A DNA stretch of 64,000 nucleotides, from NCBI GenBank assembly GCA_016182805.1, contig JACPFV010000003.1:16285-80284 (forward strand), read 5' to 3'. Positions within the stretch are counted from its first letter, which is position 1, and each line of letters starts with the position of its first letter. The translations under genes and the position numbers were made by a program. This document shows positions 1 to 64,000 of the stretch, piece after piece. Source of the stretch: Gammaproteobacteria bacterium (GTDB lineage: Bacteria > Pseudomonadota > Gammaproteobacteria > Nevskiales > Nevskiaceae). Below the pieces are notes generated by a model. That model saw only the letters and a list, made by a program, of their open reading frames with translations. It did no database searches and had not been told where the DNA came from.

Positions 1-1
1 C

Positions 2-232
2 GTCTATGCGCACCGCGACCCGGCACCCTGGCTGGCGCAGCTCGCCGGCCAGCGCATCCACCGCGCCGGGGAAATCCCGGTGCACGCGCTCGATCCCGGC
101 TTCCTGCGCGAGGCGGCGAGCGCGCTCCAGCGCCGCAACCAGGCGACGCTGTCGGTGACGGGGCGCGTGCTCTACCTGGATCTCAACGGGCGCTCGCTCT
201 CGAGCGAAATCCGGACGCTCGCATTGTCGTAG
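2..232 (+). CDS. 3' end of an unidentified protein (partial; runs off the left edge of the window)
   Basis: The frame is open from the window edge, third codon positions are G/C-rich, and the stop TAG is at 230-232. I recognised no family motif. Confidence 0.45.
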   Translation, partial: VYAHRDPAPWLAQLAGQRIHRAGEIPVHALDPGFLREAASALQRRNQATLSVTGRVLYLDLNGRSLSSEIRTLALS

Positions 233-252
233 GGGCCGGCGCAGCCGGCCCC
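232..252. terminator. GC-rich hairpin between convergent genes (candidate bidirectional terminator)
   Basis: The arms ggggccggc (232-240) and gccggcccc (244-252) are perfect complements with a 3-nt loop. The hairpin lies between the plus-strand stop at 232 and the minus-strand stop at 275. Confidence 0.5.
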
Positions 253-274
253 TCCATCCTTTAGCCCACCGAGC

Positions 275-2653
275 CTACTTGGCGGCCGTGACCGCCGCCG
301 AACCGGCGGAAGCCCGGTCCGACCGGTAGAACCACGCCCCCAGCGCCGGCAGCAGGCAGATCGCGCCGAGCATGTTGACCAGGAACATGAACGACAGCAG
401 CAGGCCCATGTCGGCCTGGAACTTGAGCGCGGACATGGTCCAGGTGCCGACGCCGATGGCCATGGTGATGGCGGTGAAGACGGCGGCGGTGCCGCGCTGG
501 CGCATGGCCTCGTGGAAGGCGTCGCGGAACGACAGGCCGCGGTCGTCCATCTCGTGCTGGATGCGCTCGAACAGGTAGATGCCGTAGTCCACGCCGACGC
601 CGACGCCCAGCGCGATCACCGGCAGCGTGGCGACCTTCAGGCCGATGCCCAGCACCGCCATCAGGGCGTTGCAGAAGATCGACACCATGGTCAGCGGCAC
701 GATGATGCAGATCACGGCGGCCCAGGAGCGGAAGGTGATGAGGCACAGCAGCGTCAGCGCGCCGAAGATCGCCAGCAGCATCGTCACCTCGGCTTCGCCG
801 ACGGCCTCGTTGGTCGCGGCCATCACGCCGACGTTGCCGGTGGCCAGGCGCAGGTTCACGCCCTCCACCGGGTTGTCGGCGATGAAGCGCTTGATCTCAT
901 CGACCGCGTGCGCCACCGTCGTGCCATCGTGGTTCTTCATGAACACGATGATCTGGATCGCGCGGCAGCCGTCGGTGTTGAAGCCCAGGTTGGGGTCGAA
1001 GGCCTTGGAGCCGGCGGACAGGCCGGTCTGCGTGCGCGGCAGCGCGCGCCAGCGCGGGTTGCCCTCGTTGAACGCCGAGATCACCAGCTTGCCGATGCCG
1101 CCGACGCTGACCACGGACTGCACGCCGTCCACCCCGCGCGCGAACATCTCGAAGCGGTCGATGAGGTTGACCACCTCGTAGTGCAGGCAGGAGTCGCCCT
1201 CGAAGCTCTTCGCTTCGGCGATGACCGTGAGCACGTCCACGCCGATGTTGTACGAGCCGGCGATCGCGCGGCTGTCCTGGTTGTAGCGCGCGTCGGGGTG
1301 CAGCTCCGGCACGCCGGTGCCGGAATCGCCGATCACCAGTCCGCGCGACAGCCAGGTCGTCACGCCCAGCAGCGCGACGCACACCGCGAACACGGCCACC
1401 GACGCGCGCGGCTCGGCGCACTTGGCGATGCCGCGCCACGCCGCCGCCATGCCGGGCGACGGCGGCCGCAGCGAGTAGCGGCGGCTCGACTCCTCGAGGC
1501 GGATGTGGGTCAGCAGGATCGGCAGGATCATCTTGTTGGTGACGATCATCAGCAGCACGCCCAGGCAGGCGGTGATGCCCAGCTCGTGCACGATCGGGAT
1601 GTCGATGAACATGATGACCGCGAAGCCCAGCGCATTGGTCAGCAGCGCCACGGCGCCGGGGATGAACAGCTTGCGGAACGACGCGCGCGAAGCCTCCACG
1701 GAGCTGGCGCCGTTCGCCACCTCCTGGCGCCAGGCGTTGGTCATCTGCACCGCGTGCGATACGCCGATGGAGAAGATCAGGAACGGCACGAGGATGGACA
1801 TCGGGTCGATGCCGAAGCCGATCAGCGGCAGCGTGCCGATCAGCCACAGCACCGGCAACAGCGCCACCACCAGCGCGGTCACGGTCAGGCGCACCGAGCG
1901 CGAGTACGCGTACAGCAGCGCCAGCGTGATGACGAAGGCCAGCGCGAAGAACGCGAACACGCCGAGCAGGCCGTAGATCACGTCGCCGAGCAGGCGCGCG
2001 AAGCCGATGATGTTGACCTCGATCTTGTCGTTCTCGTACTTGGCGCGGATCTCTTCGAGCTTCTTCTGGACGTCCCAGTAGTCCACCTTGACCGCGTTCG
2101 GCTCGTCCGGGTTGTACTCCTGCAGGTCGGCGCGGATCATCGCGCCTTTCTGGTCGTTGGCGACCAGCAGGCCGATCTGGCCGGACAGCGCGACGTTGCG
2201 CCTGACCTTCGCCAGTTGCTCCGGCGTGCCGGAAAACTCGGCCGGTACCACCGGCTCGCCGTTGAAGCCGTACTCCGTGATCTCGATGTAGTAGGTGTTC
2301 GGCGTGAAGATGGACGAAACGCGCGTGCGGTTGATGCCGGGGATGAAGAACACGTCGTCCGTGGCCTTCTGCATCGCGTCCATGAATTCGGGGTTGTAGA
2401 TGTCCCCCTCGCCCTTCCAGCGCAGGTTCACCAGCAGCGTATTGGCGCCCGAGAACTCGCGCATGTACTCCATCATCGTGCGCATGTACTCGTGCTTGAT
2501 CGGGATCAGCTTGAGGAAACCCGGATCGAGCTTCACGTTCGTGGCGCTGTAGCCGAAGAACGCGGTGACGACGGCGAACACGCCGGCCAGCAAGTGGCGG
2601 CGGCCGATCAGGATGTTGGAAATGCGGTCGACGAGACCGTCCATGCGACTCAT
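275..2653 (-). CDS. RND superfamily transporter, MMPL/HpnN-like (paralogue a)
   Basis: Two large soluble loops are flanked by hydrophobic blocks, and the motifs GANTLLV, ATNEAV and GVGVDYGIY are shared with the other two paralogues in this window. ATG 2653 is preceded by ggggagg. I trimmed the upstream 20 codons of the listed ORF. Confidence 0.9.
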   Translation of the reverse strand: MSRMDGLVDRISNILIGRRHLLAGVFAVVTAFFGYSATNVKLDPGFLKLIPIKHEYMRTMMEYMREFSGANTLLVNLRWKGEGDIYNPEFMDAMQKATDDVFFIPGINRTRVSSIFTPNTYYIEITEYGFNGEPVVPAEFSGTPEQLAKVRRNVALSGQIGLLVANDQKGAMIRADLQEYNPDEPNAVKVDYWDVQKKLEEIRAKYENDKIEVNIIGFARLLGDVIYGLLGVFAFFALAFVITLALLYAYSRSVRLTVTALVVALLPVLWLIGTLPLIGFGIDPMSILVPFLIFSIGVSHAVQMTNAWRQEVANGASSVEASRASFRKLFIPGAVALLTNALGFAVIMFIDIPIVHELGITACLGVLLMIVTNKMILPILLTHIRLEESSRRYSLRPPSPGMAAAWRGIAKCAEPRASVAVFAVCVALLGVTTWLSRGLVIGDSGTGVPELHPDARYNQDSRAIAGSYNIGVDVLTVIAEAKSFEGDSCLHYEVVNLIDRFEMFARGVDGVQSVVSVGGIGKLVISAFNEGNPRWRALPRTQTGLSAGSKAFDPNLGFNTDGCRAIQIIVFMKNHDGTTVAHAVDEIKRFIADNPVEGVNLRLATGNVGVMAATNEAVGEAEVTMLLAIFGALTLLCLITFRSWAAVICIIVPLTMVSIFCNALMAVLGIGLKVATLPVIALGVGVGVDYGIYLFERIQHEMDDRGLSFRDAFHEAMRQRGTAAVFTAITMAIGVGTWTMSALKFQADMGLLLSFMFLVNMLGAICLLPALGAWFYRSDRASAGSAAVTAAK

Positions 2654-3672
2654 GACTTGCCTCCCCCGGACTGCACGTGGACGTGGACGCCCCCGTCCCC
2701 GCCCGTCAGCCATTCGCCCTTGCCCAGCGGCAGCACGGCGGCCAGGCCGTTGCGCTCCGGCTGCGACGCGCGCGTGAAGCGCACACCGCCGTCGTCCGAG
2801 ACGAACACCGTATTGTTGGCGCCGACCAGCACGATGCGCCCCTCCGGCGTCGCCGCGCCGCCGAACAGCGAGGTCGGCTCCGGCGTCTCGCTCTTCTTCC
2901 AGGTGGCGCCGAGATCGGCGCTGAGGAAGGCGTTGCCGCGCATGCCGAAGGCCAGCAGGCCGTTGTCCGGCAGCGCCAGCACGCCGAAGAACGAGCCGGG
3001 ATAGATGTCGCCGAGCGAGGCCCAGGTCTGGCCGTTGTCCTGCGAGCGCAGCAGCAGGCCGCGCTCGCCGACGAGGATCAGCGAGCCGTCGCCGGCCTGC
3101 GTCATCGCGTTGACGTGGTGGTCGCCGATCCCCTCATGCGTCTCGCGCTGCCAGCTCAGGCCATGGTCCGACGAGGTCAGGTACTGGCCGAACGCGCCGA
3201 ACGCGAACAGCTTGCCGCCGAACGGGCCGGCGACGCCGAGCAGCGGCTCGGAACGCTCGCCGTCGAACAGGACTTCGCGCCAGGTGTCGCCGCCGTCCTC
3301 GCTGCGCACGATCCAGGAGTCGTGGCCGACGGCGATCGCCACGCGCTCGCCGACGAAAACCGCCTGGGTGAAGCTCGATCCCCGCGCCGGCTCGATGCGC
3401 GCCTCGCGCCACGGGCCGCCGGCGCCGTCCGCGACCAGGATGTGCCCCTGCTCGCCGACGGCGACCAGCCGCGTGCCGCTGCGCGCGATGCCGTTGACCA
3501 GCAGCCGGTCCGGGTAGATCCGGGTCGGCGCGAACGGCGGGCTGGGCCGCGGCGAGAACGAGTACACGGCCGCCGCCGCGACCAGCAGCGCGACCAGGCC
3601 CGCCGGCCAGGCGCTCAGGCCGGCCCGCCGCGTCGCGCGGCGCTCCATCACCAAGGTTTCAGGCATTGCCAT
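2650..3672 (-). CDS. Ycf48-like BNR/Asp-box beta-propeller protein with an N-terminal membrane anchor
   Basis: Repeated SxDxGxxW boxes are present (SEDGGDTW, SSDHGLSW, SQDNGQTW, SADLGATW). A hydrophobic N-terminus follows MAMPETLV. The start at 3672 lies behind ggaggggg. The stop overlaps the RND start as ATGA. Confidence 0.85.
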   Translation of the reverse strand: MAMPETLVMERRATRRAGLSAWPAGLVALLVAAAAVYSFSPRPSPPFAPTRIYPDRLLVNGIARSGTRLVAVGEQGHILVADGAGGPWREARIEPARGSSFTQAVFVGERVAIAVGHDSWIVRSEDGGDTWREVLFDGERSEPLLGVAGPFGGKLFAFGAFGQYLTSSDHGLSWQRETHEGIGDHHVNAMTQAGDGSLILVGERGLLLRSQDNGQTWASLGDIYPGSFFGVLALPDNGLLAFGMRGNAFLSADLGATWKKSETPEPTSLFGGAATPEGRIVLVGANNTVFVSDDGGVRFTRASQPERNGLAAVLPLGKGEWLTGGDGGVHVHVQSGGGKS

Positions 3673-3798
3673 AGCAGAACCCCCTCCCATTCCACCGTAC
3701 AGGCGAGGGCGAACCCGCAAGGCTCCCCCTCCGCTCTTGCTTTGCCGGCTGCAGCCGTTTGCCGCAGTCTGGTCCCGGCCCGCCGGCAAGGCAAGCGT

Positions 3799-5004
3799 TC
3801 ACGCCGGCAGCTCGAACAAGGCCGCCGCGCCCATGCCGCCGCCGATGCACATCGTCGCCACGACGAAGCGCACTCCGCGCCGGCGCCCCTCGATCAGCGC
3901 ATGGCCCACCATGCGCGCGCCCGACATGCCGAAGGGATGGCCGACGGCAATCGCGCCGCCGTCCACGTTGAGCCGCTCCGCCGGAATCCCGAGTCGGTCG
4001 CGGCAGTAAATCACCTGGCAGGCGAAGGCCTCGTTCAGCTCCCACAGGCCGATGTCCGCCACCTTGAGGCCGTGCCTCTGCAACAGCTTGGGCACCGCGA
4101 ACACAGGGCCGATGCCCATTTCGTCCGGCTTGCAGCCGGCCACCGCCGTGCCGCGATACGTTCCGAGTATCGGCAGCCCGCGCCGCTGCGCCTCCGTCCG
4201 GTCCATCAGCAGCACCACCGCCGCGCCGTCCGAGAGCTGCGAGGCATTGCCCGCCGTGATGTGTTTGCCTTCCTTGACCCATTTGCCGTCCTTCCAGACT
4301 GGTTTTAGTGAAGCAAGTCCGTCCAGGGTGGTGTCGGGGCGATTGCCCTCGTCCTTGGCGAGCGTCACCGTCTCGCGCCCGGTCGGATTGCCGTCCTTGT
4401 CGAACAACTGCTTTTGCACCGCGATCGGGACGATCTCGTCGGCGAAGCGCCCGGCCGCCTGCGCGGCGGCGGTGCGGCGCTGGCTTTCCAGCGCGTACTC
4501 GTCCTGCGCCGCGCGCGAAATGCCGTAACGCGCCGCGACGAGTTCCGCCGTCTCGATCATCGGGATGTAGGCGGTCGGCTCGGCGGCGACCGCCGCCTCC
4601 GACACGGCCCGGTACGAATTCTTGTGCTTGGTCTGCGTCAGCGAAATGGATTCGAGGCCGCCGGCAACCACGATGCTCTGCTCGCCGACCATGATGTTCT
4701 TGGCACCGATGGCGATGCTCATCAGGCCCGAGGAGCACTGCCGGTCCAGCGTCATGCCGGGCACCGTGTCCGGCAGCCCGGCCGTGTAGGTGCACAGCCG
4801 GCCCAGGTTGTAGCCCTGCGTGCCCTGCTGCGCCGCGGCGCCCAGGATCACGTCGTCCACCTCGCGCGGATCCACTTTGGCGCGCTCGACCGCGGCGCGG
4901 ATCGCGTGCCCGCCCAGGACCGGCGCCTCGGTATCGTTGAATGCGCCCCGGTACGCCCGGCCGATGGCCGTACGGGCAACGGCGACGATGACCGCCTCGT
5001 TCAT
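3799..5004 (-). CDS. Acetyl-CoA C-acyltransferase (thiolase)
   Basis: The sequence has the thiolase layout with the active-site block DRQCSSGL and the C-terminal block MCIGGGMG. Confidence 0.9.
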
Positions 5005-5013
5005 GGTGGCTCC

Positions 5014-5469
5014 CTAGAAGTAGTACCGGCTGATGGTGTCCGCGATGCAGGCGGGCTTCGCCTCGTTCTCGATCTCGACCGTCACGCGGATCGTCGCCTG
5101 GACGCCGCCTTCGACCGCCTCGGCCTTGACGAGTTCACCGCGCCCGCGGATGCGCGCGCCGGCCTTGACCGGCGCCGGAAAGCGCACGCGGTCGCAGCCG
5201 TAGTTCACGCCCATGCGCATGTTGCGCACCTCAACGACCTGCGGCAGGAAGCGGCTGACCAGCGACAGCGTGAGATAGCCATGGGCGATGCAGGCGCCGA
5301 AAGGCCCGGCCTTGGCGCGCACCGGGTCCACGTGAATCCACTGGTGGTCGTCGGTCGCCTGCGCGAACTGGTTGATGCGTTCTTGCGTAACGGTCATCCA
5401 CTCGCCGGCGCCCAGCGGCTGGCCGACGGCGGCGAGGATCGCGTCCTTGGATTCGAAGACGGTGGCCAT
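5014..5469 (-). CDS. MaoC-like (R)-specific enoyl-CoA hydratase
   Basis: The hot-dog motif DDHQWIHVDP..A...PFG..IAHG is present. I trimmed to ATG 5469 from the 296-aa listed ORF. Confidence 0.85.
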   Translation of the reverse strand: MATVFESKDAILAAVGQPLGAGEWMTVTQERINQFAQATDDHQWIHVDPVRAKAGPFGACIAHGYLTLSLVSRFLPQVVEVRNMRMGVNYGCDRVRFPAPVKAGARIRGRGELVKAEAVEGGVQATIRVTVEIENEAKPACIADTISRYYF

Positions 5470-5477
5470 TGGATTTC

Positions 5478-6263
5478 TCAGGGATGCTGGCTGGAGGCGG
5501 AGATCACCTCGCCCACCAGGTACGAGGCGTAGTCGGAGGCCAGGAACACGATGACGTTGGCCATCTCCCAGACCTCGGCGGCACGGCCGAAAGCCTCGCG
5601 GCCGGCCAGTTCCTTGAGCAGGGCCTCCGGCGCCGACTTCTTCAGGTGCTCGTGCAGTGCGATGGACGGGGCGACGGCATTGATGCGGATGCCGAACTCC
5701 GCCGCCTCCAGCGCACTGCATCGCGTCAGCGCCATCACGCCGGCCTTGGCCGCGGCGTAATGCGCCTGCTCCTTTTGCGCGCGCCAGCCGAGCACCGAGG
5801 CGTTGTTGACGATGGCGCCGCGGCCGCGCGGCTGCATGCGCTGCAACATCGCACGGGTCATGCGGAAGGTGCCGGTCAGGGTCACGTCCAGCACCCGGCC
5901 CCATTCCTCGTCCGTCATTTCAACGATGCGCTTGCTGCCGCCCAGGCCGGCGTTGTTGACCAGCACGTCCACGCCGCCGGTCTTCCGCTCGGCCTCGTCC
6001 ACCAGCGCCTGCACCTCGGCCTCGTTGGCGACGTTGGCGATTTGGCCGTGAACCTCGCAGCCGGGCTGCGCCGCGCGCAGCTTGGCCGCCGCCTCGTCGA
6101 GTCGGCGCGGGTGGATGTCGGAAATCACCAGCGCGCGGCAGCCTTCCTCGGCGCAGCGTTGCGCGGTGGCGAAGCCGATGCCGCCGCCGGCCGCCGCGGT
6201 AATCAGCACAGCCTTGCCCTTCAGCAAGCCGTGGCCGGGGACGTATTGAGGGACCGCGGTCAT
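5478..6263 (-). CDS. SDR family oxidoreductase
   Basis: The Rossmann motif TAAAGGGIG, NNAG and YAAAKAG catalytic motifs are present. The start ATG at 6263 overlaps the upstream stop (ATGA). Confidence 0.85.
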   Translation of the reverse strand: MTAVPQYVPGHGLLKGKAVLITAAAGGGIGFATAQRCAEEGCRALVISDIHPRRLDEAAAKLRAAQPGCEVHGQIANVANEAEVQALVDEAERKTGGVDVLVNNAGLGGSKRIVEMTDEEWGRVLDVTLTGTFRMTRAMLQRMQPRGRGAIVNNASVLGWRAQKEQAHYAAAKAGVMALTRCSALEAAEFGIRINAVAPSIALHEHLKKSAPEALLKELAGREAFGRAAEVWEMANVIVFLASDYASYLVGEVISASSQHP

Positions 6264-7450
6264 GACTTGCCCTTCTCGAAGCGCGGCTCCTTGGGCATGC
6301 CCAGGGCGCGCTCCGCGATGATGTTGAGCTGGATTTCGTTGGTGCCGGCGTAGATCGTGTCGGCACGGGTGAACAGGAAAAGCTGTTGCAGGCGCGTGCG
6401 CGTGGGATCGTCGCTCACCACGTCGCCGTCCGGCCCCAGCACGTCCATGGCGAGCTTGCCCAGCTCGCGGTGCCAATTGGACCAGTAGTACTTGTACATC
6501 ATGGCCTCGCGCCGCAAGTGCCCGTCCTGCGCACCGGCCAGCATGCGCAGCGCGTTGTAGCGCATCACCTTGAGGCCGATCCAGGCCTGGGCGATGCGCG
6601 CGCGGATCGCCGGATCGCTAGCCGCGCCATTGACGCGCGCCATTTCGCAGACGAGGTCCAGCTCGTGTGCGAAATGCATCTGCTGGCCCAGCGTCGATAC
6701 GCCGCGCTCGAAGCCCAGCAGTGCCATGGCGATGGCCCAGCCCTCGCCCGGCTGGCCGACGATGTTCTCCGCAGCGGTGCGCGCGCCATCGAAGAACACC
6801 TCGTTGAATTCGGCGGTGCCGGTGAGCTGCTTGATCGGCCGGATCGCGATGCCCGGCTGGTCCAGCGGCACCAGCAGGAACGACAGGCCGCGGTTGCCCT
6901 TCGATTCGGGATCGCTGCGCGCGACCACGAAGATCCATTGCGACTCGTGCGCCAGCGAGGTCCAGACCTTCTGGCCGTGGAGCACCCACTCGCCGGTCGC
7001 CGGATCGCGACGCGCGCGCGTCTGCACGTTGGCGAGGTCGGAGCCGGCGTTCGGCTCCGAATAGCCCTGGCACCAGAACTCGGTGCCCGCGACGATGCCG
7101 GGGAGAAACCGCCGCTTCTGCGCCTCGGTGCCGTAGGCGATCAAGGTCGGGCCGATCAGCCCCTCGCCGATGTGGCCCATGCGTCCCGGACCGCCGGCGC
7201 GGGCGTATTCCTCGTGGAAGATCACCTGCTGCGCGATGGACAGCCCGCGCCCGCCGTGCTCGCGCGGCCAGCCCACGCAGGTCCAGCCGCCGCGTGCCAG
7301 CTCCCGCTCCCAGCGTTTGCGCAATTCGGGGTGGGCGTCCTCGTCGCCCGGGCCGCCGCGGTGGCGCAGGCACTCGAACTCGCCGCGCAAGTGCGCGCGC
7401 AGCCACCGCGCCACTTCCAGGCGGAAGATTTCGTCGTCGCTCATCTTCAT
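6260..7450 (-). CDS. Acyl-CoA dehydrogenase, alpha-type partner of a pair
   Basis: ACAD blocks are present, including GYSEPNAGSD and the C-terminal IYAGTNEIQLNIIAER. The start MKMSDDE overlaps the stop of the upstream ACAD (ATGA). Confidence 0.9.
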   Translation of the reverse strand: MKMSDDEIFRLEVARWLRAHLRGEFECLRHRGGPGDEDAHPELRKRWERELARGGWTCVGWPREHGGRGLSIAQQVIFHEEYARAGGPGRMGHIGEGLIGPTLIAYGTEAQKRRFLPGIVAGTEFWCQGYSEPNAGSDLANVQTRARRDPATGEWVLHGQKVWTSLAHESQWIFVVARSDPESKGNRGLSFLLVPLDQPGIAIRPIKQLTGTAEFNEVFFDGARTAAENIVGQPGEGWAIAMALLGFERGVSTLGQQMHFAHELDLVCEMARVNGAASDPAIRARIAQAWIGLKVMRYNALRMLAGAQDGHLRREAMMYKYYWSNWHRELGKLAMDVLGPDGDVVSDDPTRTRLQQLFLFTRADTIYAGTNEIQLNIIAERALGMPKEPRFEKGKS

Positions 7451-8586
7451 CGCGCCGGTCCCAGCAGGGGAGACGCCACGCGCTCGTGCAGCGCCGGCGT
7501 CGAGCCGAACCAGTGGCTGGTACCCTGCGCGCGCTTGAAATAGAGCTGCGGGTCGTATTCCCAGGTGAAGCCGACGCCGCCGTGAAGCTGGATCGCCTCC
7601 TGAGCGCAGAAGAAGAAGGCGTCCGAGGCCAGGCTCTTGGCGCAGGCCGCCTCCAGCGACAGCTCGGTCGTGCCCGGCCCGGCGCTTGCCACGCGCGCCG
7701 CGCCGTACACCACCGAGCGCGCCGCCTCGATCATCACCATCATCTCGGCGCAGCGGTGCTTGACCGCCTGGAACGAGGCGACGGGCTGGCCGAACTGCAC
7801 GCGCTGCGCGGTGTAGGCCAGGGTCAGGTCCAGGCACTGCTGTGCACCGCCGAGCTGCTCGGCCGCCAGGGCGATGGCCGCGAAATCGGCGGTGCGATTG
7901 AGGCCTTCGCCCACTTCCGGGCCTTCGCCCAGCAGCGCGTCTTCGGGCAGCCCGACGCCGTCCAACCGCACTTCCGCGATGCGGCGGGTCGGGTCCAGCG
8001 TCTTGAGCGGCTTGCGCACCAAGTCTTTGGCCTTGCCGTCGACCGCGAACAAGGCCCAGCGCCGCTCCAGCAGCGCGGGGATCAGCAACAGCTCGGCGCT
8101 GGCGCCGTCCGGCACATGCCGGAATCGGCCCTCCAGCACGTAGCGCGAACCTAGGCGGCGGGCGCTCGCGGTCAGCGCGTCCGGCCGCCAGTCCACGCCG
8201 CTGTCGGCCAGCGCCAGAGTCGCCGTCATTTCGCCCGAAGCGAGCCGGGGCAGCAGGCGCCGGCGCGCGTCTTCCCGCGCCGCTTCCATGAGCGCCGTGG
8301 CGGCCAGGCAGATCGAGGAGAAGAACGGCGTGCAGACCAGGCGCCGCCCCATCTGCTCCATCAACAGCGTCAGCTCGACGAAAGACAGGCCCAGGCCGCC
8401 GTGGGCCTCGGGGATGTGCGTGCCGCACCAGCCCAGCTCCGCGCCGATGCGCTGCCAGAGGGCGGGGTCGTAGCCGGTGTCGTTCTCCATCGCCCGGCGC
8501 ACCGCGGCGGAGCTGCTGGCGTCCGCGAGGAAGTTTTCGGCGGAGTCGCGGATCAGCTTCTGGTCGTCGGACAGGGCGAAGTTCAT
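7447..8586 (-). CDS. Acyl-CoA dehydrogenase family protein, beta-type partner
   Basis: The ACAD fold is indicated by FGQPVASFQAVKH and HGGVGFTWEYD, and the TNEIQ block of its partner is absent. The gene is adjacent to and overlaps the next ACAD. Confidence 0.85.
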   Translation of the reverse strand: MNFALSDDQKLIRDSAENFLADASSSAAVRRAMENDTGYDPALWQRIGAELGWCGTHIPEAHGGLGLSFVELTLLMEQMGRRLVCTPFFSSICLAATALMEAAREDARRRLLPRLASGEMTATLALADSGVDWRPDALTASARRLGSRYVLEGRFRHVPDGASAELLLIPALLERRWALFAVDGKAKDLVRKPLKTLDPTRRIAEVRLDGVGLPEDALLGEGPEVGEGLNRTADFAAIALAAEQLGGAQQCLDLTLAYTAQRVQFGQPVASFQAVKHRCAEMMVMIEAARSVVYGAARVASAGPGTTELSLEAACAKSLASDAFFFCAQEAIQLHGGVGFTWEYDPQLYFKRAQGTSHWFGSTPALHERVASPLLGPAR

Positions 8587-8593
8587 GCGCGGC

Positions 8594-9472
8594 TCAGGTC
8601 CCGTAGACCTTCTGCGGCGGCACCGCTTCCTTCAGCAGCGCATCCACAACTTCCGTCAGCTCCGCCGGCTGCCAGCGCGACTTCTTGTCGCGCATCGGGC
8701 CGGTGCGCCAGCCGTCGGCGACCGAGACCTGCCCGCCGGCGACCTCGAACACGCGCCCGCTCACCTGCCGCGACAGCGGGCTGCCCAGCCACACGACCAG
8801 CGGCGCGACGTTGGCGGGATCGAAGAAATCGAAGCTGCCGTCGTCCGGCTTCTTCATGACCGCGCCGAACACCGGCTCGGTCATGCCGGTGCGCGCGGCC
8901 GGCGCCAGCGCGTTCGCGGTGATGCCGTAGCGCCCCAGCTCGGCCGCCTGCACCAGCGTCAGCGCGGCGATGCCGCCCTTGGCGGCGGCGTAGTTGCTCT
9001 GCCCGACCGAGCCTTGCAGGCCCGCGCCGGAGCTGGTGTTGACGATGCGCGCGTCGACCTTGGCGCCGGCCTTGGACTGGTCGCGCCAGCGCCGCACCAG
9101 GATGCTGGCGAGGCAGAAGTGCCCGCGCAGATGCACGCGGATCACATCGTCCCAGTCCTGCTCGGTCAAGCTGGCGAACATGCGGTCGCGCACGATGCCG
9201 GCGTTGTTGACCAGCACCTGCACGTCGCCGAAGCGCGCGACGGCGGCGTCCACGATCTTCTGCGCCGTGTCCATGCGCGCGATGTCGTCGCTGTTGGCCA
9301 GCGCCTGCCCGCCCTTGGCGGCAATCTCCGCGCACACGGCTTCCGCCGCCTCGCGCTTGATGTCGTTGACGACGACGTTTGCGCCCTCGGCGGCGAAGGC
9401 CAGCGCGTAGGCGCGCCCCAGGCCCGCCCCGGCGCCGGTGACGATGACGGTACGCCCGCTGCAAATGCCCAT
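8594..9472 (-). CDS. SDR, MFE-2/Hsd4A-like (3R)-hydroxyacyl-CoA dehydrogenase
   Basis: The motifs VTGAGAGLGRAYA, NNAGI and YAAAKGG are present. The start overlaps the upstream stop by 1 nt (TGATG). Confidence 0.85.
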   Translation of the reverse strand: MGICSGRTVIVTGAGAGLGRAYALAFAAEGANVVVNDIKREAAEAVCAEIAAKGGQALANSDDIARMDTAQKIVDAAVARFGDVQVLVNNAGIVRDRMFASLTEQDWDDVIRVHLRGHFCLASILVRRWRDQSKAGAKVDARIVNTSSGAGLQGSVGQSNYAAAKGGIAALTLVQAAELGRYGITANALAPAARTGMTEPVFGAVMKKPDDGSFDFFDPANVAPLVVWLGSPLSRQVSGRVFEVAGGQVSVADGWRTGPMRDKKSRWQPAELTEVVDALLKEAVPPQKVYGT

Positions 9473-10623
9473 CAGGCGAGCCTCTCGATGATCGTCACGT
9501 TGGCCACGCCGCCGCCTTCGCACATGGTCTGCAATCCGTAGCGCTTGTTGGTGCGCTCCAGCTCGTGCAGCAGCGTTGCCATCAGCTTGGTGCCGGTGGC
9601 GCCCAGCGGATGGCCCAGCGCGATGGCGCCGCCGTTGACGTTGGTCCGCTCGTGCGGATAGCCGGTCTCCTTGAGCCAGGCCATCACGACAGGCGCGAAG
9701 GCCTCGTTGATCTCGACGAGGTCGATGTCCTCCAGCTTCATGCCGGCCTTCTTCATCGCGTGCCTCGTCGCCGGGATTGGCGCCGTGAGCATCCAGATCG
9801 GGTCGTCGCCCAGCACGCTCATGTGGTGGATGCGCGCACGCGGCTTCAGGCCATAACGCTTGAGCGCGCGCTCGGACACGATCAGCATCGCCGAGGCGCC
9901 GTCGCAGGTCTGGCTCGACACCGCCGCGGTGAGCTTGCCGCCCGGCTCCAACGGCTCCAGCTTGGCCATCTGCTCCAGCGAGGTCTCGCGCGTGGTCTCG
10001 TCCTGCTCCAGGCCTTCCAGCGGCACCAGCTCGCGGTTGAAGCGGCGCTCGGCAATGGCCTGGCGTGCGCGGCGGTGGCTTTCCAGCGCGAACACCTCCA
10101 TGTCGGCGCGCGAGCAGCCCCAGTGGTCGGCAATCTTCTGCGCGGCATAGAACTGCGATACCGGTTCGCTGCCGAAGCGCGCGACCCAACCCTTGCTGCC
10201 GGAGAACGGGTCGTTGAAGCCCAGCGGCTTGGCCGCGACCATCGCCGACGAAATCGGGATCTGGCTCATGGTCTGCACACCGCCGGCGATGACTACGTCC
10301 TGCGTGCCGCTCATCACGCCCTGCGCGGCGAAATGCACCGCCTGCTGCGAGGAGCCGCACTGGCGATCCACCGTCACGCCCGGCACCGTCAGCGGCAGGC
10401 CGGCGGCGAGCCAGCAGGAGCGCGCGATGTTGCCGGCCAGGGGGCCGATGGCGTCCAGGCAACCGAACACGACATCGTCGTAGTCCTCGGCCGGGATCGG
10501 ATTGCGCTCGACCAGCGCCTTGAGCACGTGCGCACCGAGGTCGGCGCCGTGGACATGGGCGAGCTTGCCGCGGCGCTTGCCGGTGGGCGTGCGCAGTGCA
10601 TCGACGATATAGGCTTCGGTCAT
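9472..10623 (-). CDS. Thiolase (acetyl-CoA acetyltransferase family)
   Basis: The blocks [27 protein letters not shown] and MCEGGG are present. I trimmed to MTEAYIVDA. Confidence 0.9.
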
Positions 10624-10637
10624 GACGGAACTCGCGG

Positions 10638-11693
10638 TCAGTTGAAGGTTGCGTCGGGGCCCAGCGCGGCGCCGTTGCCGAGCACGAAGCGCGCAACGCG
10701 GGCCTTGTGGAAGGCACGGTTGCCCCAGGACGCATCCAGTGCCCAGGCGCGTTTCATGAACATCTGCAGGTCGGCCTCCCAGGTGTAGCCCATGGCGCCG
10801 TGCACCTGGATGCTCTTGCGCGCCGACAGCCAGGCAGCCTCGCCGGCGGCGAGCTTGGCGTGGGACACGTGAACCGGCGCCAGCGCGTGGCCGCGCGCCA
10901 GCGAGTACGCGGCGCGGTGCACCACCGGCTCGGCGAACTCGATCTTGACCGCGACGTCGGCCAGATGATGCTTGACCGCCTGGAAGGAACCGATCGGCTT
11001 GCCGAATTGCTTGCGCTGCGCGCTGTGGTCGATGCCGAGGTCCAGCATGCGGTGCGCTAGGCCCAGCAACTGCGAAGCGGCGGCCAGCGCGGCGCGATCC
11101 AGCACGCCTTCCCACAGCCCGCGGCCGGCGTTCGCCGGGCAAATGCGGGTCTTGTCACTCGGCGTCCACTCGATGCGATACAGGCGCCGCGACATGTCTA
11201 TGCTGGGATTGAACGTGAGCCGGGCCTGCGCCGGCGTCAGCGCGTGCACCTCGTCCTGGTGCCACAGCAGCAGCAGGTCGGCCAGCTCGGCGTCCGCCAC
11301 CAGCGGGTTCACCGGATGGCCCACCGCCACGCGCGCCTTGCCGGACGCGATGCGCGGCAGCCACTCGCGCTTGAGCGCGACGTCGGCCGGCATGTTCGTG
11401 AGCAGGTACACCGCCAGGTACGCGGTGTCCGACAGCGAATCGGGGATGGCGTAGTAGCCCAGCTCCTGCTGCACCAGCACCCAGTCGAGGTCGGACAGGC
11501 CGATGCCGCCGAACTCCTCCGGCACCGACAGCGCAGTCAGGCCCTGGTCGGCGAGCTTGCTGCGCAGCTCGGTCGAGCGGCCGCTCTTGGTCTCCCAGAT
11601 TTCGCGCAGGTGCTCCGGCGCGGCCTCGGTCATCAGGAAGCGACGGATCGCATCGCGGAACGCGGTCTGCTGGTCTTCGAAGGTGAAGTCCAT
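10638..11693 (-). CDS. Acyl-CoA dehydrogenase family protein, beta-type partner
   Basis: The blocks FGKPIGSFQAVKH and HGAMGYTWEAD are present. The gene lies immediately downstream of an alpha-type ACAD. Confidence 0.8.
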   Translation of the reverse strand: MDFTFEDQQTAFRDAIRRFLMTEAAPEHLREIWETKSGRSTELRSKLADQGLTALSVPEEFGGIGLSDLDWVLVQQELGYYAIPDSLSDTAYLAVYLLTNMPADVALKREWLPRIASGKARVAVGHPVNPLVADAELADLLLLWHQDEVHALTPAQARLTFNPSIDMSRRLYRIEWTPSDKTRICPANAGRGLWEGVLDRAALAAASQLLGLAHRMLDLGIDHSAQRKQFGKPIGSFQAVKHHLADVAVKIEFAEPVVHRAAYSLARGHALAPVHVSHAKLAAGEAAWLSARKSIQVHGAMGYTWEADLQMFMKRAWALDASWGNRAFHKARVARFVLGNGAALGPDATFN

Positions 11694-11695
11694 CG

Positions 11696-12859
11696 TCAGG
11701 ACCTCGGCAGGCCGAGCATGCGCTCGGCGATGATGTTGCGCTGGATCTCGTTGGTGCCGGCGTAGATCGGCCCGGCCTGCGCGAACAGGAAGCCGTCCAG
11801 CCAGTGTCCGGCGGCCACGTCCGGCGCATCGGGCATCAGCTCGGCCCTGGGGCCGAGCAGGTGCATGGCGGTCTCGTGCATCAGCAGGTCCAGCTCGGAC
11901 CAGAAAATCTTGTTGGTGCTGGCCTCGGCGCCGATGTGCGCGCCGCGGTTGAGGCGCCCGGCGGTGCGGTAGGTCGCCAGCGCGTAAGCCTCGGCATCCA
12001 TCCAGCCTTTGACGACCTGGTCGCGCAGCACCGGATCGGCCTCGGCGGCGGCCGGATTCTCCCGGCACAACTGCACCAGGTTGCGCGCGGTCTGCTGGAA
12101 GCGCGCGGGCGAGCGCAGCATCAGGCCGCGCTCGAAGCCGGCGGTCGCCATCGCCACGTTCCAGCCCTGCCCTTCGGCGCCCAGGCGGTTCACTGCAGGC
12201 ACCTTCACCTCGTCGAAGAAGATTTCGGCGAAGCCGGTCAGGCCGTTCAACTGGCGGATCGGGCGGATGGTGATGCCCGGCAGGTTCAGCGGCAGCAGGA
12301 TGAATGTCAGGCCGTGGTGGCGCTGCGAATCCGGATCGGTGCGGAACAGGCCGAACAGCCAGTCCGCCCAGACCGCGCGCGTGGACCAGGTCTTCTGCCC
12401 GCTGATGACGTAATGGTCGCCGTCGAGCGCCGCCTTGCAGCGGATCGCCGCCAGGTCCGAGCCGGCGCCCGGCTCCGACCAGCCCTGCGCCCAGATGTCC
12501 TCGCCGGAGGCCATGCGCGGCAGGAAGCGCTTCTTCTGCTCCTCGGTGCCGTACTCCATCAGCGTGGGCGCGAGCAGGAAGACGCCGTTCTGGTTCACCC
12601 GCAACGGCGCACCGGCGCGCCAGTACTCTTCCTCGAAGATCAGCCACTCGATCAGGTCGCAGCCGCGGCCGCCGACCTCGGTCGGCCAAGTCACGGCGCT
12701 CCAGCGGCCGGAGAACAGCTTGCGCTCCCAGGCACGGTGCTGCTCGAATCCGGCTTCCGTATCGAAGCTCGGCAAGGTCTCGCGCGGCGTGTTTGCCGCC
12801 AGCCAATCGCGGATCTCGGCGCGGAAGCGCTTCTGCGGCTCGGTGTATTCGAGTCTCAT
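11696..12859 (-). CDS. Acyl-CoA dehydrogenase, alpha-type partner
   Basis: The blocks GWSEPGAGSD and IYAGTNEIQRNIIAER are present. It is paralogous to 6260-7450. Confidence 0.9.
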   Translation of the reverse strand: MRLEYTEPQKRFRAEIRDWLAANTPRETLPSFDTEAGFEQHRAWERKLFSGRWSAVTWPTEVGGRGCDLIEWLIFEEEYWRAGAPLRVNQNGVFLLAPTLMEYGTEEQKKRFLPRMASGEDIWAQGWSEPGAGSDLAAIRCKAALDGDHYVISGQKTWSTRAVWADWLFGLFRTDPDSQRHHGLTFILLPLNLPGITIRPIRQLNGLTGFAEIFFDEVKVPAVNRLGAEGQGWNVAMATAGFERGLMLRSPARFQQTARNLVQLCRENPAAAEADPVLRDQVVKGWMDAEAYALATYRTAGRLNRGAHIGAEASTNKIFWSELDLLMHETAMHLLGPRAELMPDAPDVAAGHWLDGFLFAQAGPIYAGTNEIQRNIIAERMLGLPRS

Positions 12860-12866
12860 GGGTGTC

Positions 12867-13631
12867 TCAGGTCTGGTCGCCGAACTTCGCGTCGCGCTTC
12901 TCGACGAAGGCGCGCCGGGTTTCCGCGGAGTCCTTGCTCATGTAAGCCTGGAGCGTGAAGCCCTGCTCCCAGCGGTACTTGTCTTCCAGGTTGCCGTCCT
13001 CGACGCCGTTGAGCGATTCCTTGGCCAGCCGGATCATCGCCGGGCTCTTGGCCGCGATCTTGCGGGCGATGGCGAGGGCGGTCTCGCGCAGCTCGGCGCG
13101 CGGCACCACGCGCTCGACGGCGCCCAGCCGGTACGCTTCCGCGGCCGCGATCGCCTCGCCGGTGAAATACATGGCGCGCACCTTCTGCACGGGAAACAGG
13201 CGCTGCAAGTGCGCGGCGCCGCCCATGGCGCCGCGGTCCACCTCCGGCACCGCGAAGGTCGCATCCTCGGCGGCGACGACGATGTCGGCCGCGCCGGCGA
13301 TGCCGATGCCGCCGCCCAGCACGTAGCCGTGCACGGCCGCGATCACCGGCACCGGGTTGCGGTGCACCGCCTTATACGTGCGGTAGTTGCCGGCGTTGAC
13401 CGAGACGATGCGCTCCGGGTGCCGGTCCAGTTCCTTGATGTCCACGCCCGCGCAAAAGCCCTTGCCCTCGGCGCGGATCACGATGACGTGGACCGCCGCG
13501 TCCCTTCCCAGCCGCTCCAGCTCGTCGGCCAGGGCGTGCCAGCCGGCGTCGTCGATGGCGTTGACCGGCGGGCGCGAGAGCACCAGCTCGGCGATGCCGT
13601 CCGTGATGGTCGTAGTAAATGCAGTGTTCAT
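12867..13631 (-). CDS. Enoyl-CoA hydratase/isomerase (crotonase; EchA20-like by context)
   Basis: Crotonase motifs are present (FCAGVDIKE and GYVLGGGIGIAGAADI). Confidence 0.9.
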   Translation of the reverse strand: MNTAFTTTITDGIAELVLSRPPVNAIDDAGWHALADELERLGRDAAVHVIVIRAEGKGFCAGVDIKELDRHPERIVSVNAGNYRTYKAVHRNPVPVIAAVHGYVLGGGIGIAGAADIVVAAEDATFAVPEVDRGAMGGAAHLQRLFPVQKVRAMYFTGEAIAAAEAYRLGAVERVVPRAELRETALAIARKIAAKSPAMIRLAKESLNGVEDGNLEDKYRWEQGFTLQAYMSKDSAETRRAFVEKRDAKFGDQT

Positions 13632-14839
13632 AACTGGACCTCACCCCTACCCCTGCCCCCTCCCAGCGGCTCCGGCATCCCTGCCTCTCGCCGCACTTCC
13701 GCCGTCCTGGCGGTCGCAAGGGGATGGGGAGTCGTGCGTTCCCTCTCCCCTTGTGGGAGAGGGACAGGGAGAGGGGGTAGCGCCGCCAGGCGCAACTCGG
13801 CCTCCTCGACAATTGCCCGTAACAATTCCGCCACCGTCGGCAGCCGGTCGATCGCCGCCGCCACCTGCCCGCTCGGCAGCACGCCCTCGTCCGGGCGGCC
13901 CTCGACCATCGCGCGCTGGATCAGCACCGGCGCGTTGGCGGCCATGATCGTCTGCGCCGCCGAATCGCCTTCGCGCAGCGCGGTCAGCGCGGTGCGCAGC
14001 ATGTGGGCCACCGACATGCCCGTGCGCGCCTTCCAGCGCCAGGCCGACAGCAGGGCCACGAGCAGCCGGTGAAGCGCCCCGCCCCGTTCCAGCCGCAGCA
14101 GGAATGGGTTGTCGATCATGCGCTGCGGCAGCCCGTCCACCGCGGTCGAAACACGGATGCGCGCCGGGTCGTTCACGTCCAGGTACTTCTGCAAAGTCTC
14201 GCGCGGCACCGGCGAGTCCGCGGTCATCAGGAAGCGCGTGCCCATGGCGATGCCCGCCGCACCGAAGGCCAGCGCGCCGGCCAGGCCGCGGCCGTTGTAG
14301 AAGCCGCCGGCCGCGACCACCGGCACGCGCACCGCGTCCAGCACCTGCGGCAGCAGCAGCGTGGTCGGCACCGAGCCGGTGTGGCCGCCGCCTTCCGCGC
14401 CCTGCACGGTGACGATGTCCGCGCCCAGCTCCACCGCCTTGACCGCATGCTTGACCGCGCCGACCGTCGGCATGCACAGCACGCCGGCGTCCTTGAAACG
14501 CTTGATCGTGGCCTGGTCCGGCCCGCGGCCGTAACTGACGGCGCGCAGGCGGTGCTTGATAGTCAGCTCGATCACCTGCGCGGCGTTCGGCTGGAACATG
14601 TGGAAATTGATGCCGAAGGGGCGATCCGTGAGCTGCCGGGTCTTGGCGATCTCCGCTTCCAGCTTGTCGGCCGGGAGCGTGGCGGCGGCAAGAAAGCCGA
14701 AGCCGCCGGCGTTGCAGGTCGCGGCGACCAGCCTTGCGTCGGCGATCCAGCCCATTGCCGTCTGCACGATGGGATAGCGGCAGCCGAGCCGCTCGGTGAG
14801 CGGCGTGCGCAGAGCGGGCAGAGCGGACGGCGCGTTCAT
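13628..14839 (-). CDS. Nitronate monooxygenase-family enoyl reductase (IpdC-like by context) with a repeat-derived C-terminal tail
   Basis: NMO motifs are present (PIVQTAMGW, QGAEGGGHTG, AAGG). The last ~50 codons run through a palindromic repeat and have poorer G/C at third codon positions. Both ends show ATGA overlaps. Confidence 0.85.
   Translation of the reverse strand: MNAPSALPALRTPLTERLGCRYPIVQTAMGWIADARLVAATCNAGGFGFLAAATLPADKLEAEIAKTRQLTDRPFGINFHMFQPNAAQVIELTIKHRLRAVSYGRGPDQATIKRFKDAGVLCMPTVGAVKHAVKAVELGADIVTVQGAEGGGHTGSVPTTLLLPQVLDAVRVPVVAAGGFYNGRGLAGALAFGAAGIAMGTRFLMTADSPVPRETLQKYLDVNDPARIRVSTAVDGLPQRMIDNPFLLRLERGGALHRLLVALLSAWRWKARTGMSVAHMLRTALTALREGDSAAQTIMAANAPVLIQRAMVEGRPDEGVLPSGQVAAAIDRLPTVAELLRAIVEEAELRLAALPPLPVPLPQGERERTTPHPLATARTAEVRREAGMPEPLGGGRGRGEVQL
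13632..13795. repeat. GC-rich palindromic (REP/MITE-like) element
   Basis: There is a perfect small hairpin ccctctcc-N7-ggagaggg (13741-13763). It is flanked by a pyrimidine-rich arm (13640-13667) and a purine-rich arm (13755-13780). The translation is the PLPxGER/GRG-type peptide typical of such repeats. Confidence 0.5.
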
Positions 14840-16017
14840 CGCTTCACGATCACGGACGAGCCGTGCCCGAACAGGCCCTGGTTGGCGGTGATCCCCACAC
14901 GCGCGCCCTCGACCTGGCGCGCCCCGGCCTGTCCGCGCAACTGCCAGCTCAGCTCGCAGACCTGCGCCAATGCCTGCGCCGGCACCGCCTCGCCGAAGCA
15001 GGCCAGGCCGCCGGAAGGATTCACCGGGATGCGCCCGCCGACGCGGGTCGCGCCCTCGCGCAGGAGCCGTGCCGCGTCGCCGCGCGCACAGAGCTGGAGG
15101 TCCTCCATCCAATCCAGCTCCAGCGCGGTGGACAGGTCGTAGACCTCGGCCAAGTCGACGTCCTCCGGCCCGATGCCTGCCTCTTCGTACGCCTTGCGCG
15201 GCAGCGCGCCGCGGAAACGCTGCGGTTCGGCCGCGACCGCGGAGTCCGTCGCCAAGTCCGGCATCTCCACCACTTCCGAGGCGAAGGTCGGCGTGACCGT
15301 GGAGATCGCCGCGATGCGCGGCGCATCGGCCTTGCCGGCGCGGCGCGCGTACTCGAGGCTGGAGACGACGATCGCCGCGCCGCCGTCGGAGGTGGCGCAG
15401 ATTTCCATCAGCCGCAGCGGATCGGCCACCATCGCGGAGGCGGCGACATCCGCCGCGGTGAACTTCTTGCGGTAGCGCGCGTTGGGATTGGCAACGCCGT
15501 GCTCGGCGTTCTTCACCTTGACCTGGGCGAAGTCTTCCGGCGTATCGCCGTACAGGGCCATGCGCCGGCGCGCGTACAGCGCGAAGTAGGCCGGATTGCT
15601 GATGCCCAGGCGGAAGCGCACCCAGTCCGGATCGTCCGGCCGCTCGCCCTTCTGCGGCGCGAGGAATCCCTTGGGCGTGGTGTCGGCGCCGACCGCCAGC
15701 GCGACCGCGCACTCCCCCGCCAGGATCTTCGAGCGCGCGGCGGCCAGGGCCTGCGAGCCGGAGGCGCAAGCGGCGTAGGAGGTGTTGACCTGCGCGCCCT
15801 GCCAGCCCAGCGCCTGCGCGAAAGTCGCGCCGGCGACGTAGCCGGGGTAGCCGCAGCGCATGGTGGCCGCGCCGGAGACGAACTGGACGTCGCGCCAGTC
15901 GACGCCCGCATCGGCCAGCGCCGCGCGCGCGGCGGCGACGCCGTATTCCACGAAGTTGCGCCCCCACTTGCCCCAGGGGTGCATGCCGACGCCGAGGATC
16001 GCAATTTCCTTCGTCAT
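14836..16017 (-). CDS. Thiolase-like SCP-x/Ltp-type protein
   Basis: The fold is thiolase-like, with AILGVGMHPWGK, CASGS and NPSGGL. The ATG at 16017 overlaps the DUF35 stop (ATGA). Confidence 0.85.
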   Translation of the reverse strand: MTKEIAILGVGMHPWGKWGRNFVEYGVAAARAALADAGVDWRDVQFVSGAATMRCGYPGYVAGATFAQALGWQGAQVNTSYAACASGSQALAAARSKILAGECAVALAVGADTTPKGFLAPQKGERPDDPDWVRFRLGISNPAYFALYARRRMALYGDTPEDFAQVKVKNAEHGVANPNARYRKKFTAADVAASAMVADPLRLMEICATSDGGAAIVVSSLEYARRAGKADAPRIAAISTVTPTFASEVVEMPDLATDSAVAAEPQRFRGALPRKAYEEAGIGPEDVDLAEVYDLSTALELDWMEDLQLCARGDAARLLREGATRVGGRIPVNPSGGLACFGEAVPAQALAQVCELSWQLRGQAGARQVEGARVGITANQGLFGHGSSVIVKR

Positions 16018-16454
16018 CGCGCCGGCTTCCACTTCCAGCTCAGGCGGCCGTCGTCCAGCGGCTCCAGCGCCAGCTCCATATCCATGCCCACGTGCAGCGC
16101 CTCGACGCCGACTCCGCGCACCACGGGGCCGAGCACGATCATGCGCTCCTTCTTCAGTTCCACCGCGGCGATGGCGAAGGGCCGGTACGGCTGCGCCGCC
16201 ACGTACGGCTCCGGCGGCTGGTAGCAGGCGTTGGTGTACGACCAGAGCCTGCCGCTGCGCGAGAGCGGCACTTCTTCAAACGACTCGCCGGCGCAGGCCG
16301 GGTTGCGGCAGAACGTCGTCAGCTTCGGGAAGTAGAACGTGCCGCAGGACTTGCAGCGCGAGCCGAGCAGATGCGGCGCGCGCGCGTCCAGCGTGAACCA
16401 GCCGTCCAGCACCGGCAGGGCTGCGGGCACGGGTGCTGCACTCTCCGGACCCAT
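16014..16454 (-). CDS. DUF35 OB-fold / zinc-ribbon protein (partner of the thiolase-like protein)
   Basis: A CxxC...CxxxxC ribbon (CKSCGTFYFP...CRNPAC) is followed by an OB-like region. The gene is coupled to the downstream thiolase-like gene. Confidence 0.8.
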   Translation of the reverse strand: MGPESAAPVPAALPVLDGWFTLDARAPHLLGSRCKSCGTFYFPKLTTFCRNPACAGESFEEVPLSRSGRLWSYTNACYQPPEPYVAAQPYRPFAIAAVELKKERMIVLGPVVRGVGVEALHVGMDMELALEPLDDGRLSWKWKPAR

Positions 16455-16455
16455 G

Positions 16456-17247
16456 TCAGGCCGCCTTCGCCAGCGGCGGGTTGTTCTTGAGCACCGCCGC
16501 GCGCAGCTTGTGGGGGTCGAGCCGGCGGATGATGGCGAGCTGCTCGGCGCCCGGCGCCGGCGTCTCGCCCAGGTTCAGCGCGCGGTGCAACGGAAAGCCG
16601 GTGGCGGCCTGCACCTGCTCGAACTTCACGCCGGGGTGCAGCGACCTCACGCGGATGGCATGGTCCGGGCCGGCGAAGTCCATGACGCACAGGTCGGTCA
16701 CGATCAGGCGCAGGTCGACGTAGTCGCGCTTGACGCCCATGGGCCAGCGCGCCGGGTTGTAGCCGACGCTGCCGACCACGTCGACTTCCTTCTCGACGAA
16801 CACGCGCGGGCCGTGCGCGGGAATGAACATCGAGTTCGGGTGATTGATGCTGTTGCCGGGAAAACCGCGCACGCCCAGCATCTGCGCCTTGGGCTTCCTG
16901 AAGTCGCCGATGCAGGAGATGTTGCCCTGCCCCCAGCGGTCGATCTGGCTGGGCGTGACCATCGCGTGGCGCTGGCCGCGCCACACCGCGTCGAACACGC
17001 GCGAGAACGGCATCCAGCCGGCGAACTTCGGCTGGTACTCCCCGCGCGGGCCGATCGGCACCGGCTCCTCGACCAGGTACGCCTCGCTGTCGGTCATCAG
17101 CAGCTCCGGCGAGTGCGTGAGCTTGGCCAGGCCCGCCGCCAGGCGCGGCACGATGCCGATGCCCGAGGCCAGCACCTCGCCGTTGCCGCGCCAGGCTTCC
17201 GAAGCGGCGGCAATGACCAGATCCACCAGATTTCCGTGATCGCTCAT
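16456..17247 (-). CDS. CoA-transferase subunit B (IpdB/ScdL2-like)
   Basis: This is a glutaconate-type CoA-transferase beta subunit by size and layout. It lies 1 nt after subunit A. Confidence 0.8.
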   Translation of the reverse strand: MSDHGNLVDLVIAAASEAWRGNGEVLASGIGIVPRLAAGLAKLTHSPELLMTDSEAYLVEEPVPIGPRGEYQPKFAGWMPFSRVFDAVWRGQRHAMVTPSQIDRWGQGNISCIGDFRKPKAQMLGVRGFPGNSINHPNSMFIPAHGPRVFVEKEVDVVGSVGYNPARWPMGVKRDYVDLRLIVTDLCVMDFAGPDHAIRVRSLHPGVKFEQVQAATGFPLHRALNLGETPAPGAEQLAIIRRLDPHKLRAAVLKNNPPLAKAA

Positions 17248-17248
17248 T

Positions 17249-18130
17249 TCAGAACACCGGCAGGGGCAGCTTGGCCAGGCGCTCGGCGCCGCCCAGCCTG
17301 GCCTGGTACTCGGCCTCGGAGCCGCTCAGGAACTCGTCGCGATAGCGCGCCCAGCCGTTGTCTTCCGCCGCGCCGGCGGCGTAACGCTTGAAGTGCTCCA
17401 TGTCCCAGCCGTAGCGCGGCGCGCAGGAGGTCGGGTGCGCGCCGAAAGGCGCGTGCACCACGCCGGTGACGAGATAACGCTCGAAGAAATTGGCCTTGGC
17501 GCTCTCCGGGTGCGAAAGGTCCAGGCGATCCGTGAGCTGCTCGCAGGACACGTAGCAGCGCTCGGCGGCGCGCGCGTAGTGCTCGTCGAAGTACGGGTCG
17601 GGGCCGTGGATCTGCGTGTTGCCCAGGCGGTCCGCCAGGTCCACGTGCAGCAGCGCGGCGTCCAGCTTGATCGCCGGCAGCGCCAGCAGCACCTCGCCGT
17701 CCTCGTACGGCGACTTGATCGTCTTGAACCGCGGGTTGTGCGTGGTGACGTCGGTACCCAGGCCCACGCGCGTCGGCAGGAACGGCAGGCGCATGCCGGC
17801 GGCGCGCAGGCCCCATTGCAGCATGCCCTCATCCAGCTCGCAGACCTCGATTCCGCCGGCCTCGCGCGCCTTGCGGAAGAAGGGTTCGACCGGGATCGCG
17901 TCCAGCGAGACGAAGCCGTAGACCAGCTTCTTCACCTTGCCGGCCGCGCACAGCATGCCGATCTCGGGGCCACCGTAGGCCACCACGGTCAGGTCCTTGA
18001 GCGGCGAGCGCAGGATTTCGCGCACCAGCGCCATGGGCTTGCGCCGCGGGCCCCAGCCGCCGATGCCGATGGTCATGCCGTCGCGCAGTTGCGCGACGAC
18101 CTGGGCGGCGCCGATTTCCTTGTTCGGCAC
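17249..18130 (-). CDS. CoA-transferase subunit A (IpdA/ScdL1-like)
   Basis: The N-terminal block DGMTIGIGGWG is typical of family I CoA-transferase alpha subunits. The start is GTG. Confidence 0.8.
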   Translation of the reverse strand: MPNKEIGAAQVVAQLRDGMTIGIGGWGPRRKPMALVREILRSPLKDLTVVAYGGPEIGMLCAAGKVKKLVYGFVSLDAIPVEPFFRKAREAGGIEVCELDEGMLQWGLRAAGMRLPFLPTRVGLGTDVTTHNPRFKTIKSPYEDGEVLLALPAIKLDAALLHVDLADRLGNTQIHGPDPYFDEHYARAAERCYVSCEQLTDRLDLSHPESAKANFFERYLVTGVVHAPFGAHPTSCAPRYGWDMEHFKRYAAGAAEDNGWARYRDEFLSGSEAEYQARLGGAERLAKLPLPVF

Positions 18131-18131
18131 G

Positions 18132-19022
18132 TCAGCGGAATCCCACGGAGAAATCGTGGCCCCAGATGCTGACCTGCTTGGTCTGCGTGGTCTGGTGGGT
18201 CTTGGTGTCCAGCACCAGACCGCCCCAGCCGTACTCCAGCGCGAAATTGCCGGGCGTCAACATGTAAAACGAGGTCATGCGGTCGTTCTCGTGCTGGCCC
18301 AGCGTGGCCATGAGCTTGATGCCGTGCTTCTGCATGCGGTCGTGCGCCAGGCCCACCTCGGTCATCGAGTCGACCTCGACCATGATGTGCACGCAGCCGG
18401 AGGGGCTGGGCATCTCCGCCAGCGCCAGGCTGTGGTGACGGCCGTTGGGCGTGTACAGGAAGCGGATGCGCATCGCCGGCGCGTTCGGCGCCGGCCGGAA
18501 GTCGAAGATGTCCGACAGGCCGAAGCCCAGCGTCTCGCGGAAGAACTTGAGCGTGGCGTCGGACTGCATCGCCGGCAGCACGGTGTGGCCCGCGCCCAGG
18601 GCTCCGGTCTTGAAGCCGGACACGCCGATGGGCGACACGAACGGCGATTTCGGCCCGTTGTAGCCCCAGACCAGCTCGTGGCGGTTGCCGGAAGGATCGG
18701 AGAAGGTGGCGATGTCCTGCACGCCGCGCGCCTGCCGCAGCGCCGGGCTGCCCGGCTCCACGGCGACGCCGGCCTGCTTGATCGCCGCGACTGTTTCGGC
18801 GAAGGCGGTCGCGTCGGCGACTTCCCAGCCGGAGGCGAAATAGCGGTCCTGCGCGCCCTTCACCACCGCAATGCGGAAGGCGCGCTCGTCCATCTTGAGA
18901 TACATGCCGCCGTCCGGAGCCGACGAGGTCGCGGCGCCGAGCACCTGCTCGCCGAACTGCTTCCATTTCGATGGATCGGTGCTCTCGGCCACCACGTAGG
19001 CCAGCGCTTGTATCGTTGCCAT
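18132..19022 (-). CDS. hsaC: Type I extradiol dioxygenase (3,4-DHSA dioxygenase-like)
   Basis: The protein has two vicinal-oxygen-chelate modules. The blocks FSDPSGNRHE, RHHSLA, VHIMVEV and SIWGHDF align by eye with HsaC/BphC. Confidence 0.85.
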   Translation of the reverse strand: MATIQALAYVVAESTDPSKWKQFGEQVLGAATSSAPDGGMYLKMDERAFRIAVVKGAQDRYFASGWEVADATAFAETVAAIKQAGVAVEPGSPALRQARGVQDIATFSDPSGNRHELVWGYNGPKSPFVSPIGVSGFKTGALGAGHTVLPAMQSDATLKFFRETLGFGLSDIFDFRPAPNAPAMRIRFLYTPNGRHHSLALAEMPSPSGCVHIMVEVDSMTEVGLAHDRMQKHGIKLMATLGQHENDRMTSFYMLTPGNFALEYGWGGLVLDTKTHQTTQTKQVSIWGHDFSVGFR

Positions 19023-19152
19023 GCTCCGCCCTTTGCCGTCTGTTCTTGGACGATGCGATTATTGAGAGGCAGCCCCCGCGAGTGCTTCACCCGTTGGGAT
19101 GAGTCGAAGCGGGGGCCAAGCAACCACAAGAACAATCAATCGAGAGCAGCCC

Positions 19153-19665
19153 ATGAGCCAATCCCTCGCTTCGAGCGCCGCCAGCCTTGCATTCCTTATG
19201 CTCGCGCTAAGTGGACCCGCCGCTTCGGCGGAATCGGCCAAGACCTGGTCCGAACGGCCGGAATGCCGGCTGCTGGGGAGCATCCACTATCGGTTGGCAA
19301 AGTATCGGGACGAACAGGCTCCCATGGAATTTGCCGCCTCCAGCGTCAGCGTCTGGGTGACGGAAAAGGGTCGGACGGGCAGCCATCTGCGCCACGACTA
19401 CAGCAAGGCCGTCGGCGGCATCGCGAAGTTCGTCTATGCGCAAAAAGAACTCTCGAAGCACAGCTTGGGCTACTACGGGACGTACTCCTGCGCCCTGAAC
19501 CAGGCGCACCGCGACAATCCCGACCGGGCTCTGACCGGCGTCTATCTTCTGGCGCAGTCCGCGCCGGCCTGCCAGCAGAAGCACGGCGAAAACCTGGCCG
19601 AGTTGGAGCGCTGCTTTCGCGAGGAAGAGACTTCCATCCACGCGCGGCTTGCCGGCAACCGGTAA
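19153..19665 (+). CDS. Hypothetical secreted protein
   Basis: A signal-peptide-like N-terminus (LAFLMLALSGPAASAES) and four Cys are present. Codon usage is visibly less GC-biased than in the neighbouring genes. I recognised no family. Confidence 0.6.
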   Translation: MSQSLASSAASLAFLMLALSGPAASAESAKTWSERPECRLLGSIHYRLAKYRDEQAPMEFAASSVSVWVTEKGRTGSHLRHDYSKAVGGIAKFVYAQKELSKHSLGYYGTYSCALNQAHRDNPDRALTGVYLLAQSAPACQQKHGENLAELERCFREEETSIHARLAGNR

Positions 19666-19796
19666 AGAGTAACGGCGCTGTGTGAGTTGCCCCGCAGAAG
19701 GGCCGCGGCGCGCAAGGCTCGTCCCATCGGACGAAGCTTGGCGTTTGCACATCGAAATAATGGCGGACATCGCCCCAAGGCCGTCCTCCATCGCCG

Positions 19797-21533
19797 ATGT
19801 CCTCCTCGCAGCCCAGCACGGCTTCACTCGATGCGGACAATCCCGCCGCCGCCCGCGCGACGCACGCCGATGGCACCCTGGACATCGAGCCGGCGCTGGC
19901 GGTGGAGAACGCGGCCTCGTTCGCCTGGGATGAACGCTGCGACGTGCTGGTTGTGGGCTTCGGCGCGGCCGGCGCGGCGGCGGCGATCGCGGCGAAGGAG
20001 GCCGGCGCCGCGGTGCTGCTGGCGGATCGCTTCGAAGGCGGCGGCGCAACCGAAAAGAGCGGCGGCGTGGTCTATGCCGGCGGCGGCACGCCGCACCAGC
20101 GCAAGCTGGGCTACGAGGACACGCCGGAGGCGATGTTCCGCTACCTGCGCCTGGAGGTCGGCGACGCGGTCGGCGAGGCCACGCTGCGGCGCTTCTGCGA
20201 GGACAGCCCGGCGCTGATCGGCTGGCTGGAGTCGCTGGGCGCCAATTTCGAATCCAGCGAGCCGCCGCCCAAGACCTCGTATCCCAAGGACGGCGTCTAC
20301 CTCTACTACTCCGGCAACGAGGCGGTCGAGCGTTACGCGAAAGAGGCCAAGCCCGCGCCGCGCGGCCATCGCACCCGCGGGAGCTGGCTGTCCGGCAAGG
20401 CCTTGTTCGGCTTCCTGCGCGCGAGGGTCGAAAGCCTCGGCATTCCGGTGCTGCGCCAGGCGGGCGCGCGGCGGCTCATCACGGACCGCGCCACGGGCGC
20501 GGTGCTGGGCGCGGAGTTGTACCGGCTGCCGCCCGGGTCCAAGGCGGCGCAACGCCACCGGCGACTGATGCGCTGGGCCGAAGCGATCCACAACTTCGCC
20601 GGCAGCCTGGCCGACAAGCTGCGCGCCAAGGCGCTCGAGCTGGAGCGGCGCGAAGCCAAGCCGCTGCGCGTCCGCGCCGCGCGCGGCGTCGTGTTGACCG
20701 CCGGTGGCTTTGTGTTCAACCGCACCATGCTGGCGCAGCACGCGCCGAAGTACCTGCACAACATGCGCCTGGGCGCCACCGGCTGCGACGGCAGCGGCAT
20801 CCGCCTGGGCCAGTCCGTGGGCGGCGCCGTCGCACGCATGCAGCGCGTATCGGCCTGGCGCTTCATCAACCCGCCGACGGCCTGGCCCAAGGGCGTGGTG
20901 GTGAACCGCGAGGGCCGACGCTTCTGCAACGAGCAGGTCTATGGCGCGACGCTGGGCGTAGAGATGTGCGAGCAGCACGAGGGCCGCGCCTGGCTGATCC
21001 TGGACGCCAAGCTGCGGCGCGCCGCGATCCGCGAGGCACTGTTCGGCAAGCTGTGGCCGTTCCAGAGCATCCCGGCGCTGCTGCTGATGCTGTTCGCGCC
21101 GCGCGCGCGCACGCTGGAGCAGCTCGCCGCCAGACTCGGCTTCTCCGCCGAGGCCCTGCGCGACACCGTCAACACCTGCAACAACGCGGCGCGCGGCCTC
21201 TCGCCGGATCCGCTCGGCAAGAGCGCCGCGTACCTCGCGCCGGTCGAGCAGAGGCCGTTCTACGCCCTCGACATATCCGCCGCCAACCGCGGCTTCCCCT
21301 GCCCTTCGATCACGCTGGGCGGGTTGCGCGTGGACGAAACCGGCGGGGCGGTACTGAACGCGGGCGGGCAACCGGTCGCCGGCCTGTACGCCGCCGGGCG
21401 CTCGGCGGTGGGCATCGCTTCCAACAATTACGTCAGCGGGCTGTCGCTGGCCGATTGCCTGTGGTCCGGCCGTCGTGCCGGCGCGGCGGCGGCCCAGGCG
21501 CCCGCGTCCGCGGCTGCACAGCGCGCAGCCTGA
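19797..21533 (+). CDS. FAD-dependent oxidoreductase, KstD/fumarate-reductase-like
   Basis: The dinucleotide-binding motif VVGFGAAGAAAA is present, and the C-terminal block GLYAAGR is typical of this flavoprotein family. Confidence 0.8.
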   Translation: MSSSQPSTASLDADNPAAARATHADGTLDIEPALAVENAASFAWDERCDVLVVGFGAAGAAAAIAAKEAGAAVLLADRFEGGGATEKSGGVVYAGGGTPHQRKLGYEDTPEAMFRYLRLEVGDAVGEATLRRFCEDSPALIGWLESLGANFESSEPPPKTSYPKDGVYLYYSGNEAVERYAKEAKPAPRGHRTRGSWLSGKALFGFLRARVESLGIPVLRQAGARRLITDRATGAVLGAELYRLPPGSKAAQRHRRLMRWAEAIHNFAGSLADKLRAKALELERREAKPLRVRAARGVVLTAGGFVFNRTMLAQHAPKYLHNMRLGATGCDGSGIRLGQSVGGAVARMQRVSAWRFINPPTAWPKGVVVNREGRRFCNEQVYGATLGVEMCEQHEGRAWLILDAKLRRAAIREALFGKLWPFQSIPALLLMLFAPRARTLEQLAARLGFSAEALRDTVNTCNNAARGLSPDPLGKSAAYLAPVEQRPFYALDISAANRGFPCPSITLGGLRVDETGGAVLNAGGQPVAGLYAAGRSAVGIASNNYVSGLSLADCLWSGRRAGAAAAQAPASAAAQRAA

Positions 21534-21552
21534 ACCGAAAAGGAGCAGCAGG

Positions 21553-22317
21553 ATGGGACGAGTGCAGAACAAGGTCGCGATCGTCACCGGCGCCGCCGGC
21601 GGCCTGGGCGCCGAGGACGCGCGGCTGCTGGCCCGCGAGGGCGCCAAGGTAGTCGTCACCGACATCGACGAGGACGCCGGGCGCAAGGTCGCCGCCGAGA
21701 TCGGCGAGAACGCGATGTTCCTGCGCCACGACATCACCTCCGAGTCGGACTGGCAGGCGGTCATGAAGGCGACGACGGAGCGTTTCGGCGGCGTCGACGT
21801 GCTGGTCAACAACGCCGCGATCCTCGCCTACGGCACCATCGAGGACACCTCGCTGGAGCTGTGGCAGAAGATCCAGCGCATCAACTCCGACGGCTACTTC
21901 CTGGGCTGCAAGTACGCGGTGCAGGCGATGAAGTCGCGACCCGGCGGCTCGATCGTCAACATGTCCTCGCTGGCCGGCATTGGCGGCATGTCCTCGTTCT
22001 GCGCCTACAGCGCCTCCAAGGGCGCGGTGGCGGCGATGACGCGCAGCATCGCCGCGCACTGCCGCATGAAGGGCTACAAGATCCGCTGCAACTCGATCCA
22101 TCCGGACGGCATCAAGACGCCGATGGTGTTCAACCTCCACAGCACGCTCAAGCCCGGCCAGATGCCGGCCGTGCGCGACGCCAAGGAGGCGCTGTCGCGC
22201 ATGGCCGAGCCCAGGCAGATCGCCAACCTGGTGCTGTTCCTGGCATCCGACGAATCGGATTTCATCAACGGCGCGGAGATGCGCGTCGACAACGGCTGGC
22301 TGATGTGGGCGGATTGA
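21553..22317 (+). CDS. SDR, 3-alpha/20-beta-hydroxysteroid dehydrogenase-like
   Basis: The motifs VTGAAGGLG, NNAA and YSASKGA are present. The RBS aggag precedes ATG 21553. Confidence 0.9.
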   Translation: MGRVQNKVAIVTGAAGGLGAEDARLLAREGAKVVVTDIDEDAGRKVAAEIGENAMFLRHDITSESDWQAVMKATTERFGGVDVLVNNAAILAYGTIEDTSLELWQKIQRINSDGYFLGCKYAVQAMKSRPGGSIVNMSSLAGIGGMSSFCAYSASKGAVAAMTRSIAAHCRMKGYKIRCNSIHPDGIKTPMVFNLHSTLKPGQMPAVRDAKEALSRMAEPRQIANLVLFLASDESDFINGAEMRVDNGWLMWAD

Positions 22318-22325
22318 GGAACGCG

Positions 22326-23906
22326 ATGACTTCCACGGTACCCCAGGCTTTTGCGGACGTCGCGCAGCGCCACGCGCGGCGCACCGCCCTGATCGGCGAG
22401 GACGGCCAGACCCTGAGCTACGGCGAGCTGGATCAACTGCGCCTGCACGCCGCGCGCGCCCTGATCGCGCTGGGCGTGCGGCACGGCGACCGCGTCGCGG
22501 TGTGGGCGCCCAACGGCGTCGAATGGGTCGTGGCGGGCCTGGCGATCCACAGCGTCGGCGCCGTGCTGGTGCCGATCAACACGCGCATGCGCGGCCAGGA
22601 GGCGGGCTACATCCTGCAGCGCAGCGGCGCGCGCGTTCTGTTCTGCGCCGGGCGCTTCCTCGGCAGCCATTACCCGACCCTGCTCGGCGCGCACCGGCCG
22701 GCCGGCCTGGAAGCGATCGTCGTGCTGCGCGACGCCGCGCCGGGCGATCTGGCATGGACGGATTTCCTCGCTCGCGCTGCCGGCGTTCCGGCCGAGACCG
22801 CGCGGCAGCGCGCGCAGGCGGTCCAGCCCACCGACCGCATGGACATCATGTTCACCTCCGGGACCACCGGGCTGCCCAAGGGCGTGGTGACGACGCACGG
22901 CCAGAACCTGCGCGTGATCGCGGAATGGTCGCGGCGCATGGGCATGGCGCCGGAGGACCGTTACCTGGTGGTCAACCCGTTCTTCCACGTGTTCGGCTAC
23001 AAGGTCGGCTGGCTCGGCGGCCTGCTCGCCGGCTGCGCGGTGCTGCCGCACGCGGTATTCGACGCGCGCGCGGTGATGGACCGCATCGCCCGCCAGAGGA
23101 TTTCCGTGCTGCCCGGCCCGCCGACGCTGTTCATCAGCCTGCTCAACGACCCGGACCGGCCCAAGTTCGACCTGTCCAGCCTGCGCTCGACCATCACCGG
23201 CGCCGCCGCCATCGCGCCCAGCCTGATCGAGCGCATGCGCGCCGAGCTGGGCTTCAAGGTGCTGCTGACCGGCTATGGCCTGACCGAGTCCTGCGGCATC
23301 GTCTCGCTGTGCGACCCGGACGACGACGCGCAGACCATCGCCACCACCTGCGGCCGGCCGATCCCCGATACCGAGGTGCGCTGCGTGAACGAGGCCGGCG
23401 AGCCGGTCGCGCCGGGCGAGGCCGGCGAGGTGATCGTGCGCGGCTACAACGTGATGCAGGGCTATTTCGACGACCCCAAGGCCACCGCCGAGACCATCCG
23501 CGATGGCTGGCTGCATACCGGCGACGTCGGCGTGCTGGATGAGCGCGGCTACCTGCGCATCACCGACCGGCTCAAGGACATGTACATCACCGGCGGCTTC
23601 AACTGCTACCCGGCCGAGATCGAGCGCATGATGGCGGCGCATCCGGCGATCGCGCAGACCGCCGTGGTCGGCGTGCCGGACGAGCGGCTGGGCGAGGTCG
23701 GCAAGGTGTACGTGGTGCTGCGCCCGGGTGCGCGGCTCGACGGCTGGGAGCTGATAACGTGGTGCCGCGAGCAGATGGCCAACTACAAGGTGCCGCGACA
23801 TGTCGAGTTCGTGGACACGCTGCCGACCAATCCTGCGGGCAAGGTGATGAAGTTCCAGTTGCGCGATGCCGCGCGCGCGGCGCCGCAGAAGGAGGCCGCC
23901 CAATGA
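22326..23906 (+). CDS. AMP-dependent acyl-CoA synthetase (FadD3-like by context)
   Basis: The AMP-binding motifs FTSGTTGLPKGV, GYGLTE, TGD and the C-terminal PAGKVMK are present. Confidence 0.9.
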   Translation: MTSTVPQAFADVAQRHARRTALIGEDGQTLSYGELDQLRLHAARALIALGVRHGDRVAVWAPNGVEWVVAGLAIHSVGAVLVPINTRMRGQEAGYILQRSGARVLFCAGRFLGSHYPTLLGAHRPAGLEAIVVLRDAAPGDLAWTDFLARAAGVPAETARQRAQAVQPTDRMDIMFTSGTTGLPKGVVTTHGQNLRVIAEWSRRMGMAPEDRYLVVNPFFHVFGYKVGWLGGLLAGCAVLPHAVFDARAVMDRIARQRISVLPGPPTLFISLLNDPDRPKFDLSSLRSTITGAAAIAPSLIERMRAELGFKVLLTGYGLTESCGIVSLCDPDDDAQTIATTCGRPIPDTEVRCVNEAGEPVAPGEAGEVIVRGYNVMQGYFDDPKATAETIRDGWLHTGDVGVLDERGYLRITDRLKDMYITGGFNCYPAEIERMMAAHPAIAQTAVVGVPDERLGEVGKVYVVLRPGARLDGWELITWCREQMANYKVPRHVEFVDTLPTNPAGKVMKFQLRDAARAAPQKEAAQ

Positions 23907-24769
23907 CCGGCAAGCTCAAGGATGCGGTCGCCGTCGTCACCGGCGCCTCGCGCGGCGCGGGCAAGGGCATCGCAGTCGCGCTCGGCGCCGAGGGCGCGAC
24001 CGTCTACGTCACCGGCCGCTCGCTGAAGGAAGGCGACGCGCCGCTGCCCGGCACCGTCGCCGCCACCGCCGATGCCGTGACCAAGGCCGGCGGCCGCGGC
24101 ATCGCCGTCGCCTGCGATCACGCGAGGGACGCGGACGCGCGGGCGCTATTCCAGCGCGTGCGGCGCGAGCGGGGCCGGCTCGACATCCTGGTCAACAACG
24201 CCACCTTCCTGCACGACAAGCTGATCTAGAAGGGGCCGTTCTGGGAGAAGCCGCTGGATCTGGTGGACATCCTGGATGTCGGCTTGCGCTCGGCCTACGT
24301 GGCGAGCTGGCACGCCGCCCCGCTGCTGGCGGCCGGAGGCCGTGGCTTGATCGCCTTCACCTCCTCGTTCGGCGCGAGCTGCTACATGCACGGGCCGGCC
24401 TACGGCGCGCAGAAGGCCGGCGTGGACAAGTTCGCCAAGGACATGGCGGTGGACCTGCGGCCGCACGGCGTCGCCGCGGTCTCGATCTGGATGGGCATGC
24501 TGCGCACCGACCGCACGCGGCGCGCGATGGACGCGGAGCCGCAGAAGTACGCGGGCTTCTGGGAGATCGCGGAGACGCCGGAGTTCACCGGCCGGCTGAT
24601 CGCCGCCCTGTACCTCGATCCCCGGCGCATGGACAAGTCGGGAAAGGTGCTGATCGGCGCCGAGCTGGCGCGGGAGTACGGGATTGCGGACGAGGGCGGT
24701 CGGCAGCCGCCCTCGCATCGTGCGATGCTCGGCGGCCCGGTGCCCGCGCACCCCGCCATCGTCGAGTAA
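23903..24769 (+). pseudogene. SDR oxidoreductase interrupted by an in-frame TAG
   Basis: The motifs VTGASRGAGKG and NNA come before TAG at 24227-24229, and KGPFWEKP...YGAQKAG follows in the same frame. The two listed ORFs (23759.. and 24263..) share one frame. Confidence 0.75.
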
Positions 24770-25618
24770 ATGCGCAAGAAAAACAGAAACTCCGAGAAGA
24801 TCAGCCCCACCGCCTACGCCACCGGCTACTTCTGGTACCGGCACGGCCTGTCCCACCCCGCCCTGGTCACGGCCAAGGGCCGGCGCCTGGGGCGTGCCTT
24901 CGGCGTGCTGACGGCGGGCATGCGCCTGCTCGGCGGCGTGTCGATGGACGCGCTGATGCTGGCGCGACACCGCGGCATCGATGCCCTGCTGGCGCGAGCC
25001 ATCGAGTCCGGCCAGGTGCAGCAGGTGATCGAGATCGCCGCCGGACTTTCGCCGCGCGGCTGGGACTTCATGCGGCGTTACGGGCGCACGCTGACCTACA
25101 TCGAGACCGACCTGCCGGCGATGGCGGCCACCAAGCGCCAGTTGCTGGCGGATGCCGGCCTGCTGGGCAAGGGCCATCGCGTGCTGGACCTGGACGCCCT
25201 GGCCGATTCCGGGCCGAATTCGCTGGCGCAGGTGGCGCGGACGCTGGATCCGGCCAAGGGCACCGCGATCGTCACCGAAGGGCTGATGAACTACCTGGAC
25301 CCCGCCACCGCACGCGGCGTCTGGCGCCGCATCGCCGCGAGCCTGAGCGGCTTCGCGCACGGCGTCTACCTGTCGGACCTGTACTTGCGGCCGGAGCAGC
25401 GCGAAGCGGCGACCATCGCCTTTGGCGTGATCCTTTCGACTTTCGTGCGCGGCCGCCTGCACGTGCACTTCCACACCGCGGACGAGGCCATCGCGCAGAT
25501 GCGCGATTCCGGCTTCGCCGCCGCGCAGGTGCACTCGGCATCCGAGCTTCCGGAAACGCACGACCTGGCCGCCACGCGCGGCGCGGACCGCGTGCGCATT
25601 CTGGAAGCGCGCACCTGA
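24770..25618 (+). CDS. Class I SAM-dependent methyltransferase
   Basis: The motif I region VIEIAAGLSPRG and the downstream acidic loops are methyltransferase-like. The gene starts directly after the preceding TAA. Confidence 0.75.
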   Translation: MRKKNRNSEKISPTAYATGYFWYRHGLSHPALVTAKGRRLGRAFGVLTAGMRLLGGVSMDALMLARHRGIDALLARAIESGQVQQVIEIAAGLSPRGWDFMRRYGRTLTYIETDLPAMAATKRQLLADAGLLGKGHRVLDLDALADSGPNSLAQVARTLDPAKGTAIVTEGLMNYLDPATARGVWRRIAASLSGFAHGVYLSDLYLRPEQREAATIAFGVILSTFVRGRLHVHFHTADEAIAQMRDSGFAAAQVHSASELPETHDLAATRGADRVRILEART

Positions 25619-25637
25619 ACTTGCACGGGAGAACCAC

Positions 25638-26570
25638 ATGAGCCGGAAATGGACCGCGGCGGACATGCCGTCGCTGGCGGGCAAGCTCGCCGTCGTCACG
25701 GGCGCCAACAGCGGCCTGGGCTACGACACCGCCCTGGAGCTGGCGCGGCGCGGCGCCGAGGTCGTGCTGGCCTGCCGCTCGCGCGACAAGACCGAGGCCG
25801 CGATGCGCGAGATGCGGGCAGCGGCGCCCGGCGCCAAGCTGGAATTCATGGCGCTGGACCTGGCCGACCTCGCCTCGGTGCGCGGCTTCGCCGACGCCTT
25901 CAAGGCCCGCCGCAAGCGCCTGGATCTGCTGTGCAACAACGCCGGCGTCATGGCCCTGCCGCTGACGCGCACGCGCGACGGCTTCGAGATGCAGATCGGC
26001 ACCAACCACCTGGGCCATTTCGCCCTGACCGGCCTGCTGCTGGACCGCCTTCAGTCCACGCCGGGCGCGCGCATCGTCAACGTCGCCAGCATGGCGCACC
26101 GCTGGACGCGCGGCCTGGATCTGGACGATCTCAACTTCGAGCGCCGGCGCTACAACAAGTGGGACGCCTACGGCAAAAGCAAGCTGGCGAACCTGGTGTT
26201 CACCTTCGAGCTGGACCGCCGCCTGAAGAAGGCCGGCGGCAAGGTGCTGGCGGTGGCGGCGCATCCGGGCTATTCGGCGACCAACCTGGGCTTTGCCGGC
26301 CCGGCGATGGAAAAGTCCGTGCTCGGCAAGCTCTTCATCGAGGTCGGCAACGCCCTGCTGGCGCAGCCCGCGGCGATGGGCGCCCTGCCCACGCTGTACG
26401 CCGCCACCGCGGACGACATGCAGTGCGGAGACTACGTCGGCCCCGACGGCTGGCGGCAGATGCGCGGCCATCCGAAAAAAGTCGGCTGCCGCAGCCTCGC
26501 GCGCGATCCCGAACTGGGGACGCGCCTGTGGGGGCTGTCGCAGACGCTGACCGGCGTCCGCTACCTTTGA
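25638..26570 (+). CDS. SDR oxidoreductase (retinol-dehydrogenase/WWOX-like)
   Basis: The motifs VTGANSGLG, NNAG and YGKSKLAN are present. The RBS gggaga is upstream. Confidence 0.9.
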   Translation: MSRKWTAADMPSLAGKLAVVTGANSGLGYDTALELARRGAEVVLACRSRDKTEAAMREMRAAAPGAKLEFMALDLADLASVRGFADAFKARRKRLDLLCNNAGVMALPLTRTRDGFEMQIGTNHLGHFALTGLLLDRLQSTPGARIVNVASMAHRWTRGLDLDDLNFERRRYNKWDAYGKSKLANLVFTFELDRRLKKAGGKVLAVAAHPGYSATNLGFAGPAMEKSVLGKLFIEVGNALLAQPAAMGALPTLYAATADDMQCGDYVGPDGWRQMRGHPKKVGCRSLARDPELGTRLWGLSQTLTGVRYL

Positions 26571-26571
26571 A

Positions 26572-26823
26572 CTATCGCACCGCCGCGACCGGCACCACGC
26601 CCGATACGGCCATGGCGGAGAACCAGTTCGACACCGGCGCGGGCGCCGCGGCAACGGGCAGCTCACGCGCCATCGCCCGGCCGAACTGCGCCTTGCACGG
26701 CACCGGTACGCGCCCATCGGCCGCCATTGCCGCCGAGCCGAGCAGAACGGCCAGCGGCAGCACTGCGGAACGCGCGAACCGGGAGAACGGGATGCGGAAC
26801 GTGACGACGGACATGAGCGGCAT
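26572..26823 (-). CDS. Small hypothetical secreted protein
   Basis: Third codon positions are G/C-rich throughout and the N-terminus looks like a signal peptide. I recognised no family and the SD is weak. Confidence 0.35.
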   Translation of the reverse strand: MPLMSVVTFRIPFSRFARSAVLPLAVLLGSAAMAADGRVPVPCKAQFGRAMARELPVAAAPAPVSNWFSAMAVSGVVPVAAVR

Positions 26824-26858
26824 GGCTTGAGCCCCTACAATTAAGGCAGTAGTATTAT

Positions 26859-26874
26859 TAAGGATATCTCCTTA
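26859..26874. promoter_or_regulatory. Candidate TetR operator palindrome
   Basis: The palindrome TAAGGA-tatc-TCCTTA lies in the only AT-rich stretch of the intergenic region, ~25 nt upstream of the tetR start. Confidence 0.35.
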
Positions 26875-26898
26875 CATGTCAAGCGAGGAGCGGATGCT

Positions 26899-27621
26899 GT
26901 GAACGCAGACCTTCCGGACGATGCCGGCGACTCGCGCGCCGCGCGCAGCGCCGTCACGCGCGCCAAGCTGGTCGCGATCGCCGAGCGGCTGTTCGCCGAG
27001 CGCGGCATCGAGGGCGTTTCGCTCAACGACATCAACAAGGCCGCCGGCCAGCGCAACAAGAACGCCACCCACTACCACTTCGGCAGCAAGCAGGGCTTGT
27101 TGCAGGCGATCCTGGACAAGCACGAGCCGGGCATCGCGGCGCGGCGCGACCACCTGCTGGACGAGTGCGAGGCGCGCGGCGAGCTGACGCTGCGCAACAT
27201 CGTGCACGCGATGGTGCAAGCACTCGCGGAAAAGCTGTTCGATCCGGACGGCGGGCGCGATTTCATCCGCTTCAACGCGCAACTGGTGATCACGCACACG
27301 ACCGCTGCGCTACGGCCGGAGGAAGCCACGCTCAAGCTGAGCGAGGTGGAGCGCGTGACCACGCTGCTGCGCCGCGTGCTGCCCAATCTGCCCGATGAGC
27401 TGGCCTACCAGCGGGGAATCCTGTCCGCCTCGCTGCTGATGCACGGCATGGCGGAATACTCGCGCGTGCTGGACGGTCTCCAGGAGCAGGAAGCGCGCGC
27501 CCACGCCGCGCTGCTCGTCGCCGACCTGGAGGACGGCATGACGGCCCTGCTGGCCGCCGAGCCTTCGCCGGAGACGCGGGCGCTGCTCGCTACGATTCCA
27601 CGTACACCCGCAGCGCGCTGA
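26899..27621 (+). CDS. TetR family transcriptional regulator
   Basis: An N-terminal HTH is present (RAKLVAIAERLFAERGIEGVSLNDINKAAGQRNKNATHYHFGSK). GTG 26899 is preceded by gaggag. Confidence 0.9.
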   Translation: MNADLPDDAGDSRAARSAVTRAKLVAIAERLFAERGIEGVSLNDINKAAGQRNKNATHYHFGSKQGLLQAILDKHEPGIAARRDHLLDECEARGELTLRNIVHAMVQALAEKLFDPDGGRDFIRFNAQLVITHTTAALRPEEATLKLSEVERVTTLLRRVLPNLPDELAYQRGILSASLLMHGMAEYSRVLDGLQEQEARAHAALLVADLEDGMTALLAAEPSPETRALLATIPRTPAAR

Positions 27622-28462
27622 TCCGCTTCGGGCTGCGGTCGAAGCGCAGCAGTACGACACCGCGCCGGGCCTGCCCGTCGATCTCCAGCGTGAGGCTGGC
27701 CGTGACCGTGCGGCCGGCGGCGAGCATCTTGGTCCAGCCGCGCAGGCGCAGGCGCGACACCAGCTCCGCCAGCGTCGCGTCCCCGCCCACGGCCACCTCG
27801 ACCGTTGCGTCGGGTTCGAGCTGCTGCGCGGCCCACGCGGCATCTCCGCGCTTCCAGTTGCCGAGCAGCGCCTGCGCGCGCCGCTTGCCGGCGCGGCCGA
27901 CACCGAAGAATCCCCGCATGAAACCGAAAACGCCGCCCAGGCCCTGCCGCGCCAGCATGCGGCCGCTCAGCGCGGTGAAGGTCCACAGGCCCTTGAAGCC
28001 GGTCCGCAGCGCCTGCCCGACCATAGGCAGCAATTCCCAGTGCGCGTACAGGCGCCGGATGCGCAGAGCGCCGCCTTCCTCGGCGATCTCGTACAGCAGG
28101 TGCGCCGGAACATCCAGCCGCAGTCCGGACGGCATGGTCGTTTGGATCGTCACATCGCGCACCACGGTCGAGCCGCACACCAGGTCCTGGTTCGAGCGGA
28201 AGCGGATGGCATTGGGCGCGATGAAGGTGTCGTAGAAACGCTCCAGCGCCGCGCGCCCGACGTGCGGGCGCGAGCCGACGGGGTCGTTGACCAGGCCGTC
28301 GCTGGCGTACAGCGCGAGCCAGCCGGCGCGGTCGTGGACGGCGACCGCCGCCGGCGAGGCCTTGGCCGTCTCCAGCAGGCGTGCGGCCGACCCGGTCCCG
28401 GTACCGCCCCCCATCTGGGCCGGAACCGGGACGTGACGGCTCATACCCGTCTCAGGCGACAT
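27590..28462 (-). CDS. NTF2/SnoaL-like (ketosteroid-isomerase-fold) two-domain protein
   Basis: The N-terminal half has the SnoaL-like pattern (..WLALYASDGLVNDPVGS..GRAALERFYDTF). The start is ambiguous (28462 or 28444). Confidence 0.65.
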   Translation of the reverse strand: MSPETGMSRHVPVPAQMGGGTGTGSAARLLETAKASPAAVAVHDRAGWLALYASDGLVNDPVGSRPHVGRAALERFYDTFIAPNAIRFRSNQDLVCGSTVVRDVTIQTTMPSGLRLDVPAHLLYEIAEEGGALRIRRLYAHWELLPMVGQALRTGFKGLWTFTALSGRMLARQGLGGVFGFMRGFFGVGRAGKRRAQALLGNWKRGDAAWAAQQLEPDATVEVAVGGDATLAELVSRLRLRGWTKMLAAGRTVTASLTLEIDGQARRGVVLLRFDRSPKRISALRVYVES

Positions 28463-29246
28463 AAGGGATCAGCGCCTTGCGCTCGGCGGGATACTCCGGG
28501 AATTTGTCGCGGTACCACTTGTGCGTGGCGAACGCGCGCGGCACCAAGTTGCCGGCCGAGATCAGGAAGATCATCACGCCCGGCAGGCCCCAGGTCATCA
28601 GCGCGAAGCCGGCCCAGGCGATCAGCTCGCCCAGGTACTGCGGGCTGGACACGAAGCGGTAGCCGCCGCCGTACGGAATCCGGTAGTCGCCGCCGCCGGC
28701 CGCGAGCTTGGCCGGGTCGCGCAGGCTGCGCACCACCGCCTCGGAATGGACGATCAGGGCGAAGCCGCCGTAGTAGACGACCAGGCCCGCCAGGAAGCGC
28801 GGATCGCGGAACCAGTCGCCGGTAAGGTGCGTGCCGTACTCGGTGAACAGCGTGGCGTTGAGATAGGCGTGGATCGCCGTCACGAACATGCCGGCGCCCA
28901 CCACGGTGACGCTGAAGGTGCTGCGCCGGCCCTTGGCCACGCGCATGGACAGCGGAAAGAACCAGCCGCGGTTGCCGTAGTGGATCATCCACACCAGGCC
29001 CAGCACCAGCGGCATCGGCTCCCAGGCGCGCGGACCCTGCGCGAAGAACCAGACGAACACCACCGTCGCCGGGATCTCCATCAGCCACCAGCCGAGCTTG
29101 GGGTGCAGGTTCACGCCCATCCGGTCCGAGGCGAAACGGCCGTATGGGCTCGCCACGAACAGCGAGCCGACGATGGTGAACAGCGCAAAGCCGAAGCCGA
29201 TCGCGAGCACCGTGTCGTAGGTCGAATTGCCGGTGTACCAACTCAT
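28452..29246 (-). CDS. Membrane 3-oxo-5-alpha-steroid 4-dehydrogenase (steroid 5-alpha-reductase) family protein
   Basis: The protein is polytopic and hydrophobic. The C-terminal signature is YRIPYGGGYRFVSSPQYLGE...W......H.WY..KF..YP. ATG 29246 lies behind gggagcggg. Confidence 0.8.
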   Translation of the reverse strand: MSWYTGNSTYDTVLAIGFGFALFTIVGSLFVASPYGRFASDRMGVNLHPKLGWWLMEIPATVVFVWFFAQGPRAWEPMPLVLGLVWMIHYGNRGWFFPLSMRVAKGRRSTFSVTVVGAGMFVTAIHAYLNATLFTEYGTHLTGDWFRDPRFLAGLVVYYGGFALIVHSEAVVRSLRDPAKLAAGGGDYRIPYGGGYRFVSSPQYLGELIAWAGFALMTWGLPGVMIFLISAGNLVPRAFATHKWYRDKFPEYPAERKALIPYVA

Positions 29247-29286
29247 TTCGCCCGCTCCCGTTTGCCCATGGTCATCCGCATCTCCT

Positions 29287-31023
29287 TCACGCCGCGGCGG
29301 CGATCGTGGTCCCCGCCGAGGCGCGGCCAAGGTCCTGCGCCGCCAGGTACGCGAAGGTCATCGCCGGACCCAGCGTCGCGCCGGGGCCGGCGTACGTGCG
29401 CCCCATGACCGCCGCGGAGCAATTGCCCACGGCGTACAGGCCTTCGATGCGGCTGCCGTCCTCGCGCAATACGCGCGCGTGCTCGTCGGTGACGAGGCCG
29501 CCCTTGGTGCCGATCTCGCCGGCCTGGAGCTGCACGGCGTAGAACGGCGGCCTGGCGATGGGCGCGAGGCAGGGATTGGGCTTTACGCCGGGATCGCCGT
29601 AGTAGCGGTCGAAGGCGTTGTTGCCCTTGCCGTGCTCCGGGTCCACGCCGTCGGCGGCGTAGCGGTTCATCTTCGCCACCGTTTCGGCCAGCGCCGGCGC
29701 GTCCACGCCGATCTCGCGCGCCAGCGCGTCCAGCGAGTCCGCGCGCCAGTAGACCTTGCCCAGCCAGTCGCGCGGCAGGCGCGCGTCCGGCTGGATGCTG
29801 CCGGGCAGCATCGGTCCCATCGGGTACTTGCGGCGGAAGTCGGCGTCGAAGATCAGCCAGCACGGCACCGCGCCGCCGGACTTTTCGTGATCGCGGTACA
29901 TGGCGTAGACGATCTCGGTGTACGGCGCCGCCTCGTTGACGAAGCGCCGGCCCTGGCCGTCGACCATCACGCATCCGGGAAGCTGGCGCTCCATGAAGAT
30001 GCCGGTGGCGTTGCGCGCGCCCGGCGTCATGATCGACGGCGTGCCCCAGGTCAGGTTCATGAAGCCGAGCCTGGCGCCGAGCGCGCGCCCGGCGCGGATG
30101 CCGTCGCCGTGGTTGATGCCGGGCGCCACGGTCCATTCGGCCCGGGTCGGCTTGGGCAGGTACTGCTCGCGCATCGCCTGGTTGGACTCGAAACCGCCGC
30201 AGGCCAGCACCACGCCGCGCCGCGCGCGGATGCGCAGCGTCCTGCCGCGCTGGCCGGCCACCACGCCGGCGACGCGGCCGTTTTCCTCGACCGGCGAATC
30301 CAGGCCCGTCTCCAGCCACAACGGCACGCTGTTGCGCAGCATGGCGTAACGCAGCGAGGCGACCATCGCCTGGCCCAGCGTCTGGCGGCGGTCGCGCCAG
30401 GTCCTGCGGCGCCAGCCGAAGTCCAGCCAGTAGCGCAGCAGCATCTTCACCGTCAGCCACACCCAGCCGGGACCGCGGCACAGCAGCGTGTGCGCCTCGA
30501 CCTGGGTCATGGCGATGCGGCCCATGACCAGCGTGCCGCGGTACGGCTCGCGCTGGCGCTCGAACTCCGCTCCCAGCAGTGCGCCGTCGAACTCCGCCGG
30601 CTCCATCGTGCGGTAGCCCGGCTTGCCGCCGGGCCGGTCCGGAAAGTAGTCCGGGTACCGGGCCACCGACTCGAAGCGCACGCCGAAGGCCTGCGCCATG
30701 TGGCGCACCATCTCGCGCGCGTGGCGCACGTAGGCTTGCAGCCGCGTCTGCGGCACTTCCCCGCCGGTGAGATGGTTGAGATAGGTCAGCGCCTCGGCCT
30801 CGGAGTCGCTACCGCCGCGCGCGGCGATCTGGTCGTTGCAGGGAATCCAGATGCCGCCGCCGGACACCGCGCTGGTGCCGCCGTAGCGGTCGGACTTCTC
30901 CAGCACTACCGCCGACAGGCCGAGCTGCGCGGCGCACAGCGCCGCAGTCATGCCGCCGGCGCCGGAGCCGACCACGACCACGTCGAACTCGTGGTCCCAG
31001 GCGCCCGATGCGGTGCCGCTCAT
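29287..31023 (-). CDS. kstD: 3-oxosteroid 1-dehydrogenase
   Basis: The N-terminal block FDVVVVGSGAGGMTAA...EKSDRYGGTSAVSGGGIW and the C-terminal block GLYAVGN are typical of KstD. I trimmed to MSGTASG. Confidence 0.85.
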   Translation of the reverse strand: MSGTASGAWDHEFDVVVVGSGAGGMTAALCAAQLGLSAVVLEKSDRYGGTSAVSGGGIWIPCNDQIAARGGSDSEAEALTYLNHLTGGEVPQTRLQAYVRHAREMVRHMAQAFGVRFESVARYPDYFPDRPGGKPGYRTMEPAEFDGALLGAEFERQREPYRGTLVMGRIAMTQVEAHTLLCRGPGWVWLTVKMLLRYWLDFGWRRRTWRDRRQTLGQAMVASLRYAMLRNSVPLWLETGLDSPVEENGRVAGVVAGQRGRTLRIRARRGVVLACGGFESNQAMREQYLPKPTRAEWTVAPGINHGDGIRAGRALGARLGFMNLTWGTPSIMTPGARNATGIFMERQLPGCVMVDGQGRRFVNEAAPYTEIVYAMYRDHEKSGGAVPCWLIFDADFRRKYPMGPMLPGSIQPDARLPRDWLGKVYWRADSLDALAREIGVDAPALAETVAKMNRYAADGVDPEHGKGNNAFDRYYGDPGVKPNPCLAPIARPPFYAVQLQAGEIGTKGGLVTDEHARVLREDGSRIEGLYAVGNCSAAVMGRTYAGPGATLGPAMTFAYLAAQDLGRASAGTTIAAAA

Positions 31024-31087
31024 GGCAGGTGTTCCTCGCTTATCTTGAAAGTCCGCGCCATGGACGGCGCGGGTTTGAACAGGACGT

Positions 31088-32293
31088 TCAAATGAAGAAA
31101 TCCGTGTTGTCGCGGCCCAGCAGCACGCCGCCGTAGTTGCGCCCGAAGATATCCGGGTTGTTGGCGTAGTGCGCACGCGCCGCGTGGATGTCCAGGAAGT
31201 GTCGCACCAGCGGGAAGTCGGTGAAGATGCCGCGCCCGCCGCAGGCCGAGAACAGCGCGTAAGCGTGCCGCGCGCAGCGATCCACCACCTGCGCCGCCTG
31301 GAAGCGGTAGTGCAGGCGCTCGTCGATGTCGTTGAGCGGCTGGCCGCTGCGGATCCTGGCGGGCAGCGTGTCGAAATTGCGGTTCAGCACCAGCTTCATC
31401 TCATCGATCGCGACCGTGGCCTCGGCCACCGCGATCTGCGCCGGCCCCTGCTCGGCGGTCTTGGCGCCCATGTTGCCGGTCCAGGCCTTGCCCCAGTCGC
31501 GGAAGGCGTTGACCATGCCCTGCAGCGCGCCGATGGCGGCGCTGGACACCGCGCGCACGAAGATCTGGCCGAACGGCAGGTCGTACAGCGTGGAGGTGAA
31601 CTCGGCGCCGCCGGGGTTGGTGCCCATGAAGCCGTCGGTGGCCTTGTGCGTGCGGTACTCCGGCACGAAGGCGTCCTTCACCACGATGTCCTTGCTGCCG
31701 GTGCCCTTCAGCCCCATGACATGCCAGGTGTCGACGATCTCGAAGTCTTTCCGCGGCAGCAGGAAGGTGCGGTACTCGGGCGGGCTCTTGCCGTCCTCGG
31801 CGAAGATCAGGCCGCCGAGGAACACCCACTGGCAGTGGTCGATGCCGCTGGAGAAGCCCCAGCGGCCGCTGAACCTGAAGCCGCCGTCGACCTTCTTCAC
31901 CTGGCCCTTGGGCATGTAGGTCGACGCGATCAGAACGGACCGGTCGTGGCCCCAGACGTCTTCGGCCGCGCGCGGATCGAACAACGCGATCTGCCAGTTG
32001 TGCACGCCGATCACGCCGTAAATCCAGGCGGTGGACATGCAGCCTTGCGCGAGCGTCATGACGATCTCGTAGAACACCTGCGGGTCCATTTCGTGGCCGC
32101 CGTACTTCTTCGGCTTCAGCACCTCGAAGAGACCCGCCTTCTGCATGTCGGCCACCGATTCCGCCGGCACGCAGCGGTCCTGCTCGGCCTTCCTGGCGCG
32201 CTCGGCCAGCACCGGCACCAGTTCGCGGGCGCGCTGGACCAGGACTTCGCGGGTCACCAAGGAAGCGGTGTTCTGGCGTGGGGGGGTCTGCAC
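31088..32293 (-). CDS. hsaA: Flavin-dependent 3-HSA hydroxylase, oxygenase component
   Basis: The blocks GVIGVHNWQIALFDPRAAEDVWG, GRWGFSSG and GLKGTGSKDIVV align by eye with HsaA/TesA2. Confidence 0.85.
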   Translation of the reverse strand: MQTPPRQNTASLVTREVLVQRARELVPVLAERARKAEQDRCVPAESVADMQKAGLFEVLKPKKYGGHEMDPQVFYEIVMTLAQGCMSTAWIYGVIGVHNWQIALFDPRAAEDVWGHDRSVLIASTYMPKGQVKKVDGGFRFSGRWGFSSGIDHCQWVFLGGLIFAEDGKSPPEYRTFLLPRKDFEIVDTWHVMGLKGTGSKDIVVKDAFVPEYRTHKATDGFMGTNPGGAEFTSTLYDLPFGQIFVRAVSSAAIGALQGMVNAFRDWGKAWTGNMGAKTAEQGPAQIAVAEATVAIDEMKLVLNRNFDTLPARIRSGQPLNDIDERLHYRFQAAQVVDRCARHAYALFSACGGRGIFTDFPLVRHFLDIHAARAHYANNPDIFGRNYGGVLLGRDNTDFFI

Positions 32294-32372
32294 GGCGTTC
32301 TCCTGGCCTTGATGGCTATGACATTGACGTTTTCACAGAAAAGCCGCGTCCAAGCTTCGTCCAAAATGACTA

Positions 32373-32391
32373 GGGTGCGTATGGCGCACCC
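32373..32391 (-). terminator. Candidate intrinsic terminator after the GH5 gene
   Basis: The arms gggtgcg and cgcaccc form a 7-bp stem. On the minus strand the stem is followed by tagtcatttt. Confidence 0.45.
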
Positions 32392-32429
32392 TGTCCCGGT
32401 GGAGGCCCACATAGGGGCCGACACGGGGA

Positions 32430-33452
32430 CTAGAGCGGAGCGAGAGCCACGGAAACTTCCGCCGCACCGGCGAGGTTCTCCAGCAGCAGCGCCGGCGCGT
32501 CGGCTGCGGAGACCACGCGCGCACCCTGCACCTCGACGCGATAGCCCTTCGGGTAGTGCACGGCCAGCGGCACGAAGATTTCGGTCGGACCGCCGGCGGC
32601 GCGCGGCGTGTAGCGGTAGCGGAACTCGCCCGCCACCGGCACGAAGCCGGTCGGCGCGCCGGTGCCGCCGGACAGGAGTTGCGGCTCGAACCAGACCAGG
32701 TTGTGCGGATCGGCGCGTCGCACGCCGGCCAGGCCATGCTCCATGAAGGGCTGGATTTCGTCGCGGTCGGCGTCCGGGCAACCGACCGCCGGCGGGAAGA
32801 TGCAGCTCGGCCATTCCTGCCCGGACCACGGCTCGTTCAGCAGGTCGTAGCCCATGTGGTACGGCTGGTCCTTCCAGCGCGCCGCGACCGCGGTCCAGGC
32901 GTCGCGAAACCCGTCCCACACCGGCCCGCGCTCGGCCCAGAGCTTGTCGAACAGCTCGGAGACCTGCGGCGTGAAATAGTTGAACGGAAAGCCGAACTGC
33001 GGCGGCGGCAGCCCCTCGCCCTGGAACTGCGGCGACATCTGGTCCTGGTGGAAGTCGAACAGCATCCAGATGCGCTGCGCCGCCAGGAGCCGCACCACGC
33101 GGTCCCATTGCTCCAGGTAGGCGGGGTCGACCTCTCCCGCTTCCCGCGGCATGACGCCGGCCCACAAGGTGCCGATGCGCGCGCCGTTGAAGCCGTGCTG
33201 CGCCAGCCAGCGCGCGTCCGCCGCGGTGAAGCCGGCCGGCGTGTCGGGCGGCACGTGCGGCGCGGTCTTCCAGATCAGGTTCATGCCGTGCACCAGCACC
33301 ACGCGGCCCAGCGGGTCCACCAGCCAGGGACCCTCGCGGCGCAGCCGCGGCGCGTCGGTCGATGCGCGCGCGTCCGCCGGCGGCGGGGACTCCATGCAGC
33401 CCGCCGACGACAGGATTCCCAGCACCGCAAGACCGCATACGACCGGATTCAT
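32430..33452 (-). CDS. GH5-family glycoside hydrolase lipoprotein (endoglycoceramidase/cellulase-like)
   Basis: A lipobox LSSAGC is present. GH5 blocks are present: HGMNL, FNGARIG, DFHQD, LLNEPW (acid/base) and VWFEP (nucleophile). I trimmed this from a 969-aa fused frame. Confidence 0.8.
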   Translation of the reverse strand: MNPVVCGLAVLGILSSAGCMESPPPADARASTDAPRLRREGPWLVDPLGRVVLVHGMNLIWKTAPHVPPDTPAGFTAADARWLAQHGFNGARIGTLWAGVMPREAGEVDPAYLEQWDRVVRLLAAQRIWMLFDFHQDQMSPQFQGEGLPPPQFGFPFNYFTPQVSELFDKLWAERGPVWDGFRDAWTAVAARWKDQPYHMGYDLLNEPWSGQEWPSCIFPPAVGCPDADRDEIQPFMEHGLAGVRRADPHNLVWFEPQLLSGGTGAPTGFVPVAGEFRYRYTPRAAGGPTEIFVPLAVHYPKGYRVEVQGARVVSAADAPALLLENLAGAAEVSVALAPL

Positions 33453-33487
33453 CGGCGTTCCCGGAACGCAGGTTCGGCAGGATCGTG

Positions 33488-36292
33488 CTACGCGGCGGGA
33501 GTGCCGGCCTCGTCCGCCCGGCGTAGAGGACCGCGCATCAGGAACCGGCAGTACGCCGGGCACAGCAGCACCGCGCCCAGCATGTTGGCGCCGAACATGA
33601 ACACCAGCAGCAGGCCCATGTCGCGCTGGAACTGCAAGTCCGAGAACAGCCAGCTCGCCACGCCGCCGGCCAGGCACAGGCCGGTGAACAGCACCGCCTT
33701 GCCGGTGCGCCGCAGCGTCTCGTAGTACGCCTCGCGCAGCGGCAGGCCGCGGACGTGGACCTGCTCGTGCAGCACGTCGTAGATGTAGATGCCGTAATCC
33801 ACGCCCACGCCCACCGCCAGCGCCACCACCGGCAGCGTCGCCACCTTCAGGCCGATGCCGAAATACGCCATCAGCGCATTGGCGAAGATCGAGACCATGA
33901 ACAGCGGGATGCAGATCGCCAGCAGCGCGGCGACGGAGCGGTACGACAGGATCAGCAGCGCCGCGATCACGGCGTAGACCCACAGCACGGTCGGCAGCTC
34001 GGTCGCGCTCACCACCTCGTTGGTCGCGGCCATCACGCCGACGTTGCCGGACGCGATGGCGAAGTGGACCGGGCATTCGTCCGGCAGGGCCGCCCGCCCG
34101 GATTGCAGCGCCGCCTCGCGCTCCGCCAGCGCGCCGGCTTCCGGATCGGCGGCGATCCGCCGCTCCGTCCAGCCCTGCGCGCGCAACAGCGCCCTGCGCT
34201 CTTCGAGCCGCGCGTGGGCGACGCCGGCGTCGCGGCGCAGCTGCGTGCGCTCGTCGCAGGCCGCCGCCGCCGCTTGCGGATGATCCTCGTAGAACTCGCG
34301 CGCGTTGGCGGCGTTGAAGTCCTTGACCGCCCGCACGATGCGCGCGACGGTCGCGGCGCGATGGTCGGCGGTGAAGATCAGCACCGGCATGGCGCTGCAA
34401 TCCGGGTTGAGCAGCCCGGTATTGGTGTGGATGGCGTGGTTCACCATTGCCAGCACGTTCTGGTTGCGCGGCAGCACGCGCAGCTTGGGGCTCAGCTCCC
34501 ACAGCCCGGAATGAAACTGCTCGGCGACGGTGGTGAATGCCTTGACCGACTGCACGCCGGCGACGTTCTCCACATGCCAGGCGAAGCGGTCGATCTGGTC
34601 GAGCACGCCGAACTGCGCGCAGCCGCTGGGCTCCGTTTCCGCGACGATCTTGAGCAGGTCGGTGCCGATCGCGAAGCCGTCGACGATGGCGCGCACGTCG
34701 CGGTTGTAGACCGAGTCCGGCCGCAGCTCCGGCACGCCGGCCTGCGCGTCGCCGACGATGCGCCGGCCCTGGTAGCTCCAGGACAGCGCCAGCACGGCCA
34801 GCGAGAGGACCACCAGCCCCGCCGCCACCGGCGCCTCGGTAACGACCGAGACCGTACGCCACAGGCGGTCGCCGGCGTGCATCCGGCGCCGGCGGCGCGC
34901 GCGGAAGGCGGCGACGTCGGCCACGCCCAGGTGCGACAGCCACACCGGCATCATCGCCTTGTTGGTCACGATCACCGCGAACATGCCCAGGCAGGCGTGG
35001 GTGGACATCTCGCGGATGATCTCGATCGGCACCAGCTGCAAAGTGAGGAAGCCGGCGACATTGGTGACGAGCGCCACCGTGCCGGGGATGAACAGGCGCC
35101 GGAAGGTCTCGCGCGAGGCGTCGAAGCCGTCGCGGCCGTGCAGCACCTCGTCGGCCCAGGTGCTCACGTACTGCACGCCGTGGCTGGTGCTGACCGCCAG
35201 CACCAGGAACGGCACCAGGATCGCGAACGGGTCCAGGCCGTAGCCGAACGCGCGCAGCAGGCCGAACTCCCACACCACCGCGACTGCCGAGCAGGCCAGC
35301 GGCAGCAGGGCCAGCCGCAGGTCGCCCAGATACCACCACAGCGCCAGCATGGTGGCCAGCACCGTCAGCAGGAAGAAGCCGACCACCTCGGCGGTGGCGT
35401 CGGCGACGTCGCCCACCACCTTGGCGAAGCCGATGATGTGGACGTCCACGTCCGGGTTGTACTGCGGGTTCGGCTGGACTTCGAGCGCCAGCTCGCCGGC
35501 GCGAAGCTCGACGCGGGCGACCGAGCCGTCCGGCATCGCCCGCTCCGCCGCGAACGTCCTCAGCCAGCGGCTGGCGACGCCGCGCGCGCGGAACTCCTCG
35601 CCGACGACCTCGCCGGCCGCGAACGGCGGCCGCGCCTCCTTGAGGCGGTAGACATAGCGCGTGGGACTGGAGAAGCGCCGCCGCAGCTTGTCCTCAAGAT
35701 CCTCCGCCACGCGCGCATAGTCGGTGCGCCGGAACGTCGCGGGATCGCGCTCCAGCACCTCGGCCACGACCATGGCGCCGCGCTGGTCCTTGCCGACCAG
35801 CCGCCCGATTACGCCGGCCTTGCCGACGTTGGTGCGGATCAGCTCGAACATCTCCGGCGTCGGCGCGTATTCCGCCGGGATCACGTCCTCGGCGATGACG
35901 CCGCCGTCCACCACCTCGACGTAGCGCACGTCGCGCGTGAAGATCGACGACACGCGCGCGCGGTCGATGCCGGGCGTGAAGAAAACCTCCTCGGTCGCCG
36001 CCTTGAGCGTCGCCAGGAAGCGCTCGTCGTAGATCGTGCCGCCGCGGCGCACCAGCGCGATCAGCACGGTGTTGGCGCCGCCCAGCTCCTGCTGGTACTG
36101 GCGGAACACCTGCATGTACGCGTGCTCCAGCGGCAGCGACTTGTCGAAGCTCGCGTCGGGCCTGACCTGCACGGCGAGCGCGCCCAGCAGCAGCGTCGCC
36201 AGCACCAGGGTCAGGACGCAGGCGCGCCGCCCGGTGCGGCTGTACAGGACCGGCTCGACGACGGCCAGCAGGTCGCGCGCGGCGATCGGCAT
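33488..36292 (-). CDS. RND superfamily transporter, MMPL/HpnN-like (paralogue b, enlarged)
   Basis: It shares blocks with paralogues a and c (GANTVLIAL, GFAKVVGD, SGNVGVMAATNE, GVGVDYGIY). It carries two extra segments of ~70 aa (about 35450-35671 and 34070-34303). Confidence 0.9.
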   Translation of the reverse strand: MPIAARDLLAVVEPVLYSRTGRRACVLTLVLATLLLGALAVQVRPDASFDKSLPLEHAYMQVFRQYQQELGGANTVLIALVRRGGTIYDERFLATLKAATEEVFFTPGIDRARVSSIFTRDVRYVEVVDGGVIAEDVIPAEYAPTPEMFELIRTNVGKAGVIGRLVGKDQRGAMVVAEVLERDPATFRRTDYARVAEDLEDKLRRRFSSPTRYVYRLKEARPPFAAGEVVGEEFRARGVASRWLRTFAAERAMPDGSVARVELRAGELALEVQPNPQYNPDVDVHIIGFAKVVGDVADATAEVVGFFLLTVLATMLALWWYLGDLRLALLPLACSAVAVVWEFGLLRAFGYGLDPFAILVPFLVLAVSTSHGVQYVSTWADEVLHGRDGFDASRETFRRLFIPGTVALVTNVAGFLTLQLVPIEIIREMSTHACLGMFAVIVTNKAMMPVWLSHLGVADVAAFRARRRRRMHAGDRLWRTVSVVTEAPVAAGLVVLSLAVLALSWSYQGRRIVGDAQAGVPELRPDSVYNRDVRAIVDGFAIGTDLLKIVAETEPSGCAQFGVLDQIDRFAWHVENVAGVQSVKAFTTVAEQFHSGLWELSPKLRVLPRNQNVLAMVNHAIHTNTGLLNPDCSAMPVLIFTADHRAATVARIVRAVKDFNAANAREFYEDHPQAAAAACDERTQLRRDAGVAHARLEERRALLRAQGWTERRIAADPEAGALAEREAALQSGRAALPDECPVHFAIASGNVGVMAATNEVVSATELPTVLWVYAVIAALLILSYRSVAALLAICIPLFMVSIFANALMAYFGIGLKVATLPVVALAVGVGVDYGIYIYDVLHEQVHVRGLPLREAYYETLRRTGKAVLFTGLCLAGGVASWLFSDLQFQRDMGLLLVFMFGANMLGAVLLCPAYCRFLMRGPLRRADEAGTPAA

Positions 36293-36346
36293 GATTCGGG
36301 TTCCAGCGGCGTTCGCGCCAGTATGGAGGCCGGCGCGGGCGGCGCC

Positions 36347-37327
36347 TCATCCGCCTGGGCGAGAGCCTGCCATGCCGCAACCGCGCAGGAAGTAGTGCAC
36401 GTACCAGGCAGCGGCATCGAAGTCGAAGGCGACCGATTCGCCGGGGAACACCTCGCTGAAGCCCGCCGCCGGGGCGCCGAGCATTTCGGCGGCGGCGGCG
36501 CCGTCGATGCCCAGCACGCCGGCGTTCGGCTCCTGCCCCGGAAGCAGCGCGACGCCGTGCGCGGTGTCGCCGCTGCGGGTGTAGAGGACCGGCCGCGAAG
36601 GGCCGTCCGCCGGCCGCGGCAGCGGCCGCGGGCGGCCGTCCAGGTCGAAGGCGGCCAAGCCGATCCGCACACCGCCGCCGGCATCGCACCGGACCGCCAA
36701 GCGGTAGCGTCCCAGCGCGCTGGACGCCGTGCACTCCAGCGCATAGCGCGGCGCCCGCCCGAACAGCTCCGGCAGCTCGTCCACCACGCACAGCGAGGGA
36801 ATCTCGGCGCCGTCGCCGGCGAAGCTCCACGCCCCCGCGTAGCGCCGCGCCGCGGACGAACCCTCCAGGGCCACCAGGGCGGCGAGCAGAATCGCGCCGG
36901 CCAGCAGTCCTGCGCGGCCGGCCGGCGTGAGCCGATCCTCGACCCCGGCGCCGGGCGTGCGCAGCAGGCGCAGCACCGGTCGGTGCCTGCGCGCCGGCCG
37001 CGGCCGCTTGAGAAGGTACGGCGCCAGGCGCAGCTCGCGCAGCGCGGACCGCTCCGCCTCGGCGGCGGGATCGCTTTCCTCCACCAGCTGGCAGCCCAGC
37101 TCGTGCTTCCTGAGCACGCGCGCGATCCGTTGGGCCTCCTCCTCCGGCGTGCCGCGCGCAAGCACGGTGCGCTGGTCGCACATCAGCTGCGCCAGCCGCT
37201 CCGCGCCGGCGAACGGGAACATGCGCCGCAGGCGCTCGAACAGGTTGCGGTCGTTCGGCGGCGCCCAGCGCAGGCGCCCGGTGCGCCCGGTGAACACCAC
37301 GGTGAAAAGCCGCTCCGCCGCCGCCAT
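36347..37327 (-). CDS. Hypothetical single-pass membrane protein
   Basis: Third codon positions are strongly G/C-rich. There is one hydrophobic helix (AGLLAGAILLAALVAL). I recognised no family. Confidence 0.7.
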   Translation of the reverse strand: MAAAERLFTVVFTGRTGRLRWAPPNDRNLFERLRRMFPFAGAERLAQLMCDQRTVLARGTPEEEAQRIARVLRKHELGCQLVEESDPAAEAERSALRELRLAPYLLKRPRPARRHRPVLRLLRTPGAGVEDRLTPAGRAGLLAGAILLAALVALEGSSAARRYAGAWSFAGDGAEIPSLCVVDELPELFGRAPRYALECTASSALGRYRLAVRCDAGGGVRIGLAAFDLDGRPRPLPRPADGPSRPVLYTRSGDTAHGVALLPGQEPNAGVLGIDGAAAAEMLGAPAAGFSEVFPGESVAFDFDAAAWYVHYFLRGCGMAGSRPGG

Positions 37328-37356
37328 GCCGCCGCCCGATCCGCGCGCGGCCGCGC

Positions 37357-38955
37357 TCAGGCGCGCGACCGCTTCTCCGCGTACATGCGCTCGTCCGCCC
37401 GCGACAGCAGCCGGTCGAGCGGCTCGGCGGCGTCGGCGTCGAACTCGGTGGTGCCGATGCTGACGGACAGCAGGAACGGGCCGGCGTTGGCGACGTTGAA
37501 CGCGCGCAGCTCGTTGGCGATGCGCTCGCGCACGATGCCGATCTGCGCGCCGCGCGCGAACACCACGAACTCGTCGCCGCCGACGCGCGCCACGATGTCG
37601 CTGTCGCGCACGGTGCGCCGCAGCACCTGCGACACCTGGCTGAGTGCGGTGTCGCCGCTGGCGTGGCCGAACATGTCGTTGATCTGCTTGAGGCCGTCGA
37701 CGTCGGCGACCAGCAGCGCGCAACGCTGCCGCTCGCGCTGGGCGTGCTTCAGCTCCTGCTCGACCAGGAGCTTGAAGCCGCGGCGGTTGTACAGGCCGGT
37801 CAGCTCGTCGGTCAGGGCGTCGCGCCGCACGCGCTCCTGGTCGCGCATCTTTTCCGTGATGTCGGCGGCGACGCCGCCGATGAAGCGCCGCCCGCCCCAG
37901 CCGACGAAGCAGAAGCGCACCAGCTGCCAATGGCGGTCCGGGCCGCTGATGGCCGGCACGCTGCCGGTGGTCTCCAGCGGCTTGCCGCTGTCCAGGACCC
38001 GCAGCTCCCCTTCGCGGCAGGCGCGCGCAAAGTCGTGCGGCAGCAGGTCGAAGTCGGTCTTGCCGCGCCAGCTGTCGTCGCTCACGCCGAGGAATCGCTT
38101 GTGCAGCTCGTTGGCGTACAGGTAGCGGCCTTCGTCGTCCTTCATCCAGACCAGCGCCGGACTGTGGTCGAAGAACGCCTGGAAGCGCGCCTCGCTCTCG
38201 CGCAGCAGGCGCTCGGCGTGGTTGCGCTCGCTGACGTCGACGCCGATGCCCGCGACGTAGTGACGGCCGTCGGCGTCGGTGACGCGAAACTTGTCGATCC
38301 GCCAGTCCACGCCGGCGCCGTGACGGTCGACGTTGCGCGTCTCGTAGACCAGCGGCTCGCCGGTGCCGAGGACGCGGCTGTCGGTCGCGGCGTACTGCGC
38401 CGCGTCGTCCGGGCGGAAGAATTCCGCGTCGGAGCGGCCGCTCCAGTCCTCGCCCGGCTCGCCGTAGCGGTCCTGGTGCGCCTTGTTGCGGAACACATAG
38501 CGGTGCCGCGCGTCCTTGATCCAGGCGATCGCCGGCATGTGGTCCATGAACGCCTTGAAGCGCGTCTCGCTGTCGCGCAGCGCCGCCTCCGCCCGGCGCA
38601 GCGGCGTCATGTCCAGCGCGACGCCGATCACCCCCTGGATCGCGCCGTCGGCGTCGCGATAGGGCGCGACGCGCACGTGGACTTCCCGGCCCTCGCCGGA
38701 CTGCTCCCATCGCAACTGGAATCGCTGCGGCTCGCCGGTGGTCAGGGCGACGGTGGCCAGGCGCTGCCACTCGGCGCGCTGCGCGTCGGTCAGGCTGGCG
38801 CGTCCGAAATCGTCGGCCGCCATCGTTCCGCCCGGCAGGCCGGAAAACTGCGCCATGGCGCGGTTGATGTGGATGCTTTGCAGCGTCGCGTCCAGCCGGA
38901 ACACGCCGATCGGCAGGCTGTCCAGCAGGCTTACGCAGTCAGGGCATGTCGGCAT
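37357..38955 (-). CDS. PAS/PAC-repeat diguanylate cyclase (GGDEF)
   Basis: Three PAS-like repeats are followed by DELTGLYNRR...GGDEF, with an RxxD I-site (RDSD) five residues upstream. ATG 38955 lies behind gggggagga. Confidence 0.9.
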   Translation of the reverse strand: MPTCPDCVSLLDSLPIGVFRLDATLQSIHINRAMAQFSGLPGGTMAADDFGRASLTDAQRAEWQRLATVALTTGEPQRFQLRWEQSGEGREVHVRVAPYRDADGAIQGVIGVALDMTPLRRAEAALRDSETRFKAFMDHMPAIAWIKDARHRYVFRNKAHQDRYGEPGEDWSGRSDAEFFRPDDAAQYAATDSRVLGTGEPLVYETRNVDRHGAGVDWRIDKFRVTDADGRHYVAGIGVDVSERNHAERLLRESEARFQAFFDHSPALVWMKDDEGRYLYANELHKRFLGVSDDSWRGKTDFDLLPHDFARACREGELRVLDSGKPLETTGSVPAISGPDRHWQLVRFCFVGWGGRRFIGGVAADITEKMRDQERVRRDALTDELTGLYNRRGFKLLVEQELKHAQRERQRCALLVADVDGLKQINDMFGHASGDTALSQVSQVLRRTVRDSDIVARVGGDEFVVFARGAQIGIVRERIANELRAFNVANAGPFLLSVSIGTTEFDADAAEPLDRLLSRADERMYAEKRSRA

Positions 38956-39072
38956 GGGTCCTCCCCCACAAGTGAACCCTGGCCGGTTGCGCCGCCGTTG
39001 TTGTTTCGGCAGCTCCGCGGCGCCGGCCATGGCGGTACGCTAACCGCCCGGCCGCGGCGTCGCAAGCCGCTT

Positions 39073-40287
39073 TCAGCGCAGGAAATTGAACAGGGACAGG
39101 CCCTGGATCTTGAGGAAGGACTGCTGCGAGGCTTCCAGCGTGGTCAGCGCCAGTTGCAGTCGGCTGACCGCCTCGGCGTAATCGAGGTCGCGCACGCCGG
39201 ACAGCGTCTCCTGCAACTGCACGTCCAGGGCCTCCTGGGCGCCGATGGTGTCCTCCAGCGCATTGAGGCGGCCGCCGACCGTGGCGCGCACCGTCTGGAT
39301 GTGGTCCAGGCCGCGGTCGAGGTCTTCCAGGGCGTTGTAAACGCCGTTGTGCATCTGCGCGGCCGACGCCGACGTGCCGGTGGACGTGGACAGGGCGTCG
39401 ATCAGGTTCTGCACCGTGGAAAACAGGTCCTGCGCGGCGCTCGGCTCGACGGTAAAGACGTCGCCGGTCGCGGGAGTGCCGCCGACCGCGATCTCCACGC
39501 CGGAGAAGCCGATCGCCTCGCCTTCCGTGTAGGTGCCGCCGGAGACGACCGTGGCCGGGCTGCCGGGGCCGGTGGTGCGGACCACGTCGAAGGTCGTGGC
39601 GCTGGTGAACGTGAGCGTGTAGGTCTCGCCGTCGTACGCGGAGGGGTCGGCCAGGCGCGCGGCGCCCAGCGTGCCGGAGCCGGTGTTGGCCGGATCGGCG
39701 GTATAGCGGAACGTGCCGTTGCCGTTGGCGATGCGCTGGAACGCCTCGCTGCCGGGGGTGCCGTCGGCGATCTCGCGCTCCGGCCCGATCGCGATGTAGC
39801 GGTAGCTCTGGTCGCCGGAGTAGCCGACGCCGGTCGCGGTCTTGGCGAACGGCGCCGCGCCGTTGTTGCCGCCGGCGAATATGAAATTGCCCTCGCCGTC
39901 GTCCTGGTTGGCGAGGTTGACGAGCTGGTCGAACTGCTGGCGCAACTCCGCCACGATCTGCCGGCGGTCGACGTCGGTCAGCGCGTCGGTGTTGCCCTGC
40001 ACCGCCAGCTCGCGCACGCGCTGGATCACGCCGGTGACGCTGCCGAGCGCACTTTCCTCGACGTTCAGGCGGTGGCGCGCCGCGCTGGCGTTGTCCTTGT
40101 AGCGCGACAGTTCGGCCAGCCGCTGATCCAGCGCCAGGCCCTGCGTGAACTCGGCCGGGCTGTCGGCCGCGGTGGTGTGCTTGAGGCCGGTGGTGAGCTG
40201 CTGCTGCACCTTGAGCAGGCTGGACTGCCGGTCGAGGATGCCGGCAACCGCCTGCCGGTAGATGGCGTCTGTCGCGATACGAGGCAT
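39073..40287 (-). CDS. flgL: Flagellar hook-filament junction protein 3
   Basis: The N- and C-termini are flagellin-like, and the gene lies directly after flgK. Confidence 0.9.
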   Translation of the reverse strand: MPRIATDAIYRQAVAGILDRQSSLLKVQQQLTTGLKHTTAADSPAEFTQGLALDQRLAELSRYKDNASAARHRLNVEESALGSVTGVIQRVRELAVQGNTDALTDVDRRQIVAELRQQFDQLVNLANQDDGEGNFIFAGGNNGAAPFAKTATGVGYSGDQSYRYIAIGPEREIADGTPGSEAFQRIANGNGTFRYTADPANTGSGTLGAARLADPSAYDGETYTLTFTSATTFDVVRTTGPGSPATVVSGGTYTEGEAIGFSGVEIAVGGTPATGDVFTVEPSAAQDLFSTVQNLIDALSTSTGTSASAAQMHNGVYNALEDLDRGLDHIQTVRATVGGRLNALEDTIGAQEALDVQLQETLSGVRDLDYAEAVSRLQLALTTLEASQQSFLKIQGLSLFNFLR

Positions 40288-42188
40288 CAGCGTCTCACCG
40301 CGCTAAGTATGGTCTGGAACAGCGTGTCGGTCAGCGCGATGATCTGCGCCGACGCCTGGTAGGCCTGCTGGAAGCGCACCATGTTGGCCGCCTCCTCGTC
40401 CAGGTTCACGCCGGACACGCTGTCGCGAAAGCTCTGGTCGTGCTCGCGGATGGCGGTCTGCGCCGCAACCCGCTGCGCCGCCTGCTGCGCCTGCGCGCCG
40501 ACCTGCGCGACCAGGGCGCCGTAGCCGCCGTTGAGCGAGCGCGTGCCGCCGTCCAGCACGCCGAGATTGCGGATGTCGGCGAGCAGGCGCGCGTTGCCGT
40601 TGTCGCCGCTGTTGGCGGCCACCGGCAGCACCTGGAAAGTGTCGCCCGCGGCCGGCGTGCCGGTGATCTGGATGCGCCACCCGTTGTAGTCGATGTTGCC
40701 GCCCACGGTGAACGCGATCGGCGCGCTGGTGCCGTTGCTGTCGGTAATCGTGAACGTGCCCGGCGGGTCGTCGAACACGATGGTCGCGTCGAGCAGCAGG
40801 TCGGCGTCGGCGACGTCCAGCACCTCGGGACGGCCGACGACGCCGGTGCCGTCGTTGGCCAGCGCCGCCTCGGTGCGCACCGGCGCCGCCGCGGCGATGC
40901 GCGCCGCATCGGTGATCGCCACGTCCAGCGAGCCGGCGGCGCCGCGCGTGGCGCGGATCTCGTAGCGGTCCCCGGCGACCGCGCCGGCGGCGATGGCGAT
41001 GCTCAGGCCGGCGGCAGTGAAGGTGCCGCTGGCGGCGCCGAAGGTCGCGACCGTGTCGCCGGTCTCCGCGCTTTGCAGCTCCCAGGCGGAGCCGGTGAAG
41101 CGCATCAGATAGGTCTCGCCGGTCAGGCCGCCGACGTCGTCGTACGCGACGCCGACCACCGCCGGGCCGTCGTTGTTGGTCGCGGCCGACACGCCGGGCG
41201 CGGGCACGTCGAAGAAGTCGCCGCCGAGATCGCCGTACAGGTCGACGCCTTCCGCGTGCTGCGCGTTGAAGGTGTCCGCCAACGCGACGGCGACGCGGCC
41301 GAGGTCGCCGGCCGCCGGGTCGAGCACGTCGCGCCGGAACGACAACAGGCCGCCGAGGCTGCCGCCGCTGACGAACCGCGTCAGCGGGATCAAGGTGTTC
41401 CCCTGCTGCAGCGCGATGCCGTAGCGGTCGGCGTTGAAGTCGTCCTGCACCAGGCGCAGCGGGCTCACCGTGGTGCCCAGCACCAGGGCGTTGCCGCCGG
41501 CGGTGAAGATGTTGAGCGCACCGTCGTCCTGCGTCACGGTGGCGATGCCGATGTGCGACGCCAGCTCCCTGACCAGTTCGTCGCGCTGGTCGAGCAGGTC
41601 GTTGGGCGGCTGCCCGCCGGCGAGGCCGCGCGCGATGGCGATGCGGTCGTTCATGTCCGCGATCTGCTCGGTCAGCGTGTTGATCTCGCCGACCTGCTGC
41701 TGCAACTGGCGATTGACCTCCAGGTTGAGGCTGTCGAACTCGTTTTGCAGGTTCTGGAACCGCCCGGCCAGCAGTTCGGCCTTGCCCAGCAGCACCTGGC
41801 GCGCGGCCGAGGAGGTCGGGTCGGTGGCCACGCCATCCACCGCCGCGTAGAACTCCGACAGCGGGTCGGTCAGGCCGAGGTTGCGATCCGACAGGATCTT
41901 GTCGACGCGGCCGGTCAGCGTTTGCAGCGTCTCCTGCTGCGACATGTTGGAGGCGTCGAACATCAGCCGCTCGGTGGCGAAGCGGTCGGCCACGCGCGTG
42001 ACGGTGGAGACCTCCACGCCCGAGCCGATGAAGCCGCTGCCCAGCGCCGTGCCCAGGCGCGACACCTGCTCCACGCGCTGGCGCGTGTAGCCCTCGGTGT
42101 TGGCGTTGGCGATGTTGTGGCCGGTCGTGGCCAGCGACTTCTGGTAGGCCAGCAGCGCGGAAATGCCGGTGCTCAGCAGGTCGGCCAT
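40287..42188 (-). CDS. flgK: Flagellar hook-filament junction protein 1
   Basis: The N-terminal block GISALLAYQKSLATTGHNIANANTEGY and the C-terminal block MVRFQQAYQASAQ are present. Confidence 0.95.
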   Translation of the reverse strand: MADLLSTGISALLAYQKSLATTGHNIANANTEGYTRQRVEQVSRLGTALGSGFIGSGVEVSTVTRVADRFATERLMFDASNMSQQETLQTLTGRVDKILSDRNLGLTDPLSEFYAAVDGVATDPTSSAARQVLLGKAELLAGRFQNLQNEFDSLNLEVNRQLQQQVGEINTLTEQIADMNDRIAIARGLAGGQPPNDLLDQRDELVRELASHIGIATVTQDDGALNIFTAGGNALVLGTTVSPLRLVQDDFNADRYGIALQQGNTLIPLTRFVSGGSLGGLLSFRRDVLDPAAGDLGRVAVALADTFNAQHAEGVDLYGDLGGDFFDVPAPGVSAATNNDGPAVVGVAYDDVGGLTGETYLMRFTGSAWELQSAETGDTVATFGAASGTFTAAGLSIAIAAGAVAGDRYEIRATRGAAGSLDVAITDAARIAAAAPVRTEAALANDGTGVVGRPEVLDVADADLLLDATIVFDDPPGTFTITDSNGTSAPIAFTVGGNIDYNGWRIQITGTPAAGDTFQVLPVAANSGDNGNARLLADIRNLGVLDGGTRSLNGGYGALVAQVGAQAQQAAQRVAAQTAIREHDQSFRDSVSGVNLDEEAANMVRFQQAYQASAQIIALTDTLFQTILSAVRR

Positions 42189-42192
42189 GGTC

Positions 42193-43122
42193 TTATGCGC
42201 TCAGGGTGGCGGATGCCGCCGGCACCGCGTTCAGTGCCGGGCTTTGCGCCAGGGCCGACAGCTTGTCGGCGTACAGGGGGTCGGTGGCATAGCCCGCGGC
42301 CTGCAGCCCGCGCGCCCAGCGCTCTTCGTCCTGGCCCTTGCGCAGGGCCTCGGCGTAGCGCGGCTGCGTCTTGAGCAGGCGCACGTAGTCCTCGAAGCTC
42401 GCCTCGATCGAGGGATAGGCGCGGAACTCCTCGCGCTGGCGCAGCGCGGCGCCACCCTCGTATTCCGTGGTCATGCTGCGCACGCGCGCGCCGTCCCAGC
42501 CCGCGCCGGCCTTGATGCCGAACAGGTTGTAGCTGGGCGTGCCGTCGGGATGCCGGATCGGGTGCCGGCCCCAGCCGGTTTCGAGCGCCGCCTGCGCGAT
42601 CAGCATGCGCGGCGAAACGCCCAGCTCCCCCGCCGCCTTCTGCGCGTGCGGCAGCAGGTCCTTGACGAACTGTTCGGGTGTTTCGGGACGCCAGTCGGCG
42701 GGACGCGAACCCGGTGCGGACAACGCGGAGAACAATTGCTGCGGCGGCTTCCTGCCGCCCAATGCGGACGTCGCCATGTCCGCGATATCGGCGGCGGCGC
42801 CGGCGGCTGTAGCGCCGTCCGTGACGCCGTTCGCACCCTGGAGCTGGCGGATCATCACCTCGGCCAGGCCCAGGCCCTTGCCGGAGGACAGGTGCACCGC
42901 CATCTGCTGGTCGAGCATGTCCTTGTAGAAGCCGCCCTGCTCGCCGGTGAGGTCGTCGCCGAAGCTGACCGCGCGCATGCTCTTCATCAGCATCTGCGTG
43001 AACAGCGCCTCGAACTGGCGCGCCGCCTCGCGCAGCACCTTGGGATCGTTGCCCTGCGCCGCCTCGCGCAGCCGCGCCAAGCCGGCGAAATCGGTGGCGA
43101 CCGGGACGGGCGCGACGCTCAT
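42193..43122 (-). CDS. flgJ: Flagellar rod-assembly protein/muramidase
   Basis: An N-terminal rod-binding block (FEALFTQMLMKSMR) is joined to a C-terminal glucosaminidase domain (AALETGWG..YNLFGIK). Confidence 0.95.
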   Translation of the reverse strand: MSVAPVPVATDFAGLARLREAAQGNDPKVLREAARQFEALFTQMLMKSMRAVSFGDDLTGEQGGFYKDMLDQQMAVHLSSGKGLGLAEVMIRQLQGANGVTDGATAAGAAADIADMATSALGGRKPPQQLFSALSAPGSRPADWRPETPEQFVKDLLPHAQKAAGELGVSPRMLIAQAALETGWGRHPIRHPDGTPSYNLFGIKAGAGWDGARVRSMTTEYEGGAALRQREEFRAYPSIEASFEDYVRLLKTQPRYAEALRKGQDEERWARGLQAAGYATDPLYADKLSALAQSPALNAVPAASATLSA

Positions 43123-43123
43123 G

Positions 43124-44230
43124 TCAGATCACCACCAGCTCGGCGCGCAGCGCGCCGGCCTGCTTCAATGCTTCCAGGATTGCGATGAGGTCGCCGGGAG
43201 CGGCGCCGACCTGGTTCACCGCGCGGACAATTTCCGACAGGGTGACGCCGGCGTCGAAGAGGAACATGCGAGCGCTGGGCTGGCTCACGGTCACGTCGGA
43301 CTGCGGCACCACCACGGTCTGGCCTTCGGACAGCGGCGCCGGCTGGCTCACCTTGGGCCGCTCGGCAATGGTCACGGACAGCGAGCCGTGCGCGACCGCC
43401 GCCGGCGTCACGCGCACGTGGCTGCCGATGACGATGGTGCCGGTACGCGAGTTGACGACCACGCGCGCCGGCGCGTCGCCCGGCTCGATCTCCAGGTTCT
43501 CCAGCTCGGCAACGAAGGCGACGCGCGAGGCGAGGTCCGCCGGCGCACGCACGCCCACCGACACGGCGTCGATCGGCCGCGCCGTCTCCGCGCCCATGAT
43601 GGTGTTGATGCCCTGCACCAGCCGCGCGGCTGTGGTGAAGTCGCCGGTGTTCAGGTTCAGGACGATTTCCGGGTTGGCCGCGAAGTTCGTCGGCACGGCG
43701 CGCTCGACCATGGCGCCACTGGGAATGCGGCCGGCGCTGGGCACGTTGACGGTGACGCGCGAGCCGTCCTTGCCGGAGATGCCAAAGCCGCCGACCACGA
43801 GATTGCCCTGGGCCACGGCGTAAACCTGCCCGTCCGCGCCCTTAAGCGGCGTCATCAGCAGGCTGCCGCCGCGCAGGCTGCCGGCGTTGCCGATGGAGGC
43901 AACGGTAACGTCGATCTGCTGGCCGGGCTTGGCGAAGGCCGGCAGCTCCGCGTGCACCGCGACGGCGGCGACGTTCTTGAGCTGCGGGTTCACGTTCGGC
44001 GGCACGGTCACGCCAAGCTGCGCCAGCAGGTTCTTGAGGCTCTGCACCGTGAACGGCGCCTGGCTGGTCTGGTCGCCGGTGCCGTCCAGGCCCACGACCA
44101 GGCCGTAGCCGACCAGCGGGTTCGAGCGCACGCCGGCGACGCTGGCGAGGTCCTTGACGCGCTCGGCGCGCACGGAGCCGGCGGCGAAGAGCAGCAGCGT
44201 GGCCAGCATGAAAATTCCGGTCTTGTTCAT
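43124..44230 (-). CDS. flgI: Flagellar P-ring protein
   Basis: A signal peptide and the blocks [19 protein letters not shown] and [11 protein letters not shown] are present. Confidence 0.95.
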
Positions 44231-44237
44231 GGCGCGC

Positions 44238-44888
44238 TCAGAACGGCCACCACGGCGACGAGAAGAAGCGCGACAGCCAGCCCTGGCGGTTGGCGTCGGC
44301 CAGCGCGCCGGTGCCGGCGTAGGTGATGCGCGCGTCCGCCACGCGGCTGGACAGCACCGAGTTGTCCGGCCCGATGTCGGCCGGGCGCACGATGCCGGAC
44401 AGGCGCACGAATTCCTCGCCCTGGTTCAGCTCCAGGCGCTTCTCGCCGCGCACCACCAGGTTGCCGTTGGGCAGGCGCTCGACCACCGTCACGGTCACGC
44501 TGCCGGAAATCTTGTTGCTCTGGCTGGCACCGCCGGTGCCCTCGAACTCGCGCGCGGCGCTGACGCTGGCGCCGATGCTGGGGCTGACCTCGCGGCCGAA
44601 CAGCGTCGGGTTTTCCAGCGCGATCGTGTCTTCCTTGCTGCTCGTCGTGCTGGCGCTCTTCTGCGCGTTGGTGTTCTCCACCAGCAGCACGGTCAGGATG
44701 TCGCCGACCTGGCGCGGCTTGAGGTCCTCGAACAGCGCCGGGTCCGCGCCCATCTTGTAGATCGAGCCGTCGCTGGCCTGCACCAGCGTCGGCCGCGGCG
44801 GGTCGGGCGGGATGTACAGGTCCTCCGGCCGCCTGGTCGTGGCGCAACCGGCGGCGAGAAAGACGAGGCACAGCGTCAGGCGGCGCAT
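44238..44888 (-). CDS. flgH: Flagellar L-ring lipoprotein
   Basis: A lipobox LAAGC and FlgH core blocks ([10 protein letters not shown] and VVRGEK) are present. Confidence 0.95.
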
Positions 44889-44891
44889 GGC

Positions 44892-45677
44892 TTACAGGTT
44901 GTTGTTGATGTAGCCGAGCATCTCGTCCGTGGTGGCGATCGCCTTCGAGTTCATTTCGTAGGCGCGCTGTGTTTCGATCATGTTCACCAGCTCCTCCACG
45001 ACGTTGACGTTGGAGGACTCCAGCGAACCCTGCGCCAGCATGCCCAGGCCGTTCAGGCCGGGCGTGCCGGTCTGCGGCGGGCCGCTGGCGGCGGTCTCGA
45101 CGAACAGGTTGTCGCCCTGCGCCTGCAGGCCGGCCGGGTTGATGAAGTCTGTCAGTTGCAGCGAGCCGATGGTCTGCGGCGCCGCCTGGCCCGGCAGGGT
45201 CACGGACACGGTGCCGTCGCGGCCGACAGTCACCGACAGCGCGCCGTCGGGCACGGTGATCGCCGGCTGCACCATGAAGCCGTTGGGCGTGACGAGCTGA
45301 CCCTGGCTGTCGAGCTGGAATCCGCCGTTGCGCGTGTAGGCCTGGGTGCCGTCCGGCAGCAGGATCTGGAAGAAGCCGCGGCCCTGGATCGCCATGTCCA
45401 GCGAGTTGTTGGTTTGCAGCAGGTTGCCCTGGCTGAAGCTCTTTTCCGTGGCGACGACGCGCACGCCGGTGCCCAGCGACAGGCCGGTGGGCGCCTGCGT
45501 CTGCTGCGAGGTCTGGCCGCCAGGCTGGCGCACGGTCTGGTACAGCAGGTCCTCGAACGCCGCGCGGCCGCGCTTGAAGCCGGTGGTGTTGACGTTGGCC
45601 AGGTTGTTCGAGACCACGGTCATGCGCGTCTGCTGCGCATCGAGTCCGGTCTTGGCAACCCACAGGGCTGGATTCAT
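44892..45677 (-). CDS. flgG: Flagellar distal rod protein
   Basis: The N-terminal block [13 protein letters not shown] and the C-terminal block [20 protein letters not shown] are present. Confidence 0.95.
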
Positions 45678-45745
45678 GTCTGTCTCCTGTCGAAGCTCGC
45701 GGGCGCCGGCTTTGCGTCTAGCCTGCGCCCCTCAGCCCCAACTCA

Positions 45746-45761
45746 GGCAAGAAGCGTTCCC
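45746..45761 (-). promoter_or_regulatory. Weak sigma54-like motif upstream of flgG
   Basis: The minus strand reads GGGAAC-gcttc-TTGC. The GG-N10-GC spacing is correct but two consensus positions are missing. Confidence 0.25.
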
Positions 45762-45799
45762 GACGGAAAACGGGTGCCGAAATCGGCCGGGACGCGGCA

Positions 45800-46540
45800 T
45801 CAACGCACCCGCAGCAGCTGCGTGCTGGCCTGCGCGTTCTGTTCCGCGGTCTTCATCACCTTGACCTGCATCTCGAACTGACGCGAAAGCTGGATCATCG
45901 TGACCAGCGCGTCGGCGGCGTTGACGTTGGACGACTCCAGCGTACCCGTCATCAGGGACGGGCCGGCCACGGGCCGCGCCTCGCCGCCGGGGGCGAGCGT
46001 CATCAGGCCGTCGGGGCGCCGAAGCAGCTGCTGCGGCTGGACCTCCACCACGCGCAGGCGGCCGACCTGGGCCAGCGTTTCCGGGCCGGTGCCCTGCGGC
46101 TGGATCGAGATCGTGCCGTCCTCGCCGATGGTGATCTGGGTGTGTGGCGGCAGCGTGACCGGGCCGCCCGCGCCCAGCACCGCGTGGCCGGAGCCGGTCA
46201 CGAGCTGGCCCAGCGGGGTGATCTGGAGGTCGCCGGCGCGGGTGTAGGCCTCGGTTCCATCCGGGGCCTGCACCGCGAGCCAGTTGTTGCCGCGCAGAGC
46301 GACGTCGAGTTCGCGGCCGGTGCTCACCGCCGAGCCGGGCGAAGCGTCCCAGCCGGCGGTTTCCAGCACCGCGTTGACGCGAGTGGGCAGGGTCGGCCCG
46401 TCGACGGCCACGGCCTGGCTCGACGCCAGCTCGGCGCGGAAGCCGGCGGTCGCCGCGTTGGCAAGGTTGTGGCTGTTGGCGGTCTGGGCGCGCAGCGTCT
46501 GCATCGCGCCGGTCATGGCGACGTAAAGTGCGCGGTCCAT
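45800..46540 (-). CDS. flgF: Flagellar proximal rod protein
   Basis: The blocks SHNLANAATAGFR and ESSNVNAADALVTMIQLSRQFE are present. Confidence 0.95.
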   Translation of the reverse strand: MDRALYVAMTGAMQTLRAQTANSHNLANAATAGFRAELASSQAVAVDGPTLPTRVNAVLETAGWDASPGSAVSTGRELDVALRGNNWLAVQAPDGTEAYTRAGDLQITPLGQLVTGSGHAVLGAGGPVTLPPHTQITIGEDGTISIQPQGTGPETLAQVGRLRVVEVQPQQLLRRPDGLMTLAPGGEARPVAGPSLMTGTLESSNVNAADALVTMIQLSRQFEMQVKVMKTAEQNAQASTQLLRVR

Positions 46541-46546
46541 GGGTTA

Positions 46547-46578
46547 CTCCTCCTGCCTCGTGGCGTTTAAAGGAGGAG
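46547..46578 (-). promoter_or_regulatory. SD / anti-SD hairpin in front of flgF
   Basis: On the mRNA strand, CTCCTCCT (46578-46571) is a perfect complement of the flgF SD AGGAGGAG (46554-46547). They are separated by a 16-nt loop, and the SD lies 6 nt from the ATG. Confidence 0.45.
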
Positions 46579-46579
46579 G

Positions 46580-46595
46580 TGCAACATCCGTACCA
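46580..46595 (-). promoter_or_regulatory. Sigma54 (-24/-12) promoter for flgF
   Basis: The minus strand reads TGGTAC-ggatg-TTGCA, against the consensus TGGCAC-N5-TTGCW (one mismatch). It lies ~40 nt upstream of the flgF ATG. Confidence 0.6.
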
Positions 46596-46621
46596 CGGGA
46601 AATCTCTGGGGTACGGCGCTC

Positions 46622-46646
46622 GCAAAACCGGATACTGCGCCCGGTT
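46622..46646 (-). terminator. Candidate intrinsic terminator of vapBC
   Basis: The minus strand reads tgAACCGG-gcgcagtat-CCGGTTTTgcg, a 6-bp stem followed by a T4 run. The first arm starts inside the vapC stop codon. Confidence 0.4.
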
Positions 46647-47029
46647 CAATCGCCTTTCGCGAAAATCTCCACGCCCGGCAGCCCGCGAAAATGATCGTCG
46701 GAGGTGATCAGCGGCACAGCCGCTTTTCGCGCGTGCGCGTAGATCAGCGCATCGGCGAAGGACAGGCCGTACTCCAGTGCGTAGTCGCCGGCCGTGAGCG
46801 CGATCGGCGTATCCAGCGGAACAACGGTGGACTGCGCCGTAAGTCCCACGACTTTCAGCGCCGCCGCTTCACCGCGCTCCCGCTTGACCCACTTGTACAA
46901 CTCGAACTGGATCGCGGTCGGCACGATCAATTCGCCGGCCTTAGCCAGATACGGCGAGAAGCGTTCAGCCAGCGTGCCGTTGGTCAGCCATTCGATCCAC
47001 CCGCAGGTATCGACCAGGCAGCGACTCAT
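46646..47029 (-). CDS. vapC: PIN-domain ribonuclease toxin
   Basis: The acidic PIN residues are in the expected positions (LVDT.., E.., ADALI, TSDDHF). The gene is 127 aa and overlaps vapB by 4 nt. Confidence 0.9.
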   Translation of the reverse strand: MSRCLVDTCGWIEWLTNGTLAERFSPYLAKAGELIVPTAIQFELYKWVKRERGEAAALKVVGLTAQSTVVPLDTPIALTAGDYALEYGLSFADALIYAHARKAAVPLITSDDHFRGLPGVEIFAKGD

Positions 47030-47235
47030 ACGCGATCGGAACGATCGCGGTAGTCCGACGCGTCCACCCCGGCGAGCATTCCGCGCGCCTCGCCCAGCGA
47101 AATCTGCGGCACCAGCTCGATAACGCCGTTCTTTTCCAGCACGACAAATTTCTGTCCCGCGCGCAGCCCCAGCGAGTCGCGCGTGGCCTTCGGGATCGCT
47201 AGTTGAAACTTGCTGCTCAGCGTCGCGGTCGCCAT
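47026..47235 (-). CDS. vapB: AbrB/SpoVT-fold antitoxin
   Basis: An N-terminal swapped-hairpin motif (SSKFQLAIPKATRDSLGLRAGQKFVV) is present. The gene is 69 aa and sits upstream of and overlapping the PIN toxin. Confidence 0.85.
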   Translation of the reverse strand: MATATLSSKFQLAIPKATRDSLGLRAGQKFVVLEKNGVIELVPQISLGEARGMLAGVDASDYRDRSDRV

Positions 47236-47264
47236 AGCTTTACCTTACGACAATCGATCAGTTA

Positions 47265-47293
47265 ATAGTAAAGACACGCGCTCGACCTCGCAA
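47265..47293 (-). promoter_or_regulatory. Candidate sigma70 promoter of vapBC
   Basis: The minus strand reads TTGCGA-N17-TACTAT in an AT-richer spacer, ~30 nt upstream of the vapB ATG. Confidence 0.4.
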
Positions 47294-47375
47294 ATCGAAA
47301 GCCCACCGAACGCGGCAGAATGGCGATGTTCGCTGGGCACGACATACACTGGGCTCCCATATACCGAGAACCGCC

Positions 47376-47584
47376 ATGGTCCGTGTTGTCGAAGCCGTGG
47401 TTGATGAAGCGGGACGAGTCCAGCTTGCAGAACCGGTGCGCATCAAAGGCAAACACCGCGCACTCGTAACCATCCTGGACGAGCCCCCCTCAACATGAAT
47501 GAACCGGTAATGCTCTCGGAAACGAGCCTTGCTGCGGATTGGGCGCGTCCGGAAGAGGACGAAGCATGGTCACACCTGCAGTAG
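47376..47584 (+). pseudogene. Frameshifted antitoxin of a MazEF/PemIK-like pair
   Basis: MVRVVEAVVDEAGRVQLAEPVRIKGKHRALVTILDEPP stops at 47496-47498. The conserved tail MNEPVMLSETSLAADWARPEEDEAWSHLQ continues in another frame. The switch is at a C6 run (47484-47489). Confidence 0.6.
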
Positions 47585-47915
47585 GCCAAGTCGTTCTTGT
47601 TACCTTCCCCTTTTCCGATCTTTCCTCCGCAAAACTTCGCCCTGCGTTGGTCGTGGCTGCCTCCGGACGCCAGGACTGGATCTGCGCTCAGATCACGAGC
47701 AACCCTTACGCCGATCCGTCGGCGTAAGGAATGCCATTGAAATCCGCGAGCAGGATTTTCGGGGCGGAACATTGTCACGCTTGAGCTTTGCGCGCCCTGG
47801 AAAGCTGTTTACCGCGCATGAATCTCTGTTTGCACGAAGCGTGGGCATCCTGACCGACGCCAAGTTCAGTGAGATTCGCGCAGCCATCGTATCCCTGGTG
47901 CAGAACGGCGCATGA
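47566..47915 (+). pseudogene. Frameshifted MazF/PemK-family toxin
   Basis: The N-terminal part MVTPAVGQVVLVTFPFSDLSSAKLRPALVV...QITSNPYADP stops at 47725. The C-terminal part AIEIREQDFRGGTLSRLSFARPGKLFTAHESL.. continues in the -1 frame. The start overlaps the antitoxin end. Confidence 0.7.
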
Positions 47916-47917
47916 AC

Positions 47918-47940
47918 CGGGGGCGCTGCTTGCGCCCCCG
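47918..47940. terminator. Strong GC hairpin between the mazF remnant and the flgE stop
   Basis: The arms cgggggcgc and gcgcccccg form a 9-bp perfect stem with a 5-nt loop. There is no clear T-run on either strand. Confidence 0.5.
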
Positions 47941-47955
47941 ATTCCTCAAGTGCCG

Positions 47956-49551
47956 TTACCGGATGTTGATGATGGTCTGCGTCACCTGGTCCGTGGTCTC
48001 GATCATCTTCGCGTTCGCCTGGAAGTTGCGCTGCGCGGCGATCATGCTGACCAACTGCTCGGTCAGGTCCACGTTGGAACCTTCCAGGCCGCCGGATACG
48101 ATCAGGCCCAGCGAGCCGGTGCCCGCGACACCGAAGGTCGGGTCGCCGGAGGCCACACTCTCGGTCCAGTTCGTATCGCCGGCCTGCTGCAAACCCTGCG
48201 GATTGCGGAAGTTGGCGATCGCCAGCTCGCCCAGCGCGATCGCCTGGCCGTTGCTGTAGCGCGCCTGCACGACGCCTTCCTGCGTGATCTCGAGGCCAGT
48301 CAGACGGCCGGAGGTGTAGCCGTTCTGGATCAGGTCGGTAACGGAGAACTGGCTGCCGAACTGGGTGGAGTCGGACAGGTCCAGCGTGAGATCGAGCGCC
48401 GAGCCGCCGCTGCCCAGGAAGGTCGAGGCGAAGGTCGGAAGCTGGATCAAGCCGTCGGTGGTCGTCCCGGAATCGTCGCTGGCGAACGCGCCGGACGAGT
48501 CGTAGGCGATGTTGCCCACAGGACCGGAGTCCGCCACCGTGACGGTCGTGCCGTCGGCGGGCGTCGCGCCTACGTACAGCTCCCAGCCGTAGACATCCGA
48601 GGCACCCGTCGTGCCGGTGGTGGTGTTGTAGATCGTGACAAGGCCGGTGCTCGCGTCGCGCGTGAAGAAGCCGGTCGCGTTCGGCGTTGCGCCCGGCACG
48701 CTGATCGTACCGTCGTAGGTTTCGTTCACCGTGTCGCCGTCAAGGTCCGCAGTGGTGCCCGCAGTGAACGTCAGCGTTGCCGTCAATAGCCGGTCGGGAT
48801 CGCGCGAGGTCGAGCCGCTCGGAGCCACCGTCGCCGCCGCGACGCTGAGCGTGGCGGAACTGGAGGTGGCGTCGAGGAACTCGCGGTTGTCGATCGTGGT
48901 GCGGATATCCCACTCGTTGCTGGTCGCCGTCTTGATGAAGAACAGCGACACCGAGTGCGGCACGCCCAGCGAGTCGAACGCCGTCACCGACGACGACTGG
49001 TTGTAGCTGTCCGGATCGGCCGGATCGAAGGTGGTGACGCTCGGCTCATCGGCGCTGGCCGGGAGGTTGAGGCCAACCTGGATCTCGGTCGTCGCCAGCG
49101 CCGGGCTGTCGGCGTTTGAGATGCGCAGATCGTCCTGGGCGCCCTGGTTGAACAGGCCGTTGCTGGCCGCCGGATAGACCTGCAGGCGCTGGCTCTGCGC
49201 GTTGACGACATAACCGTCCGAGTCGGCATGGAACGCGCCGGCGCGGGTGAACAGGGTCTGGCCGTTGGGCGCTTCCAGCGTGAAAAAGCCCTGCCCGGAT
49301 ATCGCCAGGTCCAGGCTGTTGTCGGTGAACTCGATGCTGCCCTGCGTGAACTGCTGGGCGATCTGCGTCAGGCGCACGCCGCTGCCGGGCGTGGTCGCGC
49401 CGACGCCGAAGGTGGACGCCGCGTAGATGTCGGCAAACTCGGAGCGCGAGCCCTTGAATCCGGTCGTGGCGACGTTGGCGATGTTGTGCGCCGTGACGCT
49501 CAGATCGGACGAGGCCGCATTCAAACCGCTCAATGCAACTCGAAACGACAT
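47956..49551 (-). CDS. flgE: Flagellar hook protein (long form, 531 aa)
   Basis: The N-terminal block LSGLNAASSDLSVTAHNIANVATTGFK and the C-terminal block EGSNVDLTEQLVSMIAAQRNFQANAK are present. The central region is large and rich in T, S, G and D. Confidence 0.95.
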   Translation of the reverse strand: MSFRVALSGLNAASSDLSVTAHNIANVATTGFKGSRSEFADIYAASTFGVGATTPGSGVRLTQIAQQFTQGSIEFTDNSLDLAISGQGFFTLEAPNGQTLFTRAGAFHADSDGYVVNAQSQRLQVYPAASNGLFNQGAQDDLRISNADSPALATTEIQVGLNLPASADEPSVTTFDPADPDSYNQSSSVTAFDSLGVPHSVSLFFIKTATSNEWDIRTTIDNREFLDATSSSATLSVAAATVAPSGSTSRDPDRLLTATLTFTAGTTADLDGDTVNETYDGTISVPGATPNATGFFTRDASTGLVTIYNTTTGTTGASDVYGWELYVGATPADGTTVTVADSGPVGNIAYDSSGAFASDDSGTTTDGLIQLPTFASTFLGSGGSALDLTLDLSDSTQFGSQFSVTDLIQNGYTSGRLTGLEITQEGVVQARYSNGQAIALGELAIANFRNPQGLQQAGDTNWTESVASGDPTFGVAGTGSLGLIVSGGLEGSNVDLTEQLVSMIAAQRNFQANAKMIETTDQVTQTIINIR

Positions 49552-49561
49552 AAAGACCTCC

Positions 49562-50227
49562 TTACATGATCTGCCGGACCTGATTCAGCGAGACGGGGCC
49601 CAGGCCGGCCAGGTTGAGGACAAGGCCGGATGCCCCGCCCATGGAAACCGTATCCACGCGCGCCGCGACCAGGGTCGTGACGGCCGTCTGCTTGCCGTCT
49701 TGCACGGTTCGTGCCCGCAGCGTGTACGAGCCGGGCGCGGCGCGGTTGCCGTAGGCGTCCACGCCGTCCCAGCCGAAATGCGAAAGCCCTTCGGGTTGCG
49801 GCCCCAGGTGCAGCGTGCGCACGGTCTGCCCGGCGGCGTTCTGCACCTCGACCGTCACGTCGCCCGCGCTGGCGGGCAGGTCGATGGCGGCGACGATGCC
49901 TCCGTCCGCCTGAAGTTCGGCGCGGTCGCCCTGAGCCAGCGCATAGCGGCCCAGCAGCGAGGCGCCCTGCAGCGCCTGGCTGGCCTGCATGGCCTCCGAC
50001 AGGCTGCCGAAGGAATTCCGCATCTCCTGCACGCCGTCGACCATCGTGAACTGCGCGAGCTGGGCGATGAAGTCGGTGTTCTCCATCGGCTTGAGCGGGT
50101 CCTGGTTCTTGAGCTGCGTGACCAGCAGCGTCATGAAGTCGTCCCGGCCCATCTCCTCTTTCTTGGCTTCGGGCTTCGCCCCAAGGCCGAGCCGTTCGAA
50201 GGGATTCACTGCGCTGGCGATGGACAT
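49562..50227 (-). CDS. flgD: Flagellar hook capping/assembly protein
   Basis: The block DFMTLLVTQLKNQDPLKPM and a C-terminal FlgD Ig-like region are present. Confidence 0.95.
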   Translation of the reverse strand: MSIASAVNPFERLGLGAKPEAKKEEMGRDDFMTLLVTQLKNQDPLKPMENTDFIAQLAQFTMVDGVQEMRNSFGSLSEAMQASQALQGASLLGRYALAQGDRAELQADGGIVAAIDLPASAGDVTVEVQNAAGQTVRTLHLGPQPEGLSHFGWDGVDAYGNRAAPGSYTLRARTVQDGKQTAVTTLVAARVDTVSMGGASGLVLNLAGLGPVSLNQVRQIM

Positions 50228-50229
50228 GG

Positions 50230-50634
50230 CTATTTGCCGAGGTTGATCGTGCGCAGCATCAGATCCTTGGACGTGCTCAGGACCTCGACGCTGCTCTGGT
50301 AGGAGCGGGCCGCGGAGATCATGTTGACCATCTCCTCCACGGGGTTGACGCTGGGCGCGTAGACGTAGCCCTGCGCGTCGGCGAGCGGGTGGCCCGGCTC
50401 GTAGCGCTTTTCCGGCGCGGTCTCGCTTTCCACGATCCCGGCGATGCCGACCGCGGCCTGGCCGGGACCGCCGACCTCGACCGTCTGGAACACCGGCATG
50501 CGCGGCTTGTAGACCTTGGTCGGGTCGCCGCTGAGCGAGTCGGCGTTGGCGAGGTTGCTCGCCACCGTGTTCAGGCGGGTGGACTGCGCGGCCATCGCCG
50601 AGCCGGCGATGTCGAAGATGCGGAAGTCGGACAT
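50230..50634 (-). CDS. flgC: Flagellar basal-body rod protein
   Basis: The blocks LNTVASNLANADS and VNPVEEMVNMISAARSYQ are present. Confidence 0.95.
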   Translation of the reverse strand: MSDFRIFDIAGSAMAAQSTRLNTVASNLANADSLSGDPTKVYKPRMPVFQTVEVGGPGQAAVGIAGIVESETAPEKRYEPGHPLADAQGYVYAPSVNPVEEMVNMISAARSYQSSVEVLSTSKDLMLRTINLGK

Positions 50635-50646
50635 GCGTCAGCCCTC

Positions 50647-51048
50647 CTACTCGCCGCGGATCGCCAGCAGCAGGCCTTCCAGCCGCCGCTCGATGAACGA
50701 CAGGCTGGCCTGGTACTGCAAGGCGTTCTCGGCGAAAGCCGCCTGCTCCTGCGGCACCTCGACCGTGTTGCCGTCGGTGCTGGGTTGCAGCGGGATGCGG
50801 TAGACCAGGCCCGGCGCGCCGCCCGCCGTAGCGGCCACGGCCACATGCGTGGGATTCGTGCGCGCGGTGGACAGGTTGAAGCCGGCGGAGCTGGCGGCCT
50901 GCTCCAGGGCGGACTTGAAGTCCAGCTCGCGCGCCTTGAAGTTCGGCGTGTCCGCGTTGGCCAGATTGGACGCGAGCACCTCCATCCGCTGCGAGCGCAG
51001 CTTGAGGGCATCGGCGTGGATGCCGAACAGCGGGTCCAAATTGGCCAT
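50647..51048 (-). CDS. flgB: Flagellar basal-body rod protein
   Basis: The block MEVLASNLANADTPNFKA is present. The RBS ggagg lies 6 nt upstream of the ATG. Confidence 0.95.
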   Translation of the reverse strand: MANLDPLFGIHADALKLRSQRMEVLASNLANADTPNFKARELDFKSALEQAASSAGFNLSTARTNPTHVAVAATAGGAPGLVYRIPLQPSTDGNTVEVPQEQAAFAENALQYQASLSFIERRLEGLLLAIRGE

Positions 51049-51085
51049 CGCGGGCCTCCGGGCAAGAGAATCCGACCCGGTTCAG

Positions 51086-51100
51086 GCAAGGCCTATGCCA
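51086..51100 (-). promoter_or_regulatory. Sigma54 promoter for flgBCDE
   Basis: The minus strand reads TGGCAT-aggcc-TTGC with exact GG-N10-GC spacing. It lies ~38 nt upstream of the flgB ATG. Confidence 0.6.
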
Positions 51101-51121
51101 CGGCTGGAATCACCCTTGAAT

Positions 51122-51140
51122 CCGCGCCCTTGCGGCGCGG
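51122..51140 (-). terminator. Hairpin after cheV
   Basis: The arms ccgcgcc and ggcgcgg form a 7-bp stem just downstream of the cheV stop. The T-run is weak. Confidence 0.35.
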
Positions 51141-51147
51141 GCGGCGG

Positions 51148-52080
51148 TCAGGAAACTTCGGCGGCGATCTGGCCCAGACGATCCATGATGCCCGTCGCCA
51201 ACTCGTCCGGATTGTACTTTGCAATGAAGCGGTTAGCGCCGACTTTCTCGACCATGGCATTGTTGAAGACGCCGGACAGCGAGGTGTGCAGGAGCACGTA
51301 CAGATCGCGCAGGCGCGCGTCGCGTCGGATTTCCGTCGTCAGGGTGTAGCCGTCCATGTCGGGCATCTCGATGTCCGAGATCACCATGGCCAGTTGCTCG
51401 TGTGCGGGCGCGCGCTCGGCGATGCCCTGCAGGTAGTTCAGCGCCTCGCGCCCGTCGCGCGCCAGCACCGACTCGATGCCGAGCTGGGTCAGCACGCGCT
51501 CGATCTGCGCGCGCGCCACCCGCGAGTCGTCCACCACCAGTACGCGCAACGGCACCCCGCCCTTGCGCGCGCGCTTGAGCAGTTCCGTGGAAATGTCGCG
51601 CGGGCCGCCGGTGACGTCCGACAGCACCTGCTCGACGTCGATGATCTGCACCAGCGCCTCGCCGTAGCGGGTGATCGCGGTGAGATATCCGCCCTTGCCG
51701 CCGCCGCTGGGCGGCGGCTGCACCGTGTCCACGCCGACGTTGATGATGCGCTCGACCAGATTGACCAGGAAGCCCTGCACCGAGCGGTTGAACTCGGTGA
51801 CGATCACGTAGCCGCCCTGGGCCGGCGCCGGCTCGCCGCCGATCGCCTTGGCCAGGTCCAGGATCGGGATGGTCTGGTCGCGGATGTGTGCCACCCCGAC
51901 CACCATCGGATGCGCGTGCGGCATCCAGGTCACGGTCGGGCGCTGCATCACCTCCTGCACCTTGAACACGTTGATGCCGTACAACTGGCGCCCGGCGAGC
52001 CGGAACAGCAGCAACGCCAGCCGGTTGTGGCCGGCCAGGCGGGTCTGCTGATCGATGCTCTGGAGTAGACCTTGACTCAT
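51148..52080 (-). CDS. cheV: CheW-receiver hybrid coupling protein
   Basis: An N-terminal CheW-like domain is joined to a C-terminal receiver domain (VLVVDDS...SDIEMPDMDG...K). Confidence 0.9.
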   Translation of the reverse strand: MSQGLLQSIDQQTRLAGHNRLALLLFRLAGRQLYGINVFKVQEVMQRPTVTWMPHAHPMVVGVAHIRDQTIPILDLAKAIGGEPAPAQGGYVIVTEFNRSVQGFLVNLVERIINVGVDTVQPPPSGGGKGGYLTAITRYGEALVQIIDVEQVLSDVTGGPRDISTELLKRARKGGVPLRVLVVDDSRVARAQIERVLTQLGIESVLARDGREALNYLQGIAERAPAHEQLAMVISDIEMPDMDGYTLTTEIRRDARLRDLYVLLHTSLSGVFNNAMVEKVGANRFIAKYNPDELATGIMDRLGQIAAEVS

Positions 52081-52104
52081 GCACGCCCTTCAATTGACGC
52101 AGTA

Positions 52105-52131
52105 GTATCGGCATCCGGGAAGAAAGCTTGA
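52105..52131 (-). promoter_or_regulatory. Sigma28 (FliA) promoter for cheV
   Basis: The minus strand reads TCAA-N15-GCCGATAC, against the consensus TAAA-N15-GCCGATAA. It lies ~25 nt upstream of the ATG. Confidence 0.55.
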
Positions 52132-52151
52132 CGCCGTGCCGGCCCCATCCC

Positions 52152-52166
52152 TGGCACACGCCTTGC
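52152..52166 (+). promoter_or_regulatory. Sigma54 promoter for the MCP-like gene and flgA
   Basis: The sequence TGGCAC-acgcc-TTGC is a full consensus match. It lies inside the 5' part of the listed 52128 ORF, which argues for the downstream GTG start. Confidence 0.65.
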
Positions 52167-52208
52167 CTTTCTCCCCTTGGACATCATCGACTTATCGCCG
52201 AGGACACC

Positions 52209-53192
52209 GTGGTGGCAACGCCTTTGCTGCATACCGGACACACCCTGGCCCTGCTGCGCGCGGCGCTGGACGGCGACCGCGACCGGCTGGCGGCGCTGCG
52301 GCGCACCCACCGACTGAGCGCGGGCGCCCTCGCCCTCGTGCTGGATCAGCTGAGCCGGGCGCGAGAGCATAGCGCCGATGGCCAGCGCCAGGCGATGCAG
52401 TCGCGCGCCAGCCTCGACGCGCTGTCGGCCGCCGTGCAGGCCGCGCAGACCGAAGGCGGCAGCCTGCAAGTCCGCCTGGCGGAGGCGTCGCGCCAGGCCA
52501 GCGTCGCGCAGGCCAGCGCGCAGGACATCGCGCGCCAGTCCGAGCAGGCGGCAACCATGGCCGAGAGCTGCGCGGAAAAGGCCGACGAGAGCGAGCAGAG
52601 CCTGCATACGCTGGACGGCGATCTCGCCGGCGCGGTGCAGGCCGTGCACAACGGCGTGCAGGGCCTGGAGCAGCTCCAGACCTTCTCGCAGGACATCGGC
52701 AAGTTCACCGGCATCGTCAAGGACATCGCGCGCCAGACCAACCTGCTGGCGCTCAACGCGGCGATTGAGGCGGCGCGCGCCGGCGAGGCCGGCCGCGGCT
52801 TCGCGGTGGTCGCCGACGAGGTCAAGCAGCTGGCCGACAAGACTTCGCAGGCGACCAGCGAGATCGAGCGCGTCACCGCCGCGCTGGCGCAGTTCTCCGA
52901 ACAGCTCGGCGGCGCGGTGGACGTGCTGATGAAGCACCTGTCGCACGGCCGCAGCGTCACCCAGACCGCCACCGCCTCGGTCAACACCCTGGGCGGCACC
53001 GCGCGCGAGCTGGCCCGCCAGGGCCGCGGCCTTGCCGAGCTGGGCAAGCGCCAGGAATCCGCCGCGCGCGCTGCCGGCGCCGCGGTGGAGGATTCCACCC
53101 GCGGCCTGCGCGCGCAGGTCGACCGCTTGAACGAGATCGCCGCCGCGGTGCGCGGCCCCTCGTCTTCGGGCGGCAACGGTTCGGCCGCGTGA
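52209..53192 (+). CDS. Soluble methyl-accepting-chemotaxis signalling-domain protein (no TM, no HAMP)
   Basis: The highly conserved MCP tip [37 protein letters not shown] is present and there is no hydrophobic segment. I chose GTG 52209 (behind gagga, downstream of the sigma54 motif); the start is uncertain. The stop overlaps the flgA GTG (GTGA). Confidence 0.8.
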
Positions 53193-53866
53193 AAGCCCTG
53201 CTGGCCGGCGCACTGCTGGCCGCGGCGGGCGTCGCGGCGGCCGATGGCACGTGGGAGGCCCCCGAACGCCTGCGCCAGGCCGTCGAGCGGCATGCGCGGG
53301 CGCAGGCGCCGGCCGGCGCGCAGGTGCAGGTCGCGCTGGACCCCAATCTGCAATTGCCGCGCTGCGGCGCGGAGCCCGCGGTCGAAACCGGCGCCGGCAG
53401 CGCGCGCGGCGCCTACACCGCGACGCTGAGCTGCACAGGGCCCAGCCCGTGGAAGCTGTATGTGCCGGTACGCGTGCTGGCGTATGCCGAGGTACTGGTG
53501 GTGGCGCGGCCGCTGCCGCGCGGGCATGCCCTTTCCGCCGACTCGGTGCGCGCCGAGCGGCGCGAGCTGGGCAGCCTGCCGCTGGGCTATTTCACCGACC
53601 TGGCCGCCGCCCAGGGCATGACCCTGCGCCGCGCGCTGGCGCCCGGCATGGTCCTGAGCCCGGGCGACGTGCAGGCCGCCGCCATGGTCAGCCGCGGCCA
53701 GCAGGTCACGCTGCTGGTCCGCGGGGAAGCCATGGAGATCCGCGCCCAGGGCAAGGCGCTGGCGGAAGGTGCGCTGAACCAGCGCATTCCCGTGCAAAAT
53801 CTAAGCTCTCGGCGCGTGGTGGAAGGTGTGGTACGATCTGCCGGAGTGGTCGAGGTGGCATTCTGA
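53189..53866 (+). CDS. flgA: Flagellar P-ring assembly chaperone
   Basis: A signal peptide and a C-terminal SAF-like block ([33 protein letters not shown]) are present. Confidence 0.9.
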
Positions 53867-53879
53867 TGACGCGGCGCAT

Positions 53880-53906
53880 TAAAGATTGCCGCGTCGCGGC
53901 CGATAT
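53880..53906 (+). promoter_or_regulatory. Sigma28 (FliA) promoter for flgMN
   Basis: The sequence is TAAA-N15-GCCGATAT, 40 nt upstream of the flgM GTG. It lies after the flgA stop. Confidence 0.7.
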
Positions 53907-53945
53907 AAGTCGCGTAACCCCTTGATACCACGGAGGGTGCGCCAA

Positions 53946-54254
53946 GTGACTCAAAAGATTGACGGAATCGGACCGGGCACCGCCCGGACCGTAGGCGGGC
54001 CCGGCACCGGGCCGCGCCGGTCTTCGTCCGCCGACAAGCCGGTGAACGCCGTCAATGCCGCCGACTCCGTGCGTCTGACGGACAGCGCCGAGCAGTTGCG
54101 GGCGCTGGAACAACAGTTGGCCGAAGTGCCGGTCGTGGACTCCAAGCGAGTACAGGAGGTACGCCAGGAATTAGCCGAGGGCCGTTACCAGGTGAACGCG
54201 GAAACCATCGCCCGCAAGCTCCTCCAAACAGAGCGCGAGCTGTCCAGGCCATGA
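53946..54254 (+). CDS. flgM: Anti-sigma-28 factor
   Basis: The C-terminal FlgM block VPVVDSKRVQEVRQELAEGRYQVNAETIARKLL is present. GTG 53946 lies 8 nt after ggaggg. I rejected the earlier ATG 53886 because it precedes the promoter. Confidence 0.85.
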   Translation: MTQKIDGIGPGTARTVGGPGTGPRRSSSADKPVNAVNAADSVRLTDSAEQLRALEQQLAEVPVVDSKRVQEVRQELAEGRYQVNAETIARKLLQTERELSRP

Positions 54255-54676
54255 ACCCCGCGGCCGCGACGCTCGAAGCGATCCTGCAAGGCGAAGCCGC
54301 CTGCGCGGAGACGTTGCTGGCCACGCTCAACGACGAGCACGCGGCGCTGCTCGCCAACGACGTCGAGCGCCTGCGCGGCGCCACCGACGCCAAGCTGCAA
54401 GCACTGAAGCGGGTGGAAGCCTGCGGCCGGCAGCGCGAAGCGCTGCTCGGCGGCCGGACTCCGCCGCCGGAATCCGCTGCGGGCCGCCTGTGGGAGAAGC
54501 TGCTGGACGTGGCCACCCGCTGCCGCGACCGGAACCAGGCCAATGCCGCCTTGCTCGACGCCCGCCGCGCGCGCACGCTGTGGGCGCTGCGGTATCTGGG
54601 CGTCACCACTCCCCTGTACGGCCGATACGGGCAGACCCCGAGCGTCACGACACAGCGCGTCCTCGCACGCGCGTAG
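54251..54676 (+). CDS. flgN: Flagellar export chaperone FlgN family
   Basis: The protein is ~140 aa and helical, with the pattern LL..L..E...L. It overlaps flgM (ATGA). Confidence 0.8.
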   Translation: MNPAAATLEAILQGEAACAETLLATLNDEHAALLANDVERLRGATDAKLQALKRVEACGRQREALLGGRTPPPESAAGRLWEKLLDVATRCRDRNQANAALLDARRARTLWALRYLGVTTPLYGRYGQTPSVTTQRVLARA

Positions 54677-54696
54677 CCTCGCTCCGCGGTACGCTC

Positions 54697-55431
54697 ATGT
54701 CCCCACCGGCAACCCCGGCGAACGGGATGGACGATTTTCTGGTTTCGAATCCGGCGCAGATCGCGTATCTGCTGGCGCGCCTGCGCGCCGGGCACAGCCT
54801 GCTGAACGTCCGCCCGGCCGGCAGCGGCGAGACCTACTCCAGCATGCTGCTGGACATCGACGCCGGCCGCCACGGCTGGATCACGCTCGATCAGCTGTAC
54901 CCGCCGGCCGGCCACCGCCTGGTGCAGCCGGGAACGCTGTTGCGGATCTCCGGGCGCGTGGACGGCGTGGACGCCTACTGGCACGGCCGCGTCGACCGCA
55001 TCGAGCAGGCCGAGCGCGGCGCGGTCTACCGGACGACCTGGCCCTCGGTCATGGAATACCGCGAGCGGCGCGCGGTGTTCCGCATCGCGGTCCCGCCCGG
55101 CGTGCATATCCCGCCCAGCGTGTTCCGCACCAACGACGACATCTTCAAGGCGCAGCTGCTCGACCTCTCCACGCTGGGCCTGGGCGCCCTGGCCATCGAC
55201 CCCTGCTCCCTGTCGGTCGGCGACCAGCTGCGCTGCACGCTGGTGCTGCCGGACGAGAAGCACCTGTCAGTGAACCTCCAGGTGCGCTCGGTTCGCAGCA
55301 CCCACAGCCGGCTGCGCTTCGGCGCGCTGTTCCTCGACCCCACGACGGAGCAGCAGCAAGTCATCGGCCGCACCGTGGCCGCCCTGCAACGGCACTGGAT
55401 CCAGCAGGTCGGGCATCGCCGCGTGGCGTAG
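54697..55431 (+). CDS. ycgR: YcgR/FlgZ-type flagellar brake (PilZN + PilZ)
   Basis: The c-di-GMP binding motifs RRxxxR (RRAVFR) and DxSxxG (DLSTLG) are present. The position after flgMN matches Pseudomonas flgZ. Confidence 0.85.
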   Translation: MSPPATPANGMDDFLVSNPAQIAYLLARLRAGHSLLNVRPAGSGETYSSMLLDIDAGRHGWITLDQLYPPAGHRLVQPGTLLRISGRVDGVDAYWHGRVDRIEQAERGAVYRTTWPSVMEYRERRAVFRIAVPPGVHIPPSVFRTNDDIFKAQLLDLSTLGLGALAIDPCSLSVGDQLRCTLVLPDEKHLSVNLQVRSVRSTHSRLRFGALFLDPTTEQQQVIGRTVAALQRHWIQQVGHRRVA

Positions 55432-55560
55432 CCGGAACAGATCCCTGTAGAGCATTGCTACTCGTGCGCGGCATGCGCGCGCGGCGCCGCTAACATGAAC
55501 TCGGCGGTCGCAGTCGGGTCATAGGGGCCTTTCCGCCGCCGGACTTCACGAGGGTGAAAC

Positions 55561-55587
55561 TCAAAATCTTCCACCGCACGCCGACAT
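55561..55587 (+). promoter_or_regulatory. Sigma28-like promoter upstream of the GGEKF protein
   Basis: The sequence is TCAA-N15-GCCGACAT, with the same -35 variant as the cheV promoter and one extra -10 mismatch. It lies ~40 nt upstream of ATG 55626. Confidence 0.4.
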
Positions 55588-55625
55588 TCCGTACACACGG
55601 AAGTCCTGCATTCCGGAGGCTCGCC

Positions 55626-56771
55626 ATGCCGCATACGCTCGCCTACGCATCCGCCCCGCGCAACGCGCAGGACCCGGTCGTCGCCGACGAGTTCTCCCGC
55701 TACTACCTGCACGAGACCCGGCTGTCCGCGGCCACGCTGTTCGGCACCGTCGCGATCGCCCTGATCCTGGCGCCGCTGTACCGCCAGTCCGTGTTCGGCG
55801 CGGCGGCACCGGCCGCGGTGCTGCTGATCGAATGGGGACTCATCATCCCCGCCTGCCTGCTCGGCGCCTATATGCGCTCGCGCCCGCAGCAGGCCGAGCT
55901 GCACGCGCGGCTGGGGCTGGCGGCAACCGTCGCCATCGCGGCGGGCCTGATCGGCGTGTTCTGCGCCTGGCGGCAGGCCGGCGTCGCCTTTCCGACCGAG
56001 TTCGTCGGCCTGTTCCTGATCGCCGCCCTGGCGCTGGGCGGCCTGCTGCAAAGCCAGGTGCTGCCGGCGGCCCTCGCCCTGCTGGCGATCGACGCCGCCA
56101 CCGGCTACTGGGTGGACGGCTGGAGCGTGGTCGCCAACGCGCACGCGTTCAGCGACACCCTGACCGCGGTGCTCGGCTACATCGTCGGCCAGCACACCGA
56201 GCGCACCACGCAGCAGATTTGGCTCGACGCCCGGCGCTTCGAGCGCATGGCCGGCGAAGACCCGCTGACCCGGCTGTCCAACCGCCGCGCCTACGAGACC
56301 CATTGCGGCGCCGCGCTGGCGCAGGCCGGACGCGAGCAGCGTCGCGTCGCGGTCGGCATCCTCGACGTCGACTGCTTCAAGGAATACAACGACCACTACG
56401 GGCACATGACCGGCGACGGCGCCCTGATGCTGGTCGCCGACGCGCTGAGCCGCGCCGCGCGCCGGCCGCTGGACGCCGTGTGCCGCTTCGGCGGCGAGAA
56501 ATTCGCGGTGTTCTGGTACGACCTCTCCCCGGACAACGCGCGCGAGCGCGCCGAAGCCGTGGTCGCGGCGGTGCGCGACCTGTACATCCCGCACCGCCAC
56601 TCCCGCGTCGGCGACCGCATCACGGTGAGCCTCGGCGCAGTCCACTTCCTGCCCGGCCCGCGGCTCCGGCTGGCGGACGCGCTCGCCGCCGCCGAGCTGC
56701 GCCTGCGCGACGCGAAGGACGCCGGCCGCAACCGCGCAGTGATGCACGAGCTGGCCCCGCCGCCGTCGTAG
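55626..56771 (+). CDS. Polytopic membrane protein with a degenerate GGDEF domain (GGEKF)
   Basis: About 6 hydrophobic helices are followed by DPLTRLSNRR...DVDCFKEYND..GH..GD...RPLDAVCRFGGEKF. The I-site RxxD is intact. ATG 55626 lies behind ggagg. Confidence 0.85.
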   Translation: MPHTLAYASAPRNAQDPVVADEFSRYYLHETRLSAATLFGTVAIALILAPLYRQSVFGAAAPAAVLLIEWGLIIPACLLGAYMRSRPQQAELHARLGLAATVAIAAGLIGVFCAWRQAGVAFPTEFVGLFLIAALALGGLLQSQVLPAALALLAIDAATGYWVDGWSVVANAHAFSDTLTAVLGYIVGQHTERTTQQIWLDARRFERMAGEDPLTRLSNRRAYETHCGAALAQAGREQRRVAVGILDVDCFKEYNDHYGHMTGDGALMLVADALSRAARRPLDAVCRFGGEKFAVFWYDLSPDNARERAEAVVAAVRDLYIPHRHSRVGDRITVSLGAVHFLPGPRLRLADALAAAELRLRDAKDAGRNRAVMHELAPPPS

Positions 56772-56872
56772 TCGAGCCTCGCCGCCGCGACAGCGCGCCC
56801 CGGCTCCGCGGCCCTTATTGCGCAGGGGCGGCACGCCTACGCTGCACGCTCGTCCGACCCGCGGGGGCAGCG

Positions 56873-57343
56873 ATGCCGATCACGGTCCATCTGGAAATCA
56901 ATCGCGAGTTCGCCGTCGCGGCGGGCGCCGCCGACGCCTTCGAGTTCCTGGCGCACGTCCCGCACACCCGCCGCTGCTTTCCCGACCTGGAGCGGCTGGT
57001 GGCGCTCGGCGGGCAGCGGTACCGCTGGGAGATCCGGCCGATCGGCACGGTCGGCATCAAGCATCGCGTGATCTACGGCTGCCGCTACGCCGCCAGCCGG
57101 CGCGACAAGACCGTCGAATGGCAGCCGCTGGACGACATCGGCAACGGCCGCGTCGCCGGCCGCTGGCGCGTCGCCACCGACCGCCGCGGCGCGCGCCTGT
57201 CGTTCCACACCGAGGCGCGGCTGCTGGTGCCGGACGTGCCGCTGCCGTTCCGCCTGCTGGCCGCGCCGTACGTGGAGCGGGAATTCCTGCGGCGCGTCGA
57301 GGGCTACCACGAGCGTGTGCAGGCGGTGCTGGGAGAAACCTAA
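56873..57343 (+). CDS. SRPBCC (polyketide-cyclase/START-like) protein
   Basis: The protein is ~156 aa, with a pattern typical of this fold and G/C-rich third codon positions. This is a by-eye assignment only. Confidence 0.6.
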   Translation: MPITVHLEINREFAVAAGAADAFEFLAHVPHTRRCFPDLERLVALGGQRYRWEIRPIGTVGIKHRVIYGCRYAASRRDKTVEWQPLDDIGNGRVAGRWRVATDRRGARLSFHTEARLLVPDVPLPFRLLAAPYVEREFLRRVEGYHERVQAVLGET

Positions 57344-57502
57344 CCGCGTCGCGCATCGCGATCTCGACCGCGATCGCGCGGAAGTACGGGGCGGTGCGCC
57401 GGAACGTGCGGGTGAACAGGCGGCGGCCGAACGGCAGGCGCTCTGCGGCACGGTAGGGCTTGAACGCGTTCCGGGCCATGGCGGGGATCGTCACCGCCCG
57501 AA

Positions 57503-58744
57503 TCAGCGGTGCAGCATGACGAAGACCTGGAACTCGCCGACCAGGAAGCCCAGCGCGGCGCCGACCGCGATCAGAATCCACTCGTCCTGCTGGAAGGCCG
57601 GGCGCAACAGCTTCTCGAACTCGTCCTCGTTCAGCTCCTGCATCTTGGCGATCAGCGTGTTCTTCACGTCCATCGCGTCGGCCGCGTAGGTCTCGACGTG
57701 GCGCAGGGCTTCCGGCAGCTTCTCCACGATCTTCTCGGCGACCGCTTCCTTCATTCCCTGGTAACGGGCGGTGCCCACCGCCATGACGACGAAAGGCTTG
57801 GCCAGGCCGGACTGCTCGTCCACCATCTGCTTCACGTGCTTCTGCACCATCTGGTACAGGCGGTCGGACAGCGGCCCGCGCAGCACCGCGTCGAGCACCG
57901 CGGTCGGCGTGATGACCTCGTCGGCGATCAGCGCGCCGTAGCGCGCGGAGACCTCCCTGCGCCGGCGCAGGAACATGCCCTGCCACTCGAACAGCCCGAA
58001 CAGGTAGCGCGTCGGCCGCTTCGGGCGGAACACCATTTTGAGCGCCAGCCAGTCCGTGGCCCAGCCGGTGAAGCCGCCGAACACCGGCATGACCCAGGGC
58101 GAATGGGTCAGCGCCCAGGTGACGGCCTGCACGCAGCCGATGACGAAGCCGAACCAGATGCCGGAGCGCGCGATGAACTTGAACTCCTCGCGGCCGACCT
58201 CCTGGAAGATGCGGTTCAGCAGGCGCTTGTCGCGCATCAGGTTGGTGACGACCATGTCCTTCAGATCGAACACCTTGTCGATATCGCGCTGAAGCTCGCG
58301 CATGATCTGCGCGACGAGGTCCGGGGCGTCGGCCTGCACGCGCCGGATCACGCGCTGCCGCAAGGTCTCCGGCAGGATTTCCCACAGGCCCGGCTGATAG
58401 GCTGCGGCAACCTCGCGGGTCACGTCCTCGACCGCGGCGAGCATCGGCTGCTCGATCTCGCGCGCCACGCGCTTCGGGTCCAGGCGGCCGAACACGTCGG
58501 CGGGCTTGAGCAGCCGTGAAGTCATGGTGTCGCAGGCGATGGCGGCCATCGCCGCGGCCTTGCGCGGCACGATGCCCTGCCAGCCCAGGAACGGCGGCTT
58601 GAAGCCGACGAACTCGACCGGCTCGAACATCATGCGGATCGCCACCAGCTTGGTGACGTAGCCGATTACAGCCGCGACCAGCGGCATCGAGGCGTACAGC
58701 CACCAATTCCGCTGCAAGTCCGCAAGGATCTCGTTCCAGCTCAT
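57503..58744 (-). CDS. DUF445-family membrane protein
   Basis: The N-terminal helix and the block FLGWQGIVPRKA, plus a C-terminal TM with GAALGFLVG, match the DUF445 pattern as I remember it. Confidence 0.75.
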   Translation of the reverse strand: MSWNEILADLQRNWWLYASMPLVAAVIGYVTKLVAIRMMFEPVEFVGFKPPFLGWQGIVPRKAAAMAAIACDTMTSRLLKPADVFGRLDPKRVAREIEQPMLAAVEDVTREVAAAYQPGLWEILPETLRQRVIRRVQADAPDLVAQIMRELQRDIDKVFDLKDMVVTNLMRDKRLLNRIFQEVGREEFKFIARSGIWFGFVIGCVQAVTWALTHSPWVMPVFGGFTGWATDWLALKMVFRPKRPTRYLFGLFEWQGMFLRRRREVSARYGALIADEVITPTAVLDAVLRGPLSDRLYQMVQKHVKQMVDEQSGLAKPFVVMAVGTARYQGMKEAVAEKIVEKLPEALRHVETYAADAMDVKNTLIAKMQELNEDEFEKLLRPAFQQDEWILIAVGAALGFLVGEFQVFVMLHR

Positions 58745-58804
58745 GCCGCCCCCCTTCGTTCCCGCGCCCCGGCGCGGGTCGCGTCCCTCGCCGCCCGGGC
58801 GGCG

Positions 58805-59998
58805 TCAGCGATCCCTCTGCAGCACCCGGCGCAGCGGGGCCAGACGCTCCCAGGCGCCGTTCCTGCGCGCCCATTCCAGCAGACTGGCGACGCCCGCGTC
58901 GCCGGCATCGGCCAGGGCGCGGGCCACCGCCTGCTGGCGCGCCTCCGGCAGCCGCTCGACGATGTCCGCCAGCGGCGCCCACAGGCTCTGCGCCTGCGCC
59001 GCCGCGGCAATGCGGCCGATGGTCTGCGACTCCAGGGCCTCGGCCAGGCCCGCCAGCCGGCGGCGCCCTTCGGCGTCCATGCGCTCGGCCAACGGCAGGA
59101 GCTGCGTCCAGGCCTGGGCCGCGTCGGCCGCCGCCACGATGCTGCGCAGGACCTCGGGCGCCTGGATCATCGGCAGGTTGATGAGCCGCGTCTGGGCCGC
59201 CTCGCTCATCAGCGACACGATCGGCAGCACCGCCACCCACAAGCCCTGCCGCTGCACCACCCGCACCATGCTGCCGAGCACGCCCTCGTCCTCGGCGATC
59301 GCGATGTCGCCCAGGCGCCGCAGCAGGCCGGCGCTCAGGTTGCCCATCATCGCCAGCGCATCCGGCCACAGACGATCCGCATCCGCCGTCGCCATCCGCA
59401 GCACGCGCCGCAGCCGCGCCTCGGACAGCAGGCCGACGATGGACTCCAGGCGCCGCGGCGACTCGACGAAGAAGGCGACCTCCAGCAGGGCGCGGTCGTC
59501 GTCGGTGTCGTCGATCACCGCCTTGATCGTGCTGTCGGGCAGCGCGTCGACGAAGCGCGCCATGGTGATGTACTCGCCGCGCGCGCGCAGCTCGTGCGCC
59601 ACCGCGACCACGCGGTCCACCGGGATGCCGGCGATCACGTCGCGCGCGCGGCGCGGGTCCAGCTCCAGGCAGACGTCGGCCAGGAACGCGATCGGCATCT
59701 TCGCCGCCACGTCCACCGCCCGCTGCGACGGCATGACTCCGGCGATGCGCGCGCACAGCATGGGGCCGAACACGGTGCGCCCGAGCTGCGCCACCAGCGC
59801 CGCCGGCAGCAGCTTGGCCGCCGCCGCCAGGCGGCGGAACATCGCGAGGTGGTCGTCGAACAGCGCGGCGGTGATGCGCTCGCGCAGCTCGCGCAACTGC
59901 CCCGGCTCCAGCACGTCGAGGAACGCCAGTTCCTCCGGCTCCTCGCCCAGCAGGCGGCCGAGCTTGACCCGTTCGGCGCGGGTGGCGAGGCGCGTCAC
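58805..59998 (-). CDS. Hypothetical all-helical repeat protein
   Basis: Third codon positions are G/C-rich from GTG 59998, which overlaps the upstream TGA as GTGA. The sequence has Leu/Ala-rich repeating helices. I recognised no family. Confidence 0.65.
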   Translation of the reverse strand: MTRLATRAERVKLGRLLGEEPEELAFLDVLEPGQLRELRERITAALFDDHLAMFRRLAAAAKLLPAALVAQLGRTVFGPMLCARIAGVMPSQRAVDVAAKMPIAFLADVCLELDPRRARDVIAGIPVDRVVAVAHELRARGEYITMARFVDALPDSTIKAVIDDTDDDRALLEVAFFVESPRRLESIVGLLSEARLRRVLRMATADADRLWPDALAMMGNLSAGLLRRLGDIAIAEDEGVLGSMVRVVQRQGLWVAVLPIVSLMSEAAQTRLINLPMIQAPEVLRSIVAAADAAQAWTQLLPLAERMDAEGRRRLAGLAEALESQTIGRIAAAAQAQSLWAPLADIVERLPEARQQAVARALADAGDAGVASLLEWARRNGAWERLAPLRRVLQRDR

Positions 59999-60286
59999 GA
60001 GAACAGGACCCGGCGCACGGCCCCGCGCAGCAGGGCCGGGATGAAGCTCTCGGAGTGTTCGATCGCGCGGTCCAGATGCTCCTGCTGGCGCCGGCGCGCC
60101 GCCTGCACGCCGTGCAGCACCCGCTCGATCTCGCGCTCCGAAAGCCGGTCCAGCGCGGCGAGGTCGGCGCCGGAGCAACGCAGCTCGCGCCGCAGCGCGT
60201 CCAGCGCCGACGCGCCTATCGCGCCTATCGCGCCCCTTCGCGCCCTTCGCCGCGCTGCCGGCGCCGTTGTCCGCCCGTCGCCTCAC
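59995..60286 (-). pseudogene. Small ORF (96 aa if corrected) broken by a 1-nt frameshift inside a tandem repeat
   Basis: GTG 60286 overlaps the RND stop (GTGA). G/C enrichment at third codon positions switches frame at the C4 run 60233-60236. The downstream frame ends at TGA 59995-59997, overlapping the next gene's start. Confidence 0.5.
60211..60247. repeat. Four-unit 9/10-bp tandem repeat
   Basis: The units are cgcgcctat, cgcgcctat, cgcgcccctt and cgcgccctt, read directly from the sequence. Confidence 0.85.
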
Positions 60287-62694
60287 GGATGGCCGTCCGT
60301 CAGCGCGGCGTCCGCGCCGGCGCTCAGGTCCTCGCCGGCGTGCTTGCGCTCCTCGCCGGCCAGGAAGTGCGCGAGCGCCGGCAGCACGAAGATCGCACCG
60401 AACATGTTGGCGGTGAACGCGAACACCAGCAGCAGACCCATATCCGCCTGGAACTGGAGCTTGGACAACAGCCAGGTGACAACGCTCACCCCGAGCGCCA
60501 GGCCGGTGAACAGCACCGCCTTGCCGGTCTGCTTGAGCGTCCGGTAGTAGGCCTCTTCCAGCGACTGCCCCTTGCGCAGGCCCTCGGCCATCACGCTGTA
60601 GATGTAGATGCCGTAGTCCACGCCGATGCCGGAGGCGAGCGCCAGCACCGGCAGCGTCGCGACCTTCTCGCCGATGCCCATCAGCACCATCACGCCGTAG
60701 CCCATCATCGTGACCAACGACAGCGGCAGGACCACGCACAGCACGCCGGACACGGTGCGGAAGGACAGCCACAGGAACACCAGGATCACGACGTACACGT
60801 AGCCGACCACCGGCAGCTCGTTCTCCTTGACCACCTCATTGGTCGCGGCCATGACGCCGACGTTGCCGGAGGCGAGGCGGAACTTGACCTGGGCGTCCGG
60901 GTTCTGCGGCTTGTAGTTCTTCACCGCCTGCACCAGGCGCGCGATGGTCTCGGCCTTGTGGTCGGTGGTGAAGATCATCAGCGCCAGCGCGTCGCAATCG
61001 TCGTTGAGCAAGCCGGTCGTACTCGGCACGACCGCCGAGGACTGCGCCAGCGAGTCGCGGTCGCGCGGCAGGATCTCGGCGTTGAGGCGACCTTCGTTCA
61101 GGCCCTGGTAGGCGAGCTTGGACAGGTCGAGCAGCGACATGACGTCGCGCACGCCGTCCTGGTTGCGCATGTACCAGCCGAAGCGGTCCATCTCGTCCAT
61201 GATCTCGAACTCGATGCACGCATCCGGCACCGTTTCCGCGATCACCTTGAGCTGATCCACGCCCAGCGCGAAGTGATGCGCGATGGTGCGGGCGTCCTGG
61301 TTGAAGCGGGACTCCGGGCGCAGCTCCGGCACGCCTTCCTGGGTCTCGCCGATCTGAAGTTTCGGGTACAGCATCAGCGACCAGGCCAGCAGGCCGGCGC
61401 AGACCGCGAGCACAGCCACCGCCGGCCCGCGCCGCGTGACCTTGGCCAGGGTGCGGAACAGCGCATCGCCGTACTGCTCGCGCTTCTCCTGCGCGCGCTT
61501 GAACCCTTCCGGGTCCGGGATGCGCATGTACGACAGCAACTGCGGCATCAGCAGCTTGTTGGTGACGATGATCGCGGCCATGCCGAAGGCGGCGTTGACC
61601 GACATCTCGCGGATCACGTCAATGTCGATCAGGTAGATCGTGGCGAAGCCGGCGACGTCGGTGATGAGCGCCGTCGTGCCCGGGATCGCCAGTGCGCGGA
61701 AGGTGGCGAGCGAGGCGTGGAAGCTGTCGGCGCGCTTGGCGTAGATCTCGTGCGCCCAGGAGTTCACGTACTGCACGCCGTGGCTGACCGAGACCGAAAG
61801 GATCAGGAACGGCACCAGGATCGCGAAGGGATCGAGGCCGAAGCCGATCAGGTGCAGCAGGCCCAGCTCCCAGATCACCGCGATGATGGACACCGCCATC
61901 GGCAGCAGCGACAGCACGAAGGAGCCGATGTAGATCCACAGCAGCAGGCTGGTCAGCACGAGGCTGAGCACGAAGAACAGCGCGACCTGCAGCGAAGCGT
62001 CGGTCATGTCGTCCACGACCTTGGCGAAGCCGATGACGTGCACCGACACCGCCTCGGTCTCGTACTTCGCGCGGATCGCCTCCAGCGCGTCGCCGACCTT
62101 GACGTAGTCCAGCTTCTCGCCGCTGATCGGGTCGTTCTCCAGCAGCTCGGCGACGATCATCGCCGCCTTGCCGTCTTCCGAGACGAGCCGTCCGATGACG
62201 TTGGCCTTGGCGACGTTGCCGCGCAGGCGCTCCATCATCTCCGGCGTCGGCTGGTAATCCGCCGGCACCACGGTCTCGCCGGCCAGGCCGCCCTCGATCA
62301 CCTCGACGTACAGGATGTTCGGCGTGAACAGCGAGGTAACGCGCGCGCGGTCCACGCCCGGCGTCAGGAATACCTCGTCCGTGACCTGGCGCAGCGCCTC
62401 CATGAATTCGGGCTCGTAAATGTCCTTGCCCTTGCGGTTCTCCAGCGCCACCAGCACGGTGTTGGCGCCGCCGAAGTCCTGGTAATACTCCAGGAAGGTC
62501 TGCATGTACGGGTGCTGCTTGGGCACCATCTTGAGCCAGCCGGCGTCCGGCTTGAGCTGCGCGGCCTGCCAGCCCAGGAATACCGTCATCAAAGCCAGCA
62601 GCGCCAGCGTGAACGGCCGGCCGCGGAACACCAAGGGCTCGACCACGCGCAGGATGCGCTGCGTCCAGTTGCCCGATTGCGTTGCGGCGGCCAT
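60283..62694 (-). CDS. RND superfamily transporter, MMPL/HpnN-like (paralogue c)
   Basis: The protein is 803 aa and shares blocks with paralogues a and b (GANTVLVAL, GFAKVVDD, SGNVGVMAATNE, GIGVDYGIY). The start abuts the propeller gene's stop. Confidence 0.9.
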   Translation of the reverse strand: MAAATQSGNWTQRILRVVEPLVFRGRPFTLALLALMTVFLGWQAAQLKPDAGWLKMVPKQHPYMQTFLEYYQDFGGANTVLVALENRKGKDIYEPEFMEALRQVTDEVFLTPGVDRARVTSLFTPNILYVEVIEGGLAGETVVPADYQPTPEMMERLRGNVAKANVIGRLVSEDGKAAMIVAELLENDPISGEKLDYVKVGDALEAIRAKYETEAVSVHVIGFAKVVDDMTDASLQVALFFVLSLVLTSLLLWIYIGSFVLSLLPMAVSIIAVIWELGLLHLIGFGLDPFAILVPFLILSVSVSHGVQYVNSWAHEIYAKRADSFHASLATFRALAIPGTTALITDVAGFATIYLIDIDVIREMSVNAAFGMAAIIVTNKLLMPQLLSYMRIPDPEGFKRAQEKREQYGDALFRTLAKVTRRGPAVAVLAVCAGLLAWSLMLYPKLQIGETQEGVPELRPESRFNQDARTIAHHFALGVDQLKVIAETVPDACIEFEIMDEMDRFGWYMRNQDGVRDVMSLLDLSKLAYQGLNEGRLNAEILPRDRDSLAQSSAVVPSTTGLLNDDCDALALMIFTTDHKAETIARLVQAVKNYKPQNPDAQVKFRLASGNVGVMAATNEVVKENELPVVGYVYVVILVFLWLSFRTVSGVLCVVLPLSLVTMMGYGVMVLMGIGEKVATLPVLALASGIGVDYGIYIYSVMAEGLRKGQSLEEAYYRTLKQTGKAVLFTGLALGVSVVTWLLSKLQFQADMGLLLVFAFTANMFGAIFVLPALAHFLAGEERKHAGEDLSAGADAALTDGHP

Positions 62695-63755
62695 CAGCGG
62701 ATCTCCCCAAGGTCCTGCACGCCGCGGCGGCCGACGCCCAGCAGGCGGCCGCGGAAAATCATCGCGGTCGAGAGAATCTCGTCCGCCGGCGACGGCACCG
62801 CCGCCACCTGCCCGCTGGCGGCGTCCACGCGGCGGATCACGCCGTTGACGCCGACCAGCACCGCTTCACGGTCCGACAGCCAGGCGCCGCCGAACAGGCT
62901 TTCCTTGACCGGGTTATCCAGGTGCCGCCAGCCCATGGCGGCGACCTTGGCCGGGTCCGGCACCGTCTCGCGCAGGTCCCATTCCTCCAGCTCCGCCGGA
63001 TTCACGGCGGGACAGGCGGCGAGGTCCGCGACCCGGTAGATGTTGCCGCGCATGCCGTAAATGACCGCGCCGCGCTCGCCCAGCGGCAGCGCGCCGAAGA
63101 ACGAGCCGCTGTACGGCGTCTGGAGCTGGCGCCAGCTCCGGCCGCCGTCGGTGGAATGCGCCGCCACGCCGCGCTCGCCGGCGATCAGCAGGCTGCCGTC
63201 GTTCAGGCGCACGATCGCGTTGAGGTGCATGCCCAGTTCGGTGAACGGAAAGGCGGCGGCGTTCCAGGTGTCGCCGCCGTCCGTCGTCACGTAGTACTGA
63301 CCGTAGCTGCCGACCGCGAAGCCGTTGCGCTCGTCGGTGAAGTTGATGTCGTAGAGCGGCTTGCCGCGCCGCCCGTCGAAGTGCTGCAAGGTCCAGGTCG
63401 CGCCGCCGTCTTGCGTACGCAGGATTGCCGCGTCGTGGCCGACCGCCCAGCCGCGCTGCGCGCCGGTGAAGCGCACGCGCGTGAGCATGCGGCCGACCGG
63501 GCTGGCGACCTGCTGCCAGTCGCGGCCGTCCGCCGACAGCAGGATGTGGCCGCGCGTGCCGACGGCGACGAGCCGGTCGCCGGCGCGCGCGACGTCGAGC
63601 AGCGTGCTGCGCACGGCCAGCGGCGCCATGACGGCCGGGCGCGGGACCGGCGGCGCTCCCTCGCCGCCAGCCGCCTCGCCCACGGAATCCTGCGACCAGG
63701 CCGGCGCCGCCAGCATCGCGGTGGCCAGGCCCAACATCCATTTCTTCATCGGCAT
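62694..63755 (-). CDS. Ycf48-like BNR/Asp-box beta-propeller, secreted
   Basis: A signal peptide (MLGLATAMLAAPAWSQ) and Asp-boxes (SADGRDW, TQDGGATW, TTDGGDTW, STDGGRSW) are present. Confidence 0.85.
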   Translation of the reverse strand: MPMKKWMLGLATAMLAAPAWSQDSVGEAAGGEGAPPVPRPAVMAPLAVRSTLLDVARAGDRLVAVGTRGHILLSADGRDWQQVASPVGRMLTRVRFTGAQRGWAVGHDAAILRTQDGGATWTLQHFDGRRGKPLYDINFTDERNGFAVGSYGQYYVTTDGGDTWNAAAFPFTELGMHLNAIVRLNDGSLLIAGERGVAAHSTDGGRSWRQLQTPYSGSFFGALPLGERGAVIYGMRGNIYRVADLAACPAVNPAELEEWDLRETVPDPAKVAAMGWRHLDNPVKESLFGGAWLSDREAVLVGVNGVIRRVDAASGQVAAVPSPADEILSTAMIFRGRLLGVGRRGVQDLGEIR

Positions 63756-63774
63756 GATTCCTTATCTCGGCGGG

Positions 63775-64000
63775 TTACTGCGTGCGTGACATGCGCTGGA
63801 GGTTCGACGGCGTGAAGATCTTGTCGTCGAAGCCGATCTCGAAATCGGAGATCGCGTCCTCGTTCGTCATCGTCGTCAGGAAGTAGCGCTTGGACTGCAG
63901 GTCGTAGATCACTTCCGGAATGCCGCTGATGGTCGGAATGAATGGCAGCGTGATCAGGTGCGCCTCCTGCATCTTCCAGAGCTGGTTGCGCGCGTCGTAG
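63775..64000 (-). CDS. DUF1329-family periplasmic protein (C-terminal part; the gene continues beyond the window)
   Basis: The frame is open to the window edge. The C-terminal sequence ..YDARNQLWKMQEAHLI..YDLQSKRYFLT.. resembles DUF1329 as I remember it. The context (propeller + RND) fits the known co-occurrence. Confidence 0.65.
   Translation of the reverse strand, partial: YDARNQLWKMQEAHLITLPFIPTISGIPEVIYDLQSKRYFLTTMTNEDAISDFEIGFDDKIFTPSNLQRMSRTQ

Follow-up and report, generated by a model that had tools for sequence, protein, structure and literature searches.

Introduction

How steroids and the toxic intermediates of their degradation pass through the Gram-negative envelope is an unresolved question (PMC8399759; PMC4810484). 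It is raised directly by a stretch of 64,000 nucleotides from a Gammaproteobacteria bacterium (GCA_016182805.1, JACPFV010000003.1:16285-80284; hereafter the window), in which genes for steroid catabolism lie close to three genes for RND-type permeases. The original prediction, made from the sequence alone, was that three paralogous pumps for hydrophobic substrates bracket the catabolic island, each preceded by a different and swappable periplasmic partner. Here we ask to which family the three pumps belong, which partners they have, and in which direction they might handle steroids.

The only characterised example of the family concerned is AmeABCD of Castellaniella defragrans 65Phen, consisting of the DUF1302 protein AmeA, the DUF1329 protein AmeB, the COG4447 protein AmeC and the HAE3 RND permease AmeD (PMC6394551). 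The Ame proteins are induced by monoterpenes; deletion of ameABCD lowered monoterpene tolerance and raised the net influx of Nile red, which was read as loss of efflux, and a transposon insertion in ameB led to poorer growth on monoterpenes (PMC6394551). In Pseudomonas putida the BNR and RND genes PP_2018/PP_2019 are unlinked from the DUF1302/DUF1329 genes PP_0765/PP_0766, and the cluster of P. stutzeri RCH2 is also split (10.1101/2020.07.04.188060; 10.1101/072470). Mutants of P. putida in either BNR/RND or DUF1302/DUF1329 fail to grow when butyl stearate or Tween 20 is the carbon source (10.1101/2020.07.04.188060). As to steroids, a review names an RND gene from the Pseudomonas stutzeri Chol1 steroid cluster as a candidate for efflux (PMC8399759), and the DUF1329 protein ORF61 in the steroid cluster of Comamonas testosteroni is reported not to be required for degradation (10.1101/072470). 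These two cases, compared here by description, are earlier passing notes of RND or DUF1329 genes inside proteobacterial steroid clusters; neither had been placed in the four-component family or included in a survey. Our literature search found no paper linking steroid degradation with an HAE3 RND, and none on ORF61 of C. testosteroni TA441; for a tie between DUF1329 and steroids it found a passing remark in Price et al. (10.1101/072470).

Results and discussion

Three paralogous permeases of one family

The genes for RND1 (275-2653, 792 aa), RND2 (33488-36292, a long form of 934 aa) and RND3 (60283-62694, 803 aa) were found where the original prediction had placed them, all on the minus strand, and were called as Ame-type (HAE3-like) permeases from Pfam and NCBIfam; all three reach the gathering score of Pfam MMPL. 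They are paralogues, as had been proposed, with pairwise identities of 43% (RND1-RND3), 48-53% (RND2-RND3) and 37-41% (RND1-RND2). The sequence blocks said to be common to all three do exist, but none of the four occurs in every pump: GANTVL, GFAKVV and SGNVGVMAATNE are confined to RND2 and RND3, their counterparts in RND1 being GANTLL, GFARLL and TGNVGVMAATNE, while GVGVDYGIY is present in RND1 and RND2 and reads GIGVDYGIY in RND3.

The best NCBIfam match of each protein is TIGR00921 (HAE3), at 184 (RND1), 102 (RND2) and 174 bits (RND3), all below the cut-off of 352. This match, the hydropathy profiles and an AF2 model of RND2 (pLDDT 85) describe a permease of the COG1033/HAE3-like kind, which has about 790 aa, 12 TM segments and two large loops in the periplasm. 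An alignment of 36 sequences is invariant at D354 and D832-Y833 (RND2 numbering), which are the TM4 Asp and the TM10 Asp-Tyr.

Several other identities were considered and rejected. Assignment to the HAE1/AcrB-type drug exporters, a grouping that would have told against lipid- or hydrophobe-type pumps, was not seen: TIGR00915 (HAE1) gave about 27 bits against a cut-off of 940, and AcrB aligned to the RND2 model with a TMt of only about 0.38. MFP and OMF genes are absent from the genes called in the window, as judged by a Pfam scan that covered all but a few short stretches. The closest solved structure by sequence is HpnN (PDB 5khn, 6wu0; E 2e-9), which likewise works without MFP or OMF, but the alignment covers the C-terminal TM half only and HpnN has no propeller partner; scores of 44-77 bits against 752 for TIGR03480 and 24-33 against 1100 for NF052374, and the lack of hopanoid (hpn) genes in the window, speak against identity with it. 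Structurally, the RND2 model comes closest to the HAE2 proteins MmpL3, MmpL4 and MmpL5 (TMt 0.72-0.75), and the Pfam MMPL score passes its threshold, although identity is only 12-14% and the host here is Gram-negative. An actual mycobacterial MmpL was rejected on TIGR00833 (68-94 bits against 875) and on the absence of an MmpS partner from the window. The sterol transporter BstABC was dismissed on scores for NF045600 of 28.6 and 33.7 bits against 1400, RND2 giving no match. Marinobacter AupA/AupB was dropped as a DUF1302/DUF1329 comparator for alkane uptake; AupA is FadL-like and the paper does not mention those DUFs. The view that these are RNDs of the lipid or hydrophobe type is supported by the HAE3 scores and by the fold of RND2.

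To place the three proteins, 85 loci were surveyed and neighbour-joining trees of 87 and 94 RNDs (AmeD not among them) were built with 50 bootstraps. RND1, RND2 and RND3 all nest inside the DUF1302/DUF1329/propeller/RND family, with bootstraps of 50/50, 50/50 and 41/50 for their respective orthogroups. The commonest layout has DUF1329 followed by propeller and RND (roughly 50 of 85 loci), and 45 loci contain DUF1302. Within 10 kb of most surveyed cassettes there are no catabolic genes. Survey and literature agree with the earlier statement that DUF1329, propeller and RND genes commonly occur together and are mechanistically uncharacterised. The domain set and gene order of AmeABCD are those of the RND3 module (DUF1329, propeller, RND) and of most of the 85 loci; its RND, too, has about 790 aa, 12 TM segments and two periplasmic loops, and it too is part of a catabolic island whose substrate is hydrophobic and toxic, monoterpenes there as against steroids here. 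Since the AmeD sequence is outside the trees, membership of the AmeD lineage rests on cassette architecture. The three genes are paralogues and are shown on these grounds to encode inner-membrane permeases belonging to the AmeD-type branch of the HAE3-like RNDs. The ancestral arrangement was a four-gene envelope cassette of an outer-membrane DUF1302 barrel, a LolA-like DUF1329 protein, a seven-bladed, Ycf48-like propeller in the periplasm and the RND permease. RND1, differing from AmeABCD, has kept only the propeller; in RND2 no partner is left, and two periplasmic insertions have been acquired.

The steroid island and RND1

Pfam and NCBIfam searches bear out a steroid catabolic island between RND1 and RND2. 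The gene set is of the 9,10-seco type and comprises HsaC-like, HsaA-like, two KstD-like, FadD3, IpdAB-like CoA-transferase, Ltp/ChsH2-like and Steroid_dh proteins. Ring A/B and accessory genes occupy 19797-32293 on both strands. A KstD-like gene (19797-21533, plus strand) is followed by an SDR gene, by FadD3 (22314-23906, plus; 734.7 bits in an NCBIfam equivalog model with a cut-off of 657), by genes for an LCM methyltransferase and SDRs, and by a TetR gene (26899-27621, plus); beyond a SnoaL gene lie Steroid_dh (28452-29246), the second KstD-like gene (29287-31023) and the HsaA-like gene (31088-32293; NCBIfam HsaA 361 bits), all three on the minus strand. Genes for degradation of rings C/D and for side-chain type beta-oxidation form a minus-strand operon (3799-18995; gene map, Pfam, NCBIfam) which, read from 18995 downwards, encodes HsaC-like, IpdA-like and IpdB-like CoA-transferase, ChsH2-like, Ltp thiolase, NMO and ECH proteins, then ACADs, thiolase, SDR, ACADs, SDR, MaoC and thiolase, the gaps being mostly 25 nt or less.

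The final two genes of this 18-gene hsaC/ipdAB/FadE/thiolase operon, which overlap each other, are BNR1 and RND1. BNR1 (2650 to about 3690, minus strand, with an uncertain start at 3654-3789) encodes a Ycf48-like beta-propeller of the Asp-box type whose N-terminus carries a hydrophobic anchor or signal, as judged by Pfam BNR and PSII_BNR and by hydropathy; its NCBIfam Ycf48 match is below cut-off. Its stop overlaps the start of RND1 (ATGA).

The same operon ends in an RND1 orthologue in Solimonas, Hydrocarboniphaga and Stenotrophobium (Nevskiales) and, collinear from hsaC onward, in Burkholderia arboris and Caballeronia; it is collinear in loci L092 and L093. The RND1 orthologues (70-81% identity) always have a thiolase and a propeller gene before them. 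In Cupriavidus necator the neighbours of a propeller-RND pair include DUF1302/DUF1329 and kstD-like genes, and on the Vibrio plasmid pVa1 a full cassette adjoins genes annotated like hsaE, hsaF and hsaG and a flavin reductase gene; RND1 groups with the steroid-linked RNDs of Burkholderia, Caballeronia, Cupriavidus and Vibrio in 50/50 bootstraps. Judged by conserved gene order, RND1 and its propeller are thereby shown to be the co-oriented end of the C/D-ring operon from Nevskiales to Burkholderiaceae, and for this pump the predicted steroid linkage holds. As such an end-piece, the RND1 clade offers a concrete, genetically tractable transport candidate, and it gives a defined substrate context to a family of uncharacterised mechanism.

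Neither DUF1329 nor DUF1302 was found beside RND1 or RND2 in the window. Among RND1 orthologues, those of L092 and L093 have a DUF1329 gene at 5-14 kb, and those of L094 and L091 have one as a direct neighbour. A propeller-RND pair standing apart from DUF1302/DUF1329 resembles, by description, the arrangement in P. putida and P. stutzeri RCH2, where the split components cofit, and partners encoded in trans are therefore plausible for RND1; those loci, however, are tied to fatty-ester and Tween phenotypes and not to steroid genes.

RND2 and its neighbours

The bracket formed round the steroid island by RND1 and RND2 recurs in Solimonas fluminis; the third pump, said also to bracket the island, does not do so. 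RND2 belongs to a monophyletic clade (50/50 bootstraps) without BNR, DUF1329 or DUF1302 neighbours, and no Ycf48-like propeller adjoins it in the window. Its two periplasmic insertions are a beta subdomain (about residues 209-288) and a helical hairpin (about 664-735). In MmpL4 and MmpL5 a coiled-coil domain is inserted in the second periplasmic domain, as is this hairpin in RND2; PDB entry titles for these proteins confirm only that the coiled-coil domain exists, and the RND2 hairpin is short, at about 70 aa. Linkage of orthologues to kstD and hsaA, an earlier suggested check, was seen for the RND2 type, which adjoins hsaA-kstD in five of nine related loci (L006, L009, L010, L086, L087). A complete OEP-MFP-AcrB pump directly precedes RND2 orthologues in L011, L086 and L087. 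The statement that no MFP or OMF accompanies any pump thus stands within the window, but fails for RND2 orthologues, which commonly come directly after such a pump.

The GH5 lipoprotein gene that was thought to precede RND2 (32430-33452, minus strand; lipobox LSSAGC) actually lies 35 nt downstream of it, and is a remnant. Its product is endoglycoceramidase-like but has 340 aa against about 510 in homologues, owing to in-frame internal deletions of 16 and 152 aa (alignment columns); it keeps the acid/base NEP motif, but the HxY motif and the nucleophile motif TEFGA are gone, and a complete (beta/alpha)8 endoglycoceramidase domain is not present. The Pfam Cellulase match ends at profile position 166 of 272, and with NF051847 the protein reaches 214 bits, the cut-off being 700. 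In L086 and L087 the RND2 orthologue and hsaA are separated by a full-length, endoglycoceramidase-like GH5 of 516-518 aa; none lies at this position in L006, L009 and L010, and none is present at the RND2-orthologue locus L004. GH5 was accordingly rejected as a conserved partner of RND2, being missing from orthologous loci and deleted in the window, although its position is kept in L086 and L087. A terminator-like hairpin (32392-32372) follows GH5 and is compatible with an RND2-GH5 transcription unit.

Directly upstream of RND2 is an unrelated orphan gene (36347-37327, minus strand) for a protein with a single TM segment and no Pfam or NCBIfam match. Among 1.84 billion representatives its homologues make up seven clusters (its own and six others), and the one that could be traced lies inside another flagellar cluster, adjoining a GGDEF gene; the orphan was found upstream of none of the RND2 orthologues examined. 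It too was rejected as a partner, on its lack of a family match, its seven clusters and its flagellar homologue, and it is a boundary marker to the flagellar/c-di-GMP block, outside the transport module. Both GH5 and the orphan are excluded as subunits. That each pump is preceded by a partner is correct for RND1 and RND3, where the partner is a propeller; RND2 has none. The notion of a swappable partner fails, and is corrected to one partner type only, the propeller. What looked like a diversity of partners arose from gene orientation and gene decay and is an artefact.

RND3 and its cassette

RND3 lies 24 kb from the island, beyond the flagellar cluster, with a 13-kb flg cluster and chemotaxis and GGDEF genes between, and no steroid genes adjoin it within the window. 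Upstream, on the same strand, BNR3 (62694-63755, minus) encodes a secreted Ycf48-like beta-propeller with the Sec signal MPMKKWMLGLATAMLAAPAWS, which scores 81.9 bits with Pfam PSII_BNR, matches the Ycf48 structure 2xbg (E 2.8e-15) and is 34% identical to BNR1; its stop overlaps the start of RND3 (TGATG). Next comes the C-terminal 74 codons of a gene for a LolA-like, AmeB-type DUF1329 protein (63775-64000, minus), cut by the end of the window; this partial ORF covers profile positions 299-368 of 368 at 40.1 bits, the gathering score being 23.1. A same-strand propeller is thus adjacent to RND1 and RND3, and DUF1329 to RND3 alone. No DUF1302 gene was found in the window, and for RND3 its expected position is beyond the window end; it is present in nearly all loci of RND3-clade orthologues, which sit in DUF1302/DUF1329/BNR/RND cassettes. 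On gene content, RND3 is identified as a canonical cassette member with DUF1329 and a propeller upstream.

Function and direction of transport

The reading that we favour, with a probability of about one half, is that these pumps carry out proton-driven outward handling of steroids or their toxic intermediates. The invariant TM4 Asp and TM10 Asp-Tyr would let each permease draw on the proton gradient; the propeller may serve as a periplasmic docking or assembly subunit, and transfer of substrate to the outer membrane and through it would fall to DUF1329 and DUF1302 proteins encoded elsewhere. The outcome would be a valve for tolerance or overflow that keeps steroid in the envelope at sublethal levels during catabolism. 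A complete outward route is an assumption, because RND1 and RND2 lack DUF1302 and DUF1329 of their own in the window. An outward direction is suggested by the phenotype of the ameABCD deletion, by the placing of RND2 orthologues directly after OEP-MFP-AcrB efflux pumps and by the efflux proposal for Chol1; against it, the growth failure of the P. putida mutants is as compatible with acquisition as with tolerance, the C. testosteroni DUF1329 protein ORF61 is reported as dispensable, and RND3 has no steroid neighbour here. Stop/start codon overlaps in both propeller-RND pairs point to coupling of the propeller to the permease.

The same components could instead work inwards, the propeller-RND pair with DUF1302 and DUF1329 moving poorly soluble steroids from outer to inner membrane as a Gram-negative counterpart of actinobacterial Mce4. 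We give this about half the weight of outward handling. We know of no RND transporter that imports, and the solved relatives found (HpnN, MmpL3, MmpL4, MmpL5) are all exporters. Speaking for uptake, the pair sits within catabolic operons, in the same orientation as their genes, in two classes of proteobacteria, and the uptake systems of proteobacteria for steroids are unidentified (PMC4810484; PMC8399759). The ameB insertion impairs growth on monoterpenes, yet the ameABCD deletion was read as loss of efflux (PMC6394551). The P. putida mutants may be sensitive to Tween 20, which is a detergent, and not defective in uptake; the finding that ORF61 is not required for steroid degradation also counts against acquisition (10.1101/072470). 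Rather improbable, though a little less so than the housekeeping role discussed below, is a fuller scheme in which propeller, RND, DUF1302 and DUF1329 make up a trans-envelope steroid transporter (an Mce4 counterpart), with the RND1 clade specialised for steroids or HIP-type intermediates and RND2 feeding a neighbouring AcrAB-TolC-type pump in a two-stage relay; if true, this would be the long-sought steroid transporter of Gram-negative degraders.

Outward handling of steroids has also to be set against a housekeeping role, the export of an endogenous envelope lipid or outer-membrane component, with steroid adjacency incidental or a sign of envelope remodelling on hydrophobic substrates. Price et al. 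proposed export of a cell-wall component from pleiotropic cofit phenotypes (10.1101/072470), most surveyed cassettes lack catabolic neighbours, RND3 stands beside DUF445 and flagellar genes, and the fold resembles that of the lipid exporters MmpL3 and HpnN. This role is nevertheless unlikely, given the strict association of the RND1 clade with the steroid operon in distant lineages, where the genes overlap or are near-adjacent, and the induction of the Ame proteins by monoterpenes (PMC6394551). Hardly credible is a separate periplasmic partner for each pump, with the GH5 lipoprotein serving RND2 by deglycosylating steroid conjugates: the full-length GH5 genes in L086 and L087 and the hairpin after GH5 would fit it, but the gene is downstream, its copy in the window has lost 152 residues including TEFGA, it is missing from L006, L009, L010 and L004, and the gene upstream of RND2 is flagellar-associated. 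Nor do terminators help, since promoter and terminator scans of the window gave counts not above shuffled expectation; no RNA genes turned up in Rfam and tRNA scans of it.

The genes downstream of RND3 encode a DUF445 protein (57503-58744, minus strand; Pfam) and an MgtE_N-like protein of 397 aa (58805-59998, minus), and homologues of both adjoin RND3-type cassettes in four of the surveyed loci (L013, L018, L026, L027).

Gene content of the window

Genes in the window (~70% G+C) were called by third-position GC and essentially every call was scanned against Pfam, the NCBIfam scan being limited to selected genes. RND1 (275-2653, minus strand; Pfam and NCBIfam) is preceded by a Ycf48-like propeller gene, BNR1 (2650-~3690, minus), and this in turn by an unbroken run of 16 beta-oxidation-type genes (3799-18995, minus), at whose upstream end lies the gene for an HsaC-like extradiol dioxygenase. 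There follow a plus-strand block encoding a KstD-like flavoprotein, SDRs, a FadD3-family ligase (734.7 bits in NCBIfam, cut-off 657), a methyltransferase and a TetR regulator, and then minus-strand genes (27590-32293) for SnoaL, Steroid_dh, a second KstD-like protein and an HsaA-like oxygenase (361 bits in NCBIfam). The remainder, all on the minus strand, comprises a GH5 gene (32430-33452), RND2 (33488-36292), an orphan gene (36347-37327) with a PAS-GGDEF gene next to it, a flagellar block from flgL to flgB with cheV, MCP, flgA, flgN, ycgR and GGDEF genes (39073-57343), genes for DUF445 and MgtE_N-like proteins, RND3 (60283-62694), a second propeller gene, BNR3 (62694-63755), and an ORF cut by the window end (63775-64000). 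Among the genes scanned with Pfam there is no Rieske-domain (KshA-type) and no alpha/beta-hydrolase-fold (HsaD-type) protein in the steroid island, so the steroid pathway is incomplete within the window. As originally predicted, the same scan found no MFP or OMF gene. A scan of window 1-64000 found neither a tRNA gene nor any Rfam family that reached its gathering score.

The original prediction had all three RND genes bracketing the steroid genes. RND3 does not: ~24 kb lies in between, occupied by genes for flagella, chemotaxis and c-di-GMP. In Solimonas fluminis, orthologues of RND1 and RND2 share both contig and strand at a distance of ~51 kb, hsaA-kstD facing inward, and on this gene order the RND1...RND2 bracket around the steroid island is conserved.

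Family membership of the three RND permeases

The three RND genes are genuine paralogues (37-53% identity), and the motifs first quoted for them do occur, although each in only two of the three. In HMM searches the HAE3 model TIGR00921 was the top NCBIfam match for RND1, RND2 and RND3 (184, 102 and 174 bits, below the cut-off of 352), while the HpnN, MmpL, BstA and HAE1 models scored far under their cut-offs, in keeping with the view that these are not HAE1-type pumps. RND1 and RND2 match proteins of a Gammaproteobacteria MAG at 100% identity, and their closest named relatives are from Solimonas, Hydrocarboniphaga, Nevskia and Stenotrophobium, all Nevskiales. Both propellers adjoining RND1 and RND3 match PSII_BNR and Ycf48, as had been claimed, and their stops overlap the RND starts (ATGA for RND1, TGATG for RND3).

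The paralogue alignment was scanned against one genome per GTDB species, giving 80 loci, whose ORFs took their labels from BLASTP matches to the annotated proteins of the window and to DUF1329 and DUF1302 seeds verified with Pfam. The commonest layout, DUF1302, DUF1329, propeller, RND, was seen in Gamma- and Alphaproteobacteria, Opitutaceae and Acidobacteriota. It is identical to the architecture of AmeABCD of Castellaniella defragrans, whose deletion makes the cells less tolerant of monoterpenes and increases their net influx of Nile red (PMC6394551), and to the set of four cofit genes described by Price et al. Pseudomonas putida has the same four components, but there the propeller-RND pair is unlinked from the DUF1302/DUF1329 pair, and both pairs are required on butyl stearate and Tween 20 (10.1101/2020.07.04.188060). 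The cassette family and its split arrangements are already known. In neighbour-joining trees RND1, RND2 and RND3 all nest within it as separate orthogroups (bootstraps 50/50, 50/50 and 41/50).

RND1 and the steroid C/D-ring operon

The predicted linkage of orthologues to steroid genes was found for both RND1 and RND2. All Nevskiales RND1 orthologues at 70-81% identity lie in the order ACAD, SDR, MaoC, thiolase, propeller, RND, with DUF1329 and DUF1302 absent from every one of these loci. A tblastn search covering plasmids and chromids found copies in Burkholderia arboris, Caballeronia and Cupriavidus necator (60-64% identity) and on the Vibrio alfacsensis plasmid pVa1 (53%). In Burkholderia and Caballeronia the entire operon is collinear with the window from 18995 down to 275 (hsaC, ipdA, ipdB, NMO, ECH, ACADs, thiolase, SDR, then ACADs, SDR, MaoC, thiolase, propeller, RND), and DUF1329 and DUF1302 lie at a distance of 5-14 kb. 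In Cupriavidus necator the DUF1329/DUF1302 and propeller-RND pairs diverge, and next come two kstD-like genes and one resembling FadD3. The pVa1 locus (2714-14121) bears an annotated cassette of DUF1329, DUF1302, YCF48-related protein and MMPL transporter, adjoining a flavin reductase gene and genes annotated like hsaE, hsaF and hsaG. This synteny makes RND1 and its propeller the conserved closing genes of the steroid C/D-ring operon in Proteobacteria.

Earlier papers touch only briefly on RND and DUF1329 genes inside steroid clusters (PMC8399759; 10.1101/072470), and within the paper library searched, steroid combined with DUF1329 or HAE3 returned only the passing remark of Price et al. and one P. 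aeruginosa pangenome paper. What this analysis adds is that one RND clade is a conserved component of this operon across two proteobacterial classes. As a side observation, a fish-associated Vibrio may thus carry steroid-type catabolism together with an Ame-type transporter on a plasmid, pVa1 being 176 kb in size.

RND2 and the adjoining GH5 gene

The RND2 orthologues (59-70% identity) form one clade, and in the surveyed loci none adjoins a propeller, DUF1329 or DUF1302 gene. In three loci (L006, L009 and L010, the last from S. fluminis) hsaA and kstD directly follow the RND2 orthologue. In two metagenomic contigs, L086 (1287-9727) and L087 (677-9136), the order is TetR, OEP, MFP, AcrB (1040 aa), RND2 orthologue, GH5 (516-518 aa), hsaA, kstD, the RND2 orthologue lying only 6-7 nt 3' of the complete efflux operon. 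OEP, MFP and AcrB are likewise upstream in L011 (4177-12667), with a gap of ~140 nt, and L006 has this pump set too, but divergent; other upstream neighbours differ (SecA, esterase, SDR). The window itself lacks such a tandem of HAE1 pump and Ame-type RND. The analysis also adds RND2 as a partner-less long form linked to hsaA-kstD and HAE1 pumps, and the reading that each pump has a different partner finds no support.

RND2-type proteins carry two periplasmic insertions, which an AF2 model of RND2 (pLDDT 85.4, pTM 0.80) renders, the first as a beta subdomain and the second as a helical hairpin. Its top structural matches are MmpL5, MmpL4 and MmpL3 (TMt 0.72-0.75; AcrB ~0.38), and the MmpL4/MmpL5 coiled-coil domain presumably occupies the same periplasmic domain as the hairpin. 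The predicted hairpin (residues ~664-735) lies between Cys residues (…AAACDER…PDECP…). The second insertion is no replacement for the propeller, since sister clades that keep a propeller (L005, L012, L017) have it too. L087 also has a DUF1329 gene (16319-17686) within its steroid cluster (SDR, DUF1329, ECH), a situation resembling that of Comamonas testosteroni ORF61; Pfam found no DUF1329 gene in the window steroid island.

The GH5 gene had been placed before RND2, but with minus-strand genes throughout it lies 35 nt downstream. Its product, which is endoglycoceramidase-like, has the lipobox of the predicted lipoprotein. At 340 aa, against ~510 aa in homologues, it has suffered in-frame losses of 16 and 152 aa, the HxY and TEFGA motifs among them. 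The Glu of TEFG is the nucleophile of GH5 enzymes, so the window copy is most likely inactive. The junction of the 152-residue deletion falls between two GE dipeptides (VAGE|F), reflecting either a true deletion between short repeats or a collapse in MAG assembly. In L086 and L087, full-length relatives occupy the same slot after the RND2 orthologue and before hsaA, a hint that the protein may work on glycosylated lipids or steryl glycosides. A terminator-like hairpin (32372-32392, minus; 8 pairs and a T-rich tail), 38 nt past the GH5 stop and ahead of hsaA, would fit a transcription unit of RND2 and GH5 apart from hsaA, such sites being no more frequent in the region than expected by chance.

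RND3 and its cassette

The ORF cut at 63775-64000 encodes a DUF1329 C-terminus (40.1 bits in Pfam, gathering score 23.1) upstream of the RND3 propeller, so the RND3 module is not partner-poor. RND3 orthologues have DUF1329, propeller and RND together with DUF1302 nearby, and often, close by, homologues of X59 (apparently the MgtE_N-like ORF at 58805-59998) or of its neighbour DUF445. In two Nevskia MAGs, RND3-type cassettes lie <10 kb from genes most similar to window steroid genes (HsaC 57% and HsaA 65% in L013; LCM 50% and TetR 41% in L026). An older association of this cassette with steroid genes, none being seen in the window, is therefore possible.

Direction of transport

The TM4 Asp and TM10 Asp-Tyr are invariant in the aligned RND sequences, and these residues, like family membership, the propeller/RND start-stop overlap and steroid synteny, are established from sequence comparison. 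As to direction, outward transport is favoured, because all relatives so far characterised are exporters, the Ame phenotype has been read as efflux (PMC6394551), RND2 orthologues adjoin AcrAB-TolC-type pumps, and bacteria that degrade steroids are known to require protection. An import or a housekeeping role may apply instead, in view of the carbon-source phenotypes in P. putida and the reported dispensability of C. testosteroni ORF61. Under the favoured outward direction, the permeases would be driven by protons, taking steroids, or toxic intermediates, out of the inner membrane or the periplasm and handing them off outward, with the propeller as a putative periplasmic docking subunit and DUF1329 and DUF1302, encoded in trans, completing the route.

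Other features of the region

ORFs 23903-24229 and 24263-24769 (plus) match the N- and C-terminal halves of a single short-chain dehydrogenase (adh_short profile 2-88 and 104-191), the split reflecting a frameshift, a stop codon or an assembly error. Between flgF and flgE, a lower-GC (0.64) stretch of 1.4 kb (46646-47235, minus; 47539-47727, plus) carries an apparent VapC-type PIN toxin (127 aa) in 4-nt overlap with an AbrB/SpoVT-type antitoxin (69 aa), and a truncated PemK/MazF-like ORF; on translations judged by eye, it would be a toxin-antitoxin insertion within the flagellar operon. The orphan gene 36347-37327 belongs to a very rare family of ~330 aa that by hydropathy has a cytoplasmic N-domain, a single TM segment and a periplasmic C-domain, and that a search of 1.84 billion representatives found in only seven clusters, the orphan's own included. 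A homologue (L088, 8001-9038) lies within a flagellar cluster with a GGDEF gene adjoining; both loci examined have a GGDEF neighbour and lie at the edge of or within a flagellar cluster. By this context the window orphan is assigned to the flagellar block and not to the transport module.

Follow-up and report, generated by a model that had tools for sequence, protein, structure and literature searches.

The GH5 gene of this locus is very probably a deleted, nucleophile-less remnant of an endoglycoceramidase-like gene, standing beside an RND transporter gene of an ordinary family and genes for steroid degradation, in an arrangement that is found with an intact GH5 in relatives. The window, by which we mean the whole stretch of 64,000 nucleotides that was analysed, comes from a Nevskiales gammaproteobacterium from groundwater with a GC content of about 70%, and not from an actinobacterium. 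The gene order on the minus strand is orphan gene, RND, GH5, hsaA-like, kstD-like, SRD5A-like and SnoaL, the first five being:

36347..37327, minus strand: orphan gene 5' of RND gene 'b', encoding 326 aa with one predicted TM segment, with a GC3 signal
33488..36292, minus strand: RND transporter gene 'b', HAE3/MmpL-like, encoding 934 aa with 12 predicted TM helices and two periplasmic domains
32430..33452, minus strand: endoglycoceramidase-like GH5 lipoprotein gene, internally deleted, encoding 340 aa against 490-530 aa in homologues
31088..32293, minus strand: hsaA-like flavin monooxygenase gene, directly 3' of GH5 (NF045629 HsaA, 361 bits, short of the cut-off of 450)
29287..31176, minus strand: kstD-like 3-ketosteroid dehydrogenase gene (NF005882, 598 bits, short of the cut-off of 788)

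Wider steroid genes encode an HsaC-like dioxygenase, a CoA-transferase, thiolases, an enoyl-CoA hydratase and acyl-CoA dehydrogenases, and the locus lies at the edge of a Nevskiales region for steroid catabolism of the 9,10-seco type. A first-pass annotation of the sequence had recognised this steroid-catabolic flank and the position of the RND gene directly upstream of GH5, which starts 35 nt past the RND stop. It had also placed the pair downstream of hsaA/kstD; the adjacency holds, but on the coding strand hsaA and kstD lie downstream of RND and GH5, not upstream. The orphan gene had no match in Pfam or NCBIfam, a search of 5.8 billion proteins gave a single homologue, a distant one at 35% identity, and in the loci examined it was found beside no RND orthologue.

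Assignment of the GH5 lipoprotein to the endoglycoceramidase clan, made at first reading, was borne out by matches to Pfam Cellulase/GH5 (PF00150; E 1.7e-13, over profile positions 24-166 of 272 only) and to NCBIfam NF051847, endoglycoceramidase I (E 2.7e-63, 214 bits against a cut-off of 700). The full-length homologues listed are all about 490-570 aa. The window protein retains the following:

33396..33452, minus strand: signal-peptide/lipobox-like N-terminus MNPVVCGLAVLGILSSAGC, read from the sequence
32826..32843, minus strand: LLNEPW block, aa 204-209, with the acid/base Glu207 kept (N206, E207 and P208 are invariant in alignments)
32433..32624, minus strand: retained part of the C-terminal beta-sandwich, aa 277-340, defined by PF18564 and alignment with PDB 5CCU

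The Cys of the lipobox-like SAGC aligns with the lipobox Cys of the homologues, in agreement with the lipobox first proposed, but the n-region holds no Lys/Arg whereas the aligned homologues do. The LLNEPW block is matched in the alignments by LLNEPW of PDB 5CCU and by LMNEPF of EGCase II and is, as had been thought, catalytic, being the NEP acid/base block. VWFEP, the other block proposed as catalytic, was rejected: its counterpart in 5CCU is VYWEP, near residues 264-268, and not the mutated catalytic Glu, and the TEFG nucleophile motif belongs to a segment that is deleted here. Nor is the C-terminal beta-sandwich absent, as had been stated, since Pfam PF18564 (Glyco_hydro_5_C) was found at aa 268-325 (profile positions 14-73 of 87), and the retained sandwich part aligns with residues 392-460 of 5CCU. 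Over the retained parts 92 of 93 near-invariant positions are kept, which is as good as in intact homologues, and GC3 is 0.88-0.97 throughout the ORF.

Among solved structures the best match is endoglycoceramidase I from Rhodococcus equi/hoagii (PDB 5CCU, 5J14, 5J7Z; E 6.8e-45), whose family, NF051847, is also the best family match. Intact Nevskiales GH5 proteins have the same signal peptide, GH5 barrel and C-terminal beta-sandwich, with NEP and TEFG in common, but are Gram-negative lipoproteins encoded among steroid genes. With only 289-339 bits they fall short of the 700 bits that NF051847 requires of an equivalog, and therefore form a separate branch, whose substrate can be inferred only from context. 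Endoglycoceramidase II of Rhodococcus sp. (PDB 2OSW/2OSX; E 3.9e-13, weaker) shares the GH5 barrel, NEP acid/base block and C-terminal sandwich but is much more distant, and the window protein is without its catalytic nucleophile region.

Judged by alignment, the shortness of the window protein is the result of two in-frame deletions (about 16 and about 150 aa) and not of loss of the sandwich:

33005..33014, minus strand: deletion junction 1, after QGEG(LP), aa 147-149, about 48 nt (about 16 codons) gone
32622..32627, minus strand: deletion junction 2, between Glu276 and Phe277, about 450 nt (about 150 codons) gone

All 70 of the 70 full-length homologues hold 14-17 residues at junction 1 (consensus VPEWAVExLxGPxxT), and all 70 hold 146-152 residues at junction 2; both gaps are unique to the window protein in alignments of 12 and 71 sequences. 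In the homologues the segment missing at junction 2 carries an invariant H (FHNYC), E (TEFGA) and W/Y (WxYWxYK). Alignment of the window protein to 5CCU jumps residues 272-391, for which it has no equivalent, the TEFG Glu included. This is the residue turned to Ser in the substrate complexes, ITEFGDG of 5CCU reading ITSFGDG in 5J14 and 5J7Z. Deletion 2 took out strands 6-8 of the barrel together with the invariant His, the nucleophile Glu and the Trp/Tyr platform, as well as the first sandwich strands. Because the nucleophile block is deleted, the product should be incapable of retaining GH5 hydrolysis, and it is probably unfolded. The nearest homologue has CGGCGA(A/G) at both borders of the segment, and deletion 2 is consistent with a microhomology-mediated event at this CGGCGAR direct repeat. 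The gene descends from an endoglycoceramidase-like lipoprotein of ~510 aa, intact in related bacteria, and appears to be a recent, still open-reading remnant.

The pairing of RND and GH5 is only partly conserved in relatives. An RND gene followed by an intact GH5 and an hsaA-like gene was found in three metagenomic lineages (L050, L051/52 and L055), but the RND-GH5 pair was present in 0 of 46 species-representative genomes. In two lineages an opposite-strand gene separates RND and GH5, and a fourth lineage (L056) has RND-hsaA-kstD with no trace of GH5. The adjacency of RND and GH5 is therefore facultative. An intact GH5 followed by an hsaA orthologue (72-80% identity) occurs at 13 genome loci, and relatives have kstD orthologues (64-68% identity) in synteny. 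GH5-hsaA-kstD is thus kept in many Nevskiales genomes. In all five of the five loci examined kshA stands upstream of these genes in divergent orientation, an arrangement conserved in Solimonas, Fontimonas, Stagnimonas and Sinimarinibacterium. The GH5 gene is frameshifted with ~195 aa missing in a Panacagrimonas MAG (L046) and shattered in a Solimonas MAG (L049). Together with its absence from L056, this indicates that the gene can be dispensed with and has decayed more than once.

The RND protein had been described as enlarged by two insertions relative to its paralogues, one in each periplasmic loop, and alignment confirmed both at the positions given:

35459..35674, minus strand: RND insertion 1, aa 207-278, where periplasmic domain 1 ends; a small beta-rich subdomain in the model
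34070..34300, minus strand: RND insertion 2, aa 665-741, where periplasmic domain 2 ends; a helical hairpin rich in Ala, Arg and Glu

These are the two extra segments that distinguish RND b from the window paralogues a (275-2713) and c (60283-62694), to which it is 40-50% identical. An AF2 model (pLDDT 86, pTM 0.81) places each at the end of its loop, directly before TM2 and TM8. Insertion 1, with modelled strands at 211-217, 229-233, 246-252, 258-264 and 268-274, is missing in a, c and homologues of 857-872 aa but found in 49 of 54 database homologues, among which its identity is 39% as against 62% across the remaining protein. Insertion 2 is missing in both paralogues, and is full-length in 47 of the 54 homologues and half-length in seven. 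Its composition (25% Ala, 16% Arg, 13% Glu) and modelled helices (676-705 and 710-734) agree with the helical character first ascribed to it. C679 and C740 are both kept in 55/55 orthologues and in neither paralogue; in the model this pair closes the hairpin, probably as a disulfide, and both insertions are probably ancestral features of the family. More than 100 orthologue clusters (918-950 aa, 50-70% identity) are held by Nevskiales, and RND b appears to be a normal member of a large Nevskiales-centred MmpL/HAE3-like transporter family. Its ‘enlargement’ is the default state of that orthologous family and not an adaptation special to this locus.

RND b matched Pfam MMPL with 61.9 bits (cut-off 20.5) and TIGR00921 (HAE3) with 101.6 bits, which is under the family cut-off. 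The top folds for the model were mycobacterial MmpL4/MmpL5 (PDB 9DP6, 8ZKP, 9GI0, 9SYJ and others; TM-score 0.70-0.77 on target, Foldseek E 1e-20), and these and HpnN (5KHN) were its best fold matches and its best, albeit weak, sequence-profile matches. Identity to these is only 12-14%, and the HpnN family profile gave 44 bits against a cut-off of 752. The second periplasmic domain of MmpL4/5 also carries a helical coiled-coil insertion, a likeness in kind, the RND b hairpin being short at ~30 residues per helix. No MmpS-like partner was identified for RND b. HAE3/MmpL-type RND proteins are established as exporters. By analogy with characterised HAE3/MmpL pumps, RND b would most likely carry some hydrophobic compound out of the inner membrane, and the adjacency of hsaA/kstD in a subclade suggests steroids or toxic steroid intermediates as its cargo. 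AmeD of the monoterpene efflux system AmeABCD in Castellaniella defragrans belongs to the same HAE3-type family (PMC6394551) but has 787 aa, the two extra periplasmic modules being found in RND b. Each of the paralogues a and c comes after a YCF48/BNR (AmeC-like) gene in an ameCD-like order, whereas RND b has no AmeC-like, DUF1302 or DUF1329 neighbour and has the orphan gene upstream instead.

It is highly improbable that the deletions are artefacts of assembly or binning and that the true genome carries a full-length GH5. The source metagenome is of low coverage (depth about 4-10x) and rare variants are dropped from contigs, but Logan contigs from three separate groundwater metagenome runs cover 32405-33892/34000 without gaps and agree over both junctions but for one substitution, without any indel, and a 100%-identical short protein has been recorded from an 87.6-kb contig. 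Artefact is also hard to reconcile with gaps that are exact multiples of three and with microhomology at the larger one. The preserved frame, a roughly 1-in-9 outcome if both deletions were random, could instead mean that the short GH5 is still used, either as a non-catalytic glycolipid-binding lipoprotein with the RND or as an enzyme with another nucleophile. The undiminished codon bias, the near-invariant positions kept (the NEP acid/base block included) and the operon-like spacing to the RND gene lend themselves to the same view, yet all four observations fit a very recent deletion and an expressed, constrained remnant equally well. Continued use seems unlikely given that the barrel has lost three of its eight strands and the sandwich a part, that positive charge has been lost from the signal-peptide n-region, that relatives show outright pseudogenes and complete loss, and that there is no second short form among 119 homologues, contig-end fragments aside. 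The AF2 model of the 340-aa protein (pLDDT 61, pTM 0.51) falls below 50 at both junctions and in the NEP region, although this low confidence is weak evidence as only 12 sequences were used.

A recent, inactive remnant is likewise preferred to the module that the first-pass annotation had envisaged, in which a glycolipid or steryl glycoside would lose its sugar to GH5 and be carried by the enlarged RND protein as a supply for the steroid pathway. The gene families and steroid neighbourhood on which it drew are correct, three lineages have the RND-GH5-hsaA order with an intact GH5, and fungal EGCase-related GH5 enzymes are steryl-beta-glucosidases (PMC8497620, PMC12061408). However, the annotation had made the idea depend on a complete catalytic Glu pair, and on alignment the pair is incomplete, the nucleophile and its surrounding strands being deleted. 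Furthermore the RND insertions are family-wide, the gene pair is missing from the species-representative genomes, one lineage does without GH5, and HAE3/MmpL RNDs, as exporters (PMC6394551 for HAE3), are a poor fit with ‘feeding’ a catabolic pathway. Such a module is scarcely credible for this genome.

The conserved arrangement of kshA divergent from GH5-hsaA-kstD nevertheless provides a real lead toward a steryl-glycoside hydrolase, a candidate by context. Intact GH5 orthologues would probably act on a beta-glycoside in the periplasm and free its hydrophobic aglycone. From the same context a steryl 3-O-glycoside would be the most logical candidate substrate, since a sugar on the 3-OH would stand in the way of the ring-A/B enzymes encoded alongside. 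A precedent is EGCrP2/Sgl1 of Cryptococcus neoformans, an endoglycoceramidase-related GH5 whose substrate is steryl 3-beta-glucoside (PMC8497620, PMC12061408), likened here by description and not by sequence. It differs in being eukaryotic, vacuolar, unlinked to steroid ring degradation and catalytically intact. In the library searched, no paper was found that ties endoglycoceramidase-like enzymes to steroid degradation.

A terminator scan gave one further feature between GH5 and the hsaA-like gene:

32372..32392, minus strand: terminator-like hairpin with a T-rich tail, 40 nt past the GH5 stop

This hairpin sits in a multi-copy intergenic element (32368-32433), which alone is matched by many unrelated metagenome contigs, at a depth of 20-75 as against 6-9 nearby, and which is present in one copy within the window.

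The gene order around the GH5 gene was derived from a GC3 frame plot and domain scans in a window whose overall GC content is about 70%.

Gene order around GH5 and RND b
43124-44425, reverse strand, flgI (domain scan)
42193-43128, reverse strand, flgJ (domain scan)
40287-42188, reverse strand, flgK (domain scan)
39073-40287, reverse strand, flgL (domain scan)
37357-39030, reverse strand, gene for a PAS-GGDEF protein (domain scan)
36347-37327, reverse strand, orphan gene with a strong coding signal between the PAS-GGDEF gene and RND b, 326 aa with one predicted transmembrane segment
33488-36292, reverse strand, RND b, 934 aa (GC3 frame plot and domain scans)
32430-33452, reverse strand, GH5, 340 aa (GC3 frame plot and domain scans)
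31088-32293, reverse strand, hsaA-like gene (HsaA model, 361 bits; cut-off 450)
29287-31176, reverse strand, kstD-like gene (KstD model, 598 bits; cut-off 788)
28452-29330, reverse strand, gene for a steroid 5-alpha-reductase-family protein (domain scan)
27590-28462, reverse strand, gene for a SnoaL-like protein (domain scan)

Beyond the SnoaL-like gene lie genes for an HsaC-like extradiol dioxygenase, a CoA-transferase, thiolases, an enoyl-CoA hydratase, acyl-CoA dehydrogenases and a MaoC hydratase. Given these steroid and beta-oxidation genes, together with the hsaA-like and kstD-like genes (both matches being below the equivalog cut-offs), the adjacent steroid pathway described in the first-pass annotation appears to be real. 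An actinobacterial origin, which hsaA/kstD, MMPL and the 70% GC might suggest, was rejected on the strength of the upstream flagellar genes flgI-flgL and of the close homologues, which all belong to Nevskiales (Solimonas, Fontimonas, Panacagrimonas and relatives). No counterparts of the kshA, AcrAB-type efflux operon, DUF1295 or DUF1329 genes found in the clusters of these relatives were seen in the window, and a sigma-70 promoter scan of 31000-39200 returned no match. In a search of 5.8 billion proteins the orphan at 36347-37327 has a single distant homologue, at 35% identity; as a possible partner of the transporter it was also looked for beside RND orthologues, and none was found there. The spacer between GH5 and hsaA holds an element of about 65 nt (32368-32433) with a terminator-like hairpin (32372-32392). 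This element occurs once in the window, is matched by many unrelated contigs from the same metagenomes and has a local depth of 20-75 versus 6-9 nearby; it may be a dispersed intergenic repeat of the REP-like kind.

The GH5 product begins with MNPVVCGLAVLGILSSAGC, and both this N-terminus and the LLNEPW block agree with the first-pass annotation. The signal region has a hydrophobic h-region and the SSAGC motif, the Cys of which aligns with the lipobox Cys of the homologues, although unlike them it has no preceding Lys or Arg. The public gene call starts at Met20 and gives 321 aa. An ATG-initiated ORF of 394 aa at 32254-33438 lies out of frame and was dismissed as an artefact that high GC content produces. 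The shortness of the protein had been put down to the lack of a C-terminal beta-sandwich. That domain is in fact present (PF18564, aa 268-325, profile positions 14-73 of 87, 35.8 bits against a cut-off of 22), with its first strands removed by the second of two deletions according to the alignment, and it is the catalytic domain that is truncated, the match to PF00150 covering only profile positions 24-166 of 272. Its alignment to endoglycoceramidase I (5CCU), the best relative of solved structure, falls into two parts, residues 28-260 matching 35-271 and residues 252-322 matching 392-460, so that some 120 residues of the enzyme (272-391) are skipped and have no counterpart. Full-length homologues among the matches listed have about 490-570 aa.

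Alignments with 11 and with 70 full-length homologues show two gaps that are unique to the window protein. At the first, 14-17 residues are missing after QGEG (aa 147-149); at the second, 146-152 residues are missing after Glu276. The second gap takes with it an invariant His (FHNYC), an invariant Glu (TEFGA), which is present in 70 of 70 homologues, and a Trp/Tyr cluster (WxYWxYK), and three barrel strands are absent from the window copy. The acid/base Glu is retained in LLNEPW (aa 204-209), where N206, E207 and P208 occupy invariant columns. The nucleophile was sought by comparing wild-type and mutant PDB sequences: at the aligned position 5CCU reads ITEFGDG whereas its mutant entries 5J14 and 5J7Z read ITSFGDG, which identifies the TEFG Glu, on strand 7, as the catalytic nucleophile. 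The VWFEP motif that had been taken for a catalytic-type block aligns instead with VYWEP at about 264-268 of 5CCU, away from the nucleophile, and has no catalytic role. As the nucleophile falls inside the second deletion, the window copy lacks the catalytic Glu pair, on whose presence in an alignment the first-pass annotation had itself made its proposal depend. The NF051847 model of endoglycoceramidase I scores the window protein at 214 bits, below its curated cut-off of 700 bits. With neither a complete (beta/alpha)8 barrel nor the strand 7 Glu, the product is, as judged from its sequence, a defective member of a known fold family.

Assembly artefact is an unlikely origin for these gaps. Independent Logan assemblies of three groundwater metagenome runs give contigs that span 32405-33892 or 32405-34000 and differ by a single substitution, without any indel, and the same short protein is recorded from a contig of 87.6 kb. 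The nearest homologue, P0002, is 70-74% identical to the window protein and has GCC GGC GAA|ACC and ACC GGC GAG|TTC where the large deletion begins and ends; at the junction the window has GCG GGC GAG TTC, which is what recombination between CGGCGAR microhomologies would be expected to leave. Neither deletion disturbs the reading frame, GC3 of the ORF stays at 0.88-0.97 and the near-invariant retained positions gave no signal of relaxed selection, 92 of 93 being unchanged and the single deviation lying within the range of intact homologues. Either the event is therefore recent or the remnant is still under constraint, and these data are compatible with both.

Continued constraint would fit the main rival explanation, that the shortened protein has been kept for a non-catalytic role. 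AlphaFold2 models the 340-aa protein poorly (pLDDT 61, pTM 0.51, with values falling under 50 at the two junctions and near the NEP block), although with an alignment of only 12 rows this low confidence is weak evidence. The same gene has also decayed elsewhere. In a Panacagrimonas MAG (L046, 10004-10878) it is frameshifted, with about 195 aa lost to an internal, out-of-frame deletion that begins near the first junction of the window copy, in a Solimonas MAG (L049, ~10025-10520) it is shattered into fragments in all three frames, and in a third locus (L056) there is no trace of it between the RND gene and hsaA. The L046 and L049 pseudogenes are independent of that in the window, and decay of GH5 is thus recurrent, the gene having been lost or degraded several times. 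The window GH5 is therefore probably a recently inactivated remnant, and its retention for a non-catalytic role is improbable.

The partner transporter had been described as enlarged by two insertions of about 70 aa. Alignment with paralogues a (275-2713) and c (60283-62694) confirms both segments, at aa 207-278 (35459-35674) and aa 665-741 (34070-34300), but they are common to the family: more than 100 protein clusters of 918-950 aa, with 50-70% identity and ~99% coverage, are found in Nevskiales. In an alignment of 57 rows, insertion 1 is present in 49 of 54 database homologues, and insertion 2 is full-length in 47 and half-length in the other seven. Two Cys residues at the base of insertion 2, C679 and C740, are both present in 55 of 55 orthologues and in neither paralogue. 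The insertions are less conserved than the rest of the protein (33-39% versus 62% identity). An AlphaFold2 model of RND b (pLDDT 86, pTM 0.81) has the twelve transmembrane helices and the two large periplasmic loops after TM1 and TM7 that are expected of an RND protein, and places the insertions at the end of each periplasmic domain, directly before TM2 and TM8. Insertion 1 is modelled as a small beta-rich subdomain and insertion 2 as a helical hairpin (helices 676-705 and 710-734), which supports the coiled-coil appearance noted from the sequence.

RND b matches Pfam MMPL (61.9 bits, cut-off 20.5) and scores 101.6 bits with the HAE3 model TIGR00921, below the cut-off of 351.9. MmpL4 and MmpL5 have a coiled coil in their second periplasmic domain. 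The best PDB folds for RND b are those of MmpL4/MmpL5, followed by MmpL3, NPC1-type proteins and AcrB, while sequence-profile similarity to solved structures is weak and confined to the transmembrane bundle. The hairpin at 676-734 is likewise modelled in the second periplasmic domain. A second comparison is with AmeABCD, a monoterpene-efflux system of the HAE3 family in which a YCF48-like partner is encoded beside the RND (PMC6394551). Paralogues a and c are each preceded by an AmeC-like YCF48/BNR-repeat gene, and the resulting pairs (275-3789 and 60283-63755) resemble the ameCD part of this system. RND b has no DUF1302, DUF1329 or YCF48-like partner of the AmeABCD cassette, and its upstream gene is the orphan, which has no family match. 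RND b is a typical representative of a large, uncharacterised family of MmpL/HAE3-like proteins. By analogy with characterised HAE3/MmpL pumps, its most likely role is export of a hydrophobic compound out of the inner membrane, and import 'feeding' catabolism would be mechanistically unlikely.

The pairing of GH5 with this transporter was examined from both genes. A scan based on the GH5 alignment, with one genome per species, gave 46 loci, none of which has an RND b orthologue within 10 kb of GH5. Thirteen of the 46 have an intact GH5 as neighbour of hsaA-like (72-80% identity) and kstD-like (64-68%) orthologues, and in all but one of the 13 GH5 precedes them on their own strand. Among the 13 are Fontimonas thermophila, Solimonas flava, S. 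variicoloris, S. soli, S. terrae, Stagnimonas and Sinimarinibacterium. In each of the five loci examined, kshA is divergent and directly upstream of the intact GH5. The contexts are as follows.

Gene contexts of kshA and of RND b orthologues in other genomes
L001, L008, L016, L017 and L032 (~8.6-10.1 kb; L001:180-1283): kshA (Rieske + KshA_C), divergent from GH5
L050 (found from the RND): TetR-OEP-MFP-AcrB-RND-GH5 (518 aa)-hsaA-like
L051/L052: order of L050, but RND and GH5 separated by a Usp gene on the opposite strand; beyond the hsaA-like gene kstD-like, DUF1295, SDR, DUF1329 and ECH
L055: order of L050 with an opposite-strand methyltransferase gene
L056:6001-12052: RND (63% identity), then hsaA-like and kstD-like; no GH5
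L053, L054, L057: unrelated contexts of the RND

The kshA / GH5-hsaA-kstD arrangement is a conserved Nevskiales cassette, found also in uncultured members of the order. The co-occurrence of RND and GH5 holds in part: the genes are adjacent in L050 and separated by an intervening gene in L051/L052 and L055, but the pairing is absent from the species-representative loci and L056 has the RND without GH5. In L056 a spacer of 263 nt with no GH5 remnant follows the RND, and the hydrolase has been lost completely from a lineage in which the arrangement is otherwise intact. The survey thus shows that GH5-hsaA-kstD, in most cases accompanied by kshA, is the stable unit, and that within one subclade the RND is an optional neighbour of GH5, which is itself dispensable there. 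An RND of 923-925 aa is the last gene after a complete TetR-OEP-MFP-AcrB operon in four loci (L050:942-10088, L051:3598-12772, L055:1-8775 and L054:92-6055), placing two different RND permeases in tandem, and in L056 this operon is divergent from the RND. No steroid genes lie beside GH5 in Zhongshania and Solimonas aquatica, where its neighbours are a CusCBA-type efflux system, DUF2126 and trehalose genes, and the steroid link therefore applies to about half of the gammaproteobacterial loci, not to all.

The first-pass annotation had proposed that GH5 and RND b form a module that deglycosylates and transports a glycolipid or steryl glycoside into the steroid pathway. The gene families, the steroid context and some of the synteny stand, while the function is refuted for the window copy by deletion of the nucleophile. 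The result for the window is mainly corrective, in that what looked like a new and compact glycolipid hydrolase is a gene copy broken not long ago, and the transporter called 'enlarged' has the form usual in its family. The wider observation is of an endoglycoceramidase-like lipoprotein stably embedded among the enzymes that open rings A and B, order-wide in environmental gammaproteobacteria.

Intact Nevskiales homologues match NF051847 from end to end with 289-339 bits, less than half of the 700-bit cut-off. Their substrate cannot be read from homology. Fungal GH5 enzymes related to endoglycoceramidase are steryl-beta-glucosidases (PMC8497620, PMC12061408). The intact GH5 proteins would sit in the periplasm as lipoproteins and cleave beta-glycosides of a hydrophobic aglycone. 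KstD, KshA and HsaA alike require a 3-ketone, and glycosylation of the 3-OH blocks the oxidation that forms it; for this reason a steryl 3-O-glycoside would be the most logical substrate. That the intact orthologues open ring-A/B degradation by periplasmic hydrolysis of a steryl 3-O-glycoside (or steroidal saponin), an activity lost in the window, is put forward tentatively and as less likely than not. In one subclade an MmpL-like RND with a disulfide-closed helical hairpin would join the deglycosylation step, and the window would represent a groundwater population from which that step has recently disappeared. Plant litter is rich in steryl glycosides, and in biodiesel these compounds can cause problems. 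If the intact enzyme does act on them, it would provide bacterial sterol catabolism with an entry step that has been missing and would be a candidate enzyme, and a bacterial deglycosylation step, so far undescribed, would be wired into the 9,10-seco pathway. In the open-access literature no paper was found that ties endoglycoceramidase-like enzymes to steroid degradation, and a search on Nevskiales and steroid degradation gave nothing relevant; the kshA / GH5-hsaA-kstD cassette is therefore an undescribed lead, and one that goes beyond what the window can demonstrate. For structural studies of lipid or steroid export in Gram-negative bacteria, the RND family is a reasonable target, having an MmpL4/5-like helical hairpin and no closely related structure solved so far.

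Elsewhere in the window, a PRK08303-like SDR gene on the forward strand (23903-24769) has an in-frame TAG at 24227-24229 (…FLHDKLI*KGPFWEK…) and may thus be broken as well, which would make two such genes in the region for steroid/lipid catabolism.
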